Virus record (IMG/VR): IMGVR_UViG_3300031673_000002
Origin: an uncultured virus (IMG/VR IMGVR_UViG_3300031673_000002)
Lineage: Duplodnaviria; Heunggongvirae; Uroviricota; Caudoviricetes
Length of the DNA stretch: 23,392 nucleotides
Direction: 5' to 3' (one strand)
Part shown: positions 1 to 23,392 of the stretch, in pieces
Layout: each line of letters begins with the position of its first letter
Position numbering within the stretch: position 1 is the first letter of the stretch
Made by a program: the position numbers and the translations under genes
Notes under the pieces: model-generated
What the model was told of the DNA's origin: nothing
Database searches by the model: none
Seen by the model: the letters and a program-made list of their open reading frames with translations, nothing else

Positions 1-1
1 A

Positions 2-331
2 GGGACGACACTGGATTCCCTGAACAACTCCCCCGGTAAGGCCATCGACATGCTCGCGTCCGACAAGACCTTGCAGGATAAGTTCCGGGCCAACGGGCGC
101 GGCCTTGACCCGAAGATGATTACTGCTATCAATGATAGGTTCGGCAAGGACAAGAAGGCGGAAGCAGCCGCTCTCATCTCCTCTCTCCAGCCGAGCGGCG
201 TCGGTACCCTGGGCCGCATGAAGCCCGACGGGTCGCAAGACCTGAATGTCAAGATGAAGAACTCCGCTGACAGAACGCAAGAGGCCAACAGCATTCTGAA
301 CGAGCAATCCGCTGCCACAGCGACCAAGTAA
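2..331 (+). CDS. hypothetical protein, 5'-truncated by window edge
   Basis: Frame of ORF 50..331 is open back to position 2; GC3-rich codons; stop TAA 329-331; no recognisable motif. Confidence 0.6.
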   Translation, partial: GTTLDSLNNSPGKAIDMLASDKTLQDKFRANGRGLDPKMITAINDRFGKDKKAEAAALISSLQPSGVGTLGRMKPDGSQDLNVKMKNSADRTQEANSILNEQSAATATK

Positions 332-374
332 CGACGAGTGACACCCGCTACTTTCTGCTATAGATTGGCTCAGC

Positions 375-650
375 ATGACCGTACGAGCGAAGTCCGAACT
401 CAGTAAGGCGTTGTCGTCGGGGAACGTGAAATCCCTTATGGCTAAGTCAAATGTAGTTGGAGAGCTTCAGGTTCAAGTCATCAACCATGACGGAAAGATG
501 GACACCATGTTCATCCCCTCATCAGCGGGAGGGCACGTCCGGTGGGTCAACCTGTTCAGCTTCGCCCCCGCAAGTGAATGGAAGAAGTCGCGCTCGCTCA
601 TGGCAGCCGTTCGTGCCGGGCATCTGACCGTGAAACTTCAGAAGGACTAG
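375..650 (+). CDS. hypothetical protein (91 aa)
   Basis: ORF track; fills gap between neighbours; GTGACA-N17-TAGATT promoter-like sequence just upstream (338-366). Confidence 0.6.
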   Translation: MTVRAKSELSKALSSGNVKSLMAKSNVVGELQVQVINHDGKMDTMFIPSSAGGHVRWVNLFSFAPASEWKKSRSLMAAVRAGHLTVKLQKD

Positions 651-734
651 CTTATAGCCAGGCATCTGACCGTTAAACTCAGAAAGACTAGCTTATAGCC
701 AGGCATCTGACCGTTAAACTTCAGAAGGACTAGC
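619..734. repeat. tandem repeat, about 2.8 copies of a 41-42 bp unit
   Basis: GGCATCTGACCGT(G/T)AAACT(T)CAGAA(G/A)GACTAGCTTATAGCCA at 619-660, 661-701 and partial 702-734. Confidence 0.9.
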
Positions 735-759
735 CAATCTGGCTTTGAAAGGAACTGCC

Positions 760-1203
760 ATGAGAATCAAGGTTTGCAATCTCACCTCCGGTCTGCTGGT
801 CCTCCCGCCTCCGTTGAGCATCAGCCTCACGTCGGGTGAGAACCGTCTTTTGACATGCAATGACAGGGATTACCTGGACCTCCAGCGTTCTCCGGTGTTC
901 GCACGTCTGAAGCGGCAGAACCACATCGCCATCATGGAAGTCGAGGCGGCTCCGAAGCCTGTCGCTGCTGCTCCTGAGCCCGCTCCTGAGCCCGCCGCCC
1001 CTGCGCCCAAGGAAGCTACCCCAGAAGCTCCTGCGGCGACTGAGGAGCCTGTGAGCCCCGCTGAGCCAGAGACGAGCGAGGAGCCCACAAAGCCCGCGCC
1101 GAAGAAGACACCCAAGAAGAAGTCAAAGAAGAAGGCGGCAAAAAAGAAGTCGACCGCCGCTCCTTCCCCTTGGGGATACAAGACGAACGACGAACCTGAA
1201 TGA
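760..1203 (+). CDS. hypothetical protein with Pro/Ala/Glu linker and Lys-rich tail (147 aa)
   Basis: AAAGGA SD before ATG 760; low-complexity APEPAPEP and KKTPKKKSKKKAAKKK; ATGA overlap with next gene. Confidence 0.75.
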   Translation: MRIKVCNLTSGLLVLPPPLSISLTSGENRLLTCNDRDYLDLQRSPVFARLKRQNHIAIMEVEAAPKPVAAAPEPAPEPAAPAPKEATPEAPAATEEPVSPAEPETSEEPTKPAPKKTPKKKSKKKAAKKKSTAAPSPWGYKTNDEPE

Positions 1204-1673
1204 AGGACGACGTCCGGAAAAACCGGGCGGTCGCACTCAAGGTCAAGTGTTTCGTATGCCTAACGGAAGAACCACTTCCGACGGCAGAGGACCATCATCG
1301 GACGCCCCGTGCCTTTGGTGGTACTGACGACGAGAGTAACCGCGTCTGGCTCTGCGCGTCCTGTCACGCCCGGCTCCATCGCGTTCAAGGGTTTCTCTTG
1401 AAGGGGGAGGCCGCGTCTGCCTATGACCTATGTCAGTCCATCTTCCCCACAGATGGTCGAGCACGAGGACAGCTATGGACACTCGCAAACGAAGCAGCCG
1501 ACGCCGAGAGGGAAGTGAAAGAGTCCTTCGGGAGCCACAGAACACACCAGAAAGTCACACTTACAATAGATGCAGACACTTGGTCTGTGATCAAGGCCCA
1601 GGCGAAGGACAGGAAAATGTCCGCCAGTCAGTATGCTGCTTCGCTTCTTCGGCGTGCAGCATCGGGGGAGTGA
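1200..1673 (+). CDS. HNH endonuclease-like protein with C-terminal ribbon-helix-helix-like domain
   Basis: CxxC...EDHH-x-P-x3-GG-TD-x3-N-x3-LCxxCH-x3-H HNH signature; C-terminus KVTLTIDADTWSVIKAQAKDRKMSASQY resembles RHH. Confidence 0.8.
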   Translation: MKDDVRKNRAVALKVKCFVCLTEEPLPTAEDHHRTPRAFGGTDDESNRVWLCASCHARLHRVQGFLLKGEAASAYDLCQSIFPTDGRARGQLWTLANEAADAEREVKESFGSHRTHQKVTLTIDADTWSVIKAQAKDRKMSASQYAASLLRRAASGE

Positions 1674-2053
1674 TGTCGAAAGAGCCTGACATGGTTGCAA
1701 AAGCCCTACGATTGCTCATCGAGGCGCTAACCTACCCAGAAGACATCGACAACCGTGTAGACATGGTCAGCGGAGCCCTCACCTACGCGGGGCTGGCACT
1801 CGGCGAAGAGATCGACGTCTCCGATGACGCTCTCATCGAGGTGTTCGAGTCGCTCGCCGTCCAGACCCTCGTGGCGAAGATGGATCTCGAAGGTCTCACC
1901 GTCTACAAACTCTCGATCCAAGACCCCGATAACGAGGGTGTGGAGGTCGCGTCCATCGTGACGACAACCAACCCACTACTAGGGTCGATCATCTCACAAC
2001 AGATCGACATCTTCCTTGAGGACCGCAAGAGGGACAGCTTCGAGATCAACTGA
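1673..2053 (+). CDS. hypothetical acidic protein (126 aa)
   Basis: GGGGAG SD and TGATG stop/start coupling at 1671-1675; 3' part of ORF 1430..2053. Confidence 0.7.
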   Translation: MSKEPDMVAKALRLLIEALTYPEDIDNRVDMVSGALTYAGLALGEEIDVSDDALIEVFESLAVQTLVAKMDLEGLTVYKLSIQDPDNEGVEVASIVTTTNPLLGSIISQQIDIFLEDRKRDSFEIN

Positions 2054-2321
2054 TCTCGCGCAGCAGGTTCGCCAGGACGTTGCGGTCAACCGAGAGCACG
2101 CGGAGCCGGATCGTAGACGCCACCTGTCCCTCTACAGGGAGGCAGCGTCCGATGACCTCACAGCGAACCACCATGTCCTCATGGTGCCGTAGCTGAATGG
2201 TTACGAACACAAGGTCCAGGAGCTGGTAGTCGATCCATCCCTGATTCGGGAACGTCTCTCCAAGCATTAGGCCCCGCACCAGGGCGCCCTCATCCTTCTG
2301 GGAGACGGAGAGGCGGTTCAC
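2046..2321 (-). CDS. hypothetical protein (91 aa)
   Basis: ORF track; GGGAGG SD; start overlaps stop of the upstream minus-strand gene. Confidence 0.6.
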   Translation of the reverse strand: MNRLSVSQKDEGALVRGLMLGETFPNQGWIDYQLLDLVFVTIQLRHHEDMVVRCEVIGRCLPVEGQVASTIRLRVLSVDRNVLANLLREIS

Positions 2322-2746
2322 TTACGCGGATCCTCCCGTCCCTGTGCATCGATCGATGGGTACGGGTCTTGGGCTTTCTGCCCGCTGAGAGCAAACGCCT
2401 CGGCAACTTCCATCGCCATCTTGGTCTGGACGCGGTTGCGCTCCCGATGCTCATCCATGTTCCGCGAGACGATCTCCCCAACGTGGTCGCGGTGCTCACG
2501 GTTGAGGACGATAAGATCCTCTCGGTGGCGCTGTTCAAGGAGCTTGATCTCTTCGCGATGGATGCTGTCCTGCGCGGCACTGTCTTTGCGATGGTTGTCA
2601 GCCTGCGCGATCATCTGCTGCCACACACGAACAAGTGCGTAGCAAGAGGCACCGGCAAGGCCGACCTCGCCAGCGAGACGCGCATACTGTGTAATGATCT
2701 CTTCCATATCCCCTGACTCAAGTATGTTGAGTTGGGGCATGGTCAT
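2318..2746 (-). CDS. hypothetical protein, short hydrophobic segment followed by coiled-coil-like region
   Basis: LAGEVGLAGASCYALVRVW then charged heptad-like sequence; part of a compact minus-strand run. Confidence 0.65.
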   Translation of the reverse strand: MTMPQLNILESGDMEEIITQYARLAGEVGLAGASCYALVRVWQQMIAQADNHRKDSAAQDSIHREEIKLLEQRHREDLIVLNREHRDHVGEIVSRNMDEHRERNRVQTKMAMEVAEAFALSGQKAQDPYPSIDAQGREDPRK

Positions 2747-2787
2747 ACCTGGTGCATCCCTAGCACGGGGTATGCACAGTCAGTACA

Positions 2788-3309
2788 CTAGCGCTGGTGG
2801 AAGACGATGAGCTTCCCGCCGATTTCGACGGAGTTGGAACCGATCGTTTGGTCGCGCCCGTACTTCTCGTAGTCGAAATAGTCGCCGAGCTTGTCCCCCA
2901 TGAGACCTTCGTCGATGACGTGCTGCGCGTAGTCCTCTTCGTCGTCATGGGCACCGCCTACCCACTCGACGCCCTGCTCGGCGAGCTTCAACGCACGTTC
3001 GATGTCACCATCAGCCGCAATCACAGCAGCGGAAGCGAGGTCGTCGCCGTGCTCGTCAACCAGTTCTCCGAGCTTGACGAGGTCCGCAACCTCGATGCTA
3101 CGCCCAAGTTCCTTGACGGCTTCTGAGTCAAGGGCGCCATCGTCATCGACGATTTCGAGCTTGACGCGCTTGACGTCATCGCCGAACGCCTGTTCAAGCT
3201 GGTCCAGCACATTGTCGTCGAGAGAAACCTCGACCTCAGAGCCACGGGCACCACCGTGGGCTTTGACAGTCAGAGATGCGGAGCCACTTGCTTTGGTCTT
3301 GCGTGCCAT
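2788..3309 (-). CDS. ardA: ArdA-like antirestriction protein (divergent, C-terminal domains)
   Basis: Very acidic; DDEEDYAQHVIDEGLMGDKLGDYFDYEKYGRD matches the ArdA C-terminal Y-F-D-Y-E-x-Y-G-R-D motif; GAGGA SD before ATG 3309 (alternative start 3321). Confidence 0.75.
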   Translation of the reverse strand: MARKTKASGSASLTVKAHGGARGSEVEVSLDDNVLDQLEQAFGDDVKRVKLEIVDDDGALDSEAVKELGRSIEVADLVKLGELVDEHGDDLASAAVIAADGDIERALKLAEQGVEWVGGAHDDEEDYAQHVIDEGLMGDKLGDYFDYEKYGRDQTIGSNSVEIGGKLIVFHQR

Positions 3310-3317
3310 GCGTGTCC

Positions 3318-3908
3318 TCATACGTGCTTGCTGAAGGCGTAGGTTGAGCCGTTGGCGCTGACGAAGGTTACGTCTTGCTCCAAGTCGCGAGCGAGGCGAG
3401 CGAGGTCAACGTAGCTGAGCACCACTTCCGCACCCAGTTCCGACACGCCACCCATGTCGTCGATACGCTGGTAGGCGTAGTCCTCTTCGTCGTCGTAGAC
3501 TCCATAGCCTTCTTCCAGAAGGTCCATAGCCTCCGCAGGGTCGGAGCTGATAGCCATCGCAGCTTCAACCGCTTCGGGGTCGTGCTCCTCCTGCATGCGG
3601 GCGACGGTGGCGATGTCGTCCATGCTCGGGTGCTCACCGAGGTTCGGGAAGTCGTCGTAGTCGTGGATGGCCCACTCGTCGTCGGGGTTGCCGATGACTT
3701 CGGCGATCTGCTCACCAACGGTATCCGCGTCGGTGTCAGGGGTGATCCACTCCCCGACGAGCTTGCCGTTGTTGTACGCAGCGAGGTTTGCGACGTAGAT
3801 TTTACCTACGTCACCCCGTCCGGCCTTGACCTTCTTGCCACCGCCGTCGAGAGCATCGGCGGCGGTGATGAGCACCTTGGCGATCTGAACGCGGGTCTTC
3901 TTGTCCAT
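3318..3908 (-). CDS. ardA: ArdA antirestriction protein (DNA mimic) with N-terminal extension
   Basis: KIYVANLAAYNNGKLVGEWI and EWAIHDYD are hallmark ArdA motifs; YVDLARLARDL at C-terminus; AGGAG SD. Confidence 0.9.
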   Translation of the reverse strand: MDKKTRVQIAKVLITAADALDGGGKKVKAGRGDVGKIYVANLAAYNNGKLVGEWITPDTDADTVGEQIAEVIGNPDDEWAIHDYDDFPNLGEHPSMDDIATVARMQEEHDPEAVEAAMAISSDPAEAMDLLEEGYGVYDDEEDYAYQRIDDMGGVSELGAEVVLSYVDLARLARDLEQDVTFVSANGSTYAFSKHV

Positions 3909-3949
3909 GAGGTTGGTCACTCCTGGGGATAGGATGCGAAGACCTTGTA

Positions 3950-4255
3950 CTAGACGCCGAAGATCCTCTCCGCTTCCTCAAGCTGTGACAGCCGACCCCT
4001 GACCGACGATGTAGCTTCATCTTCATCATCTTCGGCAGTGAACAGCTTGACGATCTCCGCCAGCCGTTCCAGCGAGGGCAGCGACCTGTTTTGTTCCCAT
4101 CCCCACACCGCCTGACGCTGGACGCCGAGTATGTCTGCAAGTGCCCGGAGGCTCAAGTTGCGGGAGCACCTTTCACGGTTGATGTACTCGCCGATCTCGT
4201 CGGCAGGAGGGAGGGGGATATGGGTTCCGTCCTCATCGACAGCAATGAATCTCAT
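3950..4255 (-). CDS. XRE-family helix-turn-helix regulator
   Basis: IGEYINRER-x3-NLSLRALADILGVQRQAVWGWEQNRSLPSLERL HTH_3 pattern; ATGA overlap with helicase stop. Confidence 0.85.
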   Translation of the reverse strand: MRFIAVDEDGTHIPLPPADEIGEYINRERCSRNLSLRALADILGVQRQAVWGWEQNRSLPSLERLAEIVKLFTAEDDEDEATSSVRGRLSQLEEAERIFGV

Positions 4256-7008
4256 TCGCCCATCCTTTCTCTGTAGCGCTTACTTTGTCTTGCTTCATCT
4301 GCCATGTCGGCAAAGAGCTTTGTGACTGCGTTCGGGGCAGACGCTGCCGCAGCCCGAAGACCTCGGCGTCGCTTTTGAAGGCCACCGTCTTCTGACGCAC
4401 GAGCATCCCCTCTCATGACTTTAGCGGGGTCGCGCCCGTCTGCCACAAGTTCTATGTCCATGCCCTCCTCGATGAGAGCCTTGTGCGTTCCTCGGGCACA
4501 GCCGTACAAAAGCCCGTGTCCCTCATCGACGAAGTACCGGAAGATCGGGTGCTTCTTGCCTTCGTGATGACGACGAATTCTACCCATCATCTGCTGAAGC
4601 AGCGGAGCGTTGTTCATCGGGCACGTTGCGTAGAGCGTGTCGAGAACGGGGATGTCCACACCCAGCTTGAACACCTGGGTCGCGCAGATCACGCGAAGGC
4701 GACCCTCGCCCATCTCGTTGATGATCTTGTTACGCTTCGCCGTAGGCATACCGCCAGTTACGGCAGCAGCGGGCACTCCCAACTCATCCCGGATGTACTC
4801 CGCCTGCTCGACACACCAGTTCACGCGGTCGGAGAGGATCAATAGGTTACGACCATCCTTGATGTCTTGCTCCGCCCAACGCATGATGAGGTCGTTGCGG
4901 TCTGCCTGTCGGCAGAGGAAGTTGAGCATGTGGGGCCACTCGCTCTTGCGCTGGAAGCTAGACCCCTTGTAGTGGATCCCGGTCTGGATCATGTACGCGA
5001 CCACCCCAAGCTGCCGCGCCTTGCCGTGCGCGGTGATGGGGCCAACGATGTCGAATAGCGCTACGTCAAGCATGTCCTTACGCTTGGGGGTAGCGGTGGC
5101 TCCTCCGCGCCGCTTCGCGTGGAAGCCGTTGACGACGGAGGCTGCCTGCGGTGCGGCGAATACGTGGGCCTCGTCACAAAGCAGGTGGCCGAACTCCTTG
5201 CCCACCTCCTTGAGTGCCTTACGTCCGCCGTGAGAGATGAACGACTGCCAGGTCGCTACCGTGACGGGGTACAGGTTCTCAGGCCCCCTGTAGCGCCCTA
5301 CGATCTCGATGCCGAGCTTCTCCTCGACCTCCAGGCAGTTGGTCACGGGGGCGTACTCGGTGTCCTCTTCGTCCGCGTTCAGGGGGGACCCGTAGCGGAA
5401 CCGCGTGAGGAACTGCTCCGCCAAGGCGTCTGTGTGGACCAGCACGATGGTGCGTTGCTTGAGCGCCATGATGAGGTCTATCATCACGAAGGTGTTGTGC
5501 GTGACTACGTAGTCCTTGGTGACGTACAGATTATCTGGCGCGTCCACCGAGATGCAGACGCACTCAGCCGTGCCTACGTCCTCAACCTCCACCACCCTGC
5601 GGCATGGCAGGGTGCGCGGTCGACGCTCGTACACGGCGCGCTTCCTTGTCAACGTGAAGGGTGTGAAAGGAAGTTTCACGGTTACGTTGTAAGCGACTTG
5701 CCCAGTACGTCGCTCTCCCTTGTAGACGTAAGAGGTCTTCTTCTGTGACAGGCGGGCGGTACCTCCGAGCGAGCGGACAAGATGGACCGTGTCGAGCGCT
5801 AGCCGCTCACTCACCGTCGTCAGTTGCGACCCGCGAGTCCACCCGTCTGTGTCCATGATCCCGCACAACAACGCTCTCCGCTGCTCGACGCTAGAAGCCA
5901 TGTAGAGGATGGGGATGAATTTTGAGTTCGATAGACATCCCCAAAGACCAAGGTCTTTGAGTGCTTCCTTTACGGAAGACTTCCTCTCGTCGAAGCTGCC
6001 GGTCTCCCTTGAGATTCGATAGGAGGGAGCCCGGTCGCCCTTTATGGGGCTACAACGGAATCCCTCGGGGAGGCCGGCACTTACTGCTTGGACGATCTCC
6101 TCGTCTACAGTCGTAAACGTCGGAGAAGCTAGGTACTCCGCGAGGCATCCGTCCCCGAGTAGAACTCCAAGAACATACGGGTCCAGCGGAAGGTCTGCCT
6201 CTTCTCCCTGAACCTCGACCAAGGGGACACGCCATCGTGCTTGACCGCAGGGTTCCCGAAGGGTGTCCTGTACCTGCTGGGTCGTAAGCACACGTTGGGG
6301 CCTTCCTCGTCGCTTATCCCAGTCATTCGTTACCGACCATAAGTGATCGGCGTCTGCCCGCACGCTGGCTCCGTCTGAGAAGCGCACCAAGCGGACGGGT
6401 CTTTCACCCTGTGGGAACACGCCCGTGACTCTGCAAGGTTTCCCATTCGATCCAATAACCGAGTCGCCGACCTTGAGGGAGCCGATGGCGTGCCAGCCGC
6501 TAGGCGTCAGGACGACCTCATCAAGAGGCTGTGCCTTGCCGAACGCTGGAGCCGCCTTGAGGATCCCGTGTCCGGCCTTGAACCACTGCGCGATGGCATC
6601 GTTCTGGTAGTCCCTGGGCGTCATCAGGAGCTTCAGGGCGTTCGCGACCTTGGGATCCCAGGGAACGTCCACACGACGGTCCACAAGGGTCAGACCGAGC
6701 CTTTTGACCAGGGCTCTGGTTTTCTTCAAGTCGCCCAGGCAGAGCGCCCACCACTTGTCCCCGACCTCAGTCCAGTTCTTGATCACCATGTGATCCTGGG
6801 TTGTGAGGTCCTTCAACATGTCGTCGGTGTCGAGCCCGCCACCAAGCTGCTCACGCATTGCAGCGATCTGCTGCTGCATGATGCGACCCTCGGGCGTACG
6901 CAGTAGCTCGATGCTGTACTCCCATTCCGGAGCGAACTCCGAAGGGGTGCCAGCGACATGTCGCTTAGGGATCCACAGATAGTTGGATAGGATGGCTTTG
7001 CCTGTCAC
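4252..7008 (-). CDS. superfamily 2 (DEAH, UvsW/XPB/ResIII-like) helicase, intein-containing
   Basis: Q motif PRDYQ, Walker A APAFGK|T split by intein, motif II LLCDEAH, III ATATP, V GVDIP, VI QMMGRIRR; extein about 571 aa. Confidence 0.92.
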   Translation of the reverse strand: MTGKAILSNYLWIPKRHVAGTPSEFAPEWEYSIELLRTPEGRIMQQQIAAMREQLGGGLDTDDMLKDLTTQDHMVIKNWTEVGDKWWALCLGDLKKTRALVKRLGLTLVDRRVDVPWDPKVANALKLLMTPRDYQNDAIAQWFKAGHGILKAAPAFGKAQPLDEVVLTPSGWHAIGSLKVGDSVIGSNGKPCRVTGVFPQGERPVRLVRFSDGASVRADADHLWSVTNDWDKRRGRPQRVLTTQQVQDTLREPCGQARWRVPLVEVQGEEADLPLDPYVLGVLLGDGCLAEYLASPTFTTVDEEIVQAVSAGLPEGFRCSPIKGDRAPSYRISRETGSFDERKSSVKEALKDLGLWGCLSNSKFIPILYMASSVEQRRALLCGIMDTDGWTRGSQLTTVSERLALDTVHLVRSLGGTARLSQKKTSYVYKGERRTGQVAYNVTVKLPFTPFTLTRKRAVYERRPRTLPCRRVVEVEDVGTAECVCISVDAPDNLYVTKDYVVTHNTFVMIDLIMALKQRTIVLVHTDALAEQFLTRFRYGSPLNADEEDTEYAPVTNCLEVEEKLGIEIVGRYRGPENLYPVTVATWQSFISHGGRKALKEVGKEFGHLLCDEAHVFAAPQAASVVNGFHAKRRGGATATPKRKDMLDVALFDIVGPITAHGKARQLGVVAYMIQTGIHYKGSSFQRKSEWPHMLNFLCRQADRNDLIMRWAEQDIKDGRNLLILSDRVNWCVEQAEYIRDELGVPAAAVTGGMPTAKRNKIINEMGEGRLRVICATQVFKLGVDIPVLDTLYATCPMNNAPLLQQMMGRIRRHHEGKKHPIFRYFVDEGHGLLYGCARGTHKALIEEGMDIELVADGRDPAKVMRGDARASEDGGLQKRRRGLRAAAASAPNAVTKLFADMADEARQSKRYRERMGE
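5494..6534 (-). mobile_element. class 3 intein with LAGLIDADG homing endonuclease (347 aa)
   Basis: Starts AQPLD (Ala1), block B DHLW, LAGLIDADG motifs LGVLLGDG and LCGIMDTDG, block F CVCISVD, ends VVTHN before Thr+1. Confidence 0.9.
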
Positions 7009-7014
7009 CCCGCT

Positions 7015-7043
7015 AGGTTGGCGTCTTAGGTGTCGTTAGTCAA
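7015..7043 (-). promoter_or_regulatory. putative sigma70-like promoter of helicase operon
   Basis: TTGACT-N17-CAACCT; predicted start site falls near the GTG at 7008, implying a leaderless mRNA. Confidence 0.4.
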
Positions 7044-7143
7044 GCCACAGTTCACAAGTCTGTCGTAAGCCTACGTCAACAAAGGGGAAAACAGCACATA
7101 GTCGATCCTACTCCGAAAGCGCGGAGCGGACACACCCTTGAGC

Positions 7144-7467
7144 ATGAAGCGTTGCAACCACCCACTGTGCAAGCTCATCGCTGAGGCTGCGGATAAGACC
7201 TGCTGGCTAGAAGCAGAAGACGTACCTGATCCGGTGCGGCTCCTCCAGGCCATCATGGACGACCCTTGTGCCCCTGTGCTGTCCGAGAGCATCCTCATGG
7301 AAGTGCGCCGCTTCCTAAACCGCTTCGAGCCTCCGAGGGGAGGCATCAGCGGGGAGGGCCGCCCCGTCGAGGACTACGTAGACCCGGACCAAGAGGTCAC
7401 CGATGTCCTAGACGTGGCTGAGATGATTGCAGCGTGGGCTAAATCCGCTGAGGGAGATCCCGTCTAG
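7144..7467 (+). CDS. hypothetical protein (107 aa)
   Basis: ORF track 7138..7467, ATG at 7144; GC3-rich; converges on stop of 7471 gene. Confidence 0.55.
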   Translation: MKRCNHPLCKLIAEAADKTCWLEAEDVPDPVRLLQAIMDDPCAPVLSESILMEVRRFLNRFEPPRGGISGEGRPVEDYVDPDQEVTDVLDVAEMIAAWAKSAEGDPV

Positions 7468-7470
7468 GGA

Positions 7471-7704
7471 TCACCCCAGCACAAGACGAACGATCGTGGT
7501 GACCGTCCAGGCCACCGTGACGAGCGCCAGGGCGTTGACGACCACCTCAGCAGCGATGCCATTCATGTGTGGCACACTGTTGACAGTCACATCCTTATCG
7601 TCAACGTTGACCTCGAAATTGAGGCTTGACACGACCTCGACGGTCCCATCACCGTAGATGATGCACACGCGCCCGTCCTCCAAAAGTTCAAAGCTCAGTC
7701 TCAT
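7471..7704 (-). CDS. small protein with C-terminal transmembrane segment (77 aa)
   Basis: GGAGGT SD before ATG 7704; C-terminus IAAEVVVNALALVTVAWTVTTIVRLVLG is hydrophobic. Confidence 0.65.
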   Translation of the reverse strand: MRLSFELLEDGRVCIIYGDGTVEVVSSLNFEVNVDDKDVTVNSVPHMNGIAAEVVVNALALVTVAWTVTTIVRLVLG

Positions 7705-7750
7705 GACTACCTCCACTGTAGAGTGGTGTGGACCATGAGACTGAGCTTTG
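7689..7750. promoter_or_regulatory. 17-bp perfect inverted repeat enclosing SD and start codon of the 7471-7704 gene
   Basis: CAAAGCTCAGTCTCATG (7689-7705) / CATGAGACTGAGCTTTG (7734-7750), inner CCACT/AGTGG stem. Confidence 0.7.
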
Positions 7751-7755
7751 GATTG

Positions 7756-7831
7756 TGGTCGCAACGGGCGGGCTCGAACCGCCGACCCAACCCTTATGAG
7801 GGGTTTGCTCTACCTACTGAGCTACGCTGCG
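7756..7831 (-). tRNA. tRNA-Met(CAU), non-initiator (Met or Ile2 unresolved)
   Basis: Cloverleaf, loop CT-CAT-AA, C1-G72 paired, A73, CCA. Confidence 0.9.
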
Positions 7832-7896
7832 TAAGTCCTAACCGGCCCCGCCTGACCACGGGGTGGATACCCCATGCGCGTGAAGCCGGCTTCGGT

Positions 7897-7971
7897 TGGT
7901 GCTTCGGGCCGGACTCGAACCGGCGTCCCTGAATTTTCAGCCCAGTGCTAAACCACCTCAGCTACCGAAGC
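7897..7971 (-). tRNA. trnF: tRNA-Phe(GAA)
   Basis: Cloverleaf, loop CT-GAA-AA, CCA. Confidence 0.92.
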
Positions 7972-8015
7972 AAAACCCGAGTCTAGGCTCCGTCAGAGGA
8001 GCTTCGGTCGGGGGA

Positions 8016-8092
8016 TGGAGGCGACGATCGGGGTTGAACCGATGACCTACGGTTTTGCAGACCGGCGCTCTACCGCGCTGAGCTACGTCGCC
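8016..8092 (-). tRNA. trnC: tRNA-Cys(GCA)
   Basis: Loop CT-GCA-AA, U73, CCA. Confidence 0.92.
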
Positions 8093-8101
8093 AGAAACAT
8101 G

Positions 8102-8197
8102 ACACGAGCAAGTAATTGGTGCCGGGGGTAAAGAGCGGTAACCCGGTTGTGTGCGGTGTGGAAATTTGGGCTCTCTGCACCACCTTTCGGCTCGTGT
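8102..8197 (-). ncRNA. Y RNA-like, no tRNA module, with extra internal hairpin
   Basis: Terminal stem ACACGAGC-C-GA / CUUGCUCGUGU with bulged C (Ro60 site); internal CCGGGUUACC motif. Confidence 0.7.
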
Positions 8198-8200
8198 TGT

Positions 8201-8276
8201 TGGCAGGGGCAGTCGGGATCGAACCGACGACATCCAGAATCAGAATCTGGCGCTCTTCCATCTGAGCTATACCCCA
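8201..8276 (-). tRNA. trnQ: tRNA-Gln(CUG)
   Basis: Loop TT-CTG-AT, G73, U1:U72 mismatch, CCA. Confidence 0.9.
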
Positions 8277-8300
8277 TCAAAAGTTGAAGCAAAGAGCGAT

Positions 8301-8377
8301 TGGGGTGACCGACGAGAATTGAACTCGCGTACCCAGAGTCACAGTCTAGTGCCTAAAACCACTCGGCCACAGCCACC
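8301..8377 (-). tRNA. trnH: tRNA-His(GUG)
   Basis: Loop CT-GTG-AC, encoded G-1:C73, CCA. Confidence 0.93.
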
Positions 8378-8420
8378 ATACAGCTCTCTACTTCTCGTCG
8401 TTACTTTCTTCCGTACAGGA

Positions 8421-8525
8421 GGTTTGGGTGGAGGTTTGGAACACGATGCTCGATTCTTACCGAGCGGGATGGGTTTGGGTGGAGGTTTGGAACACGATGC
8501 TCGATTCTTACCGAGCGGGATGGGT
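8421..8525. repeat. exact tandem duplication of a 51-bp unit
   Basis: GGTTTGGGTGGAGGTTTGGAACACGATGCTCGATTCTTACCGAGCGGGATG at 8421-8471 and 8472-8522. Confidence 0.92.
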
Positions 8526-8611
8526 GGTGTAGTGGGAGGGACTCGAACCCCCAACCACATGGGCCTGCCGGGTTACAGCCGGTGACGTCTGCCAATCGAC
8601 GCTTCCACTAC
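8525..8611 (-). tRNA. trnY: tRNA-Tyr(GUA), atypical D arm
   Basis: Loop CT-GTA-AC, long variable arm, G1-C72, A73, CCA; A at position 8. Confidence 0.85.
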
Positions 8612-8640
8612 ATTGAGTGGCATCGTCTTGAGCTTCTAAC

Positions 8641-8714
8641 TGGCTGCGGGAGCAGGACTTGAACCTGCATGGCCGGTATCAAAAACCAGTATCCTACCAT
8701 TAGATGATCCCGCA
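8641..8714 (-). tRNA. trnQ: tRNA-Gln(UUG)
   Basis: Loop TT-TTG-AT, U1-A72, G73, CCA. Confidence 0.92.
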
Positions 8715-8744
8715 TCGAGGTGACGAAGCATCACGCGCGGGGTG

Positions 8745-8820
8745 TGGCAGGGGCATCGAGAGTCGAACTCGAAGCCTTCGGTTTTGGAGACCGGTGCTCT
8801 ACCAGTTGAGCTATACCCCT
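8745..8820 (-). tRNA. trnW: tRNA-Trp(CCA)
   Basis: Loop CT-CCA-AA, G73, CCA. Confidence 0.93.
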
Positions 8821-8937
8821 TCAGCCGCGCGGATGCTTGCGTTGGCCGAAGGGGCGCCAATAATGCTGCATAAACATCACGGCACCCTGCTTCGCAGCGG
8901 GACAAGTCGTCTTGGTGATGTTGGTTGCAGTCTTCAT
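8821..8937 (-). CDS. putative leader peptide MKTATNITKTTCPAAKQGAVMFMQHYWRPFGQRKHPRG (may start at ATG 8877)
   Basis: Stop abuts tRNA-Trp 5' end; MFMQHYW matches the amino acids of the downstream tRNA block; SD weak. Confidence 0.6.
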   Translation of the reverse strand: MKTATNITKTTCPAAKQGAVMFMQHYWRPFGQRKHPRG

Positions 8938-8997
8938 GGCGTGCTTCTTCTGGGTTTTGGTCGGGCACCCAGTTGGTGGTGCTCACGACTCCTGACG

Positions 8998-9027
8998 ATA
9001 GTATGCGAAGTCAGATTCAGAACGCAA
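8998..9027 (-). promoter_or_regulatory. putative sigma70-like promoter for the Trp-to-Met tRNA block
   Basis: TTGCGT-N18-TACTAT. Confidence 0.4.
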
Positions 9028-9048
9028 CTGGAAAATGCAGATCCGGGA

Positions 9049-9324
9049 TCACTTTTTCTGGGATCGGCGCTTCTCCAGGAACGCCATCGTCTCTTTCATC
9101 GTGTAGTGCCACTTCATCTTGACGTGGGCCATACCCATGGCGATACCCCAGGCGTTACGGAACCTGTAGTCCAGGCTGAGCGGGTCACCGGGCAGCATCT
9201 TCTTCCCCAGCATACCGCGCCAGTACCCCACCGCGTGCCATGGGACCAAGAGCAGGTAGCGTCGTCGCCACAAGCGTACAGGCCAGCGCTGGTTCTGGAA
9301 GCGGTTGTCTATTGGCGGAGTCAT
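9049..9324 (-). CDS. hypothetical basic protein (91 aa)
   Basis: GAGGT SD; ATGA overlap with upstream gene; 3' part of ORF 9049..9570. Confidence 0.65.
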   Translation of the reverse strand: MTPPIDNRFQNQRWPVRLWRRRYLLLVPWHAVGYWRGMLGKKMLPGDPLSLDYRFRNAWGIAMGMAHVKMKWHYTMKETMAFLEKRRSQKK

Positions 9325-9515
9325 GACACGCTTACCTCGTCGATGACCGAGAAGTAGCCCCGCAACTGCCAGGACTCTCGACCCGTTTTGTCCCTCTTGA
9401 CGAGGAAGATGTCGGTGCCGTGTTCGGTGCGTTGGTTGATGATCCGGCCTGTCAAGATCCACCCAAGGTACCGATGCGGGATTCCGACACGTCGGCCTAC
9501 GAGGTGGTGCTTCAC
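9321..9515 (-). CDS. hypothetical protein (64 aa)
   Basis: TAGTG coupling upstream and ATGA coupling downstream; AAGGA SD. Confidence 0.6.
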   Translation of the reverse strand: MKHHLVGRRVGIPHRYLGWILTGRIINQRTEHGTDIFLVKRDKTGRESWQLRGYFSVIDEVSVS

Positions 9516-9760
9516 TAAAGACCGTAGTCCTTAGCGTTGCACTCACAGATGGTGGTCTGCGGATGACCACAGTCGGAGCACCCGCCTACTTCCTTGTGTG
9601 GATCGAGTCCGAAGCGGACACACAGCAGCGTTGCTGAGGTGGACCCCAGGCCAAACAAGGTCGCCACATGCGACCAGAGCGGAGCGCGGTCAGTAGACCT
9701 CTGTCCAGCGTTTGCGACAGCGAAGGAAAGAAGGCTCTCGTCGTCACGGGTGTCGGCCAT
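9515..9760 (-). CDS. small phage-type protein with C-terminal Cys cluster (81 aa)
   Basis: AAGGT SD before ATG 9760; LWSHVATLFGLGSTSATLLCVRFGLDP then CxxC/CxC. Confidence 0.7.
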   Translation of the reverse strand: MADTRDDESLLSFAVANAGQRSTDRAPLWSHVATLFGLGSTSATLLCVRFGLDPHKEVGGCSDCGHPQTTICECNAKDYGL

Positions 9761-9774
9761 GACTGACCTTAAAG

Positions 9775-9804
9775 GAAAAGGCCCTGGTTGCCCAGGGCCT
9801 TTTC
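9775..9804 (-). terminator. intrinsic terminator after HNH gene (possibly bidirectional)
   Basis: GAAAAGGCCCTGG-GCAA-CCAGGGCCTTTTC followed by CTTT. Confidence 0.8.
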
Positions 9805-10404
9805 TCAGTCTTCCAGCTCGGTGTTCCAGTACGCAGCCGAAGCCGGATCGACGAAGGGCATCCACTCCTTGTAGGGCACCCTGCCCTTGCGAGGCAAGAC
9901 ACCGCTCCACTTGGGACGCACGGGCTCACGCAGGAGCTTCATGCGCGCCTCGCGGGGAGTACGTCCACCCTTCTTCAGGTTGCAGTCGATGCAGGAACAC
10001 ACGATGTTCTCCCACCGCGTCCTACCACCCTGCGTCTTAGGCACCACATGGTCGAGGTTGAGCTTCGACCGCGCGAACTCCTTTGCGCAGTACTGACAAG
10101 TGAAATCGTCACGGGCGTAGATGTTCTGACGACTGAACCGGATCTTGTTCCGGGGGATCTTGTCGAAGGTCTGGAGCACGAGGACACGGGGGATCTTCAA
10201 CACCGACTTCACGGTGCTGATGACGTCGTCGCCGTGGTCTGCCGCGAGAGCCGACCAGGAATCATAGTCGAAGGTCTGGTACTGGTCGTCGAGGGCGCGA
10301 GCGGCTCCGGAGTACAGTAGACCGAATGCACGCTCCACCCCCGTGACTGCTACCGGCTGGTAGCCACGGTTGAGGACAAGTACCTGTGCGTTCACGTTGG
10401 TCAT
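9805..10404 (-). CDS. HNH endonuclease (199 aa; VLVLN...P-type)
   Basis: VLVLNRGYQP N-terminus; FSRQNIYARDDFTCQYC, LNLDHVVP-x3-GG-x3-WENIVCSCIDCNLKKGGRTP; AAGGAG SD before ATG 10404. Confidence 0.93.
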   Translation of the reverse strand: MTNVNAQVLVLNRGYQPVAVTGVERAFGLLYSGAARALDDQYQTFDYDSWSALAADHGDDVISTVKSVLKIPRVLVLQTFDKIPRNKIRFSRQNIYARDDFTCQYCAKEFARSKLNLDHVVPKTQGGRTRWENIVCSCIDCNLKKGGRTPREARMKLLREPVRPKWSGVLPRKGRVPYKEWMPFVDPASAAYWNTELED

Positions 10405-10466
10405 AGCTGTACCCCTCTCCTTCAGGGTGTGAGACGACGGGTGTCGCCGGTTACTGACAGATGCGG

Positions 10467-10543
10467 TGGCGCTCCCAACATGACTCGAACATGTGGCCTT
10501 CAATTTAGGAAATTGACGCTCTATCCACCTGAGCTATAGGAGC
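10467..10543 (-). tRNA. trnR: tRNA-Arg(CCU)
   Basis: Loop TT-CCT-AA, A20, CCA. Confidence 0.92.
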
Positions 10544-10557
10544 ATGATGCATGATGA

Positions 10558-10634
10558 TGGTGCGCTCGGAAGGGCTTGAACCTTCGACCCCCAGCTTAGA
10601 AGGCCGGTGCTCTATCCAACTGAGCTACGAGCGC
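10558..10634 (-). tRNA. trnR: tRNA-Arg(UCU)
   Basis: Loop CT-TCT-AA, A20, CCA. Confidence 0.93.
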
Positions 10635-10828
10635 ATACCCTGACCGACAACGGTCAGAGGTCTTCGCTCGAAGCTCCTGTGGGGACAGACGCCGGGAGAC
10701 GCACACGGGTAGAGGACTTCCTGCTCCCCGTCGCCGCAAGGCTCGAACCGAGCACCAACTGGACCGCCGTCCCGCGCCCGACACACATGAGGTGCTTCCC
10801 AGATGTCTACGTTTTTCAGGTCACTCAT
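10625..10828 (-). CDS. putative leader ORF (67 aa) with AGG/CGA/AGA codons, ending inside tRNA-Arg(UCU)
   Basis: AAAGGA SD; stop is the tRNA U8-A9-G10; AGG at 10676-10678, AGA at 10661-10663. Confidence 0.45.
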   Translation of the reverse strand: MSDLKNVDIWEAPHVCRARDGGPVGARFEPCGDGEQEVLYPCASPGVCPHRSFERRPLTVVGQGMRS

Positions 10829-10840
10829 CACGGTCCTTTG

Positions 10841-10917
10841 TGGCGCGCACGGCAGGACTTGAACCTGCGGCCTCAACCTTCGGAAAGTCGCGCTCTATCC
10901 AACTGAGCTACGCACGC
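10841..10917 (-). tRNA. trnR: tRNA-Arg(CCG)
   Basis: Loop TT-CCG-AA, A20, CCA. Confidence 0.92.
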
Positions 10918-10966
10918 ATCATCGCTCCTTTCGAGGGCAGGAGCAACACCCTTTCTTGTCTATCTT

Positions 10967-11042
10967 TGGAGCAGGCGATGGGATTTGAACCCACGACATC
11001 CGACTTGGAAGGACGGCGCTCTACCAACTGAGCTACACCTGC
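10967..11042 (-). tRNA. trnG: tRNA-Gly(UCC)
   Basis: Loop CT-TCC-AA, U73, CCA. Confidence 0.93.
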
Positions 11043-11043
11043 A

Positions 11044-11118
11044 TGGTGCGTCTGGCCGGATTTGAACCGACGCGCATTCGGTTATGAGCCGACCGCTCTA
11101 CCGCTGAGCTACAGACGC
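11044..11118 (-). tRNA. tRNA-Met(CAU), non-initiator (Met or Ile2 unresolved)
   Basis: Loop CT-CAT-AA, G1-C72, A73, CCA. Confidence 0.9.
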
Positions 11119-11132
11119 TCTGACTTAGGATA

Positions 11133-11208
11133 TGGTGCGTCCAGCAGGATTTGAACCTGCGACCTATACCATGTCAAGGTAGCGCTCTACCAACTGAGCT
11201 ATGGACGC
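11133..11208 (-). tRNA. trnV: tRNA-Val(GAC)
   Basis: Loop TT-GAC-AT, CCA. Confidence 0.93.
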
Positions 11209-11213
11209 AAAGA

Positions 11214-11281
11214 GCGAGCAAGATGATGCCAGTGTGGGGTGTGTCAACCATTTGATAACCCACGTTCGGCGTTCGGCTCGC
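11214..11281 (-). ncRNA. short Y RNA-like (68 nt), no tRNA module
   Basis: GCGAGC-C-GA / CUUGCUCGC bulged-C stem; GUGGGUUAUC...CCCCAC inner stem. Confidence 0.75.
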
Positions 11282-11289
11282 GAACAAGC

Positions 11290-11427
11290 TGAGAGCAAGG
11301 AGTGCGGCGAGGGAGATTTTAACGTTGCTCTACCAACTGAGCTACGCCCCCAAAAGTGGGGACGACGGGACTCGAACCCGCGACCAACGGCTTGGAATGC
11401 AGATAACCCTCAGTGCTTCGGCTCTCA
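11290..11427 (-). ncRNA. yrlA: YrlA-type Y RNA (Ro60 stem plus permuted tRNA-like domain)
   Basis: GAGAGC-C-GA / CUUGCUCUC stem; T arm GCGGG-UUCGAGU-CCCGU, then closed acceptor-like stem, then D arm GCUC-AGUUGGUA-GAGC; no anticodon loop. Confidence 0.9.
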
Positions 11428-11447
11428 AACCTTTCAGAATCAAAGTG

Positions 11448-11524
11448 TGGTGCGTCCGGCAGGGGTCGAACCTGCGGCCTCTGGTTTCGTAGACCAGCGC
11501 TCTGTCCAACTGAGCTACGGGCGC
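11448..11524 (-). tRNA. trnR: tRNA-Arg(ACG)
   Basis: Loop CT-ACG-AA, A20, CCA. Confidence 0.93.
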
Positions 11525-11536
11525 ATGAAGAAAAGC

Positions 11537-11669
11537 GACGAGCAAGTAGGTGACCTGGATGTTTTACGCGCTCTACCGATTGAGCTATCCGGCATCTGGT
11601 TGCCGGAGAGGGACTCGAACCCCCAACCACGCGAGTATGATTCGATAATCCAGTATCTGTCGGCTCGTC
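11537..11669 (-). ncRNA. yrlA: YrlA-type Y RNA
   Basis: GACGAGC-C-GA / CUUGCUCGUC; T arm GGGGG-UUCGAGU-CCCUC, closed stem UCCGGCA/UGCCGGA, D arm GCUC-AAUCGGUA-GAGC. Confidence 0.9.
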
Positions 11670-11678
11670 AAAGAAATA

Positions 11679-11810
11679 GTGAGCAAGTAGTCGCGAAGGG
11701 GACGCTAAACTGGTGCGCTGCCGGACTGCGCCACACGGCATTACTGCCATGGCAGGATTTGAACCTGCGACCCCCAGTGACCTTTGGGTAACCCTAAGCT
11801 GTCGGCTCAC
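11679..11810 (-). ncRNA. yrlA: YrlA-type Y RNA
   Basis: GUGAGC-C-GA / CUUGCUCAC; T arm GCAGG-UUCAAAU-CCUGC, closed stem CAUGGCA/UGCCGUG, D arm GCGC-AGUCCGGCA-GCGC. Confidence 0.9.
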
Positions 11811-11836
11811 AAACCTCTGTGAAATCGTTAGAAGGT

Positions 11837-11873
11837 TAGGTGACGGGCTCCGACGAGCGAAGCCCGTCACCTA
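11837..11873 (-). other. 13-bp stem-loop after rsr stop (mRNA end protection or processing site; no U tract)
   Basis: TAGGTGACGGGCT (11837-11849) / AGCCCGTCACCTA (11861-11873). Confidence 0.6.
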
Positions 11874-11882
11874 TTCAGTCGG

Positions 11883-13595
11883 TCAGCCTCGCGCGAACGA
11901 GGCCATGACCTGGGGCGTGTCGGCAGAGAAGCCGACAACATCGAGCATCCCTGCATCGCTGGGATCAGCGATGCTGAATCCCGTCGAGGTCATGCCCATG
12001 ACGATGAGCTTCGCTGCCCGTCCCATCGTCTGCCGGTACTGGCGGAGTGCCTGCACCGGGTGAATGTTTCCTGCCCAGGTCTCGTTGTCGGTGATCACCA
12101 CGAAGGTGTCCACTTCCAGCTTCTTCTCGGTTGCGTACGTCATCGGAAGAGCGCAGTCGGTTCCGCCGAAGGGCAGACCGGACACCGAGCGGACAGCGTC
12201 CGTCAGTGACATGCGGTCGTGGAGCTTCAACTCGCTGACCCCTGCTCCAAAGCGCGGACCCCACTGTGAGCGGCCCGGGCCTCCCGTGAATCCGATGACG
12301 TGGTGTGCCGGCTCGACGTTCATGGTCACGAGGGCCATGGCAGCCGATGCTTCACGGGCAGACAAGGGCGAACCCAGGATCTGTGCTCCCATGGAGCCCG
12401 ACACGTCGAGTGCGAGCAGCCAGTTCTGGTTCGTGGGCTCGACTGCCTTGAACGCCAGGTAGAACGCCTTGTCCAGTGCGGACACAATGTTCCTGTCAGC
12501 CGTCCAGACCAGCTTGCCCTTGTGACCGTGACCCTGCTCATAGGTTCGGAGCGCCATCAAGATAGCCATCGGGTGGACCCGTGCCCTCGCCAACTCGTTC
12601 GCGTCGCACAGGCGTGCGGTCACGAACTTGGAAGCATCCGACAGGGGCTTGGTGAGCCCGATGCTCGACATCTTGCCGAGGTTCCGAATCATGGCCGTCA
12701 CGGGCATGCCCTTGCCAGCCATGAGCAGCGCCTCCCAGACCGCGAGGTCGTTGAGGTGCTCCGTCTTCACGCACTCACGGGGCAGACCGTACTCGACGAT
12801 CAGCTTGGCCGTGTCGCGCGCTGAGGTCGCCTCTCGTGCCTTCTCCACGCCCTCGACCAGCCGGGGCAGGTCGCGCTTGTAGAGCCGCTTGTAGGTCCCC
12901 TCAGACAGCACGGTGCCGTCCTTCGTCGTCCGGGTCACCTTGCGCTGAGCGAGCTTGCCGTCAGCGATGAGGTACCGGAACAAGGTCTCGTGACCCTTGG
13001 TCGCGGGCGCCGTGCCCTTCTTCGCACCCATGTGAGACTTGGCGAGCAAGTCCTTGTGGGTCCAGCCCTCGCGGGACTGGTACTTGAAGAGGTCGAGCGC
13101 CAGACGGTCGGGCGACTTCGCGTTGTAGTACGACGCCACGGCCTTCGCCGTGATGCGACCCCAGCCGCCGAGAGCCTGGCAGGCTTCCGCGAACTGGAAG
13201 ATGTGCGTACCGATACGGCAGACCTTGGGCACGGCGTCCTTAGCAGCCCGACGGGTGTCGAGGTCGCCCTGCTTCATGGCCAACGCCAACGCGAAGATGG
13301 CCGGGTCGTTCTTGGGCGCGAGGCCCTGCTCCGACACCTCGACGATGCGAGCCACGGCACGAGCACCATCGGCCTTGATGCAGCGGATCACGCACTCGGC
13401 GTTCTCGATGGTCAGCTTGCGCTCGGAAGCGTAGTACGTACCCGCCTCGGCACCGAGGATCAGGAAGCGGTCGAACCGCGTCCAGTCGTCAACGGCGAAC
13501 ACGAAACCACCAGCGTTGTTCTTGACCTGCGTCGAGCCGGGGATCTTCTCCCGCTGCGAGGTCTTCTTCGTGTTGAAGTGCTGTGCGTACGTCAT
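11883..13595 (-). CDS. rsr: Ro60 / TROVE-domain RNA-binding protein (Rsr)
   Basis: QVKNNAGGFVF, RFLILGAEAGTYY, KYQSREGWTHKDLL, AMIRNLGKMS, RVHP, vWA MIDAS DVSGSM, GGTDCALPM, TDNETW; AGAGGAG SD. Confidence 0.97.
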   Translation of the reverse strand: MTYAQHFNTKKTSQREKIPGSTQVKNNAGGFVFAVDDWTRFDRFLILGAEAGTYYASERKLTIENAECVIRCIKADGARAVARIVEVSEQGLAPKNDPAIFALALAMKQGDLDTRRAAKDAVPKVCRIGTHIFQFAEACQALGGWGRITAKAVASYYNAKSPDRLALDLFKYQSREGWTHKDLLAKSHMGAKKGTAPATKGHETLFRYLIADGKLAQRKVTRTTKDGTVLSEGTYKRLYKRDLPRLVEGVEKAREATSARDTAKLIVEYGLPRECVKTEHLNDLAVWEALLMAGKGMPVTAMIRNLGKMSSIGLTKPLSDASKFVTARLCDANELARARVHPMAILMALRTYEQGHGHKGKLVWTADRNIVSALDKAFYLAFKAVEPTNQNWLLALDVSGSMGAQILGSPLSAREASAAMALVTMNVEPAHHVIGFTGGPGRSQWGPRFGAGVSELKLHDRMSLTDAVRSVSGLPFGGTDCALPMTYATEKKLEVDTFVVITDNETWAGNIHPVQALRQYRQTMGRAAKLIVMGMTSTGFSIADPSDAGMLDVVGFSADTPQVMASFARG

Positions 13596-13643
13596 GGCAT
13601 TCTCCTCTGTAGGGCAATCATGGCCCTGTTTGTTAGAAAAGGC

Positions 13644-13707
13644 GAGAGCAAGTGAGGTGCTTCAGGGGGAAATCTTTACCTGGATAACCCTGGTGCGTTC
13701 GGCTCTC
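13644..13707 (-). ncRNA. short Y RNA-like (64 nt) immediately 5' of rsr
   Basis: GAGAGC-C-GA / CUUGCUCUC; CAGGGUUAUC...CCCUG inner stem. Confidence 0.78.
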
Positions 13708-13710
13708 AAA

Positions 13711-13806
13711 TGGTTGCGGGAGGAGGAATCGAACCTCCGTCGCTCGGGTTATGAGCCCAAGTTCAGTGCCCTAGCTTTCGATAGGGCTTCCAGCACCGTC
13801 CCCGCG
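13711..13806 (-). tRNA. initiator tRNA-fMet(CAU) with about 20-nt hairpin inserted in the D loop
   Basis: C1:A72 mismatch, GGG/CCC anticodon stem, loop CT-CAT-AA, normal T arm, CCA; 96 nt. Confidence 0.85.
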
Positions 13807-13807
13807 A

Positions 13808-13881
13808 TGGCTCAGGCAGAGGGATTTGAACCCCCGTCCCCGGGTTAACGGCCCGGTGCTACGCCTCTCAGCTATGCCTGA
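13808..13881 (-). tRNA. trnN: tRNA-Asn(GUU) with C33
   Basis: Loop CC-GTT-AA, U1-A72, G73, CCA. Confidence 0.9.
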
Positions 13882-13924
13882 TCAGTGCCTACTACGTCCT
13901 GATAGGTCTTCGAACTCCTGTGCA

Positions 13925-14001
13925 TGGTGCTCCCAGGGGGATTTGAACCCCCGTTGCCGCCGTGAGAGGGCGGTGTCCTTGGCCAGCTAGACGATAGGAG
14001 C
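13925..14001 (-). tRNA. trnE: tRNA-Glu(CUC)
   Basis: Loop CT-CTC-AC, CCA. Confidence 0.93.
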
Positions 14002-14004
14002 GTA

Positions 14005-14080
14005 TGGTGCTCTCGACGGGATTTGAACCCGTGTTGCCCGAGTGAAAACCGGGTCTCCTAGGCCACTAGAGGACGAGAGC
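14005..14080 (-). tRNA. trnE: tRNA-Glu(UUC)
   Basis: Loop TT-TTC-AC, CCA. Confidence 0.93.
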
Positions 14081-14126
14081 ATGTGCGTGGATTTCGCGTG
14101 CGTTCTTCTGCTTCTTCAGGTTCCAT
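14058..14126 (-). CDS. putative Glu-rich leader peptide MEPEEAEERTRNPRTCSRPLVA
   Basis: Strong AAGGAGG SD; five GAA in the first eight codons; runs into tRNA-Glu(UUC). Confidence 0.65.
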   Translation of the reverse strand: MEPEEAEERTRNPRTCSRPLVA

Positions 14127-14178
14127 CTCGTCCTCCTTCCTTTCCTTGTTGTTAAGGTAAAAGTTTTTACCTTAGCTG

Positions 14179-14254
14179 TGGTACCTGAAGCCGGGCTCGA
14201 ACCGACGACCTGCGGTATGTGACACCGCCGCTCTTCCAACTGAGCTATTCAGGC
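14179..14254 (-). tRNA. trnV: tRNA-Val(CAC)
   Basis: Loop GT-CAC-AT (G32), CCA. Confidence 0.9.
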
Positions 14255-14291
14255 AAGTGCTGCCTCGGACCTGTCCCCGAGGCGTGGACTG

Positions 14292-14366
14292 TGGAGCGGA
14301 TGAAGGGATTTGAACCCTCGACCTTCACGTTGGCAACGTAGTGCTCTACCACTGAGCTACATCCGC
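14292..14366 (-). tRNA. trnG: tRNA-Gly(GCC)
   Basis: Loop TT-GCC-AA, U73, CCA. Confidence 0.93.
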
Positions 14367-14371
14367 ATTTG

Positions 14372-14447
14372 TGGTCCGCCGGGGAAGGATCGAACTTCCG
14401 CATACGCCCTTATCAGGAGCGCCTCTTAACCACTTGAGTACCGGCGG
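14372..14447 (-). tRNA. trnI: tRNA-Ile(GAU)
   Basis: Loop CT-GAT-AA, A73, CCA. Confidence 0.9.
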
Positions 14448-14473
14448 TCGCCGGTAATGTCGCTGTCTTCCAT
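14426..14473 (-). CDS. putative leader peptide MEDSDITGDRRYSSG
   Basis: GAAGGTGA SD; stop in D loop of tRNA-Ile; ATT codon at base of a hairpin pairing with the tRNA 5' strand. Confidence 0.45.
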   Translation of the reverse strand: MEDSDITGDRRYSSG

Positions 14474-14498
14474 GTCGATCACCTTCTCTCTTTCCTGC

Positions 14499-14574
14499 TG
14501 GAGCCCGGAGCGGGAGTTGAACCCACGGCCTCCTGATTACGAAACAAGCGCTCTGCCGACTGAGCTATCCGGGC
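14499..14574 (-). tRNA. trnT: tRNA-Thr(CGU)
   Basis: Loop TT-CGT-AA, CCA. Confidence 0.9.
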
Positions 14575-14578
14575 GCAC

Positions 14579-14654
14579 TGGAGCCGCCAGCGGGGGTTGA
14601 ACCCGCGACCTCGTCCTTACCAAGGACGCACTCTTCCAACTGAGCTATGGCGGC
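14579..14654 (-). tRNA. trnT: tRNA-Thr(GGU)
   Basis: Loop TT-GGT-AA, CCA. Confidence 0.93.
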
Positions 14655-14660
14655 GTAGGG

Positions 14661-14737
14661 TGGTGGGTCGGGCGGGGCTCGAACCCGCGACCGATCGATT
14701 AAAAGTCGAATGCTGCTACCGCCTGAGCTACCGACCC
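14661..14737 (-). tRNA. trnK: tRNA-Lys(UUU)
   Basis: Loop CT-TTT-AA, CCA. Confidence 0.92.
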
Positions 14738-14784
14738 ACAGTCGTGGCGGTCTTGCGTTTGAGGCGGATCTCCGTGGTGCTCAT
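14728..14784 (-). CDS. putative Lys/Thr-rich leader peptide MSTTEIRLKRKTATTVGR
   Basis: Strong AGGAAGGAG SD; 5 Thr and 2 Lys in 18 codons; stop is U8-A9-G10 of tRNA-Lys(UUU). Confidence 0.62.
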   Translation of the reverse strand: MSTTEIRLKRKTATTVGR

Positions 14785-14802
14785 GATGTTCTCCTTCCTT
14801 TG

Positions 14803-14880
14803 TGGTCCGTCGAGGGGGAATCGAACCCCCATTCAGTCTGAGTAAGAGTCAGGTGCAAAGCCAGTTTTTGCTATCGACGG
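14803..14880 (-). tRNA. trnK: tRNA-Lys(CUU)
   Basis: Loop CT-CTT-AC, D stem GCAA/TTGC, CCA. Confidence 0.87.
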
Positions 14881-14927
14881 TCGTCATGTTGTGGACTGTC
14901 CAAGGTCGTCCCTACCTTCTGCTTCCG

Positions 14928-15004
14928 TGGTCCGAGAGGCAGGATTTGAACCTGCGGCCCCTGCACCCCCAGCGCAGTGCTCTGCCAAGCTGAGCTACTC
15001 TCGG
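14928..15004 (-). tRNA. trnP: tRNA-Pro(GGG)
   Basis: Loop CT-GGG-GG, C1-G72, A73, CCA. Confidence 0.92.
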
Positions 15005-15007
15005 TCG

Positions 15008-15083
15008 TGGTGGAGATGACAGGCTATGATCCTGCGACCTTCTCGATGCCATCGAGACGCTCTCCCAACTGAGCTACATCCCC
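15008..15083 (-). tRNA. trnA: tRNA-Ala(GGC), atypical T loop
   Basis: Loop AT-GGC-AT, G3.U70, A73, CCA; T loop ATCATAG. Confidence 0.88.
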
Positions 15084-15137
15084 GTATTGTCGCCCGTCTC
15101 TCCGAGCAGCCACGCCAGACAAAGACGGCGTTCCCTT

Positions 15138-15214
15138 TGGTGGAGTCGGGGACAGATCGAAGTCCCTACTTCGCCTTGCAAGGGCGGCGTTTTCGCCACG
15201 TAAACTACGACCCC
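15138..15214 (-). tRNA. trnA: tRNA-Ala(UGC), atypical T arm
   Basis: Loop CT-TGC-AA, G3.U70, CCA; T arm GGGAC-TTCGATCT-GTCCC. Confidence 0.86.
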
Positions 15215-15323
15215 AAAATGACCCTACTTCTTGCCTGGTGTGGGGAGGGTCACACCCACTTCCTGTTTTCCAGGGCTTCCACCTGGGAGCCCAATGCTTT
15301 CCTCCTTTTTGGGTAGGTGGTGA

Positions 15324-15402
15324 TGGCGGCACGTACGGGATTTGAACCCGTGATCTCCTCCGTGACAGGGAGGCGTCCTAAACCGAACTAGACCAACGCA
15401 CC
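15324..15402 (-). tRNA. trnD: tRNA-Asp(GUC)
   Basis: Loop CT-GTC-AC, G73, CCA. Confidence 0.93.
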
Positions 15403-15409
15403 AAATGAA

Positions 15410-15480
15410 CCTTCCCAGAACGTTTGAACCCCCTCGACCGTCTGACGGCCAAGGGGGTTCAAGTGAACCTGGGCGTCAGA
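15410..15480 (-). promoter_or_regulatory. attenuator-like RNA switch between tRNA-Pro(CGG) and tRNA-Asp
   Basis: 18-bp hairpin 15424-15462 mutually exclusive with pairing 15474-15480/15441-15447 plus 15464-15469/15456-15461; no clear U tract. Confidence 0.5.
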
Positions 15481-15488
15481 AAAGATGG

Positions 15489-15725
15489 TCAGCCAGTACC
15501 GGCTTCAACGCGACGATCATTCGCATTGATCGCGGTCGTCCCGAAAATCGAGGTGCGCTTGGCGCAGATGAAGCTCTCTGCTGATTTTTGGTCTCGGTGG
15601 AGGGAATCGAACCCCCGTTTTCTTGCTCCCGAAGCAAGCGGCCTACCTGACTGGCCCACACCGAGGCACGGGGAAGCAGAGAGCTTCACTGGCGACGGCT
15701 TTGTAGGTGGGGTCATGGTGAACAT
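15489..15725 (-). CDS. putative 78-aa leader ORF reading through tRNA-Pro(CGG)
   Basis: ORF track; GAGG SD; five Pro before the tRNA-Pro; stop lies 8 nt before the switch at 15480. Confidence 0.4.
   Translation of the reverse strand: MFTMTPPTKPSPVKLSASPCLGVGQSGRPLASGARKRGFDSLHRDQKSAESFICAKRTSIFGTTAINANDRRVEAGTG
15589..15665 (-). tRNA. trnP: tRNA-Pro(CGG)
   Basis: Loop TT-CGG-GA, C1-G72, A73, CCA. Confidence 0.9.
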
Positions 15726-15763
15726 CGAAATCGAGCCTCGGTGCGCAAGGTGCGCGTTGGTCT

Positions 15764-15797
15764 TCTATAGGTAGTGCAAAGCAGACGGGGAAGTCAA
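15764..15797 (-). promoter_or_regulatory. putative promoter of the main tRNA-rsr-Y RNA operon
   Basis: TTGACT at 15792-15797 with A-rich upstream tract; -10 region CTACCTATAGA is imperfect. Confidence 0.4.
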
Positions 15798-15882
15798 CCG
15801 GCTTCTTCGCAATTTCTTGATCTTTTTTTCATCGCCATAAGATCCGGGCACTTACGTGGATCCAATGTCATGGATCAGCGTA

Positions 15883-16134
15883 TCATACGGGCAGCCCTCT
15901 TCGTTCGATCTCAGCCCGTATCAGGCCGGGCGTGATTAAGTGCTTGATGCCGCCAGGGGCGTTGACGACGAAAGGGTGCCGCTTCTTGTGGGCCTTCGCC
16001 TGGAGCTTACGGAGCTTCTTCTCTGTCTTGCTTTGGAGGAAGGTAACGGTGTCATCAGCCGATGCTACTTTCTTGCCCCTGCCGACAGCAACCTGCTCGT
16101 GTATGGGCCGCGCACTGCTTGGCTCGGTAGTCAT
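15883..16134 (-). CDS. hypothetical basic protein (83 aa)
   Basis: ORF track; GGTGA SD; follows AAA ATPase gene. Confidence 0.6.
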   Translation of the reverse strand: MTTEPSSARPIHEQVAVGRGKKVASADDTVTFLQSKTEKKLRKLQAKAHKKRHPFVVNAPGGIKHLITPGLIRAEIERRGLPV

Positions 16135-16196
16135 CGTTTCACCACGGGGAGATACTCATACCGGTCCTCCGCAGATCACGAACACACGCTACGCCA

Positions 16197-18479
16197 TCAA
16201 TCCATAACGGCAGGAGCGCGCACCTCGTCCGGGATGGGGAATTCCATGCTCTTCTTCGCGTCAGGGCGCTTCGATGAGGTCTTCTTCTGTCCCGTGCTGT
16301 TCAGGTTGGCCGTGAGCTTGTGCGCCGACTCGTAGGTCTGAACCGCCGTCTGGATCTCCTGACGGATGGCGAGGTTGCCGACGAGGTGATCCACCGCGTT
16401 GGACAAGTCCAGTGAGGTCACGGTTGCATGCGGTGCAAGGCGCTTCTTGAGCTTGGCCTTGTCCTCCGCTGTGAACTCCGTGAGATCGAATCGTCCTGTC
16501 TCCTCCGTCAAGCTCGTGACGACTTCCTCGGCGACCTTGGGGTGCATGCGCACGAACGTACCGAGCTTGTCTCGCCAGATGTGGTCACCAACCTTACGGA
16601 TGATGTCACCCACGGCGCCTTCGAGCTTCTGTGCCGCTTCTTCCCAGGCATCGTGCTTGATGTTGGTAGGAAGGTAGCCCTCGACAAACTGCTTGAGCAG
16701 CTTCACCCGATCTGCCTGCGTCAGCTCGCCGACGATGACCACCTTGTTGAATCGGCGGAGCATCGCGTGCGGGATGCGCTGCGGGAAGTTGGTCGCTCCC
16801 CACACCGACAAGTTCGGGTACTGGACGACGCCATCCATGAGGATCTGGAATTCCAGCGTCAGGTTCGTGCTGCTGAAGTCGCGGTCGTCATTGAGAACGG
16901 AGTCGATCTCATCGATGAGGAAGTGAACGCGACGCTTCGCTTCCTTGCTGAGACGAAGACCCGCCTCGAACAGACGCTTGGGGTTCTTCTCAGCCTCTCC
17001 CTTCCAGCAGGTAAGGAAGTCCGAACCCTGAGCGAACACGCCGATCGAATCCTTGTCGCCACCCACGGCGCGGAGAATCTCCGACTTACCCGATCCCGGA
17101 GGACCCACAAGCAACACGTTGGCCTTGTCCGCTGTCTTGCTCGGCGAGGTCGCCAAGAACAGATTGTGGAACTTGTTGGTCTCCTCGATGGACTGGATGA
17201 AATCCTTGACCTCATCGAAGCCGCTGCCCCTGATCTCGTCGAGGGTTGCGAGGGGGCGCTGTCCCGGAGTGACCTTGAGGGCGCCGGGTGCCTCGCCACC
17301 GAAGGGGTTGCCCGCACTGATCGAGCACACGTAGAACGAGTTCTCCTCGTGGAAGAACTTGCGCAGCTCTGCTTTGCGGTTGAGGACGTAGTTGACGAGG
17401 TCATCGACACTCACCATGTTGTCGACAAGGTGGTCCACAATGGCTTCGAGGGTCTCGTTCTGAAACGCAAGAGCGAAGCGCTCCTCGCGCGTCATCATCC
17501 GTTCCTTGTCACGGCTCACTACGTCGGCTGGGTTGAGATCCTCGATCGCTTGCAGGGCGACGTCGATCGACCCCACATCCTGCCTACGAGCTAGCTGCCC
17601 GTCCAGGTACGACATCGCCATCCGGGTGGCGTCCGAGAAGCCTGCCTGCAAAGACTTCACTGAGGAACGCATCATGCCGAGGTAGACGGTCGTGAACTTG
17701 ATGAGCGTGTCTGGGGCGTAGAGGAGCGATGCCGCGTTCGAGTTCTTGACGAAGGACGCAACCAGCTTCGCCTTGCTCAGCGAGTAGGCGGAAAGCTCAT
17801 CAGGATTCTTGCCGTCCTGAATCTCACCATCGGCGTCGATGTTGCTGTACACAGCCATCGCGATGTCGGTGATGATCGGGTCGCGGTGGATTTGCAACCC
17901 TTCCACCGTGTGCCGATGGATCAGCTTCTTGTGGTAGCTCTCCAGGCTGTGCTGAATGTCCTCTGCCATCTTGGTCAAGTAGATGTCGGCGTCCCTCAAC
18001 GAGATGAGCGCCCCGATGTTGCGGGAGAGCGTGGGCGCGTTGAGCTGCATCTCGAAGTGGAGGTTCTGGACGTCCTTGCCGTCGCGCATCGAGTCGTAAC
18101 GGCTCTTGGAGAGCACGAAGTCACCCGGGGTGAGGTCGTTCATCAGGGACAGCATCTCATCGTACAGGCGCTGGAGGGACGACGTGATGACGTAGCCCAC
18201 GTCGATGAAGGTGTCCGTGGTGACAGCTTCCTCAAACGGATCGACTGCTTCCATCATGCCGGCGGGTCGGTTCCTGCGTAGCGAGTTCCTCTTGTTCTCG
18301 CCAACCATCGCCCTCCGTGCCTGACGGAAGACGGAAGAGAACTCCTCAAGCTCCTGCACTTGGTCAGCGAGGTGTCTCTTGAACTCCTCCATAGGAGCAC
18401 TTCTACCCCTCATGCTCTCGACGACCTTGACCAGGCCATAGAAGCGGTTGGGATTGTAGAAGTCGATCTTGGTGCTCAT
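16197..18479 (-). CDS. AAA+ ATPase (classic AAA clade) with long N-terminal region
   Basis: Walker A GPPGSGKS, pore loop WKGEAEK, Walker B FLIDEID, SRH GATNFPQRIPHAMLRRF. Confidence 0.92.
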   Translation of the reverse strand: MSTKIDFYNPNRFYGLVKVVESMRGRSAPMEEFKRHLADQVQELEEFSSVFRQARRAMVGENKRNSLRRNRPAGMMEAVDPFEEAVTTDTFIDVGYVITSSLQRLYDEMLSLMNDLTPGDFVLSKSRYDSMRDGKDVQNLHFEMQLNAPTLSRNIGALISLRDADIYLTKMAEDIQHSLESYHKKLIHRHTVEGLQIHRDPIITDIAMAVYSNIDADGEIQDGKNPDELSAYSLSKAKLVASFVKNSNAASLLYAPDTLIKFTTVYLGMMRSSVKSLQAGFSDATRMAMSYLDGQLARRQDVGSIDVALQAIEDLNPADVVSRDKERMMTREERFALAFQNETLEAIVDHLVDNMVSVDDLVNYVLNRKAELRKFFHEENSFYVCSISAGNPFGGEAPGALKVTPGQRPLATLDEIRGSGFDEVKDFIQSIEETNKFHNLFLATSPSKTADKANVLLVGPPGSGKSEILRAVGGDKDSIGVFAQGSDFLTCWKGEAEKNPKRLFEAGLRLSKEAKRRVHFLIDEIDSVLNDDRDFSSTNLTLEFQILMDGVVQYPNLSVWGATNFPQRIPHAMLRRFNKVVIVGELTQADRVKLLKQFVEGYLPTNIKHDAWEEAAQKLEGAVGDIIRKVGDHIWRDKLGTFVRMHPKVAEEVVTSLTEETGRFDLTEFTAEDKAKLKKRLAPHATVTSLDLSNAVDHLVGNLAIRQEIQTAVQTYESAHKLTANLNSTGQKKTSSKRPDAKKSMEFPIPDEVRAPAVMD

Positions 18480-18739
18480 GTCTTATCCCGGTAGGTGGTA
18501 TAGGACCGATGGTAGGCGCACCTTCCTCGCCTACCTGCGGTGGTCGTCCGCTCCGGCTCCTGCCCGCCGTGGGCTCGCGGTTTGGTGTTTGGTTACAGGC
18601 ATCAATCACCGCGAGGAGACAGCCCAAGGAAACGCTACCTCGTCGTGAGGTTGTTGTCAGCCCTCTTCTGTTGGCGTCGGGCGCCGCCATGAGCTTCTGC
18701 CGAATGCGTTTCACTTCGACATCCTTCCAGATAGGCGAC

Positions 18740-18856
18740 TCAATCTACCCAGCCGTCACCACGAAGGAGGTGCCACGTGCGGTGCTTGAGTACCTCAAGC
18801 ACCAAACGAAAGAGAGACGGGGCCTCGTACACGCCTGCGGTGGTGATTAGCTTCAC
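18740..18856 (-). CDS. small hypothetical protein MKLITTAGVYEAPSLFRLVLEVLKHRTWHLLRGDGWVD (38 aa)
   Basis: GAGGGA SD and TAGTG coupling with methyltransferase stop; 3' part of ORF 18740..18940. Confidence 0.55.
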   Translation of the reverse strand: MKLITTAGVYEAPSLFRLVLEVLKHRTWHLLRGDGWVD

Positions 18857-19467
18857 TATTCGTCCCTCACTCTCTGCATGCGATGGGCAACAGGCTCGGC
18901 GTGCGCCAGCACGGGAGCTTCCAGTCCCCACGCTGCCCAACCCGGCGCCGACTCGCGGGCGAACAACTCAATCCGAGGCCGGTCGCCAAAGAGGCGGACG
19001 ATGTGGTCACGGACGATAGCCGGCTTCTTGCTATGCTTGCCTGGCCTCTGGTGGGGCACGACCTGTGGTACCGCAGCGTCGAGCAGAGGGAACGGGCGGC
19101 CCCTCTTCTGCGGCGTCGCCAGGAGACAAAGCTCCGATGTCGGCTTCGTCCCCGTCGGCGGAACACCCTGCCCGTGGATGAGACCGCCGTCCCGCCGCGT
19201 CTTCACCCAGTTGAAGGCAACACCTCGGTAGCACAGGCCCCAAGCAGCTATGGCCTGGAAGGCAAGATCGAGTCTCGGGCACGTTGCCCAGACGAAGAAG
19301 GCTCCGCGCTTCGGGTCACGTAGAAGGCCCTTCATGTCCAGTGCGCAGATCGACTCCATCGACATGAGGTCGTAGTGCTTGCCTGCCGCAGCGTCCTTGT
19401 TCGGGTCGCCGTACATTGGCCATGCAGGGTCAGCATAGATGATGTCGTAGTGCGGACCCCAGGTCAC
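18856..19467 (-). CDS. MT-A70 family adenine methyltransferase
   Basis: YDIIYADPAW (DPPW-like), HYDLMS, FFVWAT, AWG-x2-Y-x5-WVK, HSKKP, RIELFARE-x2-PGW-x2-WG; likely GTG start 19467 (ORF track start 19494). Confidence 0.92.
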   Translation of the reverse strand: MTWGPHYDIIYADPAWPMYGDPNKDAAAGKHYDLMSMESICALDMKGLLRDPKRGAFFVWATCPRLDLAFQAIAAWGLCYRGVAFNWVKTRRDGGLIHGQGVPPTGTKPTSELCLLATPQKRGRPFPLLDAAVPQVVPHQRPGKHSKKPAIVRDHIVRLFGDRPRIELFARESAPGWAAWGLEAPVLAHAEPVAHRMQRVRDE

Positions 19468-19601
19468 GTCGTCACCGCTCCGATCAGAAGGCACGTCGAG
19501 AGGACAAAGCGCACTCTAATGGGCGGGACAGCAACGCACAGTAAAAAAATCCCAAGTACCAAAAACAACCAAGAAGCAAAGAGAAGATTCCGATGACCCA
19601 A
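19464..19601 (-). CDS. possible small membrane peptide (45 aa)
   Basis: TTG start with GAGG upstream, hydrophobic LLFASWLFLVLGIFLLCVAV, GTGA overlap with methyltransferase start. Confidence 0.3.
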   Translation of the reverse strand: MGHRNLLFASWLFLVLGIFLLCVAVPPIRVRFVLSTCLLIGAVTT

Positions 19602-19841
19602 GTATTCCGCCTCGCTGATCTGAAGAGACGCTGCAAGCGCTGCCACAGGATCGACTGCGAGGACCACTGCGTACAATGTGGGAAAGACCACGATCACGAC
19701 GACAACGATTCCGATGTCTGTCTCTCGTGTGAAGCAAAGAACGACCCAATCGTAGTCGACGACGACAACGACCTGTGGCAGCCACCGGTCTACCCCGCCG
19801 ACGTGCTCTACGTAGTCAAGCACTACCGCAAGCAACGGTGA
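19593..19841 (+). CDS. small Cys-rich putative zinc-binding protein (82 aa)
   Basis: CxxC-x4-C-x3-CxxC...CxxC pattern, GC3-rich codons, ends just before the 19856 hairpin. Confidence 0.6.
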   Translation: MTQVFRLADLKRRCKRCHRIDCEDHCVQCGKDHDHDDNDSDVCLSCEAKNDPIVVDDDNDLWQPPVYPADVLYVVKHYRKQR

Positions 19842-19851
19842 CCAACAGCGC

Positions 19852-19892
19852 AAAACGGGATGCGTAGCTGGATGAGCCAGCTACGCATCCCG
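19852..19892 (-). terminator. terminator of the Leu/Ser tRNA block
   Basis: 16-bp perfect stem 19856-19871/19877-19892 followed by TTTT on minus strand. Confidence 0.78.
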
Positions 19893-19900
19893 GATCGCTA

Positions 19901-19988
19901 TGGCGGAGGGTGAGGGATTTGAACCCCCGGTGCCGCGAAGCACAACCGATTTCAAGTCGGTCGCAATCAGCCTCTCTGCCAACCCTCC
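19901..19988 (-). tRNA. trnS: tRNA-Ser(UGA)
   Basis: Loop CT-TGA-AA, long variable arm, G73, CCA. Confidence 0.93.
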
Positions 19989-20011
19989 ATAAATGGCGGC
20001 TACGGTGAGAA

Positions 20012-20098
20012 TGGAGGAAAGCAGCGGGATCGAACCGCACACCCGAAGGTGCCACTTGATTAGCAATCAAGGCCAGGACCAGACCTGGGTTACTTTCC
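20012..20098 (-). tRNA. trnS: tRNA-Ser(GCU), atypical D arm
   Basis: Loop TT-GCT-AA, long variable arm, A8, extended D stem CCAGG/CCTGG, CCA. Confidence 0.85.
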
Positions 20099-20102
20099 AT
20101 AG

Positions 20103-20197
20103 TGGCGGAAGGAGAGGGGGTCGAACCCTCACGACCCCTTTCGAGGTCAGTCCGATTTCGAGTCGGGTGCCGGCGCCATCTATCGGCTGGTCCTTCC
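20103..20197 (-). tRNA. trnS: tRNA-Ser(CGA)
   Basis: Loop CT-CGA-AA, long variable arm, G73, CCA. Confidence 0.88.
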
Positions 20198-20201
20198 AAA
20201 A

Positions 20202-20296
20202 TGGCGGATGGAGCGAGGGTCGAACTCGCACGACCCCTTTCGAGGTCAGCCCGATTTCCAATCGGGTGCCGGCGCCAACTATCGGCTGGCCCATCC
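20202..20296 (-). tRNA. trnS: tRNA-Ser(GGA)
   Basis: Loop TT-GGA-AA, long variable arm, G73, CCA. Confidence 0.88.
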
Positions 20297-20329
20297 AGAG
20301 AGAGAGAGCAAGTACCTTCTGCTCTTTCA

Positions 20330-20416
20330 TGGTACTCAAAACAGGACTTGAACCTGCACGCCCTTTCGGGCACAACCACCTCAAGGTTGCGTGTCTACCA
20401 GTTCCACCATTTGAGC
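20330..20416 (-). tRNA. trnL: tRNA-Leu(GAG)
   Basis: Loop TT-GAG-GT, long variable arm, A73, CCA. Confidence 0.92.
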
Positions 20417-20433
20417 AAACCTAAAACTATACT

Positions 20434-20520
20434 TGGTGTAAGCGGGGGGACTTGAACCCCCAGGTGGGTTTCCCCTTCGGAACTTAAACCCGCTGCGTCT
20501 GCCAATTCCGCCACGCTCAC
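20434..20520 (-). tRNA. trnL: tRNA-Leu(UAA)
   Basis: Loop TT-TAA-GT, long variable arm, A73, CCA. Confidence 0.88.
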
Positions 20521-20525
20521 ATAGT

Positions 20526-20611
20526 TGGTACCCCGAGGGGGACTTGAACCCCCACGCCCTTTCGAGCACTGCCTTCTGAGGGCAGCATGTCTGCAATTCC
20601 ATCACCGGGGC
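20526..20611 (-). tRNA. trnL: tRNA-Leu(CAG)
   Basis: Loop CT-CAG-AA, long variable arm, A73, CCA. Confidence 0.9.
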
Positions 20612-20614
20612 ACA

Positions 20615-20699
20615 TGGTACCGAGAGGGGGACTTGAACCCCCACGTCAAAAGACACCGGGGTTTGAAGCCAGCGCGTCTGCCAATTCCGCCATCTCGGC
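20615..20699 (-). tRNA. trnL: tRNA-Leu(CAA)
   Basis: Loop TT-CAA-AC, long variable arm, A73, CCA. Confidence 0.9.
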
Positions 20700-20800
20700 A
20701 CAGGTGGTGGTACGTATTCAGTTGTGGTCACGATGGCTGGTCGTTTTCGGGAGCCTTGGTCCTCATCTTCAATTCGCGAATTGCGATCGTCCCTTCCCAG

Positions 20801-20840
20801 AAAGAGAAAAACCCCCTCGCGGTCTCACCGGAGGGGGTTT
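20801..20840 (-). terminator. attenuator terminator upstream of Leu/Ser tRNA block
   Basis: AAACCCCCUC-CGGU-GAG-ACCG-C-GAGGGGGUUU followed by UUCUCUUU. Confidence 0.85.
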
Positions 20841-20866
20841 GTGTCGTCTTGGCCTGAGATCAGTTC

Positions 20867-20938
20867 CTAGACACACCCCTCCGTCGTCGAGCTAAGGCTC
20901 GACAGCAGCAGGAGGGATGACAAGGAGCGGAAGTTCAT
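20867..20938 (-). CDS. Ser/Leu leader peptide MNFRSLSSLLLLSSLSSTTEGCV
   Basis: 13 consecutive Ser/Leu codons; stop at the end of the antiterminator 5' strand; SD weak. Confidence 0.78.
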   Translation of the reverse strand: MNFRSLSSLLLLSSLSSTTEGCV

Positions 20939-20966
20939 CGGTATGGGGCCTGGCAAAAGAGATAGA

Positions 20967-21026
20967 GAGAGCAAGTAGTTGGAACGGGGGATTCTTTGGA
21001 CAGATAACCCGAACCGCGCGGCTCTC
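20967..21026 (-). ncRNA. short Y RNA-like (60 nt) heading the Leu/Ser tRNA transcript
   Basis: GAGAGC-C-G / CUUGCUCUC stem (one mismatch above bulge); CGGGUUAUC...CCCG inner stem. Confidence 0.65.
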
Positions 21027-21034
21027 GACTAGGA

Positions 21035-21064
21035 TGTGTAGCAGCACGGTGTGGTGCCCGTCAA
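21035..21064 (-). promoter_or_regulatory. putative sigma70-like promoter of Y RNA-leader-Leu/Ser block
   Basis: TTGACG-N18-TACACA with TGn extended -10; predicted start near Y RNA 5' end. Confidence 0.45.
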
Positions 21065-21376
21065 CTACAAAACGATCAGATCCTCCAGATCATTCAGGTC
21101 CGCGTCCAACCCAGCCTGAACGTCTGGATCTTGCTCGTGATCTTGCTTGGCTCTCTTGGAGGTTCCGTATTCTGCGCTAGGTATTCGATCTCGGCCTCGG
21201 TCCATGACGTTCTGGGCATGTTTTCTTTGATAGCAGATCCCGGATCTGTCAGTAAGGGCTAACCCCCTTCGTCCTTACCACAGTAGGAAGAAACACGTTC
21301 CCTCGGTGATGCTCTCCGGCGCACAAGCGAGGCTCGTCTGTTGACCCAACCAGGGTCGGGAAGGAGGTGAAAAGAC

Positions 21377-21808
21377 ATGACGTTCAAGATCGTCCCAGGG
21401 AGCCATCTCGACCATGGTCTGAGCAAGGCTCAGATCGAGTGGCTCAAGGAGACCTTCGCGAGCAGAGACGGGTTCTTCATCGAGTCGGTGGAGATGCCTG
21501 AGACGCTCGGTACGGTCCCCTGCGGGCTGTACGGTCCGGCGGCGGGTGATGAGCCGCTCCGCGACAGCGAGGTGTTCCTCGCGAAGCGTGGTGACCGTCC
21601 GTACGCATCGCGTATGATCGACAAGCCCATGCGACCCACGCGGACCGTAACGGTCATCGCAGGACCGGATGGTGACGAGAAGTGCGTGCTGTACACCGCT
21701 TTTGGTGGTGGACAGGCTCCCCGTGAGCCCGGCGACAAGTCCCTCTCCGCTGAGGAGAAGGTCGAGTCCGAGGGCTTCTGGGCAGAGCACGCGCTCTCCT
21801 CGCAGTAG
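21377..21808 (+). CDS. hypothetical protein (143 aa)
   Basis: Perfect AAGGAGGTGA SD; GC3-rich; motifs CGLYGP, LYTAFGG-x2-APREPGD, FWAEHAL. Confidence 0.85.
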   Translation: MTFKIVPGSHLDHGLSKAQIEWLKETFASRDGFFIESVEMPETLGTVPCGLYGPAAGDEPLRDSEVFLAKRGDRPYASRMIDKPMRPTRTVTVIAGPDGDEKCVLYTAFGGGQAPREPGDKSLSAEEKVESEGFWAEHALSSQ

Positions 21809-21865
21809 CGACAACCGCTGTTGCCCCAGGCCGGAGCCTAGGGCACAGCAACCTACAGTAGACAA

Positions 21866-21903
21866 GGACCCGGAACGCTGACGCAGATCAACGTTCCGGG
21901 TCC
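21866..21903 (+). terminator. GC-rich stem-loop after the 143-aa gene
   Basis: GGACCCGGAACG / CGTTCCGGGTCC 12-bp stem; poor U tract. Confidence 0.5.
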
Positions 21904-21948
21904 AGTCTGTTCAAGGGACCAAAGCCTCCCCGTAGGGGTAGCTGCTAC

Positions 21949-22563
21949 ATGCAAGACTTCATCGGGTACATCGTCAAGGAGTGCGTTAAACACGGAGTCG
22001 CGCTCAACCTGTACCCGACCGAGTACCACGAAGACTATTCAGGGTACTGGGATGACGAGGAGCGCTCCCTCACGGTGGCTACCGCGAACAAGAACTGGAT
22101 CGAGGTTCTCGCTCACGAGTTCGGTCACTTCCAGCAGTGGAAGGAGCGCAAGTTCTCTGACGGCGTCTACCAAGAAGCCTACGCAGTTTTCGACGAGTGG
22201 CTTGCTGGCCGGGCTCGTCTTCCCCCCGAGAAGGTAACGGAACTGGTTACAGCGATGCAGGAGTGCGAGATGGACGCTGAGCGTCGCGCTCACCGCCTGC
22301 TTCGCCGCTTCGAGGTCAAGGTCAACCTCGACCACTACATCCAGAAGTCTAACGCATACATCCTGTTCCACATCGTCATGGCAAAACATCGCCAGTGGTG
22401 CGACAAGGAATCCCCGTCGAGGGTCAAGGGGATCATCACCATGATGCCGACCAAGTTCATCACGGACTTCTCTACGCTACCGCACGGGTTCGAGGATCTC
22501 ATCCTCGAAAACTGCTTCGACCCCAAGCCCTGGCGTACCCGCCTACGACACTGGCTACGATAG
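21949..22563 (+). CDS. HEXXH zinc metallopeptidase-like protein (ImmA/IrrE-like motif)
   Basis: EVLAHEFGHFQQW with downstream ECEMDAERRA helix. Confidence 0.78.
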   Translation: MQDFIGYIVKECVKHGVALNLYPTEYHEDYSGYWDDEERSLTVATANKNWIEVLAHEFGHFQQWKERKFSDGVYQEAYAVFDEWLAGRARLPPEKVTELVTAMQECEMDAERRAHRLLRRFEVKVNLDHYIQKSNAYILFHIVMAKHRQWCDKESPSRVKGIITMMPTKFITDFSTLPHGFEDLILENCFDPKPWRTRLRHWLR

Positions 22564-23391
22564 TAGTCGTAGAGCAGAGGTGATCGCCCGAACCGCAGCG
22601 CGGGCAGCGACCTTCATCGGCTCGTCACTTAGGAGAGGCCACACCTGGGAACGATCTAGCGGGCGCAACGTCCAGTGCCCGTACGCATAGTTCATTTCAT
22701 CCCAGTCGTAATCCTCTTCACCCTCTTGGATGCCTTCGACGTCTGCGAGGTCTTTCCCGAGAGCCTTCTTCGCCGCGCCTTCGGCCCCGAAGAGGTCCAT
22801 GTGCTTCACGCCATCGTAACCCAACTTCTGGAGGGCTCGCTTCACGGCAGGCGTCTCTACCAGCGCATAAGTGTCGACGTTGAGGAGCAGCGACAGGCGA
22901 CGGAGGAAGTCGACGGAGTCATCGTCCGTCACGTAGTCGCCCTTCCAAGGAGACAACTCATCCCATAGATCACGAAACGTGTCGAGCTTGGTGTGCTGGC
23001 TGAAAAGACCACCGTCCTCAATCTCAATGGGATTATCCGCATAAGCGTCGGTGTCCTCCTCTTGCTTGATCTGGAAGTTGAAAGAAGGCATTCCCACGAA
23101 CGTGTGATACCCCTTCGGCACTTTCGGTGCGATGCCCAGGAATCCGCCCATATCAGCTACCCTCTTTCGCTTGATGATGTAGTTGAGGAGCTTGGTTACC
23201 TCATCGTGGCCGATGCCCGTCCCGTCCCAGTAGCCGAGCAGGTTCAACAAGTCGTAGAGAGTGATCGACCCGTACTTGATGACCAGGGGGTTCTTCACGT
23301 CGATGTAAACGGGGACAACGCTGGCCCCCTCACCGTAGACGCCACCTTTCGAGGAGTAGATGGAAGCAATCTCAGACGAGTCTGTGAAGGA
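22555..23391 (-). CDS. ART-PolyVal-like ADP-ribosyltransferase-domain protein, 5'-truncated
   Basis: Frame open to window edge: SFTDSSEIASIYS...VVPVYIDVKNPL...LQKLGYDGV matches the motif order of that family. Confidence 0.6.
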   Translation of the reverse strand, partial: SFTDSSEIASIYSSKGGVYGEGASVVPVYIDVKNPLVIKYGSITLYDLLNLLGYWDGTGIGHDEVTKLLNYIIKRKRVADMGGFLGIAPKVPKGYHTFVGMPSFNFQIKQEEDTDAYADNPIEIEDGGLFSQHTKLDTFRDLWDELSPWKGDYVTDDDSVDFLRRLSLLLNVDTYALVETPAVKRALQKLGYDGVKHMDLFGAEGAAKKALGKDLADVEGIQEGEEDYDWDEMNYAYGHWTLRPLDRSQVWPLLSDEPMKVAARAAVRAITSALRLLS

Positions 23392-23392
23392 A

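Follow-up and report, generated by a model that had tools for sequence, protein, structure and literature searches.

Seven Y RNA-like genes around a Ro60 gene and among the tRNA genes of a soil phage

YrlA RNAs (Rfam RF02553), as described for Salmonella Typhimurium and M. smegmatis, carry a terminal Ro60-binding stem with a GNCGAA-type 5′ strand, and the YrlA of M. smegmatis is cut by RNase P, for which its 7-bp acceptor-like stem is the determinant, and receives CCA (PMC4201824). The smaller second Ro60-bound RNAs, YrlB in Salmonella and M. smegmatis and Yrn2 in Deinococcus, are, as described, long hairpins closed by a small loop; they are encoded with YrlA or Yrn1 and arise from a common precursor (PMC4201824). 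Among phages, Table S2 of PMC4201824 lists Ro60 loci in cluster C mycobacteriophages (Bxz1, ET08, and others), CcrColossus, and Bacillus phage G. According to these sources, each cluster C mycobacteriophage has one YrlA, 159 nt upstream of Ro (PMC4201824), whereas three Y RNAs are counted in Caulobacter phage CcrColossus (PMC4201824 Table S2) and two in Thermus phage phiLo (PMC12135203); the survey in PMC4201824 was confined to a distance of 4 kb from Ro60 and left out hits that overlapped tandem tRNAs. For phiLo, a complex of Ro60, Yrl RNA, and host PNPase was described in vitro (PMC12135203). The soil phage analyzed here resembles these printed loci in that a phage-encoded Ro60 is adjoined by Y RNA-like genes, but differs in having seven of them, up to 7.4 kb from rsr and among tRNA genes. 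The whole stretch of DNA analyzed (23,392 bases; hereafter, the window) contains on its minus strand the seven elements, rsr encoding Ro60, and 35 tRNA genes, most of the elements being wedged between tRNA genes (Table 1).

Table 1. Positions of rsr, Y RNA-like elements, hairpins, and tRNA blocks in the window
Feature	Position	Strand	Evidence or remark
tRNA block 1, 8 tRNAs, contains Y-E	7756..8820	-	ARAGORN; Rfam tRNA
Y-E, short type	8104..8195	-	R1 59.6 bits (training sequence); MFE z -2.78
tRNA block 2, 7 tRNAs, interleaved with Y-D and Y-C	10467..11524	-	ARAGORN; Rfam tRNA
Y-D, short hairpin	11214..11281	-	R1 76 bits (training sequence); MFE z -2.54
Y-C, YrlA type	11291..11426	-	R1 E 2.2e-4; RF02553 44.2 bits at 11322-11389
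Y-B, YrlA type	11538..11668	-	R1 E 3.9e-5; RF02553 40.2 bits
Y-A, YrlA type	11679..11810	-	R1 E 2.7e-4; RF02553 35.7 bits at 11711-11776
16-bp hairpin directly after rsr stop, before Y-A	11837..11873	-	kept in relative L143
rsr, Ro60 orthologue, 570 aa	11883..13595	-	Pfam, PHROG, structure matches
Y-F, short type	13644..13707	-	R1 74.6 bits (training sequence)
tRNA block 3, 15 tRNAs	13808..15665	-	ARAGORN; Rfam tRNA
tRNA block 4, 5 called tRNAs	19901..20699	-	ARAGORN; Rfam tRNA
Uncertain minimal hairpin	20304..20326	-	R1 11.2 bits, E 0.52, not significant
Terminator-like GC hairpin and U tract, between Y-G and block 4	20797..20840	-	sequence, MFE fold
Y-G, short type	20967..21026	-	R1 63.7 bits (training sequence); MFE z -2.57

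The assignment of the rsr product as Ro60, proposed in the sequence-only reading, was confirmed by its Pfam domains (TROVE, 9e-45; vWA_Ro60, 3.6e-63), its match to PHROG 850 (RNA-binding protein; 4e-87), and full-length matches to solved RO60 (9nen; 1.9e-119), Xenopus Ro (1yvp; 1.2e-115), and Deinococcus Rsr (2nvo). None of the RNA-repair genes for which that reading had suggested a search (rtcB, PNPase, or others) was found in the window. All seven elements are present at the places it had given, by their low coordinates, that is, their 3′ ends on the minus strand, and the distances from rsr agree, with Y-G lying 7.37 kb upstream of the start and Y-E 3.7 kb downstream of the stop.

The seven elements share a closing helix (NNGAGC-C-GA / UUGCUCNN), starting with NNGAGC-C-G(A/C) at the 5′ side and ending with (A/C)CUUGCUCNN, and each (7/7) has an inner GGG/CCC helix adjoining a GGGUUAYC motif. 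Y-A, Y-B, and Y-C contain a permuted T-arm, a 7-bp acceptor-like stem, and a D-arm, and are thus of the YrlA type, while Y-D, Y-E, Y-F, and Y-G are hairpins of 60–92 nt, Y-E having an extra insertion of 31 nt. The GNCGAA(N0-1)G motif given in PMC4201824 is exact on the 5′ strand of C, D, E, and F (4/7); Y-G, with GAGCCGC in place of GAGCCGA, and Y-A and Y-B deviate from it. An uncertain minimal hairpin between tRNA-Leu(GAG) and a tRNA-Ser-like gene has the Y-type closing helix, but with a bulged A (AGAGC-A-GA ... UUGCUCU).

The 3′ strand motif CTTGCTC occurs 16 times in the window against 4.49 ± 2.25 in shuffled sequences, none of 100 shuffles reaching 16, and the combination GAGCCG-N20-50-CTTGCTC occurs three times against 0.02 expected. 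Two of the three are Y-F and Y-G; the third (3346–3380, plus strand, within an ArdA-like ORF) has no model support and appears to be a chance occurrence. By itself, GAGCCGA shows no enrichment in the window (10 against 6.26; 12 of 100 shuffles reach 10). A covariance model (R1), which covers one subfamily and gives rough E-values, was trained on D, E, F, and G only and recovered A, B, and C independently (E 3.9e-5 to 2.7e-4); run with filters off over both strands of the 23,392 bases, it gave no further site below E 0.5, nor did it match Mycobacterium phage Asterius or Gordonia phage Cashline.

Partial matches to the Rfam YrlA model (RF02553, 35.7–44.2 bits against a gathering score of 69), which span model positions 23–86 of 114 and cover the tRNA-like module only, bear out the permuted tRNA module claimed for A, B, and C, and the claimed divergence of the three is seen in pairwise identities of 61–66%. 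In the stem analysis, the acceptor-like stem is paired at 7/7 positions in A, B, and C alike. It is closed by a GUAA loop in Y-A and has a 6-nt loop in Y-C; in Y-B, an encoded A-CCA (11600-11597) and then a spacer of 2 nt come after it. Of 19 YrlA-type elements examined, 7 have NCCA after the 3′ strand of the acceptor. In a related locus (L143), whose Ro60 is 80% identical to that of the window, the gene order rsr, hairpin, YrlA, tRNA-Arg(ACG), Y is kept. The YrlA-B orthologue there is 89% identical and retains ACCA, with compensatory changes in the T-stem and the acceptor stem (6/7 acceptor pairs kept).

Beyond the window, IMG/VR loci were retrieved by a strict 22-base pattern (22 contigs) and searched with R1, which gave 39 matches. 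In their alignment (A4), which was fitted to the model and therefore favors the structure, 96.1% of cells pair, and changes on both sides are found in 10 of 13 pairs; the covariation score was reached in none of 500 shuffles, and slid controls pair at only 34.5–51.3%. The bulged-C closing helix and GGGUUAYC are conserved, with compensatory changes, across phages of 33–65% G+C. A Ro60 homologue lies within 10 kb in 14 of the 22 loci, and in these 14 all 26 R1 matches are on the Ro60 strand, 17–2784 nt away. A same-strand tRNA is found within 23 nt for 14 of the 39 matches, at 0–9 nt in many cases, and in five tRNA-array loci all 24 matches are on the tRNA strand, the long elements filling inter-tRNA gaps with spacers of 3–8 nt.

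Multiple copies recur in this set: five in tandem in one locus (L136), five or six inside giant-phage tRNA arrays in four loci (L119, L140, L135, and L122), and two in the fifth such locus (L134). In four complete phages of 435–480 kb, the Y genes are butt-joined to tRNAs within arrays of 32–54 tRNAs that lie at least 111 kb from Ro60 genes whose products are 44–53% identical to the window Ro60, and within 4 kb of these Ro60 genes R1 gave only one marginal match (E 0.049). Because four giant phages show such arrays, dispersal through tRNA arrays is a recurrent theme and not a peculiarity of the window. The number and dispersal of the elements had been read as unusual; seven does exceed the printed phage cases cited above (one, two, and three), but five or six copies recur in giant-phage loci, and so does the dispersal.

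Within the window, Y-E follows tRNA-Gln(CUG) at 5 nt and precedes tRNA-Cys by 11 nt, and Y-D ends 5 nt before tRNA-Val; Y-C and Y-B, the latter lying with Y-A just upstream of block 2, are 21 and 13 nt, respectively, from a same-strand tRNA. On the 3′ side of block 3 comes a tRNA(CAU)-like gene, with Y-F after it. Block 4 contains three additional tRNA-Ser-like genes missed by ARAGORN, and CCA is encoded in 35/35 window tRNAs. Y-G, upstream of the Leu/Ser block, is contiguous with no tRNA: the 267 nt in between include the terminator-like hairpin, which a simple terminator scan did not list; the claim of one element in every tRNA block therefore holds in part. A consensus promoter scan of the minus strand of the window gave nothing useful, so that strand and spacing are the grounds for proposing co-transcription.

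Altogether, the evidence supports Y RNA-like genes adjoining and surrounding a genuine Ro60 gene, and we consider it probable that all seven represent true Y RNA genes, ligands of Ro60 that are co-transcribed with tRNAs and freed by tRNA-processing enzymes. We infer their expression, processing, and Ro60 binding, as well as a downstream function in exonuclease recruitment and tRNA surveillance. The elements, which appear to lack promoters of their own, would be transcribed on the tRNA/rsr strand within polycistronic tRNA precursors and released by RNase P, cutting the downstream tRNA at its 5′ end, together with 3′ trimming of the upstream tRNA. In Y-B, RNase P would probably also open the acceptor-like stem, as it does in M. 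smegmatis YrlA, to give a tRNA mimic in two pieces that ends in CCA. The terminal bulged-C helix of each RNA is predicted to bind the phage's own Ro60, and the bound RNA may gate the Ro60 ring and present a distinct module by which a partner is recruited. The most plausible partners are a host 3′–5′ exoribonuclease such as PNPase, for which the phiLo complex is a precedent, or enzymes that bind tRNA. D, E, F, and G may be comparable in role to YrlB or Yrn2. The phage would thereby obtain a set of Ro60 RNPs produced in step with its tRNA supply.

The very short spacers to tRNAs (5–21 nt in the window) could also be understood if the elements acted in cis, as landing pads retained in tRNA precursors to bring Ro60 with any bound nuclease or chaperone there. 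Y-F, whose end lies upstream of the rsr start codon at a distance of 48 nt that includes a GAGGAG ribosome-binding sequence, might then serve as a leader for feedback of Ro60 on its own mRNA. We regard cis action as unlikely, since maturation of the tRNAs must cut at either end of elements like E and D and would release them, the known Y RNAs build up in free form as small RNAs, and processing from a single precursor is described for M. smegmatis YrlA and YrlB (PMC4201824). Feedback on rsr cannot be what the elements do in general, because the giant-phage elements occur far from rsr.

Phage tRNA genes are usually interpreted as countering the depletion of host tRNAs, and the position of the elements among such genes, the mimicry of the tRNA elbow and acceptor end by A, B, and C, and the identity of the Y-B T-arm region to that of the phage tRNA-Tyr (23/23 positions) would all suit decoys that absorb host tRNA-cleaving defense nucleases or tRNA-binding factors, Ro60 only stabilizing them. 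This fits poorly, because the permuted module has no anticodon loop, the target of known anticodon nucleases, and 4/7 elements have no tRNA-like part; moreover, it is the Ro60 helix that is invariant in the family, rather than the tRNA module. We regard a decoy role as unlikely, slightly more so than action in cis. It is highly improbable that the elements are not Ro60 ligands at all, but spacer hairpins or decayed tRNA-dimer junctions aiding the folding or processing of tRNA precursors. They do lie in the spacers between tRNAs, a derivation from dimeric tRNA transcripts has been proposed for the YrlA type (10.1101/312249), and tandem tRNAs are described as able to mimic YrlA in searches (PMC4201824). 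Nevertheless, ARAGORN calls no tRNA over the Y elements, the bulged-C helix and GGGUUAYC show the conservation and compensatory changes described above, and outside tRNA arrays the family is always found beside a same-strand Ro60 gene.

Compared with known YrlA RNAs, Y-A, Y-B, and Y-C have in common with them a terminal stem with a GNCGAA-type 5′ strand (exact in Y-C), the order of the tRNA mimic, T-arm 5′ of D-arm, the M. smegmatis length of the acceptor-like stem, and a place beside rsr. They differ in falling below the Rfam gathering cut-off and aligning in the tRNA module only, in the A-CCA encoded in the acceptor loop of one copy (Y-B), and in being interleaved with tRNA genes; furthermore, the two strands of the Ro60 helix both show conservation here, whereas the 5′ strand alone can be made out in the Salmonella and M. 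smegmatis RNAs as presented in PMC4201824. The short elements D, E, F, and G, which gave no significant match in the Rfam search, resemble YrlB and Yrn2 as smaller second RNAs predicted to bind Ro60, but form a conserved family of their own with GGGUUAYC and the GGG/CCC helix in 22 IMG/VR contigs, a distinction drawn from descriptions of YrlB and Yrn2. Metazoan Y RNAs (RF00019) and nematode stem-bulge RNAs likewise have a terminal helix formed by the ends, with a bulged C and both strands conserved, and above it a second helix and then a loop, as in the window elements. Where the upper stem begins, some vertebrate Y RNAs have a G-rich/UUAU motif that may be comparable. The window Ro60 also matches RO60 (9nen) and Xenopus Ro (1yvp) as strongly as bacterial Rsr. 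Nevertheless, the vertebrate Y_RNA model RF00019 did not match D or F at E up to 10, the match of D to the nematode sRNA family RF01656 (14.6 bits, E 4.8) is insignificant, and, in contrast to metazoan Y RNAs, the window genes are not of the Pol III type and lack an oligo-U tail. GOLLD, as described in Mycobacterium tRNA arrays, is likewise a structured non-coding RNA that travels with the tRNA arrays of mobile elements, but is an unrelated RNA (PMC9569102). The RNA carried by the soil phage is of a known kind, but its arrangement, which is met again in giant phages, is seemingly undescribed.

All seven Y RNA-like elements reported in the sequence-only reading were present when the minus strand was read directly, three of YrlA type (A, B, and C) and four short hairpins (D, E, F, and G). 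Each element begins with NNGAGC-C-G(A/C) and ends with (A/C)CUUGCUCNN, and is closed by a helix consisting of 6 bp, a bulged C, and two more pairs (G-U and A-U); the helix reads GAGC-C-GA/UUGCUC in six of the seven, and G has GAGC-C-GC. A second helix, xxGGG ... CCCxx, is found in all seven, with its 5′ strand continuing into a conserved UUAYC, and its flanking pairs are replaced in a compensatory manner among the copies (CAGGG/CCCUG in F, GUGGG/CCCAC in D, GAGGG/CCCUC in C, CUGGA/UCCAG in B, and CCGGG/CCCGG in E). Elements C, D, E, and F match the 5′-strand motif GNCGAA(N0-1)G (PMC4201824) exactly, A and B depart from it by one change (GCCGACAG), and G reads GCCGCGCG.

Coordinates of the elements and other features of the window
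Feature	Position	Strand	Remark
A	11679-11810	-	YrlA type
B	11538-11668	-	YrlA type
C	11291-11426	-	YrlA type
D	11214-11281	-	short
E	8104-8195	-	short
F	13644-13707	-	short
G	20967-21026	-	short
rsr (Ro60 gene)	11883-13595	-	
16-bp hairpin directly 3′ of the rsr stop	11837-11873	-	
tRNA blocks 1-4	7756-8820, 10467-11524, 13808-15665, 19901-20699	-	
Repeat-containing tRNA-Tyr/tRNA-His spacer	8377-8524	-	
Long tRNA-block spacer	10635-10840	-	MFE -82.9 kcal/mol
Long tRNA-block spacer	15403-15588	-	MFE -78.9 kcal/mol
CAU-anticodon cloverleaf	13712-13806	-	
Three tRNA-Ser-like genes	20020-20292	-	
Hairpin with bulged A	20304-20326	-	23 nt
GC hairpin and U tract	20797-20840	-	between G and tRNA-Leu
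Two neighbouring ArdA-like anti-restriction genes	2788-3920	-	1.9e-9 and 1.3e-32
Closing-helix pattern within an ArdA-like ORF	3346-3380	+	chance match
Helicase, ResIII and Helicase_C	4252-7008	-	918 aa

The heptamer CTTGCTC occurs 16 times in the window versus 4.49 expected, a count reached by none of 100 shuffles, and the two-part closing-helix pattern occurs 3 times versus 0.02 expected; GAGCCGA by itself shows no enrichment in the window. One occurrence of the pattern, on the plus strand within an ArdA-like ORF, was rejected as a chance match. A covariance model (R1) was built from an alignment (A3) of the four short elements only, with 67 positions and 13 base pairs, and was run on both strands of the window with filters off. 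Besides its four seeds, R1 returned A, B, and C at E-values of 3.9e-5 to 2.7e-4, handling their tRNA modules as loop insertions, and no further site at E < 0.5. The claim of seven Y RNA-like elements is confirmed, and there is good support for identifying them as Y RNA genes. Within the fourth tRNA block, between tRNA-Leu(GAG) and the first of three tRNA-Ser-like genes, lies a 23-nt hairpin with a Y-type closing helix and a bulged A for C. Its R1 E-value (0.52) is not significant alone, and it could represent a Ro60 site that is minimal or has decayed.

The tRNA-like modules of A, B, and C are enclosed by a stem and show the permuted order of T-arm, acceptor-like stem-loop, and D-arm, as in the structure line of the Rfam YrlA model (RF02553). 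In the Rfam search that had been proposed as a check, all three matched in this module, but with scores (A, 35.7; B, 40.2; C, 44.2 bits) below the gathering threshold of 69 bits, the alignment being limited to model positions 23–86/87 of 114 (T-arm, acceptor-like stem-loop, and D-arm). The acceptor-like stems are paired at 7 of 7 bp in each, and the pairwise identity of 61–66% bears out the earlier claim of divergence among the three. The acceptor loops differ, with GUAA in A, ACCAGA in B, and ACUUUU in C. Behind its acceptor 3′ strand, B has a discriminator A, then CCA and a 2-nt spacer, which is exactly the junction layout of the tandem tRNA genes of this phage, and its stretch of variable region and T-arm is identical to the phage tRNA-Tyr at 23 of 23 positions. 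Among 19 YrlA-type elements (three from the window, one from the metagenome contig L143, and 15 from giant-phage arrays), the acceptor-like stem is fully paired (7/7) in 15, and NCCA directly follows the acceptor 3′ strand in seven, compared with ~0.3 expected by chance on our own estimate (1 in 64 each) in a set that includes several mutual orthologues.

The 1384-nt contig L143 carries the 3′ part of a Ro60 gene, covering 303 C-terminal residues with 80% identity to the Ro60 of the window, followed on its 3′ side by the post-rsr hairpin, a YrlA, tRNA-Arg(ACG), a Y element, and the start of another Y; a counterpart of A is absent from the contig. The L143 YrlA is 89% identical to B, with the differences clustered in the T stem and the acceptor-like stem, the latter being mostly replaced (UCCGGCA/UGCCGGA versus CUCCCCA/CGGGGAG) with six of the seven pairs retained; the Ro helix, D loop, T loop, and ACCA are all identical. 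The closing helix of the second Y element in L143 is GAGGAC-C-GA/UUGUCCUC, in which two pairs are exchanged compensatorily.

ARAGORN called 35 tRNA genes in the window, grouped into four blocks and without exception on the minus strand; 34 of them reach the Rfam gathering score, the remaining tRNA-Tyr scoring 34.4 bits. CCA is encoded by all 35, and many of the spacers are 1–6 nt. Among the Y elements, E is located 5 nt behind tRNA-Gln(CUG) and 11 nt ahead of tRNA-Cys, the 3′ end of D is 5 nt ahead of tRNA-Val, and tRNA-Arg(ACG) is flanked by B, which ends 13 nt ahead of it, and C, which begins 21 nt behind it. F is situated downstream of the 15-tRNA block and an uncalled tRNA(CAU)-like gene, 48 nt ahead of the rsr start codon, and A is separated from rsr by 72 nt containing the 16-bp hairpin. 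G is 248 nt behind an ORF and 267 nt ahead of tRNA-Leu, with a GC hairpin and a U tract in between, so that the description of one Y gene per tRNA block holds for three blocks and fits the fourth only loosely. The three YrlA-type elements, at 72–592 nt downstream of the rsr stop, are within the ~4 kb of rsr used as the working range in PMC4201824, and G, 7.4 kb from rsr, is outside. The post-rsr hairpin is kept in L143 (930–973); as it has no U tract, a role in processing or stability seems more probable for it than termination.

Several other features were seen in and around the tRNA blocks. The three consecutive tRNA-Ser-like genes were missed by ARAGORN, each having a 3′ CCA and an unusual D region, with anticodons read by eye as GGA, CGA, and GCU; two of them gave weak Rfam tRNA-Sec-type matches (32 and 20.9 bits). 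Between tRNA-Asn and F is a cloverleaf with a CAU anticodon, 3′ ACCA, and a D arm much enlarged by an extra hairpin, called by neither ARAGORN nor Rfam. The 148-nt spacer between tRNA-Tyr and tRNA-His contains a ~52-nt unit twice in direct orientation, each with a small hairpin (CUCGGUAAGAAUCGAG). Two long spacers have very stable folds, the one at 15403–15588 with a long GC hairpin at its end, and may be more non-coding RNAs or terminators.

The rsr ORF encodes a full-length Ro60 of 570 aa, composed of a TROVE domain (HEAT-repeat ring; PF05731, 9e-45) followed by the Ro60 vWA domain (PF25045, 3.6e-63). Residues 21–567 align to the solved RO60 chain 9nen_A (1.9e-119), and the alignment is also end-to-end with Xenopus Ro (1yvp) and Deinococcus Rsr (2nvo). 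The phage-like DNA of the window has a G+C content of 58.9%, and further contains genes for ArdA-like proteins, HNH endonucleases, an AAA ATPase, an MT-A70 methyltransferase, and a helicase, in which LAGLIDADG/Hom_end matches at residues 369–445 suggest a possible intein. The proposed check for rtcB, PNPase, or other RNA-repair genes found none in the window, with no RNA ligase, cyclase, kinase, or PNPase among its genes. A promoter scan of the window gave 2 sites, both on the plus strand, versus 3.5 expected. In three soil DNA runs, contigs were identical to the window through all seven elements, which confirms the assembly; these runs contained no informative variants, and their many tRNA cross-matches and joints derive from other organisms. 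None of the sequencing runs listed as containing the sequence is an RNA run.

Megablast of 11200–13720 against GenBank phages found no close relative, and in tblastn the Ro60 was <60% identical to each of 356 matching phage records, chiefly from Mycobacterium and Streptomyces phages. The AAA ATPase of the window gave only weak partial matches in GenBank phages, and no relatives were found in an IMG/VR scan using Ro60 peptides. A loose two-motif pattern in IMG/VR returned at least 118 stretches, most of them probably chance, and its first 100 loci contained only 15 R1 matches with E ≤ 0.01; it was superseded by the strict pattern GAGCCGA-N3-25-GGGTTAYC-N8-38-CTTGCTC, which retrieved 22 contigs. 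In these 22 loci, cmsearch counted 39 R1 matches, making up a short Y family of 56–93 nt with the closing helix, GGGUUAYC, and an inner GGG/CCC helix, seeded by the four short elements of the window. In the alignment of R1 matches, which is fitted to the model and thereby biased toward the structure, 96.1% of the cells are paired and both sides have changed at 10 of 13 pairs; these values were reached by none of 500 shuffles, and slid controls were paired at 34.5–51.3%. Helix 1 is 98.3% paired with six of eight pairs covarying (36 distinct sequences), and helix 2 is 92.7% paired with four of five pairs covarying.

A Ro60 homologue (38–48% identical) is encoded within 10 kb in 14 of the 22 loci, where all 26 matches are on the Ro60 strand at distances of 17–2784 nt; five matches stand in tandem upstream of Ro60 in the locus L136. 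Of the eight loci that have no Ro60 nearby, six are tRNA arrays, with 19–54 tRNAs per 17–20 kb. With filters off, R1 found 24 matches in five of these six (six each in L119 and L140, five each in L135 and L122, and two in L134), all on the tRNA strand. The short matches are 4–23 nt from tRNAs, and the long ones, 12 of 14 being visibly YrlA-type, occupy inter-tRNA gaps with 3–8 nt left over.

Four of these five tRNA-array loci belong to complete genomes of 435–480 kb, three of them with terminal repeats. Ro60 is encoded elsewhere in the genome in four of the five giant-phage records searched, and was not found in the fifth (277 kb, 60% complete). Together with the 14 loci above, this co-occurrence lends indirect support to the elements being Ro60-bound RNAs. 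In the four genomes, the Ro60 proteins are nearest to that of the window (44–53% identity), and their genes are at least 111 kb from the tRNA arrays; within 4 kb of these four genes, there was one marginal R1 match (E 0.049) and no Rfam YrlA match. The Y genes of the giant phages are far from rsr, and therefore the linkage between Y and tRNA genes is independent of adjacency to rsr; in the window, where rsr itself stands between tRNA blocks, the layout seems to be an intermediate one. The number and dispersal of Y genes, claimed to be unusual in the sequence-only reading, are thus real, but the claim of uniqueness is softened because both recur in large Ro60 phages. Two small Ro60 loci (L132 and L139, ~9850–10210) have the order Y RNA, tRNA-Ala, Y RNA, and Ro60, with 1–8 nt between the Y RNAs and tRNA-Ala; the butt-joined arrangement therefore occurs also outside giant phages. 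A group I intron (650–866, minus strand; 85.2 bits, above the gathering score) was seen ~3 kb from Ro60 in L147, a complete 435-kb IMG/VR phage.

Bacterial Y RNAs are usually sought within a few kilobases around rsr. The present loci define a Y RNA subfamily that is missing from Rfam and widespread among phage contigs, with Y genes tightly coupled to tRNA genes and, in giant phages, located away from rsr inside tRNA arrays, which provides tRNA arrays as a search rule for overlooked Y RNAs.

To our knowledge, no role has been established for phage Ro60. As the most likely mechanism, we propose that the seven RNAs would come from tRNA/rsr transcripts, with their ends fixed by maturation of the adjoining tRNAs, and would be loaded onto the phage Ro60, to which the differing inner modules may supply differing partners. 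RNase P might open B, and perhaps C, into a two-piece mimic, and A, with its GNRA-type loop closure, would remain whole. A bolder reading, which we consider rather unlikely, is that the tRNA array of large Ro60 phages is a dedicated Y RNA production line and that Ro60-Y RNPs serve the tRNA-supply module, not general RNA decay. RNase P would then open those YrlA copies that encode CCA and have a true acceptor stem of 7 bp, and the resulting two-piece tRNA mimics could dock Ro60 on the CCA-adding enzyme, synthetases, elongation factor, or tRNA nucleases. If this were true, the phage could proof-read or protect its own 35–50 tRNAs, or control when they are used, and the arrangement would be a living intermediate in the emergence of Y RNAs that has been proposed to start from tandem tRNA transcripts. 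The loci described here provide a concrete, testable model of Y RNA maturation, and would link phage Ro60 function to the tRNA economy of infection.

RNAs of this kind are known. YrlA-type and short Y RNAs beside rsr have already been published, 22 phages included (Table S2, PMC4201824). That 2014 survey covered only ≤4 kb of Ro60 and dropped matches overlapping tandem tRNAs, which would hide array-embedded Y genes. Adjacency of Y RNAs to tRNAs in some bacteria has been remarked, and the origin of YrlA from dimeric tRNA transcripts is a published idea (10.1101/312249), to which the encoded CCA behind a 7-bp acceptor stem contributes natural examples. In the literature searched (PMC7824862, PMC9569102, and PMC8190616 included), we found neither Y RNA genes as units of phage tRNA arrays, nor Y genes >100 kb from rsr in giant phages, nor the short GGGUUAYC family, which also has no Rfam match, nor CCA encoded in a YrlA acceptor loop; the layout of Y genes in tRNA arrays of large Ro60 phages is apparently undescribed. 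In Mycobacterium smegmatis, YrlA and YrlB are processed from a single precursor, and this YrlA, whose 7-bp acceptor stem is the only one among those studied, is an RNase P substrate that acquires CCA in vivo (PMC4201824). Thermus phage phiLo has two Yrl RNAs that are bound by its Ro60, and this Ro60 assembles with host PNPase into a complex in vitro (PMC12135203). Neither 11205–11830 nor 13635–13715 gave a match to the Rfam Y_RNA model (RF00019) at E ≤ 10, a null that is weak evidence against relatedness since the model is ~2 times as long as the short elements. In Y RNAs, the bulged terminal helix is the part that Ro60 binds, and the remainder tethers partners such as PNPase (PMC4201824); it is this terminal helix with its bulged C, conserved on both strands, that the elements of the window share with metazoan Y RNAs.

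Follow-up and report, generated by a model that had tools for sequence, protein, structure and literature searches.

Leader-peptide attenuation is the textbook mode of control of amino-acid biosynthesis operons. Classical leaders repeat their regulatory codons, and the multivalent leaders of enterobacteria combine codons for several amino acids (Thr and Ile in the thr leader; Ile, Leu and Val in that of ilvGMEDA). The pyrBI operon has a leader ORF that runs into its attenuator hairpin, which is blocked by a ribosome following close behind; the system senses UTP via polymerase pausing, and there is a true intrinsic terminator at the end. T-boxes work without a ribosome, binding uncharged tRNA directly and reading a single specifier codon; they act on aminoacyl-tRNA synthetase genes and amino-acid genes.

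The locus analysed here lies in a 23,392-nt window (that is, the whole stretch of DNA that was analysed) and consists of a short ORF that leads directly into a block of eight tRNA genes, block D (Table 1). As in the thr and ilvGMEDA leaders, a short ORF rich in several linked codons occupies the 5' leader together with alternative hairpins (H1, X and H2, see below), but the targets are tRNAs and not biosynthetic enzymes, there is no U-tract terminator, the regulatory codons sit in region 2 instead of region 1, the ORF crosses the last hairpin, and each regulatory codon occurs only once or twice, which in itself counts against a translated leader. The likeness to pyrBI is that the leader ORF spans H2, with the stop codon in the 3' arm, and that formation of the hairpin would depend on ribosome occupancy of its 5' arm instead of on an antiterminator helix; in contrast to pyrBI, the signal would be charged tRNA and not UTP, the overlapped hairpin is not an intrinsic terminator (no U-tract), and its 3' arm is the 5' end of a tRNA. 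As in a T-box, expression would be tied to the charging of specific tRNAs through codon-anticodon reading in the leader RNA, while direct tRNA binding without a ribosome and the single specifier codon set the T-box apart; Rfam detected neither a T-box nor any other leader family in the window.

Of the features of a classical attenuator, the locus has the 5'-leader ORF on the same strand as its targets with no intervening gene, a run of cognate codons (p ~0.011 corrected, the enrichment over the whole ORF being weak) and, at the level of three peptides, a core and a frame that are kept while the flanks drift and the length changes twice. What it does not have is an intrinsic terminator between the leader codons and the tRNA genes. 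Because the terminator is absent and the placement of the codons relative to the alternative helices departs from the classical one, we regard the block D leader as attenuator-like and not as a member of the classical class.

The leader ORF and its codon run

The 35 tRNA genes that ARAGORN finds in the window are all on the minus strand and are grouped by amino acid into blocks; the genes flanking these blocks encode a Ro60/TROVE protein, HNH endonucleases, ArdA, an MT-A70 methylase and an AAA ATPase; a helicase with a LAGLIDADG insert is also among the phage-type genes around the tRNAs. Identity of the Ro60 protein to those of Gordonia, Mycobacterium and Streptomyces phages does not exceed 47%. 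Phage and plasmid records searched at high identity gave no match, and the IMG/VR records held no relatives of Ro60, of a degenerate pattern of the codon run, or of the 91-aa gene just upstream of the leader. This 91-aa gene is an orphan that matches only itself, on three contigs, the longest of which is 147 kb. Together, the affinity of Ro60, the lack of a close phage, plasmid or IMG/VR record and the orphan gene on a 147-kb contig mark the source, as judged by gene content, as a large, uncultured actinophage-like virus with a GC content of ~0.59, the value of the window.

A distant blastn search with the tRNA block returned single-tRNA matches only and no homologous array, and the core-peptide pattern (see below) had no matches in genome contigs. 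The metagenome scan with the helicase as query recovered the same phage (L001), on a contig ending before block D, and six further loci that match only the intein-bearing part of the helicase (residues ~126-538) at 27-41% identity. There is no RNA run among the sequencing runs listed for the window. One contig from these runs is a single 656-nt piece identical to the window (X3); another, of 274 nt (X4, 8651-8921), has all of its listed differences in the T arm of tRNA-Trp and is therefore uninformative on the leader. Circularly permuted tRNA genes were considered as an account of the tRNA gaps and dropped in favour of YrlA-like Y RNAs (sub-threshold Rfam YrlA matches).

Table 1. Positions of the leader features, given in coordinates of the 23,392-nt window
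Feature	Position	Strand	Description
Leader ORF	8937..8821	minus	38 codons and TGA; reads MKTATNITKTTCPAAKQGAVMFMQHYWRPFGQRKHPRG, then stop
Codon run	8877..8857	minus	Met-Phe-Met-Gln-His-Tyr-Trp, ATGTTTATGCAGCATTATTGG
Block D	7756..8820	minus	Eight tRNAs: Trp(cca), Gln(ttg), Tyr(gta), His(gtg), Gln(ctg), Cys(gca), Phe(gaa), Met(cat); ARAGORN and Rfam
Hairpin H1	8855..8941	minus	5' arm 8941-8915, 3' arm 8880-8855; ~20 outer pairs and two small inner hairpins
Hairpin H2	8815..8855	minus	12 bp; 5' arm GCCCCTTCGGCC, 8855..8844; 3' arm GGCTGAAGGGGT, 8826..8815
Alternative hairpin X	8845..8898	minus	8893-8881 pairs with 8858-8847; run self-folded at the tip
Promoter-like pair	8998..9027	minus	TTGCGT (9027-9022), 18-nt spacer, TACTAT (9003-8998); read from the sequence
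Sister device before the Leu/Ser block (four Leu tRNAs plus Ser)	20800..20938	minus	ORF 20938-20867 reads MNFRSLSSLLLLSSLSSTTEGCV, then stop

The leader ORF (GC3 = 0.71) directly adjoins tRNA-Trp, the first gene of block D, the start of which is placed at the same base by both ARAGORN and Rfam. The preliminary description, made from the letters of this DNA, had drawn attention to seven consecutive codons in a frame ahead of the eight tRNAs and to a Cys codon earlier in that frame; the run is present on the minus strand, Cys is codon 12, and all seven codons of the run can be read by tRNAs of block D. The SD-like stretch 5' of ATG 8937 amounts to a weak GAAGAAG only. ATG 8877 is a possible internal start, with GGGTG (8887-8883) before it and a 5-nt spacer. 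No terminator-like sites were called on the minus strand inside block D.

In the six frames of the window this is the sole run of at least six codons drawn from {M,F,C,Q,H,Y,W}, followed by four runs of length 5. As a run of at least seven such codons appeared somewhere in 9.5% of 400 windows simulated with an order-2 Markov model, the rarity lies in the placement of the run and not in its existence. Placement was scored with a gap statistic that takes the greatest number of consecutive codons specifying amino acids of the next tRNAs (eight at most), at most 300 nt upstream and on the same strand, and that was applied to every tRNA gap of at least 60 nt, of which the window has 13. The block D gap ranks second of the 13 (p ~8.5e-4; ~0.011 when corrected for 13 gaps), behind that of a Leu/Ser block (p ~1.2e-7), and the remaining 11 gaps have p values of at least 0.15. 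Opposite-strand control gaps gave p values of at least 0.1, and the 63 gaps of four other phages (Alone3, McWolfish, VAC35 and CcrBL9, with two McWolfish loci overlapping by 3.5 kb) were null-like, with a minimum p of 0.012. By these figures a chance match of the codons to block D is improbable; given the many windows scanned initially, the corrected p of ~0.011 is not overwhelming, and a coincidence at p ~1e-3 is expected somewhere among them.

Over the whole leader ORF, 12 of 37 residues are cognate to block D (corrected p 0.07). The order of the run approximates the gene order in reverse (MFMQHYW against MFCQHYQW, with a longest common subsequence of 6/7; p 0.003, either orientation, post hoc). 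Because the leader of phage CcrBL9 (see below) has no such reversed gene order, we take the order of the block D run to be unexplained and possibly due to chance.

Predicted alternative hairpins and the modelled reach of a stalled ribosome

The leader RNA (9010-8815) folds with a predicted energy of -74.7 kcal/mol (z = -3.1; 1/200 shuffles folds as well). H1 (-34.0 kcal/mol on its own) also forms in the minimum-energy fold of the full leader; its 5' arm holds ATG 8937 and codons 1-8, and its 3' arm holds the run and ATG 8877. The preliminary description had noted an upstream stem covering the Met-Phe start, and such a stem is found within H1, where AACATCAC (8922..8915) pairs with GTGATGTT (8880..8873) over ATG 8877. 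Both candidate start codons are thus enclosed in H1, and the SD at ATG 8937 is weak, an observation that counts against reading the ORF as translated.

H2 corresponds to the second stem that had been proposed, starting one base after TGG and spanning the stop codon and the 5' end of tRNA-Trp. Its 5' arm is made up of codons 28-32 (Arg-Pro-Phe-Gly-Gln), its 3' arm of Gly38, the stop codon TGA (8823..8821) and bases 1-6 of tRNA-Trp, and its upper six pairs copy acceptor-stem pairs 1-6 of this tRNA. H2 is predicted at -27.3 kcal/mol, compared with -24.7 kcal/mol for the whole of tRNA-Trp alone, and in the minimum-energy fold of the leader plus tRNA-Trp it holds the tRNA 5' strand, with the acceptor stem unformed. 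The 5' arm was considered as a relic of a tRNA 3' end, and this was rejected, as no T-arm precedes it. In place of a U-tract, UAUAGCUC follows H2, and a terminator scan called nothing at this hairpin.

Hairpin X (-25.9 kcal/mol) is mutually exclusive with both H1 and H2. While H1, X and H2 formally make up a 1:2 / 2:3 / 3:4 topology, the run lies inside region 2 and not region 1: a ribosome stalled on the run would destroy X, in which the run is contained, which leaves direct masking of the H2 5' arm, at codons 25-27, as the only fitting route. In constrained folds with a 30-nt ribosome footprint, H2 was lost with the A-site at codons 25-32 and stayed intact with the A-site at Met21 to Gln24, which leaves four of the seven run codons without a role in the proposed step. 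The idea that a ribosome paused on the run masks an arm of the stem thus survives for His, Tyr and Trp and fails for Met, Phe, Met and Gln, and the run cannot serve as a single seven-codon sensor through the H2 5' arm. Nor does the stem account for control over all eight tRNAs, as H2 would act directly on tRNA-Trp only. As modelled, masking appears geometrically sound for three of the amino acids and would account for the release of tRNA-Trp, not of the seven others.

Relatives of the peptide and leaders before other tRNA blocks

A full HMMER scan of 1.84 billion representative proteins with the 38-aa frame as query gave three matches, one of which is a 38-aa protein of 73% identity on a JGI contig of 982 bp (P0003); a word-indexed search with a 42-codon reference yielded a 38-aa frame of 87% identity on a Logan contig of 1516 bp (P0006). 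The two remaining HMMER matches are unrelated long proteins; P0004, P0005 and P0007, which are also unrelated long proteins, were dropped, and no relatives of the leader peptide beyond its own lineage were found among the 1.84 billion representatives. Since the relatives were compared as peptides from protein databases (gene calls), copies with a broken frame would be missed. In all three peptides (window, P0006 and P0003) the core GAxMFMQHYWRPFG is invariant except at x, as are the residues encoding both arms of H2 (RPFG and RG-stop). The flanks of the core vary at 11 of 24 positions, often radically (Lys to Thr, Gln to Leu or deleted, Arg to Gln, Pro to Gln or Met). Ahead of the core P0003 is one codon shorter and behind it one codon longer, yet the frame holds and ends in the same Arg-Gly-stop. 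Both relatives retain the frame and an unaltered run.

Two substitutions shared by the relatives bear on pairing. Thr8Ala and Val20Ala, deduced from the peptides to be changes at codon positions 1 and 2, respectively, force A-to-G at 8916 and U-to-C at 8879. These bases are partners in the AACAUCAC/GUGAUGUU stem, and an A-U pair is replaced by a G-C pair in both relatives; Asn6Ile in P0003 breaks the next-to-last pair of the same stem. As read from three sequences, the comparison shows the frame, the core and H1 to be under selection, with selection on the codons and selection on the pairing inseparable at the peptide level, and the conservation of the run could be entirely due to pairing in H1.

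The same window holds a second leader, the ORF of which lies ~230 nt before a block of four tRNA-Leu genes; this block also contains tRNA-Ser(tga) and three tRNA-Ser-like genes missed by ARAGORN, with GGA, CGA and GCT in their anticodon loops. Its Leu/Ser run comprises 13 codons from 20926 and is the longest in six frames (p ~1.2e-7). The predicted hairpins are 1:2 (-23.7 kcal/mol), 2:3 (-27.3 kcal/mol) and 3:4 (-19.2 kcal/mol), with region 1 within the run, and the terminator stem formed by regions 3:4 (20837-20812) is followed by TTTTTCTCTTTC / UUUUUCUCUUUC. The full leader folds as 1:2 plus 3:4 (z = -4.0; 0/200 shuffles as good), and the leader ended before region 4 folds as 2:3. Going by these folds, the Leu/Ser leader is a textbook leader-peptide attenuator in front of tRNA genes and a full match to the thr/ilvGMEDA-type design; unlike the block D leader, it has a terminator hairpin and a U-tract between the codons and the genes. 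A protein search with the Leu/Ser leader frame found no homologue, none of its 546 candidates having scored. Leaders before two further tRNA genes were set aside as not significant: that before tRNA-Pro 15665 (MFTMTPPTKPSPVK...), the best run of which has p 0.15, and that before tRNA-Asp 15402 (MRMIVALKPVLADHLF and a strong hairpin), in which 8 of the 13 residues after MRM are cognate and no antiterminator was found.

In Caulobacter phage CcrBL9 an annotated 39-aa protein, gp149, precedes a 12-tRNA block (Pro Thr Lys Leu x3 His Ala Ser x3 Trp), and 33 of its 38 residues are cognate to this block (corrected p ~4e-6); the leader of the next block contains RQFVRQIQSVRVNR before Val Ile Val Gln Asn Arg Phe. 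Like the block D leader, gp149 is a short ORF that draws on the amino acids of the tRNAs that follow, but its cognate codons extend across the whole ORF, whereas block D has a compact seven-codon list and a hairpin built on the 5' end of a tRNA. Small annotated CDSs also lie directly 5' of tRNAs in Streptomyces phage Alone3 and Klebsiella phage VAC35. Leader-peptide control of tRNA genes or of phage tRNA arrays was not found in the openly accessible literature searched; PMC3082878 mentions a tRNA operon in passing only and is not relevant to such control.

Readings of the block D leader

We lean towards the view that the locus is a codon-matched leader which is translated, forms part of a conserved RNA with two hairpins and couples the output of the Trp-to-Met tRNAs to the decoding of their own codons. 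Its mechanism is partly supported: the sequence features, the fold energies, the codon match, the conservation at the peptide level and one compensatory pair are in hand, and we infer transcription from the promoter-like site, translation, the sign of the response and the effect on tRNAs beyond Trp. The 117-nt stretch between the likely promoter and tRNA-Trp would be the translated leader of an eight-tRNA operon. In it, H1 would lock the run and both candidate starts against the first eight codons, and H2 would pair a copy of the acceptor 3' strand with the stop codon and bases 1-6 of tRNA-Trp; with H2 held, the acceptor stem would remain unclosed and RNase P would not cut, and H2 may also be a weak, U-tract-poor terminator. 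A ribosome reading the frame would melt H1 and, when waiting at His, Tyr or Trp for scarce charged tRNA, would cover the 5' arm of H2 and free the tRNA end. The output of block D would thereby go up whenever ribosomes are slow to decode these rare codons, for instance with a poor or depleted host pool.

Several of the same observations suit a structured, untranslated 5' leader of the tRNA operon, in which H1 and H2 serve in processing, stability or pausing (ordering RNase P or RNase E cuts, for instance, or protecting the 5' end) and the frame and the codon match are incidental. In its favour are the strength of the fold, the weak SD and the buried start codons, and a 38-codon open frame is not rare at 59% GC. 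Moreover, the invariant core coincides with the H1 3' arm plus the H2 5' arm, the N-terminal half owes its composition to its being complementary to the run, and the compensatory pair in H1 points to selection on pairing even where the peptide changes (Thr to Ala, Val to Ala). We nevertheless consider this account, the main rival, rather unlikely; against it stand the position-specific codon match, the agreement of the run with the reversed gene order (post hoc as this is), the frame kept through two length changes in P0003, and the clear translated-leader designs before the Leu/Ser block and in CcrBL9.

The statistics of the run speak to coincidence without function, an AT-richer intergenic patch that happens to read as seven such codons: comparable runs turn up in nearly one in ten simulated windows, very many windows were screened initially, and the p-values in the four other phages are mostly null. 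An accident of this kind is improbable in view of a core that is invariant in relatives with diverged flanks, a significant fold with a compensatory pair, the right location and strand, and the sister attenuator in the same window. We give slightly less credence still to a small protein with a function of its own, the aromatic core MFMQHYWRPFG being its active motif and its position a matter of tight phage gene packing. The 38-aa length and the 11-residue core are conserved in all three variants, and the small CDSs preceding tRNAs in Alone3 and VAC35 offer a parallel, but the radical changes in the flanks are atypical of a folded or binding peptide, two of the residue changes go along with RNA pairing, a hairpin shared with the tRNA encloses the stop codon, and the proteins searched hold no relative outside the lineage.

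The translated-leader reading can be extended to a wider proposal, which we regard as possible though doubtful, namely that each sorted tRNA block is gated by a small ORF in its own codons that acts as a sensor of host tRNA shortage or depletion, and that the output at block D is tRNA maturation and not transcription termination. In this extension, the hairpin that mimics the acceptor stem would hold the 5' end of the first tRNA, an output that would not have been described before; a ribosome awaiting Trp-, Tyr- or His-tRNA would release the tRNA for RNase P, and the reversed order of the run would put the codon of the first tRNA beside the hairpin. If leader-peptide control of phage tRNA genes is real, large phages would not merely express spare tRNAs; they would gauge the decoding speed of codon sets and answer with the matching block. 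This touches on the purpose of tRNA arrays in phages, on their sorting by amino acid and on how phages may counter host defences that deplete tRNAs, and block D would add control of tRNA 5' maturation as a possible second output.

Finally, the promoter-like pair lies ~60 nt upstream of the leader ORF, and the leader and block D would presumably share one transcript starting from it; a sigma-70 scan did not call this site. The codon run, which is AT-rich, was also considered as a -10 promoter element and rejected, as it lacks a usable -35 at a suitable distance and the scan reports none there. The pattern TTG-N21-TAC-N2-W occurs six times on the two strands together, against 2.9 in shuffles, and three of its four occurrences on the minus strand (21064, 15797 and 9027) head tRNA blocks.

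A leader-peptide attenuator ahead of a Leu/Ser tRNA block

The block of four tRNA-Leu genes plus tRNA-Ser is preceded, in the same window, by an element that is a canonical leader-peptide attenuator. The region contains a promoter-like TTGACG-18-TACACA and a leader ORF, MNFRSLSSLLLLSSLSSTTEGCV, which holds a Leu/Ser run (13 codons) and for which a protein homologue search found none. The 1:2, 2:3 and 3:4 hairpins fold with energies of -23.7, -27.3 and -19.2 kcal/mol, respectively, and a U-tract follows. Elsewhere in the window, the small ORF MRMIVALKPVLADHLF precedes the strong hairpin that separates tRNA-Pro(cgg) from tRNA-Asp; this hairpin is without a U-tract, and no antiterminator was found for it. 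TCTGGGAAGG comes after it and likewise after the Leu/Ser terminator.

Features of the window and of the two comparison phages
Feature	Position	Strand	Remarks
Helicase, 918 aa (ResIII + Helicase_C)	4252-7008	minus	
Perfect tandem duplication, 51 nt	8421-8522		tRNA-Tyr/tRNA-His gap, within block D
Orphan 91-aa gene	9049-9324	minus	immediately 5' of block D leader
Y-RNA-like (YrlA-like) modules	11322-11389, 11564-11632, 11711-11776	minus	Rfam sub-threshold
Y-RNA-like short forms	near 13700-13640, 21024-20950, 8200-8093		
tRNA-like gene, CAT anticodon loop	13715-13805	minus	enlarged D region; uncalled by ARAGORN
Strong hairpin, 18 bp	15403-15588	minus	between tRNA-Pro(cgg) and tRNA-Asp
Three tRNA-Ser-like genes	20003-20292	minus	uncalled by ARAGORN; folds computed
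Leader-peptide attenuator	20800-21064	minus	before Leu x4 + Ser block; from sequence, run statistics, folds
Annotated gp149, MTRIHTTLPTAKPASTGALTLASWPASSKPLLRHSAVLA	CcrBL9, 11308-11427		before 12-tRNA block
Two short frames, MSRLLLLLEPQTQT... and MTPTTTTC...	Alone3, about 9056-9204		before Thr x3 - Leu x2 tRNA block

Cognate-rich frames near block D and in other phages

The orphan gene next to the leader of block D (the eight-tRNA block) is rich in the block's residues Trp, Met, Tyr, His, Phe and Gln: when scored on a sub-ORF, 20 of 65 residues are of block D type (corrected p 0.017). In Caulobacter phage CcrBL9, 33 of the 38 residues of gp149 are cognate to the tRNA block downstream, and a second ORF at about 18799, which includes RQFVRQIQSVRVNR, lies ahead of a Val-Ile-Val-Gln-Asn-Arg-Phe block. 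The two frames of Streptomyces phage Alone3, with corrected p of 0.015 (MSRLLLLLEPQTQT...) and 0.05 (MTPTTTTC...) for cognate-residue enrichment, could be less pronounced instances of this device, a leader ORF codon-matched to the tRNA block that it precedes.

tRNA-like genes, Y-RNA-like modules and the helicase

The anticodon loops of the three tRNA-Ser-like genes read GGA, CGA and GCT. Two of these genes form a tandem pair (99 nt, 88% identity) with weak matches, of 32 and 21 bits, to the Rfam tRNA-Sec model. A short Y-like RNA lies immediately downstream of the CAT tRNA-like gene, as does the start of Ro60. The Y-RNA-like modules are sited around the Ro60 gene (11883-13595) and within the tRNA arrays; in each, a tRNA 3' half is followed by its 5' half, and every module is flanked by a conserved helix, GAGCCGA...GGGTTATC / CTTGCTC, which resembles the helix through which Y RNAs bind Ro. 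Against the YrlA family of Rfam the modules score 44, 40 and 36 bits, all below the gathering score of 69.

The helicase is interrupted at about residues 369-445, where a segment of LAGLIDADG homing-endonuclease or intein-like type is inserted. Used as a metagenome query, the helicase found seven loci, six of which match just the region surrounding the insert, at about residues 126-538 of the query.

Follow-up and report, generated by a model that had tools for sequence, protein, structure and literature searches.

In a viral DNA stretch of 23,392 nucleotides (the window), two blocks of tRNA genes lie behind short open reading frames carrying codons that those tRNAs decode. The most likely reading of one of these arrangements, unit A, is ribosome-mediated attenuation of transcription, of the trp/leu/ilv type, set over eight tRNA genes in place of biosynthetic or synthetase genes. 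We give slightly better than even confidence to the combined picture, in which unit A is an attenuator over a tRNA operon, unit D carries the same sensor with another output, and two mini-ORFs maybe work likewise.

ARAGORN identified 35 tRNA genes in the window, every one of them on the minus strand, and an Rfam search at the gathering score retrieved 34. Three extra Ser-like genes, with loops GGA, CGA and GCU, adopt a cloverleaf fold with a long variable arm; ARAGORN made no call for these three, and two of them give sub-threshold tRNA-Sec matches. Once they are counted, the four Leu and four Ser genes that the preliminary description assigned to block A are indeed there, and unit A contains Leu and Ser tRNAs only.

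19901..20699, minus strand: tRNA block A, Leu CAA, CAG, UAA, GAG and Ser GGA, CGA, GCU, UGA (ARAGORN, Rfam, folds)
20296-20206, 20197-20107, 20098-20011: the extra Ser-like genes GGA, CGA and GCU (cloverleaf folds)
7756..8820, minus strand: tRNA block D, Trp, Gln, Tyr, His, Gln, Cys, Phe, Met (ARAGORN)

The region preceding block A was resolved into the following elements.

21064-19852, minus strand: unit A as a whole, from promoter-like site to closing hairpin
21035..21064, minus strand: putative promoter-like TTGACG-N18-TACACA upstream of unit A (by eye)
20867..20938, minus strand: leader ORF A, 23 codons with an ATG start, MNFRSLSSLLLLSSLSSTTEGCV and stop
20888..20926, minus strand: run of 13 consecutive Leu/Ser codons, 8 of them different, in leader A
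20877..20916, minus strand: segment 1:2 hairpin with the regulatory codons in its 5' arm (MFE fold)
20829..20883, minus strand: predicted antiterminator, segment 2:3, -27.6 kcal/mol in nascent RNA (constrained folds)
20800..20838, minus strand: intrinsic terminator, segment 3:4, a hairpin of about -23 kcal/mol with the UUUUUCUCUUUC U-run (folding)
19852..19892, minus strand: 16-bp hairpin and TTTT closing unit A (by eye)

Leu and Ser account for 13 of 22 codons in leader A, against 3.1 expected. The uninterrupted run of 13 is the longest in the window over all six frames, the next longest being 8, and no dinucleotide shuffle attained its length, whether of the 300 nt upstream (0 of 5000), locally of the 72-nt ORF A (0 of 10000) or locally of the run with 9 nt on each side (0 of 10000). 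The run covers seven of the eight block A anticodons, as codon usage predicts (P 0.15). The promoter-like site is of the same type as the TTGCGT-N18-TACTAT found upstream of unit D (at 9027). No Shine-Dalgarno sequence of at least 5 bases precedes leader A; the genes and mini-ORFs of the window have strong ones.

The leader A region folds with a z of -3.2. In constrained folds the antiterminator forms when the ribosome occupies codons 9-13 and disappears once it stands on the stop codon; the ribosome-free fold of the nascent RNA contains the antiterminator as well. Equilibrium folds favour the terminator whatever the ribosome position, and the switch therefore depends on a kinetic argument. 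Block A fits the classical model in its frame, codon run, pause hairpin, antiterminator, terminator and stop-codon position. According to this model, when Leu- and Ser-tRNAs are plentiful the ribosome would travel as far as the stop codon, where segment 2 ends, and cover that segment, the 3:4 terminator would form, and transcription would end about 100 nt before the first tRNA. Slow decoding of Leu or Ser codons would instead hold the ribosome on segment 1, leaving segment 2 to pair with segment 3, and RNA polymerase would continue into the tRNA genes of block A (four Leu, four Ser). The predicted outcome is negative feedback on decoding capacity for exactly the Leu and Ser codons. There is good in silico support for the idea that this leader senses decoding of the codons that its downstream tRNAs read.

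Unit D comprises a second leader with a different downstream element.

8998..9027, minus strand: putative promoter-like TTGCGT-N18-TACTAT upstream of unit D
8821..8937, minus strand: leader ORF D, 38 codons, running up to the base adjacent to tRNA-Trp
from 8877, minus strand: short form of leader D, 18 codons, MFMQHYWRPFGQRKHPRG and stop
8857..8877, minus strand: run MFMQHYW (ATG TTT ATG CAG CAT TAT TGG) in leader D
8815..8855, minus strand: 12-bp hairpin, -27.8 kcal/mol, whose 3' arm contains the stop codon and the first 6 nt of tRNA-Trp

MFMQHYW, a run of seven codons from the set {W,Q,Y,H,C,F,M}, is the longest of its kind in the window (next longest, 5). Its length was reached in 8 of 5000 regional shuffles and in 0.07-0.24% of local shuffles (P about 0.001-0.002), and the automated score of leader D was equalled or beaten by 1 of 1000 random amino-acid sets. 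The Phe, His and Tyr codons used are minor ones, with shares of 7%, 13% and 11% across seven of the window's long ORFs. The run lies in a patch of 33% GC, and no recognisable Shine-Dalgarno (at least 5 bases) stands before the long form of the leader. Codon-matched sensing by this leader is statistically supported.

Unit D folds with a z of -4.5 and has no U-tract terminator. In silico, the acceptor stem of tRNA-Trp forms all 7 of its pairs only with a ribosome at the Tyr or Trp codon, and 0 of 7 when the RNA is free of ribosomes or the ribosome sits on codons 1-5 or on the stop; stalls at the Met, Phe, Gln or His codons leave the hairpin closed. Unit D would thus join a like sensor to another output, a hairpin that locks the 5' acceptor strand of tRNA-Trp, and since only a stall at Tyr or Trp frees that strand in the folds, control may be exerted at tRNA folding and processing rather than at termination. 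The hairpin could act on only the first of the eight tRNAs.

Further frames precede tRNA genes elsewhere in the arrays.

14728..14784, minus strand: Lys/Thr mini-ORF MSTTEIRLKRKTATTVGR and stop, led by a Shine-Dalgarno and ending inside tRNA-Lys(UUU), followed by Lys, Thr, Thr
14058..14126, minus strand: Glu/Asn mini-ORF MEPEEAEERTRNPRTCSRPLVA and stop, led by a Shine-Dalgarno and ending inside tRNA-Glu(UUC), followed by Glu, Glu, Asn
14426..14473, minus strand: mini-ORF MEDSDITGDRRYSSG and stop, led by a Shine-Dalgarno, before Ile, Gly, Val
10625..10828, minus strand: 67-codon ORF before Arg(UCU), Arg(CCU)
15294-15250, minus strand: fifth frame led by a Shine-Dalgarno, outside the list of the preliminary description, before Ala, Ala, Pro
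15666..15725, minus strand: Pro-rich start of the frame before tRNA-Pro(CGG)

The Lys/Thr and Glu/Asn mini-ORFs are moderately enriched: 7 of 17 codons are cognate in the former (matched in 59 of 20000 local shuffles) and 6 of 21 in the latter (460 of 20000). Codon-matched sensing by these two frames, which lie inside block B and may operate as the leaders above, is statistically supported. In addition, the Shine-Dalgarno and start region of the Glu/Asn frame pairs with the 5' strand of tRNA-Glu. The Ile/Gly/Val frame shows no enrichment (3 of 14 cognate codons against 2.8 expected), and neither does the Arg frame (7 Arg of 66, of which one is AGG and one AGA, against 4.6 expected), which is without a Pfam match and whose AGG...CGA AGA region pairs with the 5' strand of tRNA-Arg (z -2.9). 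The frame before Ala, Ala, Pro is at chance level, with 2 of 13 cognate. The Pro frame, starting at 15725, has 5 Pro among its first 19 codons after the start; it meets no stop before tRNA-Pro(CGG) and runs for 78 codons, through the tRNA. In a cross-table, the A, D, Lys/Thr and Glu/Asn leaders each score highest against their own tRNA set.

All seven short minus-strand frames listed in the preliminary description therefore read as given there, and the codon match proposed for them goes beyond chance, including against shuffled controls, in A, D, Lys/Thr and Glu/Asn, while it finds no support in the Ile/Gly(/Val), Arg and Pro frames. The proposal that each block is gated by such a leader was overstated: an automated test gave 0.004 for block A and 0.001 for block D, and the heads of blocks B (0.93) and C (0.20) are unmatched. 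Over 15 blocks in 4 sequences, 6 were at or below 0.05 (Fisher p 4e-5), and under a stricter block definition 5 of 24 (p 0.002). The proposed overlap of every leader with a hairpin was borne out in part, by a true terminator in A and by pairing with the 5' strand of the first tRNA in D, Glu/Asn and Arg; across 23 spacers, only 3 beat their shuffles at p<=0.03. Ribosome stalling as the common explanation is thus retained for A in silico and for D and the two mini-ORFs statistically, and finds no support for three of the seven leaders or for the blocks as a rule. For the retained leaders we infer translation of the frames, ribosome stalling on them and altered tRNA output.

No orthologous leader for this window was found among the searched sequences, which included no close relatives. 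Arrays that are independent of this one display a like design. In a 388-kb relative, whose AAA+ protein is 41% identical, a promoter and the leader MLLTPHKQTTQATLVTVQACAKRVQQVKG and stop precede Lys, Lys, Gln, Leu, Val, Ala, with 23 of 28 codons cognate; the leader of its other array shows no overall enrichment (32 of 53 against 29.5 expected). The cultured Mycobacterium phage McWolfish carries MRTSSQQNRQQ and stop before Gln and Asn, pairing with the 5' strand of tRNA-Gln (z -3.8), and MFEIRPPEPRWRYQPSLGR and stop before Pro, Trp, Tyr. In Phabba, another cultured Mycobacterium phage, the frame, start, stop and -10 box of the Gln/Asn leader are kept at 77% identity with a 3-nt indel. Related phages with scattered tRNAs (3 loci) have no leaders. 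A literature search found no published account of codon-matched leaders heading tRNA arrays.

The arrays also contain elements resembling Y RNAs, which in bacteria and phages have tRNA-like domains.

11883..13595, minus strand: Ro60-like RNA-binding protein (TROVE and vWA), context outside the attenuators
20967..21026, minus strand: stem unit resembling Y RNAs, with no tRNA-like domain (GAGAGCCG...GGGTTATC...CTTGCTCTC), just upstream of leader A (by eye)

Three units beside the Ro60-like gene match positions 23-87 of YrlA (Rfam RF02553) with 44, 40 and 36 bits, all YrlA matches in the window falling under the gathering score of 69, and the flanking stems of the YrlA-like units co-vary. The Ro60-like gene thus adjoins YrlA-like units, as Ro60/Rsr goes with YrlA-type Y RNAs. 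Four further units keep the stem motifs and have no tRNA-like domain, and the unit upstream of leader A shares motifs with the YrlA-like units near the Ro gene. These Y-like units explain the 'permuted tRNA halves' of block C and stand outside the attenuator claim. A second Leu/Ser run, of 7 codons and in the frame of leader A, falls just upstream of it, where the 3' strand of the Y-like unit is rich in C and T.

That run shows that composition can yield such tracts, and it speaks for a rather unlikely explanation of all the leaders as coincidence, with untranslated frames, codon runs arising as by-products of pyrimidine-rich or AT-rich hairpin arms, and hairpins that serve simply as terminators or processing sites or belong to the neighbouring Y-like RNAs. 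The missing Shine-Dalgarno of leaders A and D, the low GC around the D run and the three claimed leaders at chance level point the same way. Against it, local shuffles that keep composition reached 13 in 0 of 10000 (twice) and 7 in 0.07-0.24%; both runs are window maxima, on the right strand and directly before the sole blocks with those isotypes; and the pattern recurs in other phages in unrelated sequence. It is very unlikely that the terminator at 20838-20800 merely ends a short Y-like RNA transcript while the Leu/Ser tRNAs have their own promoter in the next 100 nt. A Y-like unit does lie directly upstream in the same orientation, and such units recur throughout the arrays, but no TTGAC-type -35 box was seen by eye between 20800 and 20700, a generic sigma-70 scan listed no minus-strand promoter at 20800-20700, and the 13-codon run and the alternative 2:3 pairing would be left unexplained.

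The frames could also be translated for a role independent of their codons, such as shielding the long untranslated tRNA transcript from Rho or nucleases, opening the first tRNA for processing or making small peptides. The match would then reflect co-adaptation, or a feed-forward 'test' by which the phage probes its own tRNAs, with no negative feedback. Strong Shine-Dalgarno sequences on mini-ORFs that end inside tRNAs whether matched or not (five frames, two matched) are in keeping with this, and in D and in the mycobacteriophage leader the passage of any ribosome would melt the sequestering hairpin. We nevertheless regard such a role as unlikely: in A the stop closes segment 2 of a four-segment arrangement, from which fast translation is predicted to lead to termination, the opposite of simple shielding, and the minor codons in D fit a sensor.

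The enterobacterial leader-peptide attenuators (leu, ilvGMEDA, thr, his, trp, pheA) are multivalent, transcriptional and found on amino-acid operons; the leu leader uses minor codons, and the ilv and thr leaders sense more than one amino acid. Unit A resembles them in its short leader frame, regulatory codons in segment 1, 1:2 pause hairpin, U-run and the alternatives of 2:3 antiterminator and 3:4 terminator, and would, like ilv and thr, sense more than one amino acid at once; leader D recalls the leu leader in its minor codons. The differences are the Shine-Dalgarno, not seen for leaders A and D, the lack of a terminator in unit D, and the control of tRNA genes, so that the loop would close on decoding capacity and not on amino-acid supply. 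No Rfam leader family is listed at E<=5 in the window. In the pheST (pheM) attenuator and in T-box leaders, tRNA status governs how strongly a synthetase is expressed; similarly, the leaders described here would sense the state of particular tRNA species and adjust a component of the translation apparatus. However, pheM controls a synthetase and not tRNA genes, and T-box leaders, for which no Rfam match is listed in the window, bind uncharged tRNA directly without a ribosome. The erm/cat resistance genes are under translational attenuation, in which ribosome stalling on the leader unfolds a hairpin further downstream. Unit D and the mini-ORFs are alike in that a held ribosome would melt a hairpin sequestering the start of the downstream element, but what is sequestered here is a tRNA's 5' acceptor strand instead of a ribosome-binding site, and the stall signal would be tRNA shortage instead of a drug.

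In conclusion, two blocks stand behind frames of cognate codons, one of them with a predicted switchable transcription stop of textbook type, and therefore this uncultured soil phage probably makes these tRNAs only when ribosomes lack them.

The window, with a GC content of approximately 59%, carries 35 tRNA genes according to ARAGORN and 34 according to Rfam, and every gene called by ARAGORN lies on the minus strand. The tRNA genes are arranged in the following blocks.

20699-19901, minus strand, block A: four Leu and four Ser tRNAs
15665-13808, minus strand, block B: Pro, Asp, Ala, Ala, Pro, Lys, Lys, Thr, Thr, Ile, Gly, Val, Glu, Glu, Asn
11524-10467, minus strand, block C: Arg, Val, Met, Gly, Arg, Arg, Arg
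8820-7756, minus strand, block D: Trp, Gln, Tyr, His, Gln, Cys, Phe, Met

Of the four Ser genes, ARAGORN leaves three uncalled; these adopt cloverleaf folds in which the variable arm is long and the anticodon loops are GGA, CGA and GCU, and for two of the three Rfam returned sub-threshold tRNA-Sec matches. A further tRNA-like sequence at 13709-13803 (minus strand), called by neither ARAGORN nor Rfam, ends in CCA and has a T arm and an anticodon loop with CAU, but its D region is expanded and irregular. The genes lying between the blocks encode a helicase with a LAGLIDADG intein, an AAA+ ATPase, an MT-A70 methyltransferase, an HNH endonuclease and a Ro60-like protein. Specifically, the helicase (ResIII and Helicase_C domains) maps to 4252-7008 on the minus strand and is split by the LAGLIDADG-type intein; inteins are also present, according to Pfam, in several AAA+ ATPase homologues of relatives. 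The Ro60-like protein contains TROVE and vWA domains and is 44-47% identical to annotated actinophage Ro-like proteins.

The DNA runs carrying the stretch are soil metagenomes. Long contigs identical to the window DNA were recovered in two of the four DNA runs examined, the other two showing single near-identical 151-nt contigs only. The AAA+ protein has an exact copy on a 147-kb contig, its best homologue is 55% identical, and its relatives lie on viral contigs of 63 to 448 kb. Since these relatives are distant and are carried by large viral contigs, the window belongs, judging from sequence comparison, to a large phage that is uncultured and to which no close relative has been sequenced.

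The preliminary description had listed seven short minus-strand frames located directly 5' of tRNA genes and carrying codons for those tRNAs, and the sequences of all seven are as given there. To evaluate the codon match independently of the frames chosen there, we determined, across the six reading frames of the entire window, the longest uninterrupted series of codons specifying each block's amino acids. The Leu/Ser maximum, a run of 13 codons at 20926 (minus strand), lies directly before block A, the runner-up in the window being 8 codons long; the maximum for the set {W,Q,Y,H,C,F,M}, a run of 7 codons at 8877 (minus strand), lies directly before block D, with a runner-up of 5. These runs belong to leader A and leader D, the short ORFs heading the two blocks. 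When the 300 nt upstream were subjected to dinucleotide shuffling, a run of 13 was reached for A in none of 5000 shuffles and a run of 7 for D in 8 of 5000. Shuffling within the ORF or the run, which keeps the local composition, gave 13 for A in 0 of 10000 shuffles, twice, and 7 for D in 0.07-0.24% of 20000. An automated test comparing ORFs with the tRNA set returned 0.004 for A and 0.001 for D. At the heads of blocks B and C, the upstream search and the same test (0.93 and 0.20, respectively) found no matched leader, so that the earlier claim that each block is gated by a leader is not supported. The 13-codon run of leader A comprises 8 different codons and touches 7 of the 8 anticodons; this coverage was discarded as evidence, being expected from phage codon usage (P 0.15).

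The promoter-to-tRNA-end stretch including block A (unit A) is organised as follows.

21064-21035, minus strand, promoter-like TTGACG-N18-TACACA, recognised by eye
21026-20967, minus strand, Y-RNA-like stem unit, recognised by eye
20938-20867, minus strand, leader A, MNFRSLSSLLLLSSLSSTTEGCV followed by a stop codon; ATG start, 23 sense codons
20838-20800, minus strand, terminator hairpin of about -23 kcal/mol followed by UUUUUCUCUUUC, from folding
Between terminator and tRNAs, minus strand, spacer of about 100 nt with no evident promoter by eye or in a generic promoter scan
20699-19901, minus strand, eight tRNAs, from ARAGORN and folds
19892-19852, minus strand, 16-bp hairpin followed by TTTT, recognised by eye

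No Shine-Dalgarno (SD) core of at least 5 bases precedes the ATG of leader A or leader D. The leader A RNA folds better than its shuffles (z -3.2) into three elements, namely a 1:2 hairpin, whose 5' arm consists of the Leu/Ser codons, a small central hairpin and the terminator. In this arrangement segment 2 corresponds to the last eight codons of leader A and segment 3 to the 5' arm of the terminator (3:4 hairpin), and when the nascent transcript is folded under constraint, at a stage where the terminator 3' arm does not yet exist, segments 2 and 3 pair with each other. This predicted 2:3 antiterminator reaches -27.6 kcal/mol in silico with the ribosomal A site at codons 9-13, loses strength at codons 15-17 and disappears once the ribosome has reached the stop codon. 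The ribosome-free nascent fold also favours 2:3. In the full-length equilibrium fold the terminator is retained in every ribosome state, and therefore the predicted switch of unit A must be kinetic.

On the block D side, the elements upstream of the tRNAs are the following.

9027-8998, minus strand, promoter-like TTGCGT-N18-TACTAT upstream of unit D
8937-8821, minus strand, leader D, long form of 38 codons, whose stop codon abuts tRNA-Trp

A short form of leader D has 18 codons and starts at the ATG opening MFMQHYW, with GGTG five bases upstream; with the further codons of the long form, for Cys (TGT), Gln (CAA), Phe and His, all block D isotypes are represented. The Phe TTT, His CAT and Tyr TAT codons of leader D account for 7%, 13% and 11% of usage, respectively, in seven long ORFs. 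The leader D region (8843-8948) shows approximately 84% likeness to one 151-nt contig from an aquatic run. The 3' part of leader D forms a 12-bp hairpin of -27.8 kcal/mol, compared with -24.7 for the tRNA alone, and the 3' arm of this hairpin includes the stop codon together with the first 6 nt of tRNA-Trp. No U-tract accompanies the hairpin, which is thus no intrinsic terminator. In folds with the ribosome-covered region masked, the acceptor stem of tRNA-Trp formed 7 of 7 pairs only when the ribosome was placed at the Tyr or Trp codon; it did not form with the ribosome absent, at the five earlier codons or at the stop codon. These folds suggest that control in unit D would act on tRNA folding or processing and not on termination, and the hairpin would directly affect only the first tRNA (Trp).

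Pairing with tRNA 5' strands was observed at further positions: the SD and start region of the Glu/Asn mini-ORF pairs with the 5' strand of the next tRNA (z -2.2), and the AGG...CGA AGA region pairs with that of tRNA-Arg(UCU) (z -2.9). As a general rule, such pairing was rejected, as p<=0.03 was obtained in only 3 of 23 spacers. Of the leaders proposed to overlap either a terminator or a hairpin pairing with the tRNA, A has a true terminator, and D, Glu/Asn and Arg show pairing with the 5' strand of the first tRNA.

Within the arrays, we retained as mini-ORFs those frames with an SD core of at least 5 bases, a start outside the tRNAs and at least 5 codons, which yields five in spacers. Frames lying in the arrays, the tRNAs following them and their cognate codons are reported below; sequences are given up to the stop codon.

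MSTTEIRLKRKTATTVGR, mini-ORF before Lys, Thr, Thr: 7 of 17 codons cognate (1.9 expected), reached by 59 of 20000 local shuffles
MEPEEAEERTRNPRTCSRPLVA, mini-ORF before Glu, Glu, Asn: 6 of 21 codons cognate (1.9 expected), reached by 460 of 20000 local shuffles
MEDSDITGDRRYSSG, mini-ORF before Ile, Gly, Val: 3 of 14 codons cognate, no match
Mini-ORF frame at 15294, before Ala, Ala, Pro: 2 of 13 codons cognate, no match; absent from the preliminary list
67-codon frame before two Arg tRNAs: 7 of 66 codons cognate, no match

Of the seven leaders proposed earlier, support is thus found for four (A, D, Lys/Thr and Glu/Asn), the Ile/Gly/Val and Arg frames showing no match. The Pro-rich frame, whose enrichment was judged by eye, has no stop codon ahead of tRNA-Pro and reads on through it. 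Two candidates were rejected as having no ATG, GTG or TTG start: one, before tRNA-Asp, is rich in Asp (DFRDDRD), and the other, before tRNA-His, is rich in His (6 of 41 codons) and lies in a 51-nt tandem repeat. This repeat, at 8421-8525 between tRNA-Tyr and tRNA-His, is perfect (2.1 copies, 100% matches). The sequence CTGGGAAGG follows a CCCCCT/AGGGGG hairpin twice on the minus strand, at 20800, after the unit A terminator, and at 15418, directly before tRNA-Asp; at the latter copy the T-run is only weak, and no start-bearing leader frame with matching codons is present. In addition, a four-codon frame, ATG ATG CGT GCG TAG, at 10921-10907 (minus strand) is preceded by AAGGAG and ends inside tRNA-Arg(CCG).

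A different kind of element accompanies the Ro60-like gene. Seven units share the stem GAGCCGA...GGGTTAYC...CTTGCTC, with flanking bases that co-vary by eye.

11322-11389, 11564-11632 and 11711-11776, minus strand: Y-RNA-like units
13706-13647, 21026-20967, about 8195-8105 and about 11290-11220: further Y-RNA-like units sharing the stem motifs

These units cluster round the Ro60-like gene, one being immediately 5' of leader A and another immediately 5' of the Ro gene. Three of the seven enclose a tRNA-like domain in 3'-half/5'-half order and match RF02553 (YrlA) with 44, 40 and 36 bits, below the cut-off of 69. The view that block C contains 'permuted tRNA genes' was abandoned, and these were re-read as YrlA-like Y RNAs in view of the three sub-threshold RF02553 matches and the adjoining Ro60 gene. 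By comparison with YrlA-type Y RNAs associated with Ro60, the window offers the Ro60 domains (TROVE and vWA), stem covariation by eye and sub-threshold matches; elements of this kind, YrlA-like Y RNAs beside Ro60, are already known.

Megablast against 50,697 phage records returned only two trivial matches of about 55 nt, the viral contigs scanned with a single Ro-like or AAA+ protein gave no relatives, and no orthologues of the window's leaders were found in the collections searched. A scan for the MFMQHYW coding pattern gave no match in viral contigs; seven matches in metagenome contigs were dismissed as chance, none of the seven having a tRNA nearby. A 388-kb viral contig encodes an AAA+ protein 41% identical to that of the window. 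Its array Lys Lys Gln Leu Val Ala is preceded by TTGACT...TATATG and then by MLLTPHKQTTQATLVTVQACAKRVQQVKG with its stop codon, in which 23 of 28 codons are cognate (automated test 0.039). In the other array of this contig (L005), an ORF of 53 residues comes with a promoter and a strong terminator but is unenriched overall (32 of 53 against 29.5 expected). Counting against generality, inspection by eye of 56 tRNA groups revealed no leader-like frames in three loci from two other relatives (L019, L021 and L022), in which tRNAs are scattered and HNH genes numerous.

Analogous leaders occur in the cultured Mycobacterium phage McWolfish (Bixzunavirus, MK112548.1). Before its Gln and Asn pair (approximately 37578-37613), TACAGT-N7-ATG opens the frame MRTSSQQNRQQ, ending at a stop codon (automated test 0.011), and before its Pro Trp Tyr block (approximately 3404-3463), TTGCGC-N17-TACCGT-N7-ATG opens MFEIRPPEPRWRYQPSLGR, likewise ending at a stop codon (automated test 0.019). 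In both McWolfish leaders seven bases separate the -10 box from the ATG, the same spacing as in leaderless mycobacterial mRNAs. The Gln/Asn leader forms base pairs with the 5' strand of tRNA-Gln (z -3.8, 0 of 200 shuffles). In Phabba (Myrnavirus, 77% identity), the -10 box, start, stop and frame of this leader are kept across a 3-nt indel, giving MRTNRLNRQQ; conservation of the frame is seen only for this mycobacteriophage leader, an analogue of those of the window. Also against generality, the automated test was at or below 0.05 in only 6 of 15 blocks, or in 5 of 24 by a stricter block definition. As far as sequence can tell, the codon-matched leader design recurs in sequence unrelated to the window.

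In the trp, leu and ilv attenuators, a stalled ribosome allows the antiterminator to form and a ribosome at the stop codon allows the terminator, in a kinetic switch; the switch predicted for unit A follows the same logic. Compared with leader-peptide transcription attenuators, a cluster of cognate codons is present in both A (13 consecutive) and D (7 consecutive), an intrinsic terminator separates leader and genes in unit A and is absent in unit D, and the mutually exclusive antiterminator dependent on ribosome position is an in silico feature of unit A. Known attenuators of this type act on biosynthesis, transport and synthetase genes, whereas unit A would control eight tRNA genes, and it is in this gene class that the novelty of unit A lies. 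The Rfam Leu, His, Thr and Trp leaders and the T-box gave no match at the gathering score, nor at E<=5 over 7500-21400. Within the full-text literature searched, which does not extend to older subscription papers on phage tRNA regions, no description of tRNA genes controlled by a leader peptide was found.

All together, these data partly confirm the original observation and lend partial support to its interpretation. By a narrow measure, we favour the reading in which the Leu/Ser tRNA operon is under a ribosome-mediated attenuator, and block D and two sub-blocks carry related codon-matched sensors. Its extension is more tentative, and we give it slightly less than an even chance: large phages may place tRNA operons under codon-matched leaders sensing decoding in real time. 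Each leader would measure how well the cell decodes the codons served by the downstream tRNAs and would act through one of two output modules, either a classical terminator/antiterminator switch or sequestration of the 5' strand of the first tRNA. Such a homeostatic circuit could restore tRNA species that infection or the host's tRNA-cleaving defences have depleted, and the design would recur across unrelated lineages, cultured mycobacteriophages included.

This reading is unexpected, recurrent in cultured phages and directly testable, as the analogous leaders belong to Mycobacterium phages growing on M. smegmatis mc2 155; compact codon-specific sensors of this kind may also serve synthetic biology. 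Expression of tRNA genes is usually viewed as constitutive or set by growth rate, and phage tRNAs are usually regarded as passive cargo that serves codon usage or anti-defence. If true, the proposed mechanism would be the first case in which ribosome feedback on cognate codons directly sets tRNA supply. It would also account for the sorting of tRNA genes by isotype into separate units in large phages, and would provide a mechanistic tie between phage tRNA arrays and host tRNA-targeting immunity.

Follow-up and report, generated by a model that had tools for sequence, protein, structure and literature searches.

A conserved short leader frame before tRNA-Lys(UUU) in the tRNA array of an uncultured phage, and its possible role in coupling codon decoding to tRNA supply

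The tRNA array and its leader frames

The DNA analysed here, referred to as the window, is the whole 23,392-nucleotide stretch of an uncultured member of the Caudoviricetes, with a GC content of 59%. It carries 35 tRNA genes, located without exception on the minus strand (ARAGORN, whole window), 34 of which were confirmed at the gathering score with Rfam. Interspersed among them are genes for a Ro60/TROVE protein (11883-13595), an AAA ATPase, an HNH endonuclease, a helicase with a LAGLIDADG insertion, two ArdA homologs, and an MT-A70 methyltransferase. Two plus-strand ORFs (14597-14845 and 14710-14841) lie antisense to the tRNAs over the region described below. A near search of a phage collection for close relatives of the window gave one 56-base tRNA match, the corresponding search of plasmids gave none, and a distant search with the window produced matches at the tRNA level only.

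One spacer of this array, situated between two tRNA-Lys genes, is filled by a short open reading frame, hereafter the Lys leader. The features of the locus are the following, in order along the minus strand.

14803..14880, minus strand: tRNA-Lys(CUU), upstream neighbour of the Lys leader (ARAGORN; Rfam tRNA, 50.1 bits)
14791..14801, minus strand: purine-rich Shine-Dalgarno (SD) region, with core AAGGAG at 14796-14791 (sequence; duplex of -11.2 kcal/mol with a generic anti-SD)
14728..14784, minus strand: Lys leader mini-ORF, ATG plus 17 more sense codons plus TAG (translation, ORF scan)
14740..14778, minus strand: span of the five Thr codons of the Lys leader (sequence, translation; in-frame shuffle test)
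14758..14760, minus strand: AAA codon (codon 9), its first base 23 nt before the tRNA; kept in all five lineages compared
14752..14754, minus strand: AAG codon (codon 11) (sequence)
14730..14751, minus strand: stem put forward in the first-pass annotation, leader bases 14751-14744 pairing with 14739-14730 (predicted fold)
14661..14737, minus strand: tRNA-Lys(UUU), first tRNA behind the leader (ARAGORN; Rfam, 59.8 bits)
14579..14654, minus strand: tRNA-Thr(GGU) (ARAGORN; Rfam)
14499..14574, minus strand: tRNA-Thr(CGU) (ARAGORN; Rfam)

The Lys leader comprises 18 sense codons in a frame of 57 bases and occupies the 65-nt spacer between tRNA-Lys(CUU) and tRNA-Lys(UUU). Its SD core ends six bases upstream of the ATG (14784-14782). 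At the other end, the stop codon TAG (14730-14728) coincides with bases 8-10 of tRNA-Lys(UUU), the last 10 bases of the leader being inside the tRNA. Gaps of only 6 and 4 nt separate tRNA-Lys(UUU), tRNA-Thr(GGU), and tRNA-Thr(CGU). A strong SD and a Lys/Thr leader ahead of these three genes had been proposed in the first-pass annotation, and both are confirmed in the sequence (14728-14800, minus strand). The Thr codons listed there are also borne out: ACC, ACG, ACC, ACG, and ACT are codons 3, 4, 12, 14, and 15 (14778-14776, 14775-14773, 14751-14749, 14745-14743, and 14742-14740). The same annotation had drawn attention to the avoidance of ACA, for which the array would lack a tRNA. There is indeed no ACA in the leader and no tRNA with anticodon UGU among the 35, but the argument has no weight, since ACA accounts for only 7% of the Thr codons among the long ORFs of the window and zero ACA among five is expected about 70% of the time. 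AAA is a rare Lys codon that, among the phage's tRNAs in question, would be read only by tRNA-Lys(UUU). A macrolide-type basic-x-basic arrest motif in the Lys leader was also considered and dropped; no fitting downstream element accompanies it.

Three further SD-led short frames are found in the window.

14426..14473, minus strand: second leader, similarly built, ahead of tRNA-Ile(GAU) (SD -11.9, 15 sense codons, one ATT; homolog in contig L166)
14058..14126, minus strand: third leader, before tRNA-Glu(UUC), tRNA-Glu(CUC), and tRNA-Asn(GUU) (SD -14.1, five GAA, one AAT; homolog in contig L166)
15250..15294, minus strand: fourth short frame led by an SD, starting with TTG, ahead of tRNA-Ala(UGC) (off-pattern)

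In the Ile and Glu leaders the stop codon again lies inside the following tRNA. The TTG frame ends 38 nt short of tRNA-Ala. A tandem pair of cognate codons occurs, among these leaders, only in the Glu leader. Judged by its anatomy, the Lys leader appears to belong to a small set of frames, each of which directly precedes a group of closely spaced tRNA genes and extends over the 5' end of the foremost one.

Start sites, folding, and terminators

Start sites were scored by the pairing of the SD to a generic anti-SD string that is not host-specific. On the minus strand of the window, 28 sites combine a start codon with an SD of -9 kcal/mol or better, and five of these are in tRNA spacers at 13.8-15.4 kb. 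Among the 15 spacers of 25-150 nt (977 nt in total), sites of -11 kcal/mol or better with a start codon number four, versus 0.29 expected from dinucleotide shuffles, and none of 500 shuffles reached four. The ATG-only version of this test gave three sites versus 0.09 (0/500 shuffles), and the antisense strand of the same spacers holds one site at -11, or none when only ATG is accepted. The looser cut-off of -9 is weaker, with five sites versus 1.04 expected (4/500 shuffles) and likewise five on the antisense strand. Since the strong start sites exceed shuffle expectation, they are best regarded as real features.

A short SD-led frame, enriched in cognate codons and placed directly before tRNA genes, recalls the leader-peptide attenuators of amino-acid operons (thrL, hisL, trpL, pheL, and leuL), in which such a frame precedes the controlled genes and its codons report on the product of those genes. 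The Lys/Thr leader also resembles thrL in that more than one amino acid would be sensed. Unlike in these operons, the genes that would be controlled here are tRNAs and not enzymes, the frame overlaps the first of them, and the candidate regulatory codons are few, with a single AAA. A classical attenuator would moreover need a switch between terminator and antiterminator. Whereas a short ORF with its own ribosome binding site and an enrichment in cognate codons (of which only AAA is conserved) are both present, neither an intrinsic terminator nor mutually exclusive terminator and antiterminator pairings were found at the Lys leader. A scan of positions 7500-21000 detected 18 terminator-like sites; the five on the minus strand (9675, 15566, 17488, 18826, and 19758) all lie outside 14499-14802, and none is in or behind the Lys leader. 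Nor does the Lys spacer show any special structure (-6.4 kcal/mol, z = +1.54), 193 of 200 shuffles folding at least as well. In the related Lys spacers of the four contigs introduced below, 185, 156, 200, and 165 of 200 shuffles fold as well or better. This lack of folding relative to shuffles is consistent with an open start site, and together with the lack of a terminator it indicates that the Lys leader is not a classical attenuator. In addition, the frame runs into the tRNA and therefore leaves no room for a terminator. The classical attenuator is close to refuted by this anatomy, and we regard it as extremely improbable.

The stem that the first-pass annotation had placed on the 5' strand of tRNA-Lys is predicted when the spacer is folded together with tRNA bases 1-12, the last two spacer bases and tRNA bases 1-8 pairing with the leader. 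Its strength is ordinary: at -9.9 kcal/mol it stands at the 23rd percentile, that is, 23% of 412 natural tRNA 5' contexts pair as strongly or better. The corresponding pairing is equally ordinary in contig L102 (25th percentile) and strong in L101 and L076 (4th and 0.5th percentiles). These values do not show a conserved hairpin that sequesters the tRNA across the window, L102, L101, and L076.

Conservation, spacing, and codon choice

Relatives were drawn from scans of IMG/VR, metagenomes, and genome contigs. The Ro60 of the window has 356 phage matches, every one below 60% identity. In IMG/VR, a scan with this protein alone gave no match, a search with a 26-base piece of tRNA-Lys gave one unrelated low-GC contig (L001), and a degenerate leader pattern retrieved the contig of L102 and nothing else. 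A metagenome scan with a Ro60 alignment yielded, among the matches listed, relatives at up to 55% identity. The genome-contig scan found L166 and one tRNA-free contig (L165), and an IMG/VR scan with the Ro60 of L166 added one 46% relative, L167, where no leader was found. Ro60 proteins 62-81% identical to that of the window exist in public metagenomes; they are known as proteins and were left out of the comparison, which covers the window and four contigs (L166, L102, L101, and L076), all uncultured phage contigs or a MAG contig.

The first of these, L166 (49.8 kb), carries a label assigning it to a MAG, and its Ro60 is about 60% identical to that of the window. It is syntenic with the window: tRNA-Lys(CUU), 76 nt, tRNA-Lys(UUU), three Thr tRNAs, and Met are followed by 70 nt, Ile(GAU), and Val, then by 62 nt and Arg, then by 91 nt, Glu(UUC), Glu(CUC), Asn, Ro60, and Val(GAC). 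It keeps the Lys, Ile, and Glu leaders of the window and has a fourth leader before tRNA-Ile(UAU). L102 is a 113-kb IMG/VR contig (Ro60 53-55% identical) with the order tRNA-Tyr, 67 nt, Lys(UUU), Lys(CUU), Gln; since the upstream neighbour here is tRNA-Tyr, the leader goes with the downstream tRNA. In L101 and L076 (Ro60 55-57% identical), Lys(CUU) is followed after 46 or 59 nt by Lys(UUU). An SD, an ATG, and a short frame open into tRNA-Lys(UUU) are present in all five lineages, and every one of these Lys leaders contains at least one AAA.

The amino acid sequences are partly conserved as well. The Lys leaders of the window and L102 have in common the run Glu-x-Arg-Leu-Lys-Arg-Lys-x-Ala, with synonymous changes (GAG/GAA, CGC/AGA, and GCC/GCG) and 12 identical bases across Leu-Lys-Arg-Lys. 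Those of the window and L166 both contain Thr-Glu-x-Arg-x-Lys-Arg, with CGC/CGA, and the local alignment of their spacers falls inside the frame, with a score reached by 4 of 500 shuffles. In the same test the score was reached by 21/500 shuffles for the Ile spacers, 59/500 for the Glu spacers, and 300/500 for the non-leader spacer from Glu(CUC) to Asn. Between the window and L166, the Ile leaders have Met-Glu-Asp-x-Ile-Thr-Gly in common, with a one-codon indel and two synonymous changes, while the Glu leaders agree in length and in having an SD, an N-terminal half rich in Glu, and a single Asn codon, base-level similarity being weak. Residues that have nothing to do with the tRNAs (Glu and Arg) are conserved too, which speaks against the codon-sensing reading favoured below. 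In a translated ORF under selection, one would expect the start site, the open frame, and the amino acids to be kept, with changes that are synonymous or preserve the frame. These comparisons support the view that the mini-ORF behaves as a selected, translatable leader tied to tRNA-Lys(UUU), and it is likely that it is both translated and under selection.

This pattern raises the question of whether the peptides themselves are the product, the leaders being small basic or acidic micropeptide genes with an action of their own, such as RNA binding, packed between the tRNAs. Amino-acid-level conservation with synonymous changes, seen for the window against both L102 and L166, speaks for this idea, as do the frame-preserving indel of the Ile leader and the many genuine small genes, including a 29-codon hydrophobic one, that L101 and L076 hold between their tRNAs. 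Yet not one of ten leaders has a stop codon of its own. All ten frames end inside the tRNA, at +8 to +38, with freely varying lengths and C-termini, and cleavage by RNase P would presumably leave the message without a stop codon. Moreover, the leader peptides of L101 and L076 have no sequence in common with those of the window beyond one Lys. The tRNA that happens to follow determines the C-terminus, so the peptide is probably not what the leader is for, and independent micropeptide genes are a quite improbable explanation. L101 and L076 do have a block in common that can code Lys-Pro-Ser-Cys-Gly-Ala and that is predicted to form a strong two-tier hairpin with tRNA bases 4-12, with one compensatory change; structure and coding cannot be separated there.

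None of the sequencing runs listed for this DNA is on record as RNA. Contigs from four soil or sediment runs matched the window mostly at cellular tRNAs. Two short contigs among them (X3 record 15 and X4 record 21) match only 14710/14719-14796, with eight differences each, and are unlike the window beyond this stretch; one of the differences, at 14764, is a synonymous change of CGC to CGA in codon 7. These partial matches suggest that the SD, the leader, and the 5' end of the tRNA move together as one unit, here with another upstream neighbour. No leader was found before tRNA-Lys(UUU) in the more distant arrays L163 and L164 or in about ten other Lys(UUU) contexts, L164 keeping an SD-like motif that lacks a start codon. 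Such leaderless arrays would be expected if the leaders were relics, namely what is left of the starts of small genes that tRNA gain or deletions had cut short, now functionless and matching codons through chance and composition. The tRNA arrays of this group are indeed mosaics with frequent gain and loss of genes, and no codon match is seen in several weak frames or in the TTG frame ahead of tRNA-Ala. Decay is nevertheless hard to reconcile with strong start sites far above shuffle expectation, and with an SD, an ATG, an open frame, and AAA that persist where other spacers are unalignable and the tRNA bodies differ strongly between these phages. That the leaders are mere relics is accordingly quite improbable, about as much so as micropeptide genes, if less so than a classical attenuator.

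The position of the cognate codon is regular. It starts 23-27 nt before the tRNA in eight of the ten leaders, the exceptions being L102 and the Ile leader of the window, with the cognate codon at -11, and the ATG is at -42 to -47 relative to the tRNA in five of the ten. The position scan gave 110/20000 for all ten leaders and weakens to 1271/20000 with one leader per presumed family, the favourable Ile leader being chosen. With a relaxed SD cut-off, 10 of the 15 ATG frames that run into a tRNA at the five loci contain a cognate codon and five do not. A survey of 471 distinct tRNA 5' contexts from loci of at least 50% GC counted 24 SD-led frames running into a tRNA versus 22 in the reverse-complement control, which argues that the leader design is lineage-specific; seven of the strongest eight of these frames are in the window or L166.

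Codon matches were counted by standard wobble rules against the next three tRNAs, for the four strong leaders of the window, TTG frame included. The codons so read are 7/14 in the Lys leader, 2/7 in the Ile leader, 6/14 in the Glu leader, and 1/13 in the TTG frame. The 7/14 spacer codons of the Lys leader are the best score among 36 positions in the array. Together the four leaders have 16 cognate codons, a total reached in 1262 of 1,679,616 random placements, and the three homologous leaders of L166 have nine (493/13,824 random placements). A permutation of the leaders over the actual leader sites, a test of little power, gave 2/24 for the window and 2/6 for L166. In-frame shuffles of the Lys leader gave at least seven Lys plus Thr in 56/20000 cases and at least five Thr in 750/20000, and those of the Glu leader gave at least five Glu in 30/20000. 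Homologous leaders are separate data points in the codon-match, position, and A/T-ending statistics.

The two amino acids of the proposed Lys/Thr leader fare differently in this comparison: an AAA-bearing frame before tRNA-Lys(UUU) is found in all five lineages, whereas the Thr enrichment is specific to the window and not conserved. The Lys leader of L166 has two Thr among 13 spacer codons despite three Thr tRNAs downstream, and the Ile leader of L166 has only 1/11 cognate downstream codons, but four for the upstream Thr/Met block. These two leaders and the TTG frame speak against codon matching. In L102, L101, and L076 there is no Thr tRNA behind the Lys leader and no Thr codon in it, which agrees with codon matching and probably represents a single evolutionary event.

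The cognate codons are also of a rare kind. In the window's long ORFs (3675 codons), AAA accounts for 8% of Lys codons, GAA for 27% of Glu codons, and ATT and ATA for 9% and 3% of Ile codons, and the AAA share of Lys codons in long genes is 3-24% across all five lineages. The Glu leaders use GAA for eight of nine Glu codons, both Ile(GAU) leaders use ATT, and in L166 the leader of tRNA-Ile(UAU) has an ATA, a codon that standard wobble rules assign to that tRNA alone. Each leader of the set holds a rare A/U-ending codon decoded by its first tRNA: AAA for Lys(UUU), GAA for Glu(UUC), ATT for Ile(GAU), and ATA for Ile(UAU). Of the codons that specify the amino acid of the first tRNA, 17/22 across the ten leaders have A or T in third position, versus 37/102 of the other codons (Fisher one-sided p = 0.0005, an optimistic value since homologous leaders are counted separately). 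A/T-ending codons near start codons may also reflect selection for an unstructured start region.

Several of these features would also suit a ribosome-loading element without codon sensing, in which peptide and codons are incidental. A ribosome placed by the strong start sites on the long spacers of a joint tRNA/mRNA transcript could protect them against endonucleases or Rho, or could order the processing of flanking tRNAs. The SD and ATG are the best conserved parts of the leaders, the spacers are rich in purines and lack structure, the C-terminal residues of the peptides follow from the tRNA sequence, and leaders are confined to the longer spacers of the 13.8-15.4 kb block, at roughly one per three tRNAs. 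A loading element would, however, leave unexplained the A/T-ending cognate codons, the AAA of all five lineages, and the downstream codon fit, and most phage tRNA arrays compared here manage without such sites. Loading alone, whether for shielding or for ordered processing, is therefore judged unlikely, if less so than micropeptide genes or relics.

Possible coupling of decoding to tRNA supply

Given a conserved rare cognate codon, a regular distance to the tRNA, and read-through into the tRNA, a sensor of decoding is suggested. The reading that we tentatively favour, at a confidence that stops short of probable, is that a translated cis-acting leader couples decoding of the rare cognate codon to tRNA output, with no classical attenuator involved. 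Anatomy, conservation, and codon choice are read directly from the five lineages, and from these we infer translation, stalling, and an effect on tRNA yield.

With neither a terminator nor spacer structure found, the most economical mechanism would be a competition between run-through ribosomes and tRNA folding or RNase P. When charged cognate tRNA is plentiful, ribosomes would load at the strong start site, cross the spacer, and enter the acceptor and D arm of the nascent tRNA, delaying its folding and its cleavage by RNase P. When the cognate tRNA is scarce, which could be caused by a host that barely reads the codon or by attack of an anticodon nuclease, the ribosome would be parked on the cognate codon about 25 nt upstream of the tRNA. 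The front edge of the parked ribosome would presumably lie about 13 nt before the tRNA, given usual ribosome footprint sizes. The tRNA would then be free to fold and to be excised, and the parked ribosome may also shield the precursor from decay. The outcome would be a terminator-free, demand-driven supply of the tRNA block. This particular form of the coupling, a ribosome-gated maturation in which run-through holds back the replacement tRNAs and parking on the rare codon releases them, is less secure than the coupling itself and has, taken alone, a fairly low probability. Its triggers would be a high-GC host poor in the tRNA concerned or an anticodon nuclease such as PrrC.

Two known types of leader come close to the proposed coupling. 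In the translation-attenuation leaders of erm and cat genes, a ribosome stalled in a short leader alters the fate of the downstream RNA, and the ermC message is stabilised by the stalled ribosome; the Lys leader would similarly act without transcription termination. Unlike in erm and cat, where a drug causes the stall and a ribosome binding site is freed, the stall here would result from a lack of tRNA, and what lies downstream is itself a tRNA. The second type consists of the Cys-rich short ORFs of mycobacteria, which reportedly, in work of Barth et al. in 2021, sense Cys-tRNA, including after cleavage of tRNA-Cys by VapC4. The likeness is that of a small ORF with one codon type, sensing the supply of one tRNA and its destruction by a nuclease. 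However, the mycobacterial ORFs control cellular protein operons, whereas the phage sensor would control the replacement tRNA itself.

To our knowledge, very little has been described about the control that phages exert over the expression of their large tRNA sets. The titles and abstract openings returned by a full-text literature search contain no report of a leader peptide or translated leader controlling tRNA genes. The Lys locus would offer a compact and testable case, with its 57-base frame, one conserved rare codon, and a fixed distance to the tRNA, and three further leaders of the same design occur in the same lineage. PrrC cleaves tRNA-Lys(UUU) (PMC10264068), and phage tRNA arrays are treated as a counter-measure to host tRNA nucleases (PMC10264068, PMC11555353, PMC11464382). 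The array of the window is like those arrays in having a large tRNA set that includes the PrrC target. The parts consulted concern the tRNAs themselves, with no translated leader before tRNA genes noted in them. The first-pass annotation had pointed to tRNA-Lys(UUU) as the PrrC target and to the use of replacing it on demand; a link of the Lys leader to PrrC is hypothetical and comes from the literature, not from the window.

If the leader does sense the codon of its own tRNA, leader-peptide logic would be extended from the supply of amino acids to the supply of tRNAs, and would be connected to the current proposal that phages use their own tRNAs to make good the loss of host tRNAs to defence nucleases. 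Should the leader act by occluding tRNA folding or processing, and not by termination, the mechanism itself would be new. Finally, if ribosome gating holds true, these phages would have a self-correcting supply of tRNAs at the level of processing, and with it a built-in answer to tRNA-targeting defences.

tRNA-like genes outside the ARAGORN calls

Besides the tRNA genes called by ARAGORN, the window holds tRNA-like genes that received no such call. They lie in a nominal spacer of 341 nt (19989-20329, minus strand), in which two matches to tRNA-Sec were found, both under the gathering score of 47 bits:

20107-20197, minus strand, tRNA-Sec-like match, 32 bits
20206-20296, minus strand, tRNA-Sec-like match, 29 bits

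As read from the sequence, both have long variable arms, and their anticodons, CGA and GGA, are those of Ser tRNAs. They are followed by a third stretch resembling a tRNA, recognized by reading alone, whose anticodon is GCT. In L166, a syntenic 49.8-kb contig labelled as part of a MAG, a tRNA-Asp-like sequence without an ARAGORN call (about 13004-13090) immediately precedes tRNA-Ala(UGC).

Small frames, repeats and recurring words in tRNA spacers

Between tRNA-Arg(CCG) and tRNA-Arg(UCU), a spacer of 206 nt harbors an ATG frame of about 67 codons led by a Shine-Dalgarno (SD) sequence (10625-10828, minus strand). This frame is Cys-rich and terminates within the following tRNA, and may be a gene for a small zinc-binding protein. 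The Tyr-to-His spacer (8377-8524, minus strand) contains a direct tandem duplication of about 50 nt, and on the plus strand it yields repeated SD-like matches. In the window, only 3 nt separate Glu(UUC) from Glu(CUC), whereas in L166 the two are 361 nt apart, with an ORF occupying this interval (10952-11312). In two related phage contigs, L101 (1139-1417) and L076 (817-1087), a tRNA identified by ARAGORN as His(AUG) is preceded by about 275 nt of conserved spacer, which includes tRNA-like pieces and an SD-led frame of 7 codons without any cognate codon.

Short words also recur in these spacers. A CAGTGAAA-like word is repeated in the tRNA spacers of L166, on its minus strand, a AAGAAGTGAAG-like word is found in L101 and L076 close to the 3' ends of tRNA spacers and small ORFs, and AGAAGTAG-like words are located in the window ahead of tRNA-Ala(UGC) and tRNA-His. 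One possibility is that these words represent processing signals or promoter signals.

Protein genes and the Ro60 region

Protein genes elsewhere in the window include:

2788-3920, minus strand, two ArdA anti-restriction homologs, side by side
4252-7008, minus strand, helicase of 918 residues with ResIII and Helicase_C domains

The helicase harbors a LAGLIDADG/homing-endonuclease segment (residues about 369-445), pointing to an intein or to the insertion of an endonuclease domain. Directly downstream of the Ro60 gene (11883-13595), three YrlA-type (Y RNA-like) matches alternate with tRNA-Arg(ACG), all scoring under the family gathering score of 69 bits:

11322-11389, minus strand, YrlA-type match, 44 bits
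11564-11632, minus strand, YrlA-type match, 40 bits
11711-11776, minus strand, YrlA-type match, 36 bits

Together with these matches, Ro60 looks like a phage module combining this protein with multiple Y RNAs.

Follow-up and report, generated by a model that had tools for sequence, protein, structure and literature searches.

The window analyzed here, the whole stretch of 23,392 nucleotides in IMG/VR record IMGVR_UViG_3300031673_000002, derives from an uncultured, probably actinobacterial, soil phage. Its minus strand carries a block of eight tRNA genes, four for Leu (20330..20699) and four for Ser (19901..20296), and upstream of these lies a short open reading frame, rich in Ser and Leu codons, which overlaps a set of alternative hairpins and is itself preceded by a long stem-loop. 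The features of this region are as follows.

20975..21068, minus strand: candidate Y-RNA-like long stem-loop, 5' GUAGUUGACGGG pairing with CCCGUUCCAACUAC (predicted fold)
20955..20978, minus strand: CTACTTGCTC motif and C/T-rich tail ending in UUUU (motif count)
20867..20938, minus strand: leader mini-ORF, 23 codons plus TAG, MNFRSLSSLLLLSSLSSTTEGCV (sequence and translation)
20888..20926, minus strand: 13 consecutive Ser/Leu codons (codons 5-17), eight different codons (sequence, shuffles)
20874..20919, minus strand: hairpin 1:2, outer stem CAUCCCUCC/GGAGGGGUG, inner hairpin 20886-20903 (minimum-energy fold, -26.3 kcal/mol alone)
20828..20884, minus strand: alternative 2:3 antiterminator, CGGAGGGG pairing with CCCCUCCG, stacked on the middle hairpin 20839-20876 (-27.6 kcal/mol alone)
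20799..20841, minus strand: hairpin 3:4, predicted intrinsic terminator, CCCCCUCCGG...GAGGGGG, U tract UUUUUCUCUUUCU (-23.3 kcal/mol alone)
20615-20699, minus strand: tRNA-Leu(CAA) (ARAGORN default; Rfam tRNA above gathering score)
20526-20611, minus strand: tRNA-Leu(CAG) (ARAGORN default; Rfam tRNA above gathering score)
20434-20520, minus strand: tRNA-Leu(UAA) (ARAGORN default; Rfam tRNA above gathering score)
20330-20416, minus strand: tRNA-Leu(GAG) (ARAGORN default; Rfam tRNA above gathering score)
20202-20296, minus strand: tRNA-Ser(GGA) (ARAGORN only when relaxed, -ps90; sub-threshold in Rfam; resembles annotated phage tRNA-Ser genes)
20103-20197, minus strand: tRNA-Ser(CGA) (ARAGORN only when relaxed, -ps90; sub-threshold in Rfam; resembles annotated phage tRNA-Ser genes)
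20012-20098, minus strand: tRNA-Ser(GCU?) (ARAGORN only at its loosest, -ps80, and there parsed as UGA; GCU from a parse by hand)
19901-19988, minus strand: tRNA-Ser(UGA) (ARAGORN default; Rfam tRNA above gathering score)
19851..19891, minus strand: terminator closing the Leu/Ser tRNA unit, perfect 16-bp hairpin then GUUUUG (predicted fold)

The mini-ORF begins with an ATG at 20938 and continues with AAC TTC CGC, the Ser/Leu run, ACG ACG GAG GGG TGT GTC, and the TAG stop at 20869-20867. The first-pass annotation had given codons 5-17 as TCC TTG TCA TCC CTC CTG CTG CTG TCG AGC CTT AGC TCG, and this is indeed how the minus strand reads. The run is the longest from any two amino acids in the six frames of the window, where the runner-up has 8 codons, and a run of 13 arose in neither 300 dinucleotide shuffles of the whole window nor 20,000 local ones permuting the leader's own 72 bases (maximum 11). 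Overall, 13 of 22 codons specify Ser or Leu (binomial P 4.7e-5). The leader's regulatory codons are thus cognate to the output of the unit, with a Ser/Leu run standing before four Leu and four Ser tRNA genes, and it was correctly noted that leader codons sample seven of the eight downstream anticodons directly, UAA being the exception. The accompanying suggestion that the lack of a matching tRNA explains the omission of CTA over-reads the sequence; the leader of mycobacteriophage Bxz1, described below, contains CTA with no tRNA-Leu(UAG) downstream. A short ORF with start and stop thus lies upstream of the tRNA genes (20938-20867), and we infer that it is translated. On inspection of the sequence before the window's ATG, we saw no Shine-Dalgarno sequence, and neither a leaderless-type promoter nor a TANNNT hexamer.

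The hairpins have the arrangement of a classical four-segment attenuator. The 1:2 pairs proposed at the outset (20911-20916 with 20877-20882, and 20897-20903 with 20886-20892) are exactly those of the minimum-energy fold, the proposed 2:3 pairs (20876-20883 with 20829-20836, and 20870-20875 with 20840-20845) are Watson-Crick at 14 of 14 positions, and the 3:4 pairing (20831-20840 with 20809-20818) forms a hairpin that is followed by TTTTTCTCTTTCT. The three structures are mutually exclusive and of nearly equal strength (-26.3, -27.6, and -23.3 kcal/mol), 3:4 is a terminator hairpin with a U tract, and the stop codon of the leader directly follows segment 2. The leader region as a whole folds more stably than expected (z -3.99; 0/200 shuffles equal or beat the native energy). 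The sequence GGAGGG has only four copies on the minus strand in 23 kb, of which one is segment 2 and another the 5' end of tRNA-Ser(UGA).

Predicted folds of the nascent RNA behave as an attenuator would require. When codons 5-12 are masked as by a ribosome, the predicted fold is 2:3, in agreement with the claim that stalling in the run favors this pairing, and when the stop is masked instead, segment 3 remains available to the terminator, in agreement with the claim that full translation favors termination. This geometry is valid for codons 5-12; codons 13-17 are too near segment 2 by footprint reasoning from sequence positions, and stalls there would cover segment 2 and favor termination, so that only part of the run can signal. 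For the full-length RNA, masking segment 1 does not remove the terminator from the minimum-energy fold, and forcing 2:3 costs about 10 kcal/mol. Because the terminator dominates the equilibrium fold, the switch must be kinetic. The overall observation of a Ser/Leu leader overlapping switchable hairpins in front of Leu and Ser tRNA genes stands.

Downstream of the leader, the terminator is about 110 nt from the first tRNA, and only tRNA genes are present up to the closing terminator (-43.5 kcal/mol over a 66-nt stretch, z -7.79, 0/200 shuffles as stable), which bears out the view that tRNAs, and not enzymes, are the regulated genes. A consensus scan, whose consensus phage promoters may not fit, placed no promoter-like site on the minus strand between 19700 and 22000, and no TANNNT hexamer was seen by eye in 20700-20808. 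Promoter-like sites of the form TTGNNN-18-TACNNN picked by eye were not supported by the scan. The sequence TTGACG also belongs to the Y-like stems. No complementarity was found between the leader and tRNA-Leu(CAA), the first tRNA in the window.

The long stem-loop lies 28 to 36 nt upstream of the leader and folds at -33.1 kcal/mol (z -2.21, 5/200 shuffles as stable). The window also contains a Ro60 gene (TROVE and vWA_Ro60 domains, 11883-13595), and a Y-like identity for the stem-loop is plausible from its predicted fold, with no match to any Rfam family, including Y RNA and YrlA, at E values up to 5. The CTACTTGCTC motif occurs seven times in the window, always on the minus strand (0/100 shuffles reach seven). 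The C/T-rich tail reads as seven Ser/Leu codons in the frame of the leader, a run that is probably incidental.

Searches for close relatives returned little. A look-up of RNA runs listed none that contains the stretch, and four DNA runs compared with it yielded one contig identical over 20721-21092 and otherwise tRNA look-alikes from other organisms, and thus no informative variants; blastn comparisons of the leader region and the full window with phage sequences turned up nothing beyond chance or tRNA matches, and exact window patterns had no match in IMG/VR. Single-protein queries of IMG/VR with the AAA ATPase, the 196-residue upstream frame, and Ro60 recovered no relatives. Relatives of the MT-A70 protein were found at 14 IMG/VR loci, and none of the 12 loci scanned has a tRNA cluster, one having a single tRNA-Pro on the opposite strand. 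An alignment scan of metagenomes with Ro60 gave at least 80 loci of approximately 42 to 60% identity, and other Ro60 relatives were seen at 64 to 81%; in the 80 Ro60-linked loci listed (617 kb), many with tRNA arrays, no Ser or Leu tRNA has a Ser/Leu run of at least six codons in the 400 nt that precede it. Rfam reported only tRNAs above gathering score in the window, with no T-box or other cis-regulatory family at gathering score, nor at E up to 5 within 19000-22000, and eight neighboring frames had no match in PHROGs.

A new finding is that, in cluster C mycobacteriophages, a Ser/Leu mini-frame related to the window's leader immediately precedes the block of Ser/Leu tRNA genes. The encoded peptides are MFARLSLSSSLRLS in Bxz1, MFALLSLSSSLRLS in Myrna and Phabba, and MFAFRLSLSSSLLS in Lukilu, and by blastn the element is present in 204 phage records, 193 of them at least 99% identical to the Bxz1 copy, four at 90 to 95%, and seven at 60 to 80%. 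In the five records from which frame, annotation, and promoter details were taken, the mini-frame is unannotated in all five, and in all five an extended -10 sequence TGnTACAGT (once TACAAT) ends 7 nt before the ATG. At the level of motif, the cluster C copies therefore have the TANNNT sequence some 6 to 8 nt upstream of the start that is expected of leaderless transcripts, and the window does not. The Bxz1-type and Lukilu-type copies are only 72% identical, yet frame, start, and stop are retained, the two indels are each of 3 nt, and all five codon changes are synonymous, including TCG to AGC. For the hairpin that encloses the CTT codon, three unrelated stems are seen (GTCGAGC/GCTCGAC, CCTACG/CGTAGG, and CGCTA/TAGCG). 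The similarity between the window and Bxz1 leaders is weak, with 31 of 2000 shuffles reaching the score, and a search of IMG/VR with the pattern TACAGT-N7-ATGTTCGC identified a Ser/Leu frame only in three cluster C genomes among the 80 loci examined.

The cluster C copies lack a U tract, and the 5' end of tRNA-Ser itself forms part of their last hairpin; in Bxz1, GCUUGCCCUC in the Ser leader is predicted to pair with GAGGGUGAGC at the 5' end of the first tRNA. Termination is thus not the conserved mechanism, and the earlier description as "trp-style" holds for the anatomy of the window but not for U-tract termination as a conserved part. The Bxz1-type leader also aligns with the 3' half of its own tRNA-Ser at 27 of 32 bases (1/2000 shuffles reach the score), suggesting that this leader, and only this one, derives from a tRNA-Ser 3' half. 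Part of its Ser/Leu content and of its C-rich/G-rich complementarity may have been inherited rather than selected. We considered a tRNA-remnant origin for the Gln/Asn leaders described below, the Lukilu leader, and both window leaders, and rejected it when no tRNA similarity was found.

Mini-frames matched to other tRNAs occur in both settings. The Bxz1 frame MRTSSQQNRQQ and the Myrna frame MRTNRLNRQQ each precede tRNA-Gln(CUG) and tRNA-Asn(GUU), with Gln or Asn at 5 of 10 (P 4.5e-5) and 4 of 9 codons (P 4.8e-4), respectively, and in both predicted folds a single long hairpin combines the leader with the 5' end of tRNA-Gln (z -3.81 and -3.53; 0/200 shuffles each). The window has a second candidate leader before a Trp-Gln-Tyr-His-Gln-Cys-Phe-Met block in which tRNA-Trp is first.

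8821..8937, minus strand: second candidate leader, MKTATNITKTTCPAAKQGAVMFMQHYWRPFGQRKHPRG, 38 residues, stop codon abutting tRNA-Trp

This frame contains MFMQHYW, the window's longest run from the amino acid set of the block (seven residues; runner-up, five), and a run of at least seven arises somewhere in 26 of 300 shuffles. A 12-bp hairpin is predicted to take in its stop codon together with 5 nt at the start of tRNA-Trp, and the 38-residue product had no match by tblastn against phages. Other candidates were set aside: enrichment falls short of significance in a third Bxz1 mini-frame, which lies before Pro-Trp-Tyr (5/22, P 0.14), and two frames preceding block C of the window are unconvincing, MTLDPRK... 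and MFTMTPPTKPSPVK..., the latter of which continues into tRNA-Pro.

We favor, with a probability of roughly 0.6, the interpretation that the window's element is a ribosome-sensing leader, that is, a leader-peptide attenuator, that raises read-through into the tRNA genes when decoding of Ser and Leu codons is slow. As polymerase transcribes the 23-codon frame, hairpin 1:2 would be the first to form. A fast ribosome reaching TAG would cover segment 2, leaving segment 3 free to pair as 3:4, and if no ribosome loads, 1:2 would persist, with the same consequence for segment 3; in either case 3:4 and its U tract would stop transcription approximately 110 nt before the first tRNA. Were charged Ser or Leu tRNAs scarce, a ribosome stalled early in the 13-codon run would cover segment 1, 2:3 would pair, no terminator would form, and transcription would read through into the eight tRNA genes. 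Because the tRNAs so produced would relieve the slow-decoding signal, this would constitute a feedback loop on tRNA supply.

The alternative that survives best, although we consider it unlikely, is that the region is an untranslated spacer, whose two strong hairpins mark the end of an upstream unit (the Y-like RNA or the preceding gene) or act as RNA-processing signals, with the tRNAs transcribed from a promoter invisible to the scan and the Ser/Leu frame a by-product of C/T-rich hairpin sequence that is partly tRNA-derived. The resemblance of the Bxz1-type leader to the 3' half of tRNA-Ser is in keeping with such an origin, but the Gln/Asn, Lukilu, and both window leaders have no tRNA similarity and yet each matches its downstream tRNAs. 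Similarly, the C/T-rich tail of the Y-like element shows that a trivial seven-codon Ser/Leu run can arise in the leader's own frame, but none of the 20,000 local shuffles, which use those same 72 bases, produced a run of 13. The window's ATG, with neither a Shine-Dalgarno sequence nor a TANNNT hexamer, would suit a spacer, as would the dominance of the terminator in the equilibrium fold, the absence of the leader from the 80 other Ro60-linked loci listed, and a consensus scan that may not suit phage promoters; against this, in all five cluster C copies examined an extended -10 lies exactly 7 nt ahead of the mini-frame, and divergence between the Bxz1 and Lukilu copies is confined to 3-nt indels and synonymous codon changes, with frame, start, and stop kept.

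A second alternative, which we regard as improbable, accepts a translated sensor but places the decision after transcription, such that ribosome occupancy sets the pairing of the leader with downstream RNA, and thereby the folding or stability of the tRNA precursor or its accessibility to RNase P or RNase E, rather than termination. Cluster C leaders show complementarity to the first tRNA at its 5' end, as with GCUUGCCCUC and GAGGGUGAGC in the Bxz1 Ser leader and the long hairpins of the Bxz1 and Myrna Gln leaders with tRNA-Gln, and the hairpin of the window's second leader takes in its stop and the start of tRNA-Trp; the mycobacterial Cys leaders are also reported to unmask a sequestered site rather than control termination (bioRxiv 10.1101/834739). 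The window's Ser/Leu leader, however, ends in a canonical G+C-rich hairpin and U tract some 110 nt before the first tRNA, and has no complementarity to tRNA-Leu(CAA), so that termination fits better than sequestration. Finally, it is highly improbable that the product is a small hydrophobic, Ser/Leu-rich peptide with its own function and a coincidental position beside tRNA genes; an open frame of conserved type whose sequence resembles a short hydrophobic segment speaks for this, but the peptides have only 14 to 23 residues and no family match (PHROGs covered the neighboring frames and the 38-residue one), vary freely while retaining Ser and Leu, and have sister mini-frames encoding quite different peptides, each matched to its own tRNAs.

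Leader-peptide attenuators are known from amino acid operons (trpL, hisL, leuL, pheL, thrL, and the ilv leaders) and from pheST. The window's element shares with these a short ORF with regulatory codons, segments 1 to 4 with exclusive 1:2, 2:3, and 3:4 pairings, a 3:4 terminator with U tract, and a stop placed such that a terminating ribosome masks segment 2, and it would respond to two regulatory amino acids, a feature of the thr and ilv leaders, which are multivalent. It differs in that its run comprises eight different codons for seven of the eight downstream tRNAs rather than one repeated codon, in residing in a phage, in having no visible Shine-Dalgarno sequence, and in that tRNAs, not enzymes or synthetases, are the regulated genes; with only tRNA genes in the unit, it is a variant rather than a member of the classical attenuators. 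T-box riboswitches, which bind uncharged tRNA directly with no ribosome, control synthetase and amino acid genes, not tRNA genes. The window's element resembles them in its proposed sensing of charged-tRNA supply and in a terminator/antiterminator choice on translation-apparatus genes, but its proposed sensor is the ribosome, and it has no T-box match in Rfam.

A parallel from the host genus of the cluster C phages is provided by the leaderless short ORFs that act as ribosome-stalling attenuators in mycobacteria, described for polycysteine leaders of Mycobacterium smegmatis (bioRxiv 10.1101/834739). The cluster C copies resemble these in having a leaderless-type TGnTACAGT 7 nt before the ATG and a short run of sensor codons, and in the proposal that a stalled ribosome blocks a duplex sequestering a downstream element. 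The phage sensor codons are for Ser/Leu or Gln/Asn and not Cys, the sequestered element would be a tRNA 5' end or a terminator and not a ribosome-binding site, and the window's copy lacks a leaderless promoter. In work on the tRNA clusters of cluster C1 mycobacteriophages, phage tRNAs are proposed to replace host tRNAs depleted during infection (eLife 2023, PMC10264068). That study concerns the same C1 tRNA clusters and treats anticodon-loop changes and not the regulation of the tRNA genes, and its main text contains none of "leader," "promoter," or "attenuat"; host tRNA depletion of the kind it describes would give a stall signal that a leader could read. Our literature search, part of which was crowded by unrelated papers, found no account of a leader peptide controlling tRNA genes.

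A more general proposal, which we advance tentatively as a possibility, is that the tRNA blocks of unrelated phage lineages are each gated by their own mini-frame, acting as a "tRNA-stat" that senses lost or short decoding capacity (for example, after anticodon-nuclease cuts) and answers with matching tRNAs. The window would do so through its terminator/antiterminator choice and cluster C by keeping the leader from pairing with, and misfolding, the 5' half of the first tRNA, with a Ser/Leu leader that arose from a duplicated tRNA-Ser 3' half. The reason that phages carry tRNAs has been debated for decades, between codon compensation and the replacement of tRNAs destroyed by host defenses, and to our knowledge essentially nothing is known of how phage tRNA genes are controlled. 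If the leader reads the codons served by the tRNAs behind it, the phage would measure decoding capacity directly and make tRNAs on demand, and leader-peptide attenuation, known for amino acid and synthetase genes, would be extended to tRNA genes. Since some 200 sequenced cluster C mycobacteriophages, which can be grown on a harmless laboratory host, carry a related mini-frame, what began as a metagenomic oddity can be examined at the bench, and because Bxz1-type phages grow on Mycobacterium smegmatis, the tRNA-stat reading is directly testable. Phages may, in short, make spare tRNAs when ribosomes stall.

The codons that the first-pass annotation read as a Ser/Leu leader are present in the sequence, and they follow one another in an unbroken run of 13. 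The minus-strand frame opens with ATG (20938) AAC TTC CGC, then TCC TTG TCA TCC CTC CTG CTG CTG TCG AGC CTT AGC TCG, and then ACG ACG GAG GGG TGT GTC before TAG (20869-20867). This is the longest run of any two amino acids in the six frames of the window (the next best is eight) and is far beyond chance: runs of 13 were absent from 300 dinucleotide shuffles of the window and from 20,000 shuffles of the 72-base frame, where the maximum was 11. The features of the leader, and of the tRNA units discussed with it, are as follows.

Window 20938-20867, minus strand: 23-codon candidate Ser/Leu leader
Window 20012-20296, minus strand: three further Ser-type tRNAs with unusual D arms
Window 19851-19891, minus strand: terminator closing the Leu/Ser tRNA unit, a 16-bp perfect hairpin plus GUUUUG (z -7.79)
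Window 15650-15871, minus strand: two frames before the Pro-Asp-Ala... tRNA block
Window 8821-8937, minus strand: second candidate leader, MKTATNITKTTCPAAKQGAVMFMQHYWRPFGQRKHPRG, 38 codons, with its stop abutting tRNA-Trp

The three proposed pairings, an early hairpin (1:2), an antiterminator (2:3), and a terminator (3:4), are recovered by folding. The fold of lowest energy for 20795-20945 consists exactly of 1:2 and the terminator (z -3.99; none of 200 shuffles is as good), and all 14 of the 2:3 pairs named earlier are Watson-Crick. Taken singly, the hairpins have energies of -26.3 (1:2), -27.6 (2:3, stacked on the middle hairpin), and -23.3 kcal/mol (3:4), and UUUUUCUCUUUCU directly follows 3:4. 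The alternation of CCCTCC, GGAGGG, CCCTCC, and GAGGGG within ∼100 nt is unusual; GGAGGG has only four copies on the minus strand of the entire window.

To model the geometry of the switch, nascent RNA ending at 20826, from which segment 4 has not yet emerged, was folded with the ribosome footprint masked. The 2:3 antiterminator is predicted when the A site lies at codons 5-12, and a ribosome at the stop codon covers segment 2 while segment 3 stays free; at these positions the model agrees with the proposal that stalling on Ser/Leu codons would free 2:3 and that full translation would favor termination. Stalls at codons 13-17 adjoin segment 2 closely and should favor termination, which would restrict signaling to the initial two thirds of the run. 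In ribosome-free nascent RNA, conformers 1:2 and 2:3 are almost isoenergetic, and the order of synthesis would decide between them. Once the RNA is full length, equilibrium folding always yields the terminator, with a cost of ∼10 kcal/mol for forcing 2:3; the switch must therefore be kinetic, as it is in classical leader-peptide attenuators.

Downstream of the leader, ARAGORN and Rfam identify tRNA-Leu CAA, CAG, UAA, and GAG together with tRNA-Ser UGA; the three further Ser-type tRNAs, located between the Leu genes and Ser UGA, are missed by default ARAGORN. Ser GGA and Ser CGA are near-duplicates of one another that resemble annotated phage tRNA-Ser genes, and are detected by ARAGORN at a relaxed threshold and by Rfam below threshold. 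The remaining one (20012-20098) appears at the loosest ARAGORN threshold only, where it is parsed as UGA; a hand parse (5-bp stem, 7-nt loop) gives GCU, an uncertain assignment. In the interval separating the attenuator terminator from the first tRNA, a consensus scan of the minus strand returned no promoter-like site, and no TANNNT was seen by eye. The leader directly samples codons for seven of the eight downstream tRNAs, as had been noted, the exception being UAA. The suggestion that CTA is omitted as its tRNA is absent does not generalize, since the Bxz1 leader contains CTA with no Leu(UAG) tRNA behind it.

A tRNA-Leu blast match to Mycobacterium phage Phabba led to related mini-frames in cluster C mycobacteriophages. 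Before its Ser/Leu tRNA block, Phabba has ATG TTC GCA CTC CTG AGT TTG TCA TCC TCC CTA CGA CTT TCG TAG (MFALLSLSSSLRLS), and the Myrna mini-frame is the same; Bxz1 and EmToTheThree have MFARLSLSSSLRLS, and Lukilu has MFAFRLSLSSSLLS. The element is matched in 204 phage records (blastn), with identities to the Bxz1 copy of at least 99% in 193, 90-95% in four, and 60-80% in seven, and the mini-frame is unannotated in all five records examined. An extended -10, TGnTACAGT (TACAAT once), ends 7 nt upstream of the ATG in all copies examined (n = 5), a spacing that, at the level of motifs only, corresponds to the layout of leaderless mycobacterial transcripts. Over ∼100 nt, the Bxz1- and Lukilu-type copies share 72% identity, their two indels are of three bases each, and all five codon changes (GCA/GCT, TCA/TCC, TCC/TCA, TCC/TCG, and TCG/AGC) are synonymous, as selection on a translated frame would predict. 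The window, Bxz1, and Lukilu each retain a hairpin enclosing the CTT codon, with unrelated stems (GTCGAGC/GCTCGAC, CCTACG/CGTAGG, and CGCTA/TAGCG, respectively). The window leader and the cluster C copies have ATG..TTC..CGC, TTGTCATCC, and CTTAGCT in common, and their local-alignment score is marginal (reached by 31 of 2000 shuffles); common descent is likely but not proven, and if the likeness reflects convergence, the functional argument would be stronger still. We note that ACAACTGAATA...CCACCT is common to the 5' flanks of the first tRNA-Leu in the window (20700-20730, minus strand) and in Phabba (2495-2520 of stretch L015), which hints that the tRNA block and flank are homologous. Cluster C phages also have unannotated look-alikes of Ser-type tRNAs in the interval from tRNA-Ser(GCU) to the Leu tRNAs, and the T arms of some are aberrant (Lukilu stretch L016, 2810-3000; Bxz1 stretch L019, 1375-1470).

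The main rival explanation takes the region to be a spacer or remnant that is not translated, as the window ATG, with neither a Shine-Dalgarno sequence nor a leaderless promoter, might suggest. The Bxz1-type Ser/Leu leader also has significant similarity to the tRNA-Ser next to it, in the 3' portion of that gene (27 of 32 aligned bases, a score reached by one of 2000 shuffles), and probably arose from a duplicated tRNA half, an origin that would account for part of its Ser codons, the acceptor strand being the source of TCC TCC CTN, and for the way it complements G-rich acceptor strands. However, tRNA similarity is absent from the Lukilu leader, the Gln/Asn leaders described below, and both window leaders; the frame has survived 28% divergence with zero nonsynonymous changes, and shuffling the bases of the window run never reproduces it. 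We put the probability that the window frame is a working ribosome-sensing leader at roughly 0.6. The Ser/Leu leader is not universal: among the matches listed, a Ser/Leu run of at least six within 400 nt upstream of a Ser/Leu tRNA is absent from all 80 other Ro60-linked metagenome loci (spanning 617 kb), many of which carry tRNA arrays.

Searching the Bxz1 tRNA regions for mini-frames (regex TANNNT, 5-8 nt, ATG/GTG) gave three matches, each immediately 5' of a tRNA block, one of them the Ser/Leu frame. MRTSSQQNRQQ (Bxz1 stretch L102, 15208-15243) precedes tRNA-Gln(CUG) and tRNA-Asn(GUU), has the promoter motif TGCTACAGT, as at the Ser/Leu frame, and is 5/10 Gln/Asn (binomial P 4.5e-5); its Myrna counterpart, MRTNRLNRQQ (stretch L106, 1520-1552), is 4/9 Gln/Asn (P 4.8e-4). 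Both frames are unannotated and leaderless-type, and the element is present in 208 records. For MFKSSGIGRPESPRWRYQPSLGR, before the Bxz1 Pro-Trp-Tyr block, cognate residues (5 of 22) are not significantly enriched (P 0.14). The second window leader contains MFMQHYW and is devoid of Leu and Ser. These seven consecutive codons from the Trp-Gln-Tyr-His-Gln-Cys-Phe-Met set form the longest such run in the window (next, five); runs of at least seven from that set occur somewhere in 26 of 300 shuffles, and enrichment over the whole peptide is modest (12 of 37, P 0.014). The order of MFMQHYW is approximately the reverse of the tRNA order in the block behind it. The two frames at 15650-15871 are weak candidates for cognate leaders, their enrichment in matching residues being unconvincing; the one from ATG 15725 (MFTMTPPTKPSPVK...) continues into tRNA-Pro, and the other, MTLDPRK..., lies behind TGATACGCT, an extended -10 also found ahead of the Bxz1 Pro-Trp-Tyr block.

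A U tract is lacking from the cluster C copies, where the leader instead shows complementarity to the first tRNA at its 5' end; the Bxz1 example is the pairing of GCUUGCCCUC with GAGGGUGAGC in tRNA-Ser. The Gln/Asn leaders form one long hairpin with the tRNA-Gln 5' end (Bxz1, z -3.81; Myrna, z -3.53; 0/200 shuffles each), and at the second window leader a 12-bp hairpin takes in the stop codon and the first five bases of tRNA-Trp. A comparable arrangement is that of the M. smegmatis polycysteine leaderless short ORFs, where stalled ribosomes are reported to block a duplex sequestering a downstream site (bioRxiv 10.1101/834739). The output device seems to vary, being a terminator at the window Ser/Leu leader and sequestration of the tRNA 5' end elsewhere; with the output mechanism differing in relatives, what is conserved is therefore the sensor frame.

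The 23.4-kb window is phage-like, with 59% G+C and 35 tRNA genes (ARAGORN), every one on the minus strand; above threshold, Rfam reports 34 tRNAs and no other family. Its further features are as follows.

Window 2788-3920, minus strand: two adjacent ArdA antirestriction genes
Window 4252-7008, minus strand: ResIII/Helicase_C helicase, 918 residues, with mid-protein LAGLIDADG_3 and Hom_end matches
Window 11883-13595, among tRNA genes: Ro60 homologue (TROVE and vWA_Ro60)
Window, among tRNA genes: MT-A70 methylase, AAA ATPase, and HNH endonuclease
Window 11530-11830, minus strand: two YrlA-like elements, immediately after the Ro60 gene
Window 8106, 9250, 11293, 11540, 11681, 20306, and 20969, minus strand: copies of CTACTTGCTC, several just upstream of a tRNA

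The helicase matches suggest an intein or homing-endonuclease insertion. The host is likely actinobacterial, because the named phages with the nearest Ro60 are Gordonia phage Cashline (47%) and Bxz1-type mycobacteriophages (44%). DNA runs containing the window stretch come from soil metagenomes only, and no close DNA-level relative was found among sequenced phages or IMG/VR contigs; closer relatives of the phage exist, with Ro60 at 64-81% identity. The "Y RNA" annotated upstream of the leader is an element with a long stem and a CTACTTGCTC motif, and it matches no Rfam model. CTACTTGCTC (at most one mismatch) has seven copies, all on the minus strand, a count reached in none of 100 shuffles, and may represent either a processing signal or the 3' strand of Y-like RNAs. 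In each YrlA-like element, a long 5'/3' stem terminates in CTACTTGCTC and a tRNA-like T arm lies inside the element (GCAGGUUCAAAUCCUGC, GGGGGUUCGAGUCCCUC); neither has an Rfam match. A near-palindromic GATCCGGGATC-type motif at transcription-unit borders (∼21236-21250, ∼9036-9050, and ∼19886-19898, minus strand) could act as an operator or form a small hairpin.

Our literature searches turned up no account of a leader peptide controlling tRNA genes, and the words "leader," "promoter," and "attenuat" do not occur in the main text of a 2023 eLife paper dealing with the tRNAs of cluster C1 phages (PMC10264068). The main new value lies in the presence of the same device in cultured mycobacteriophages, where it is testable.
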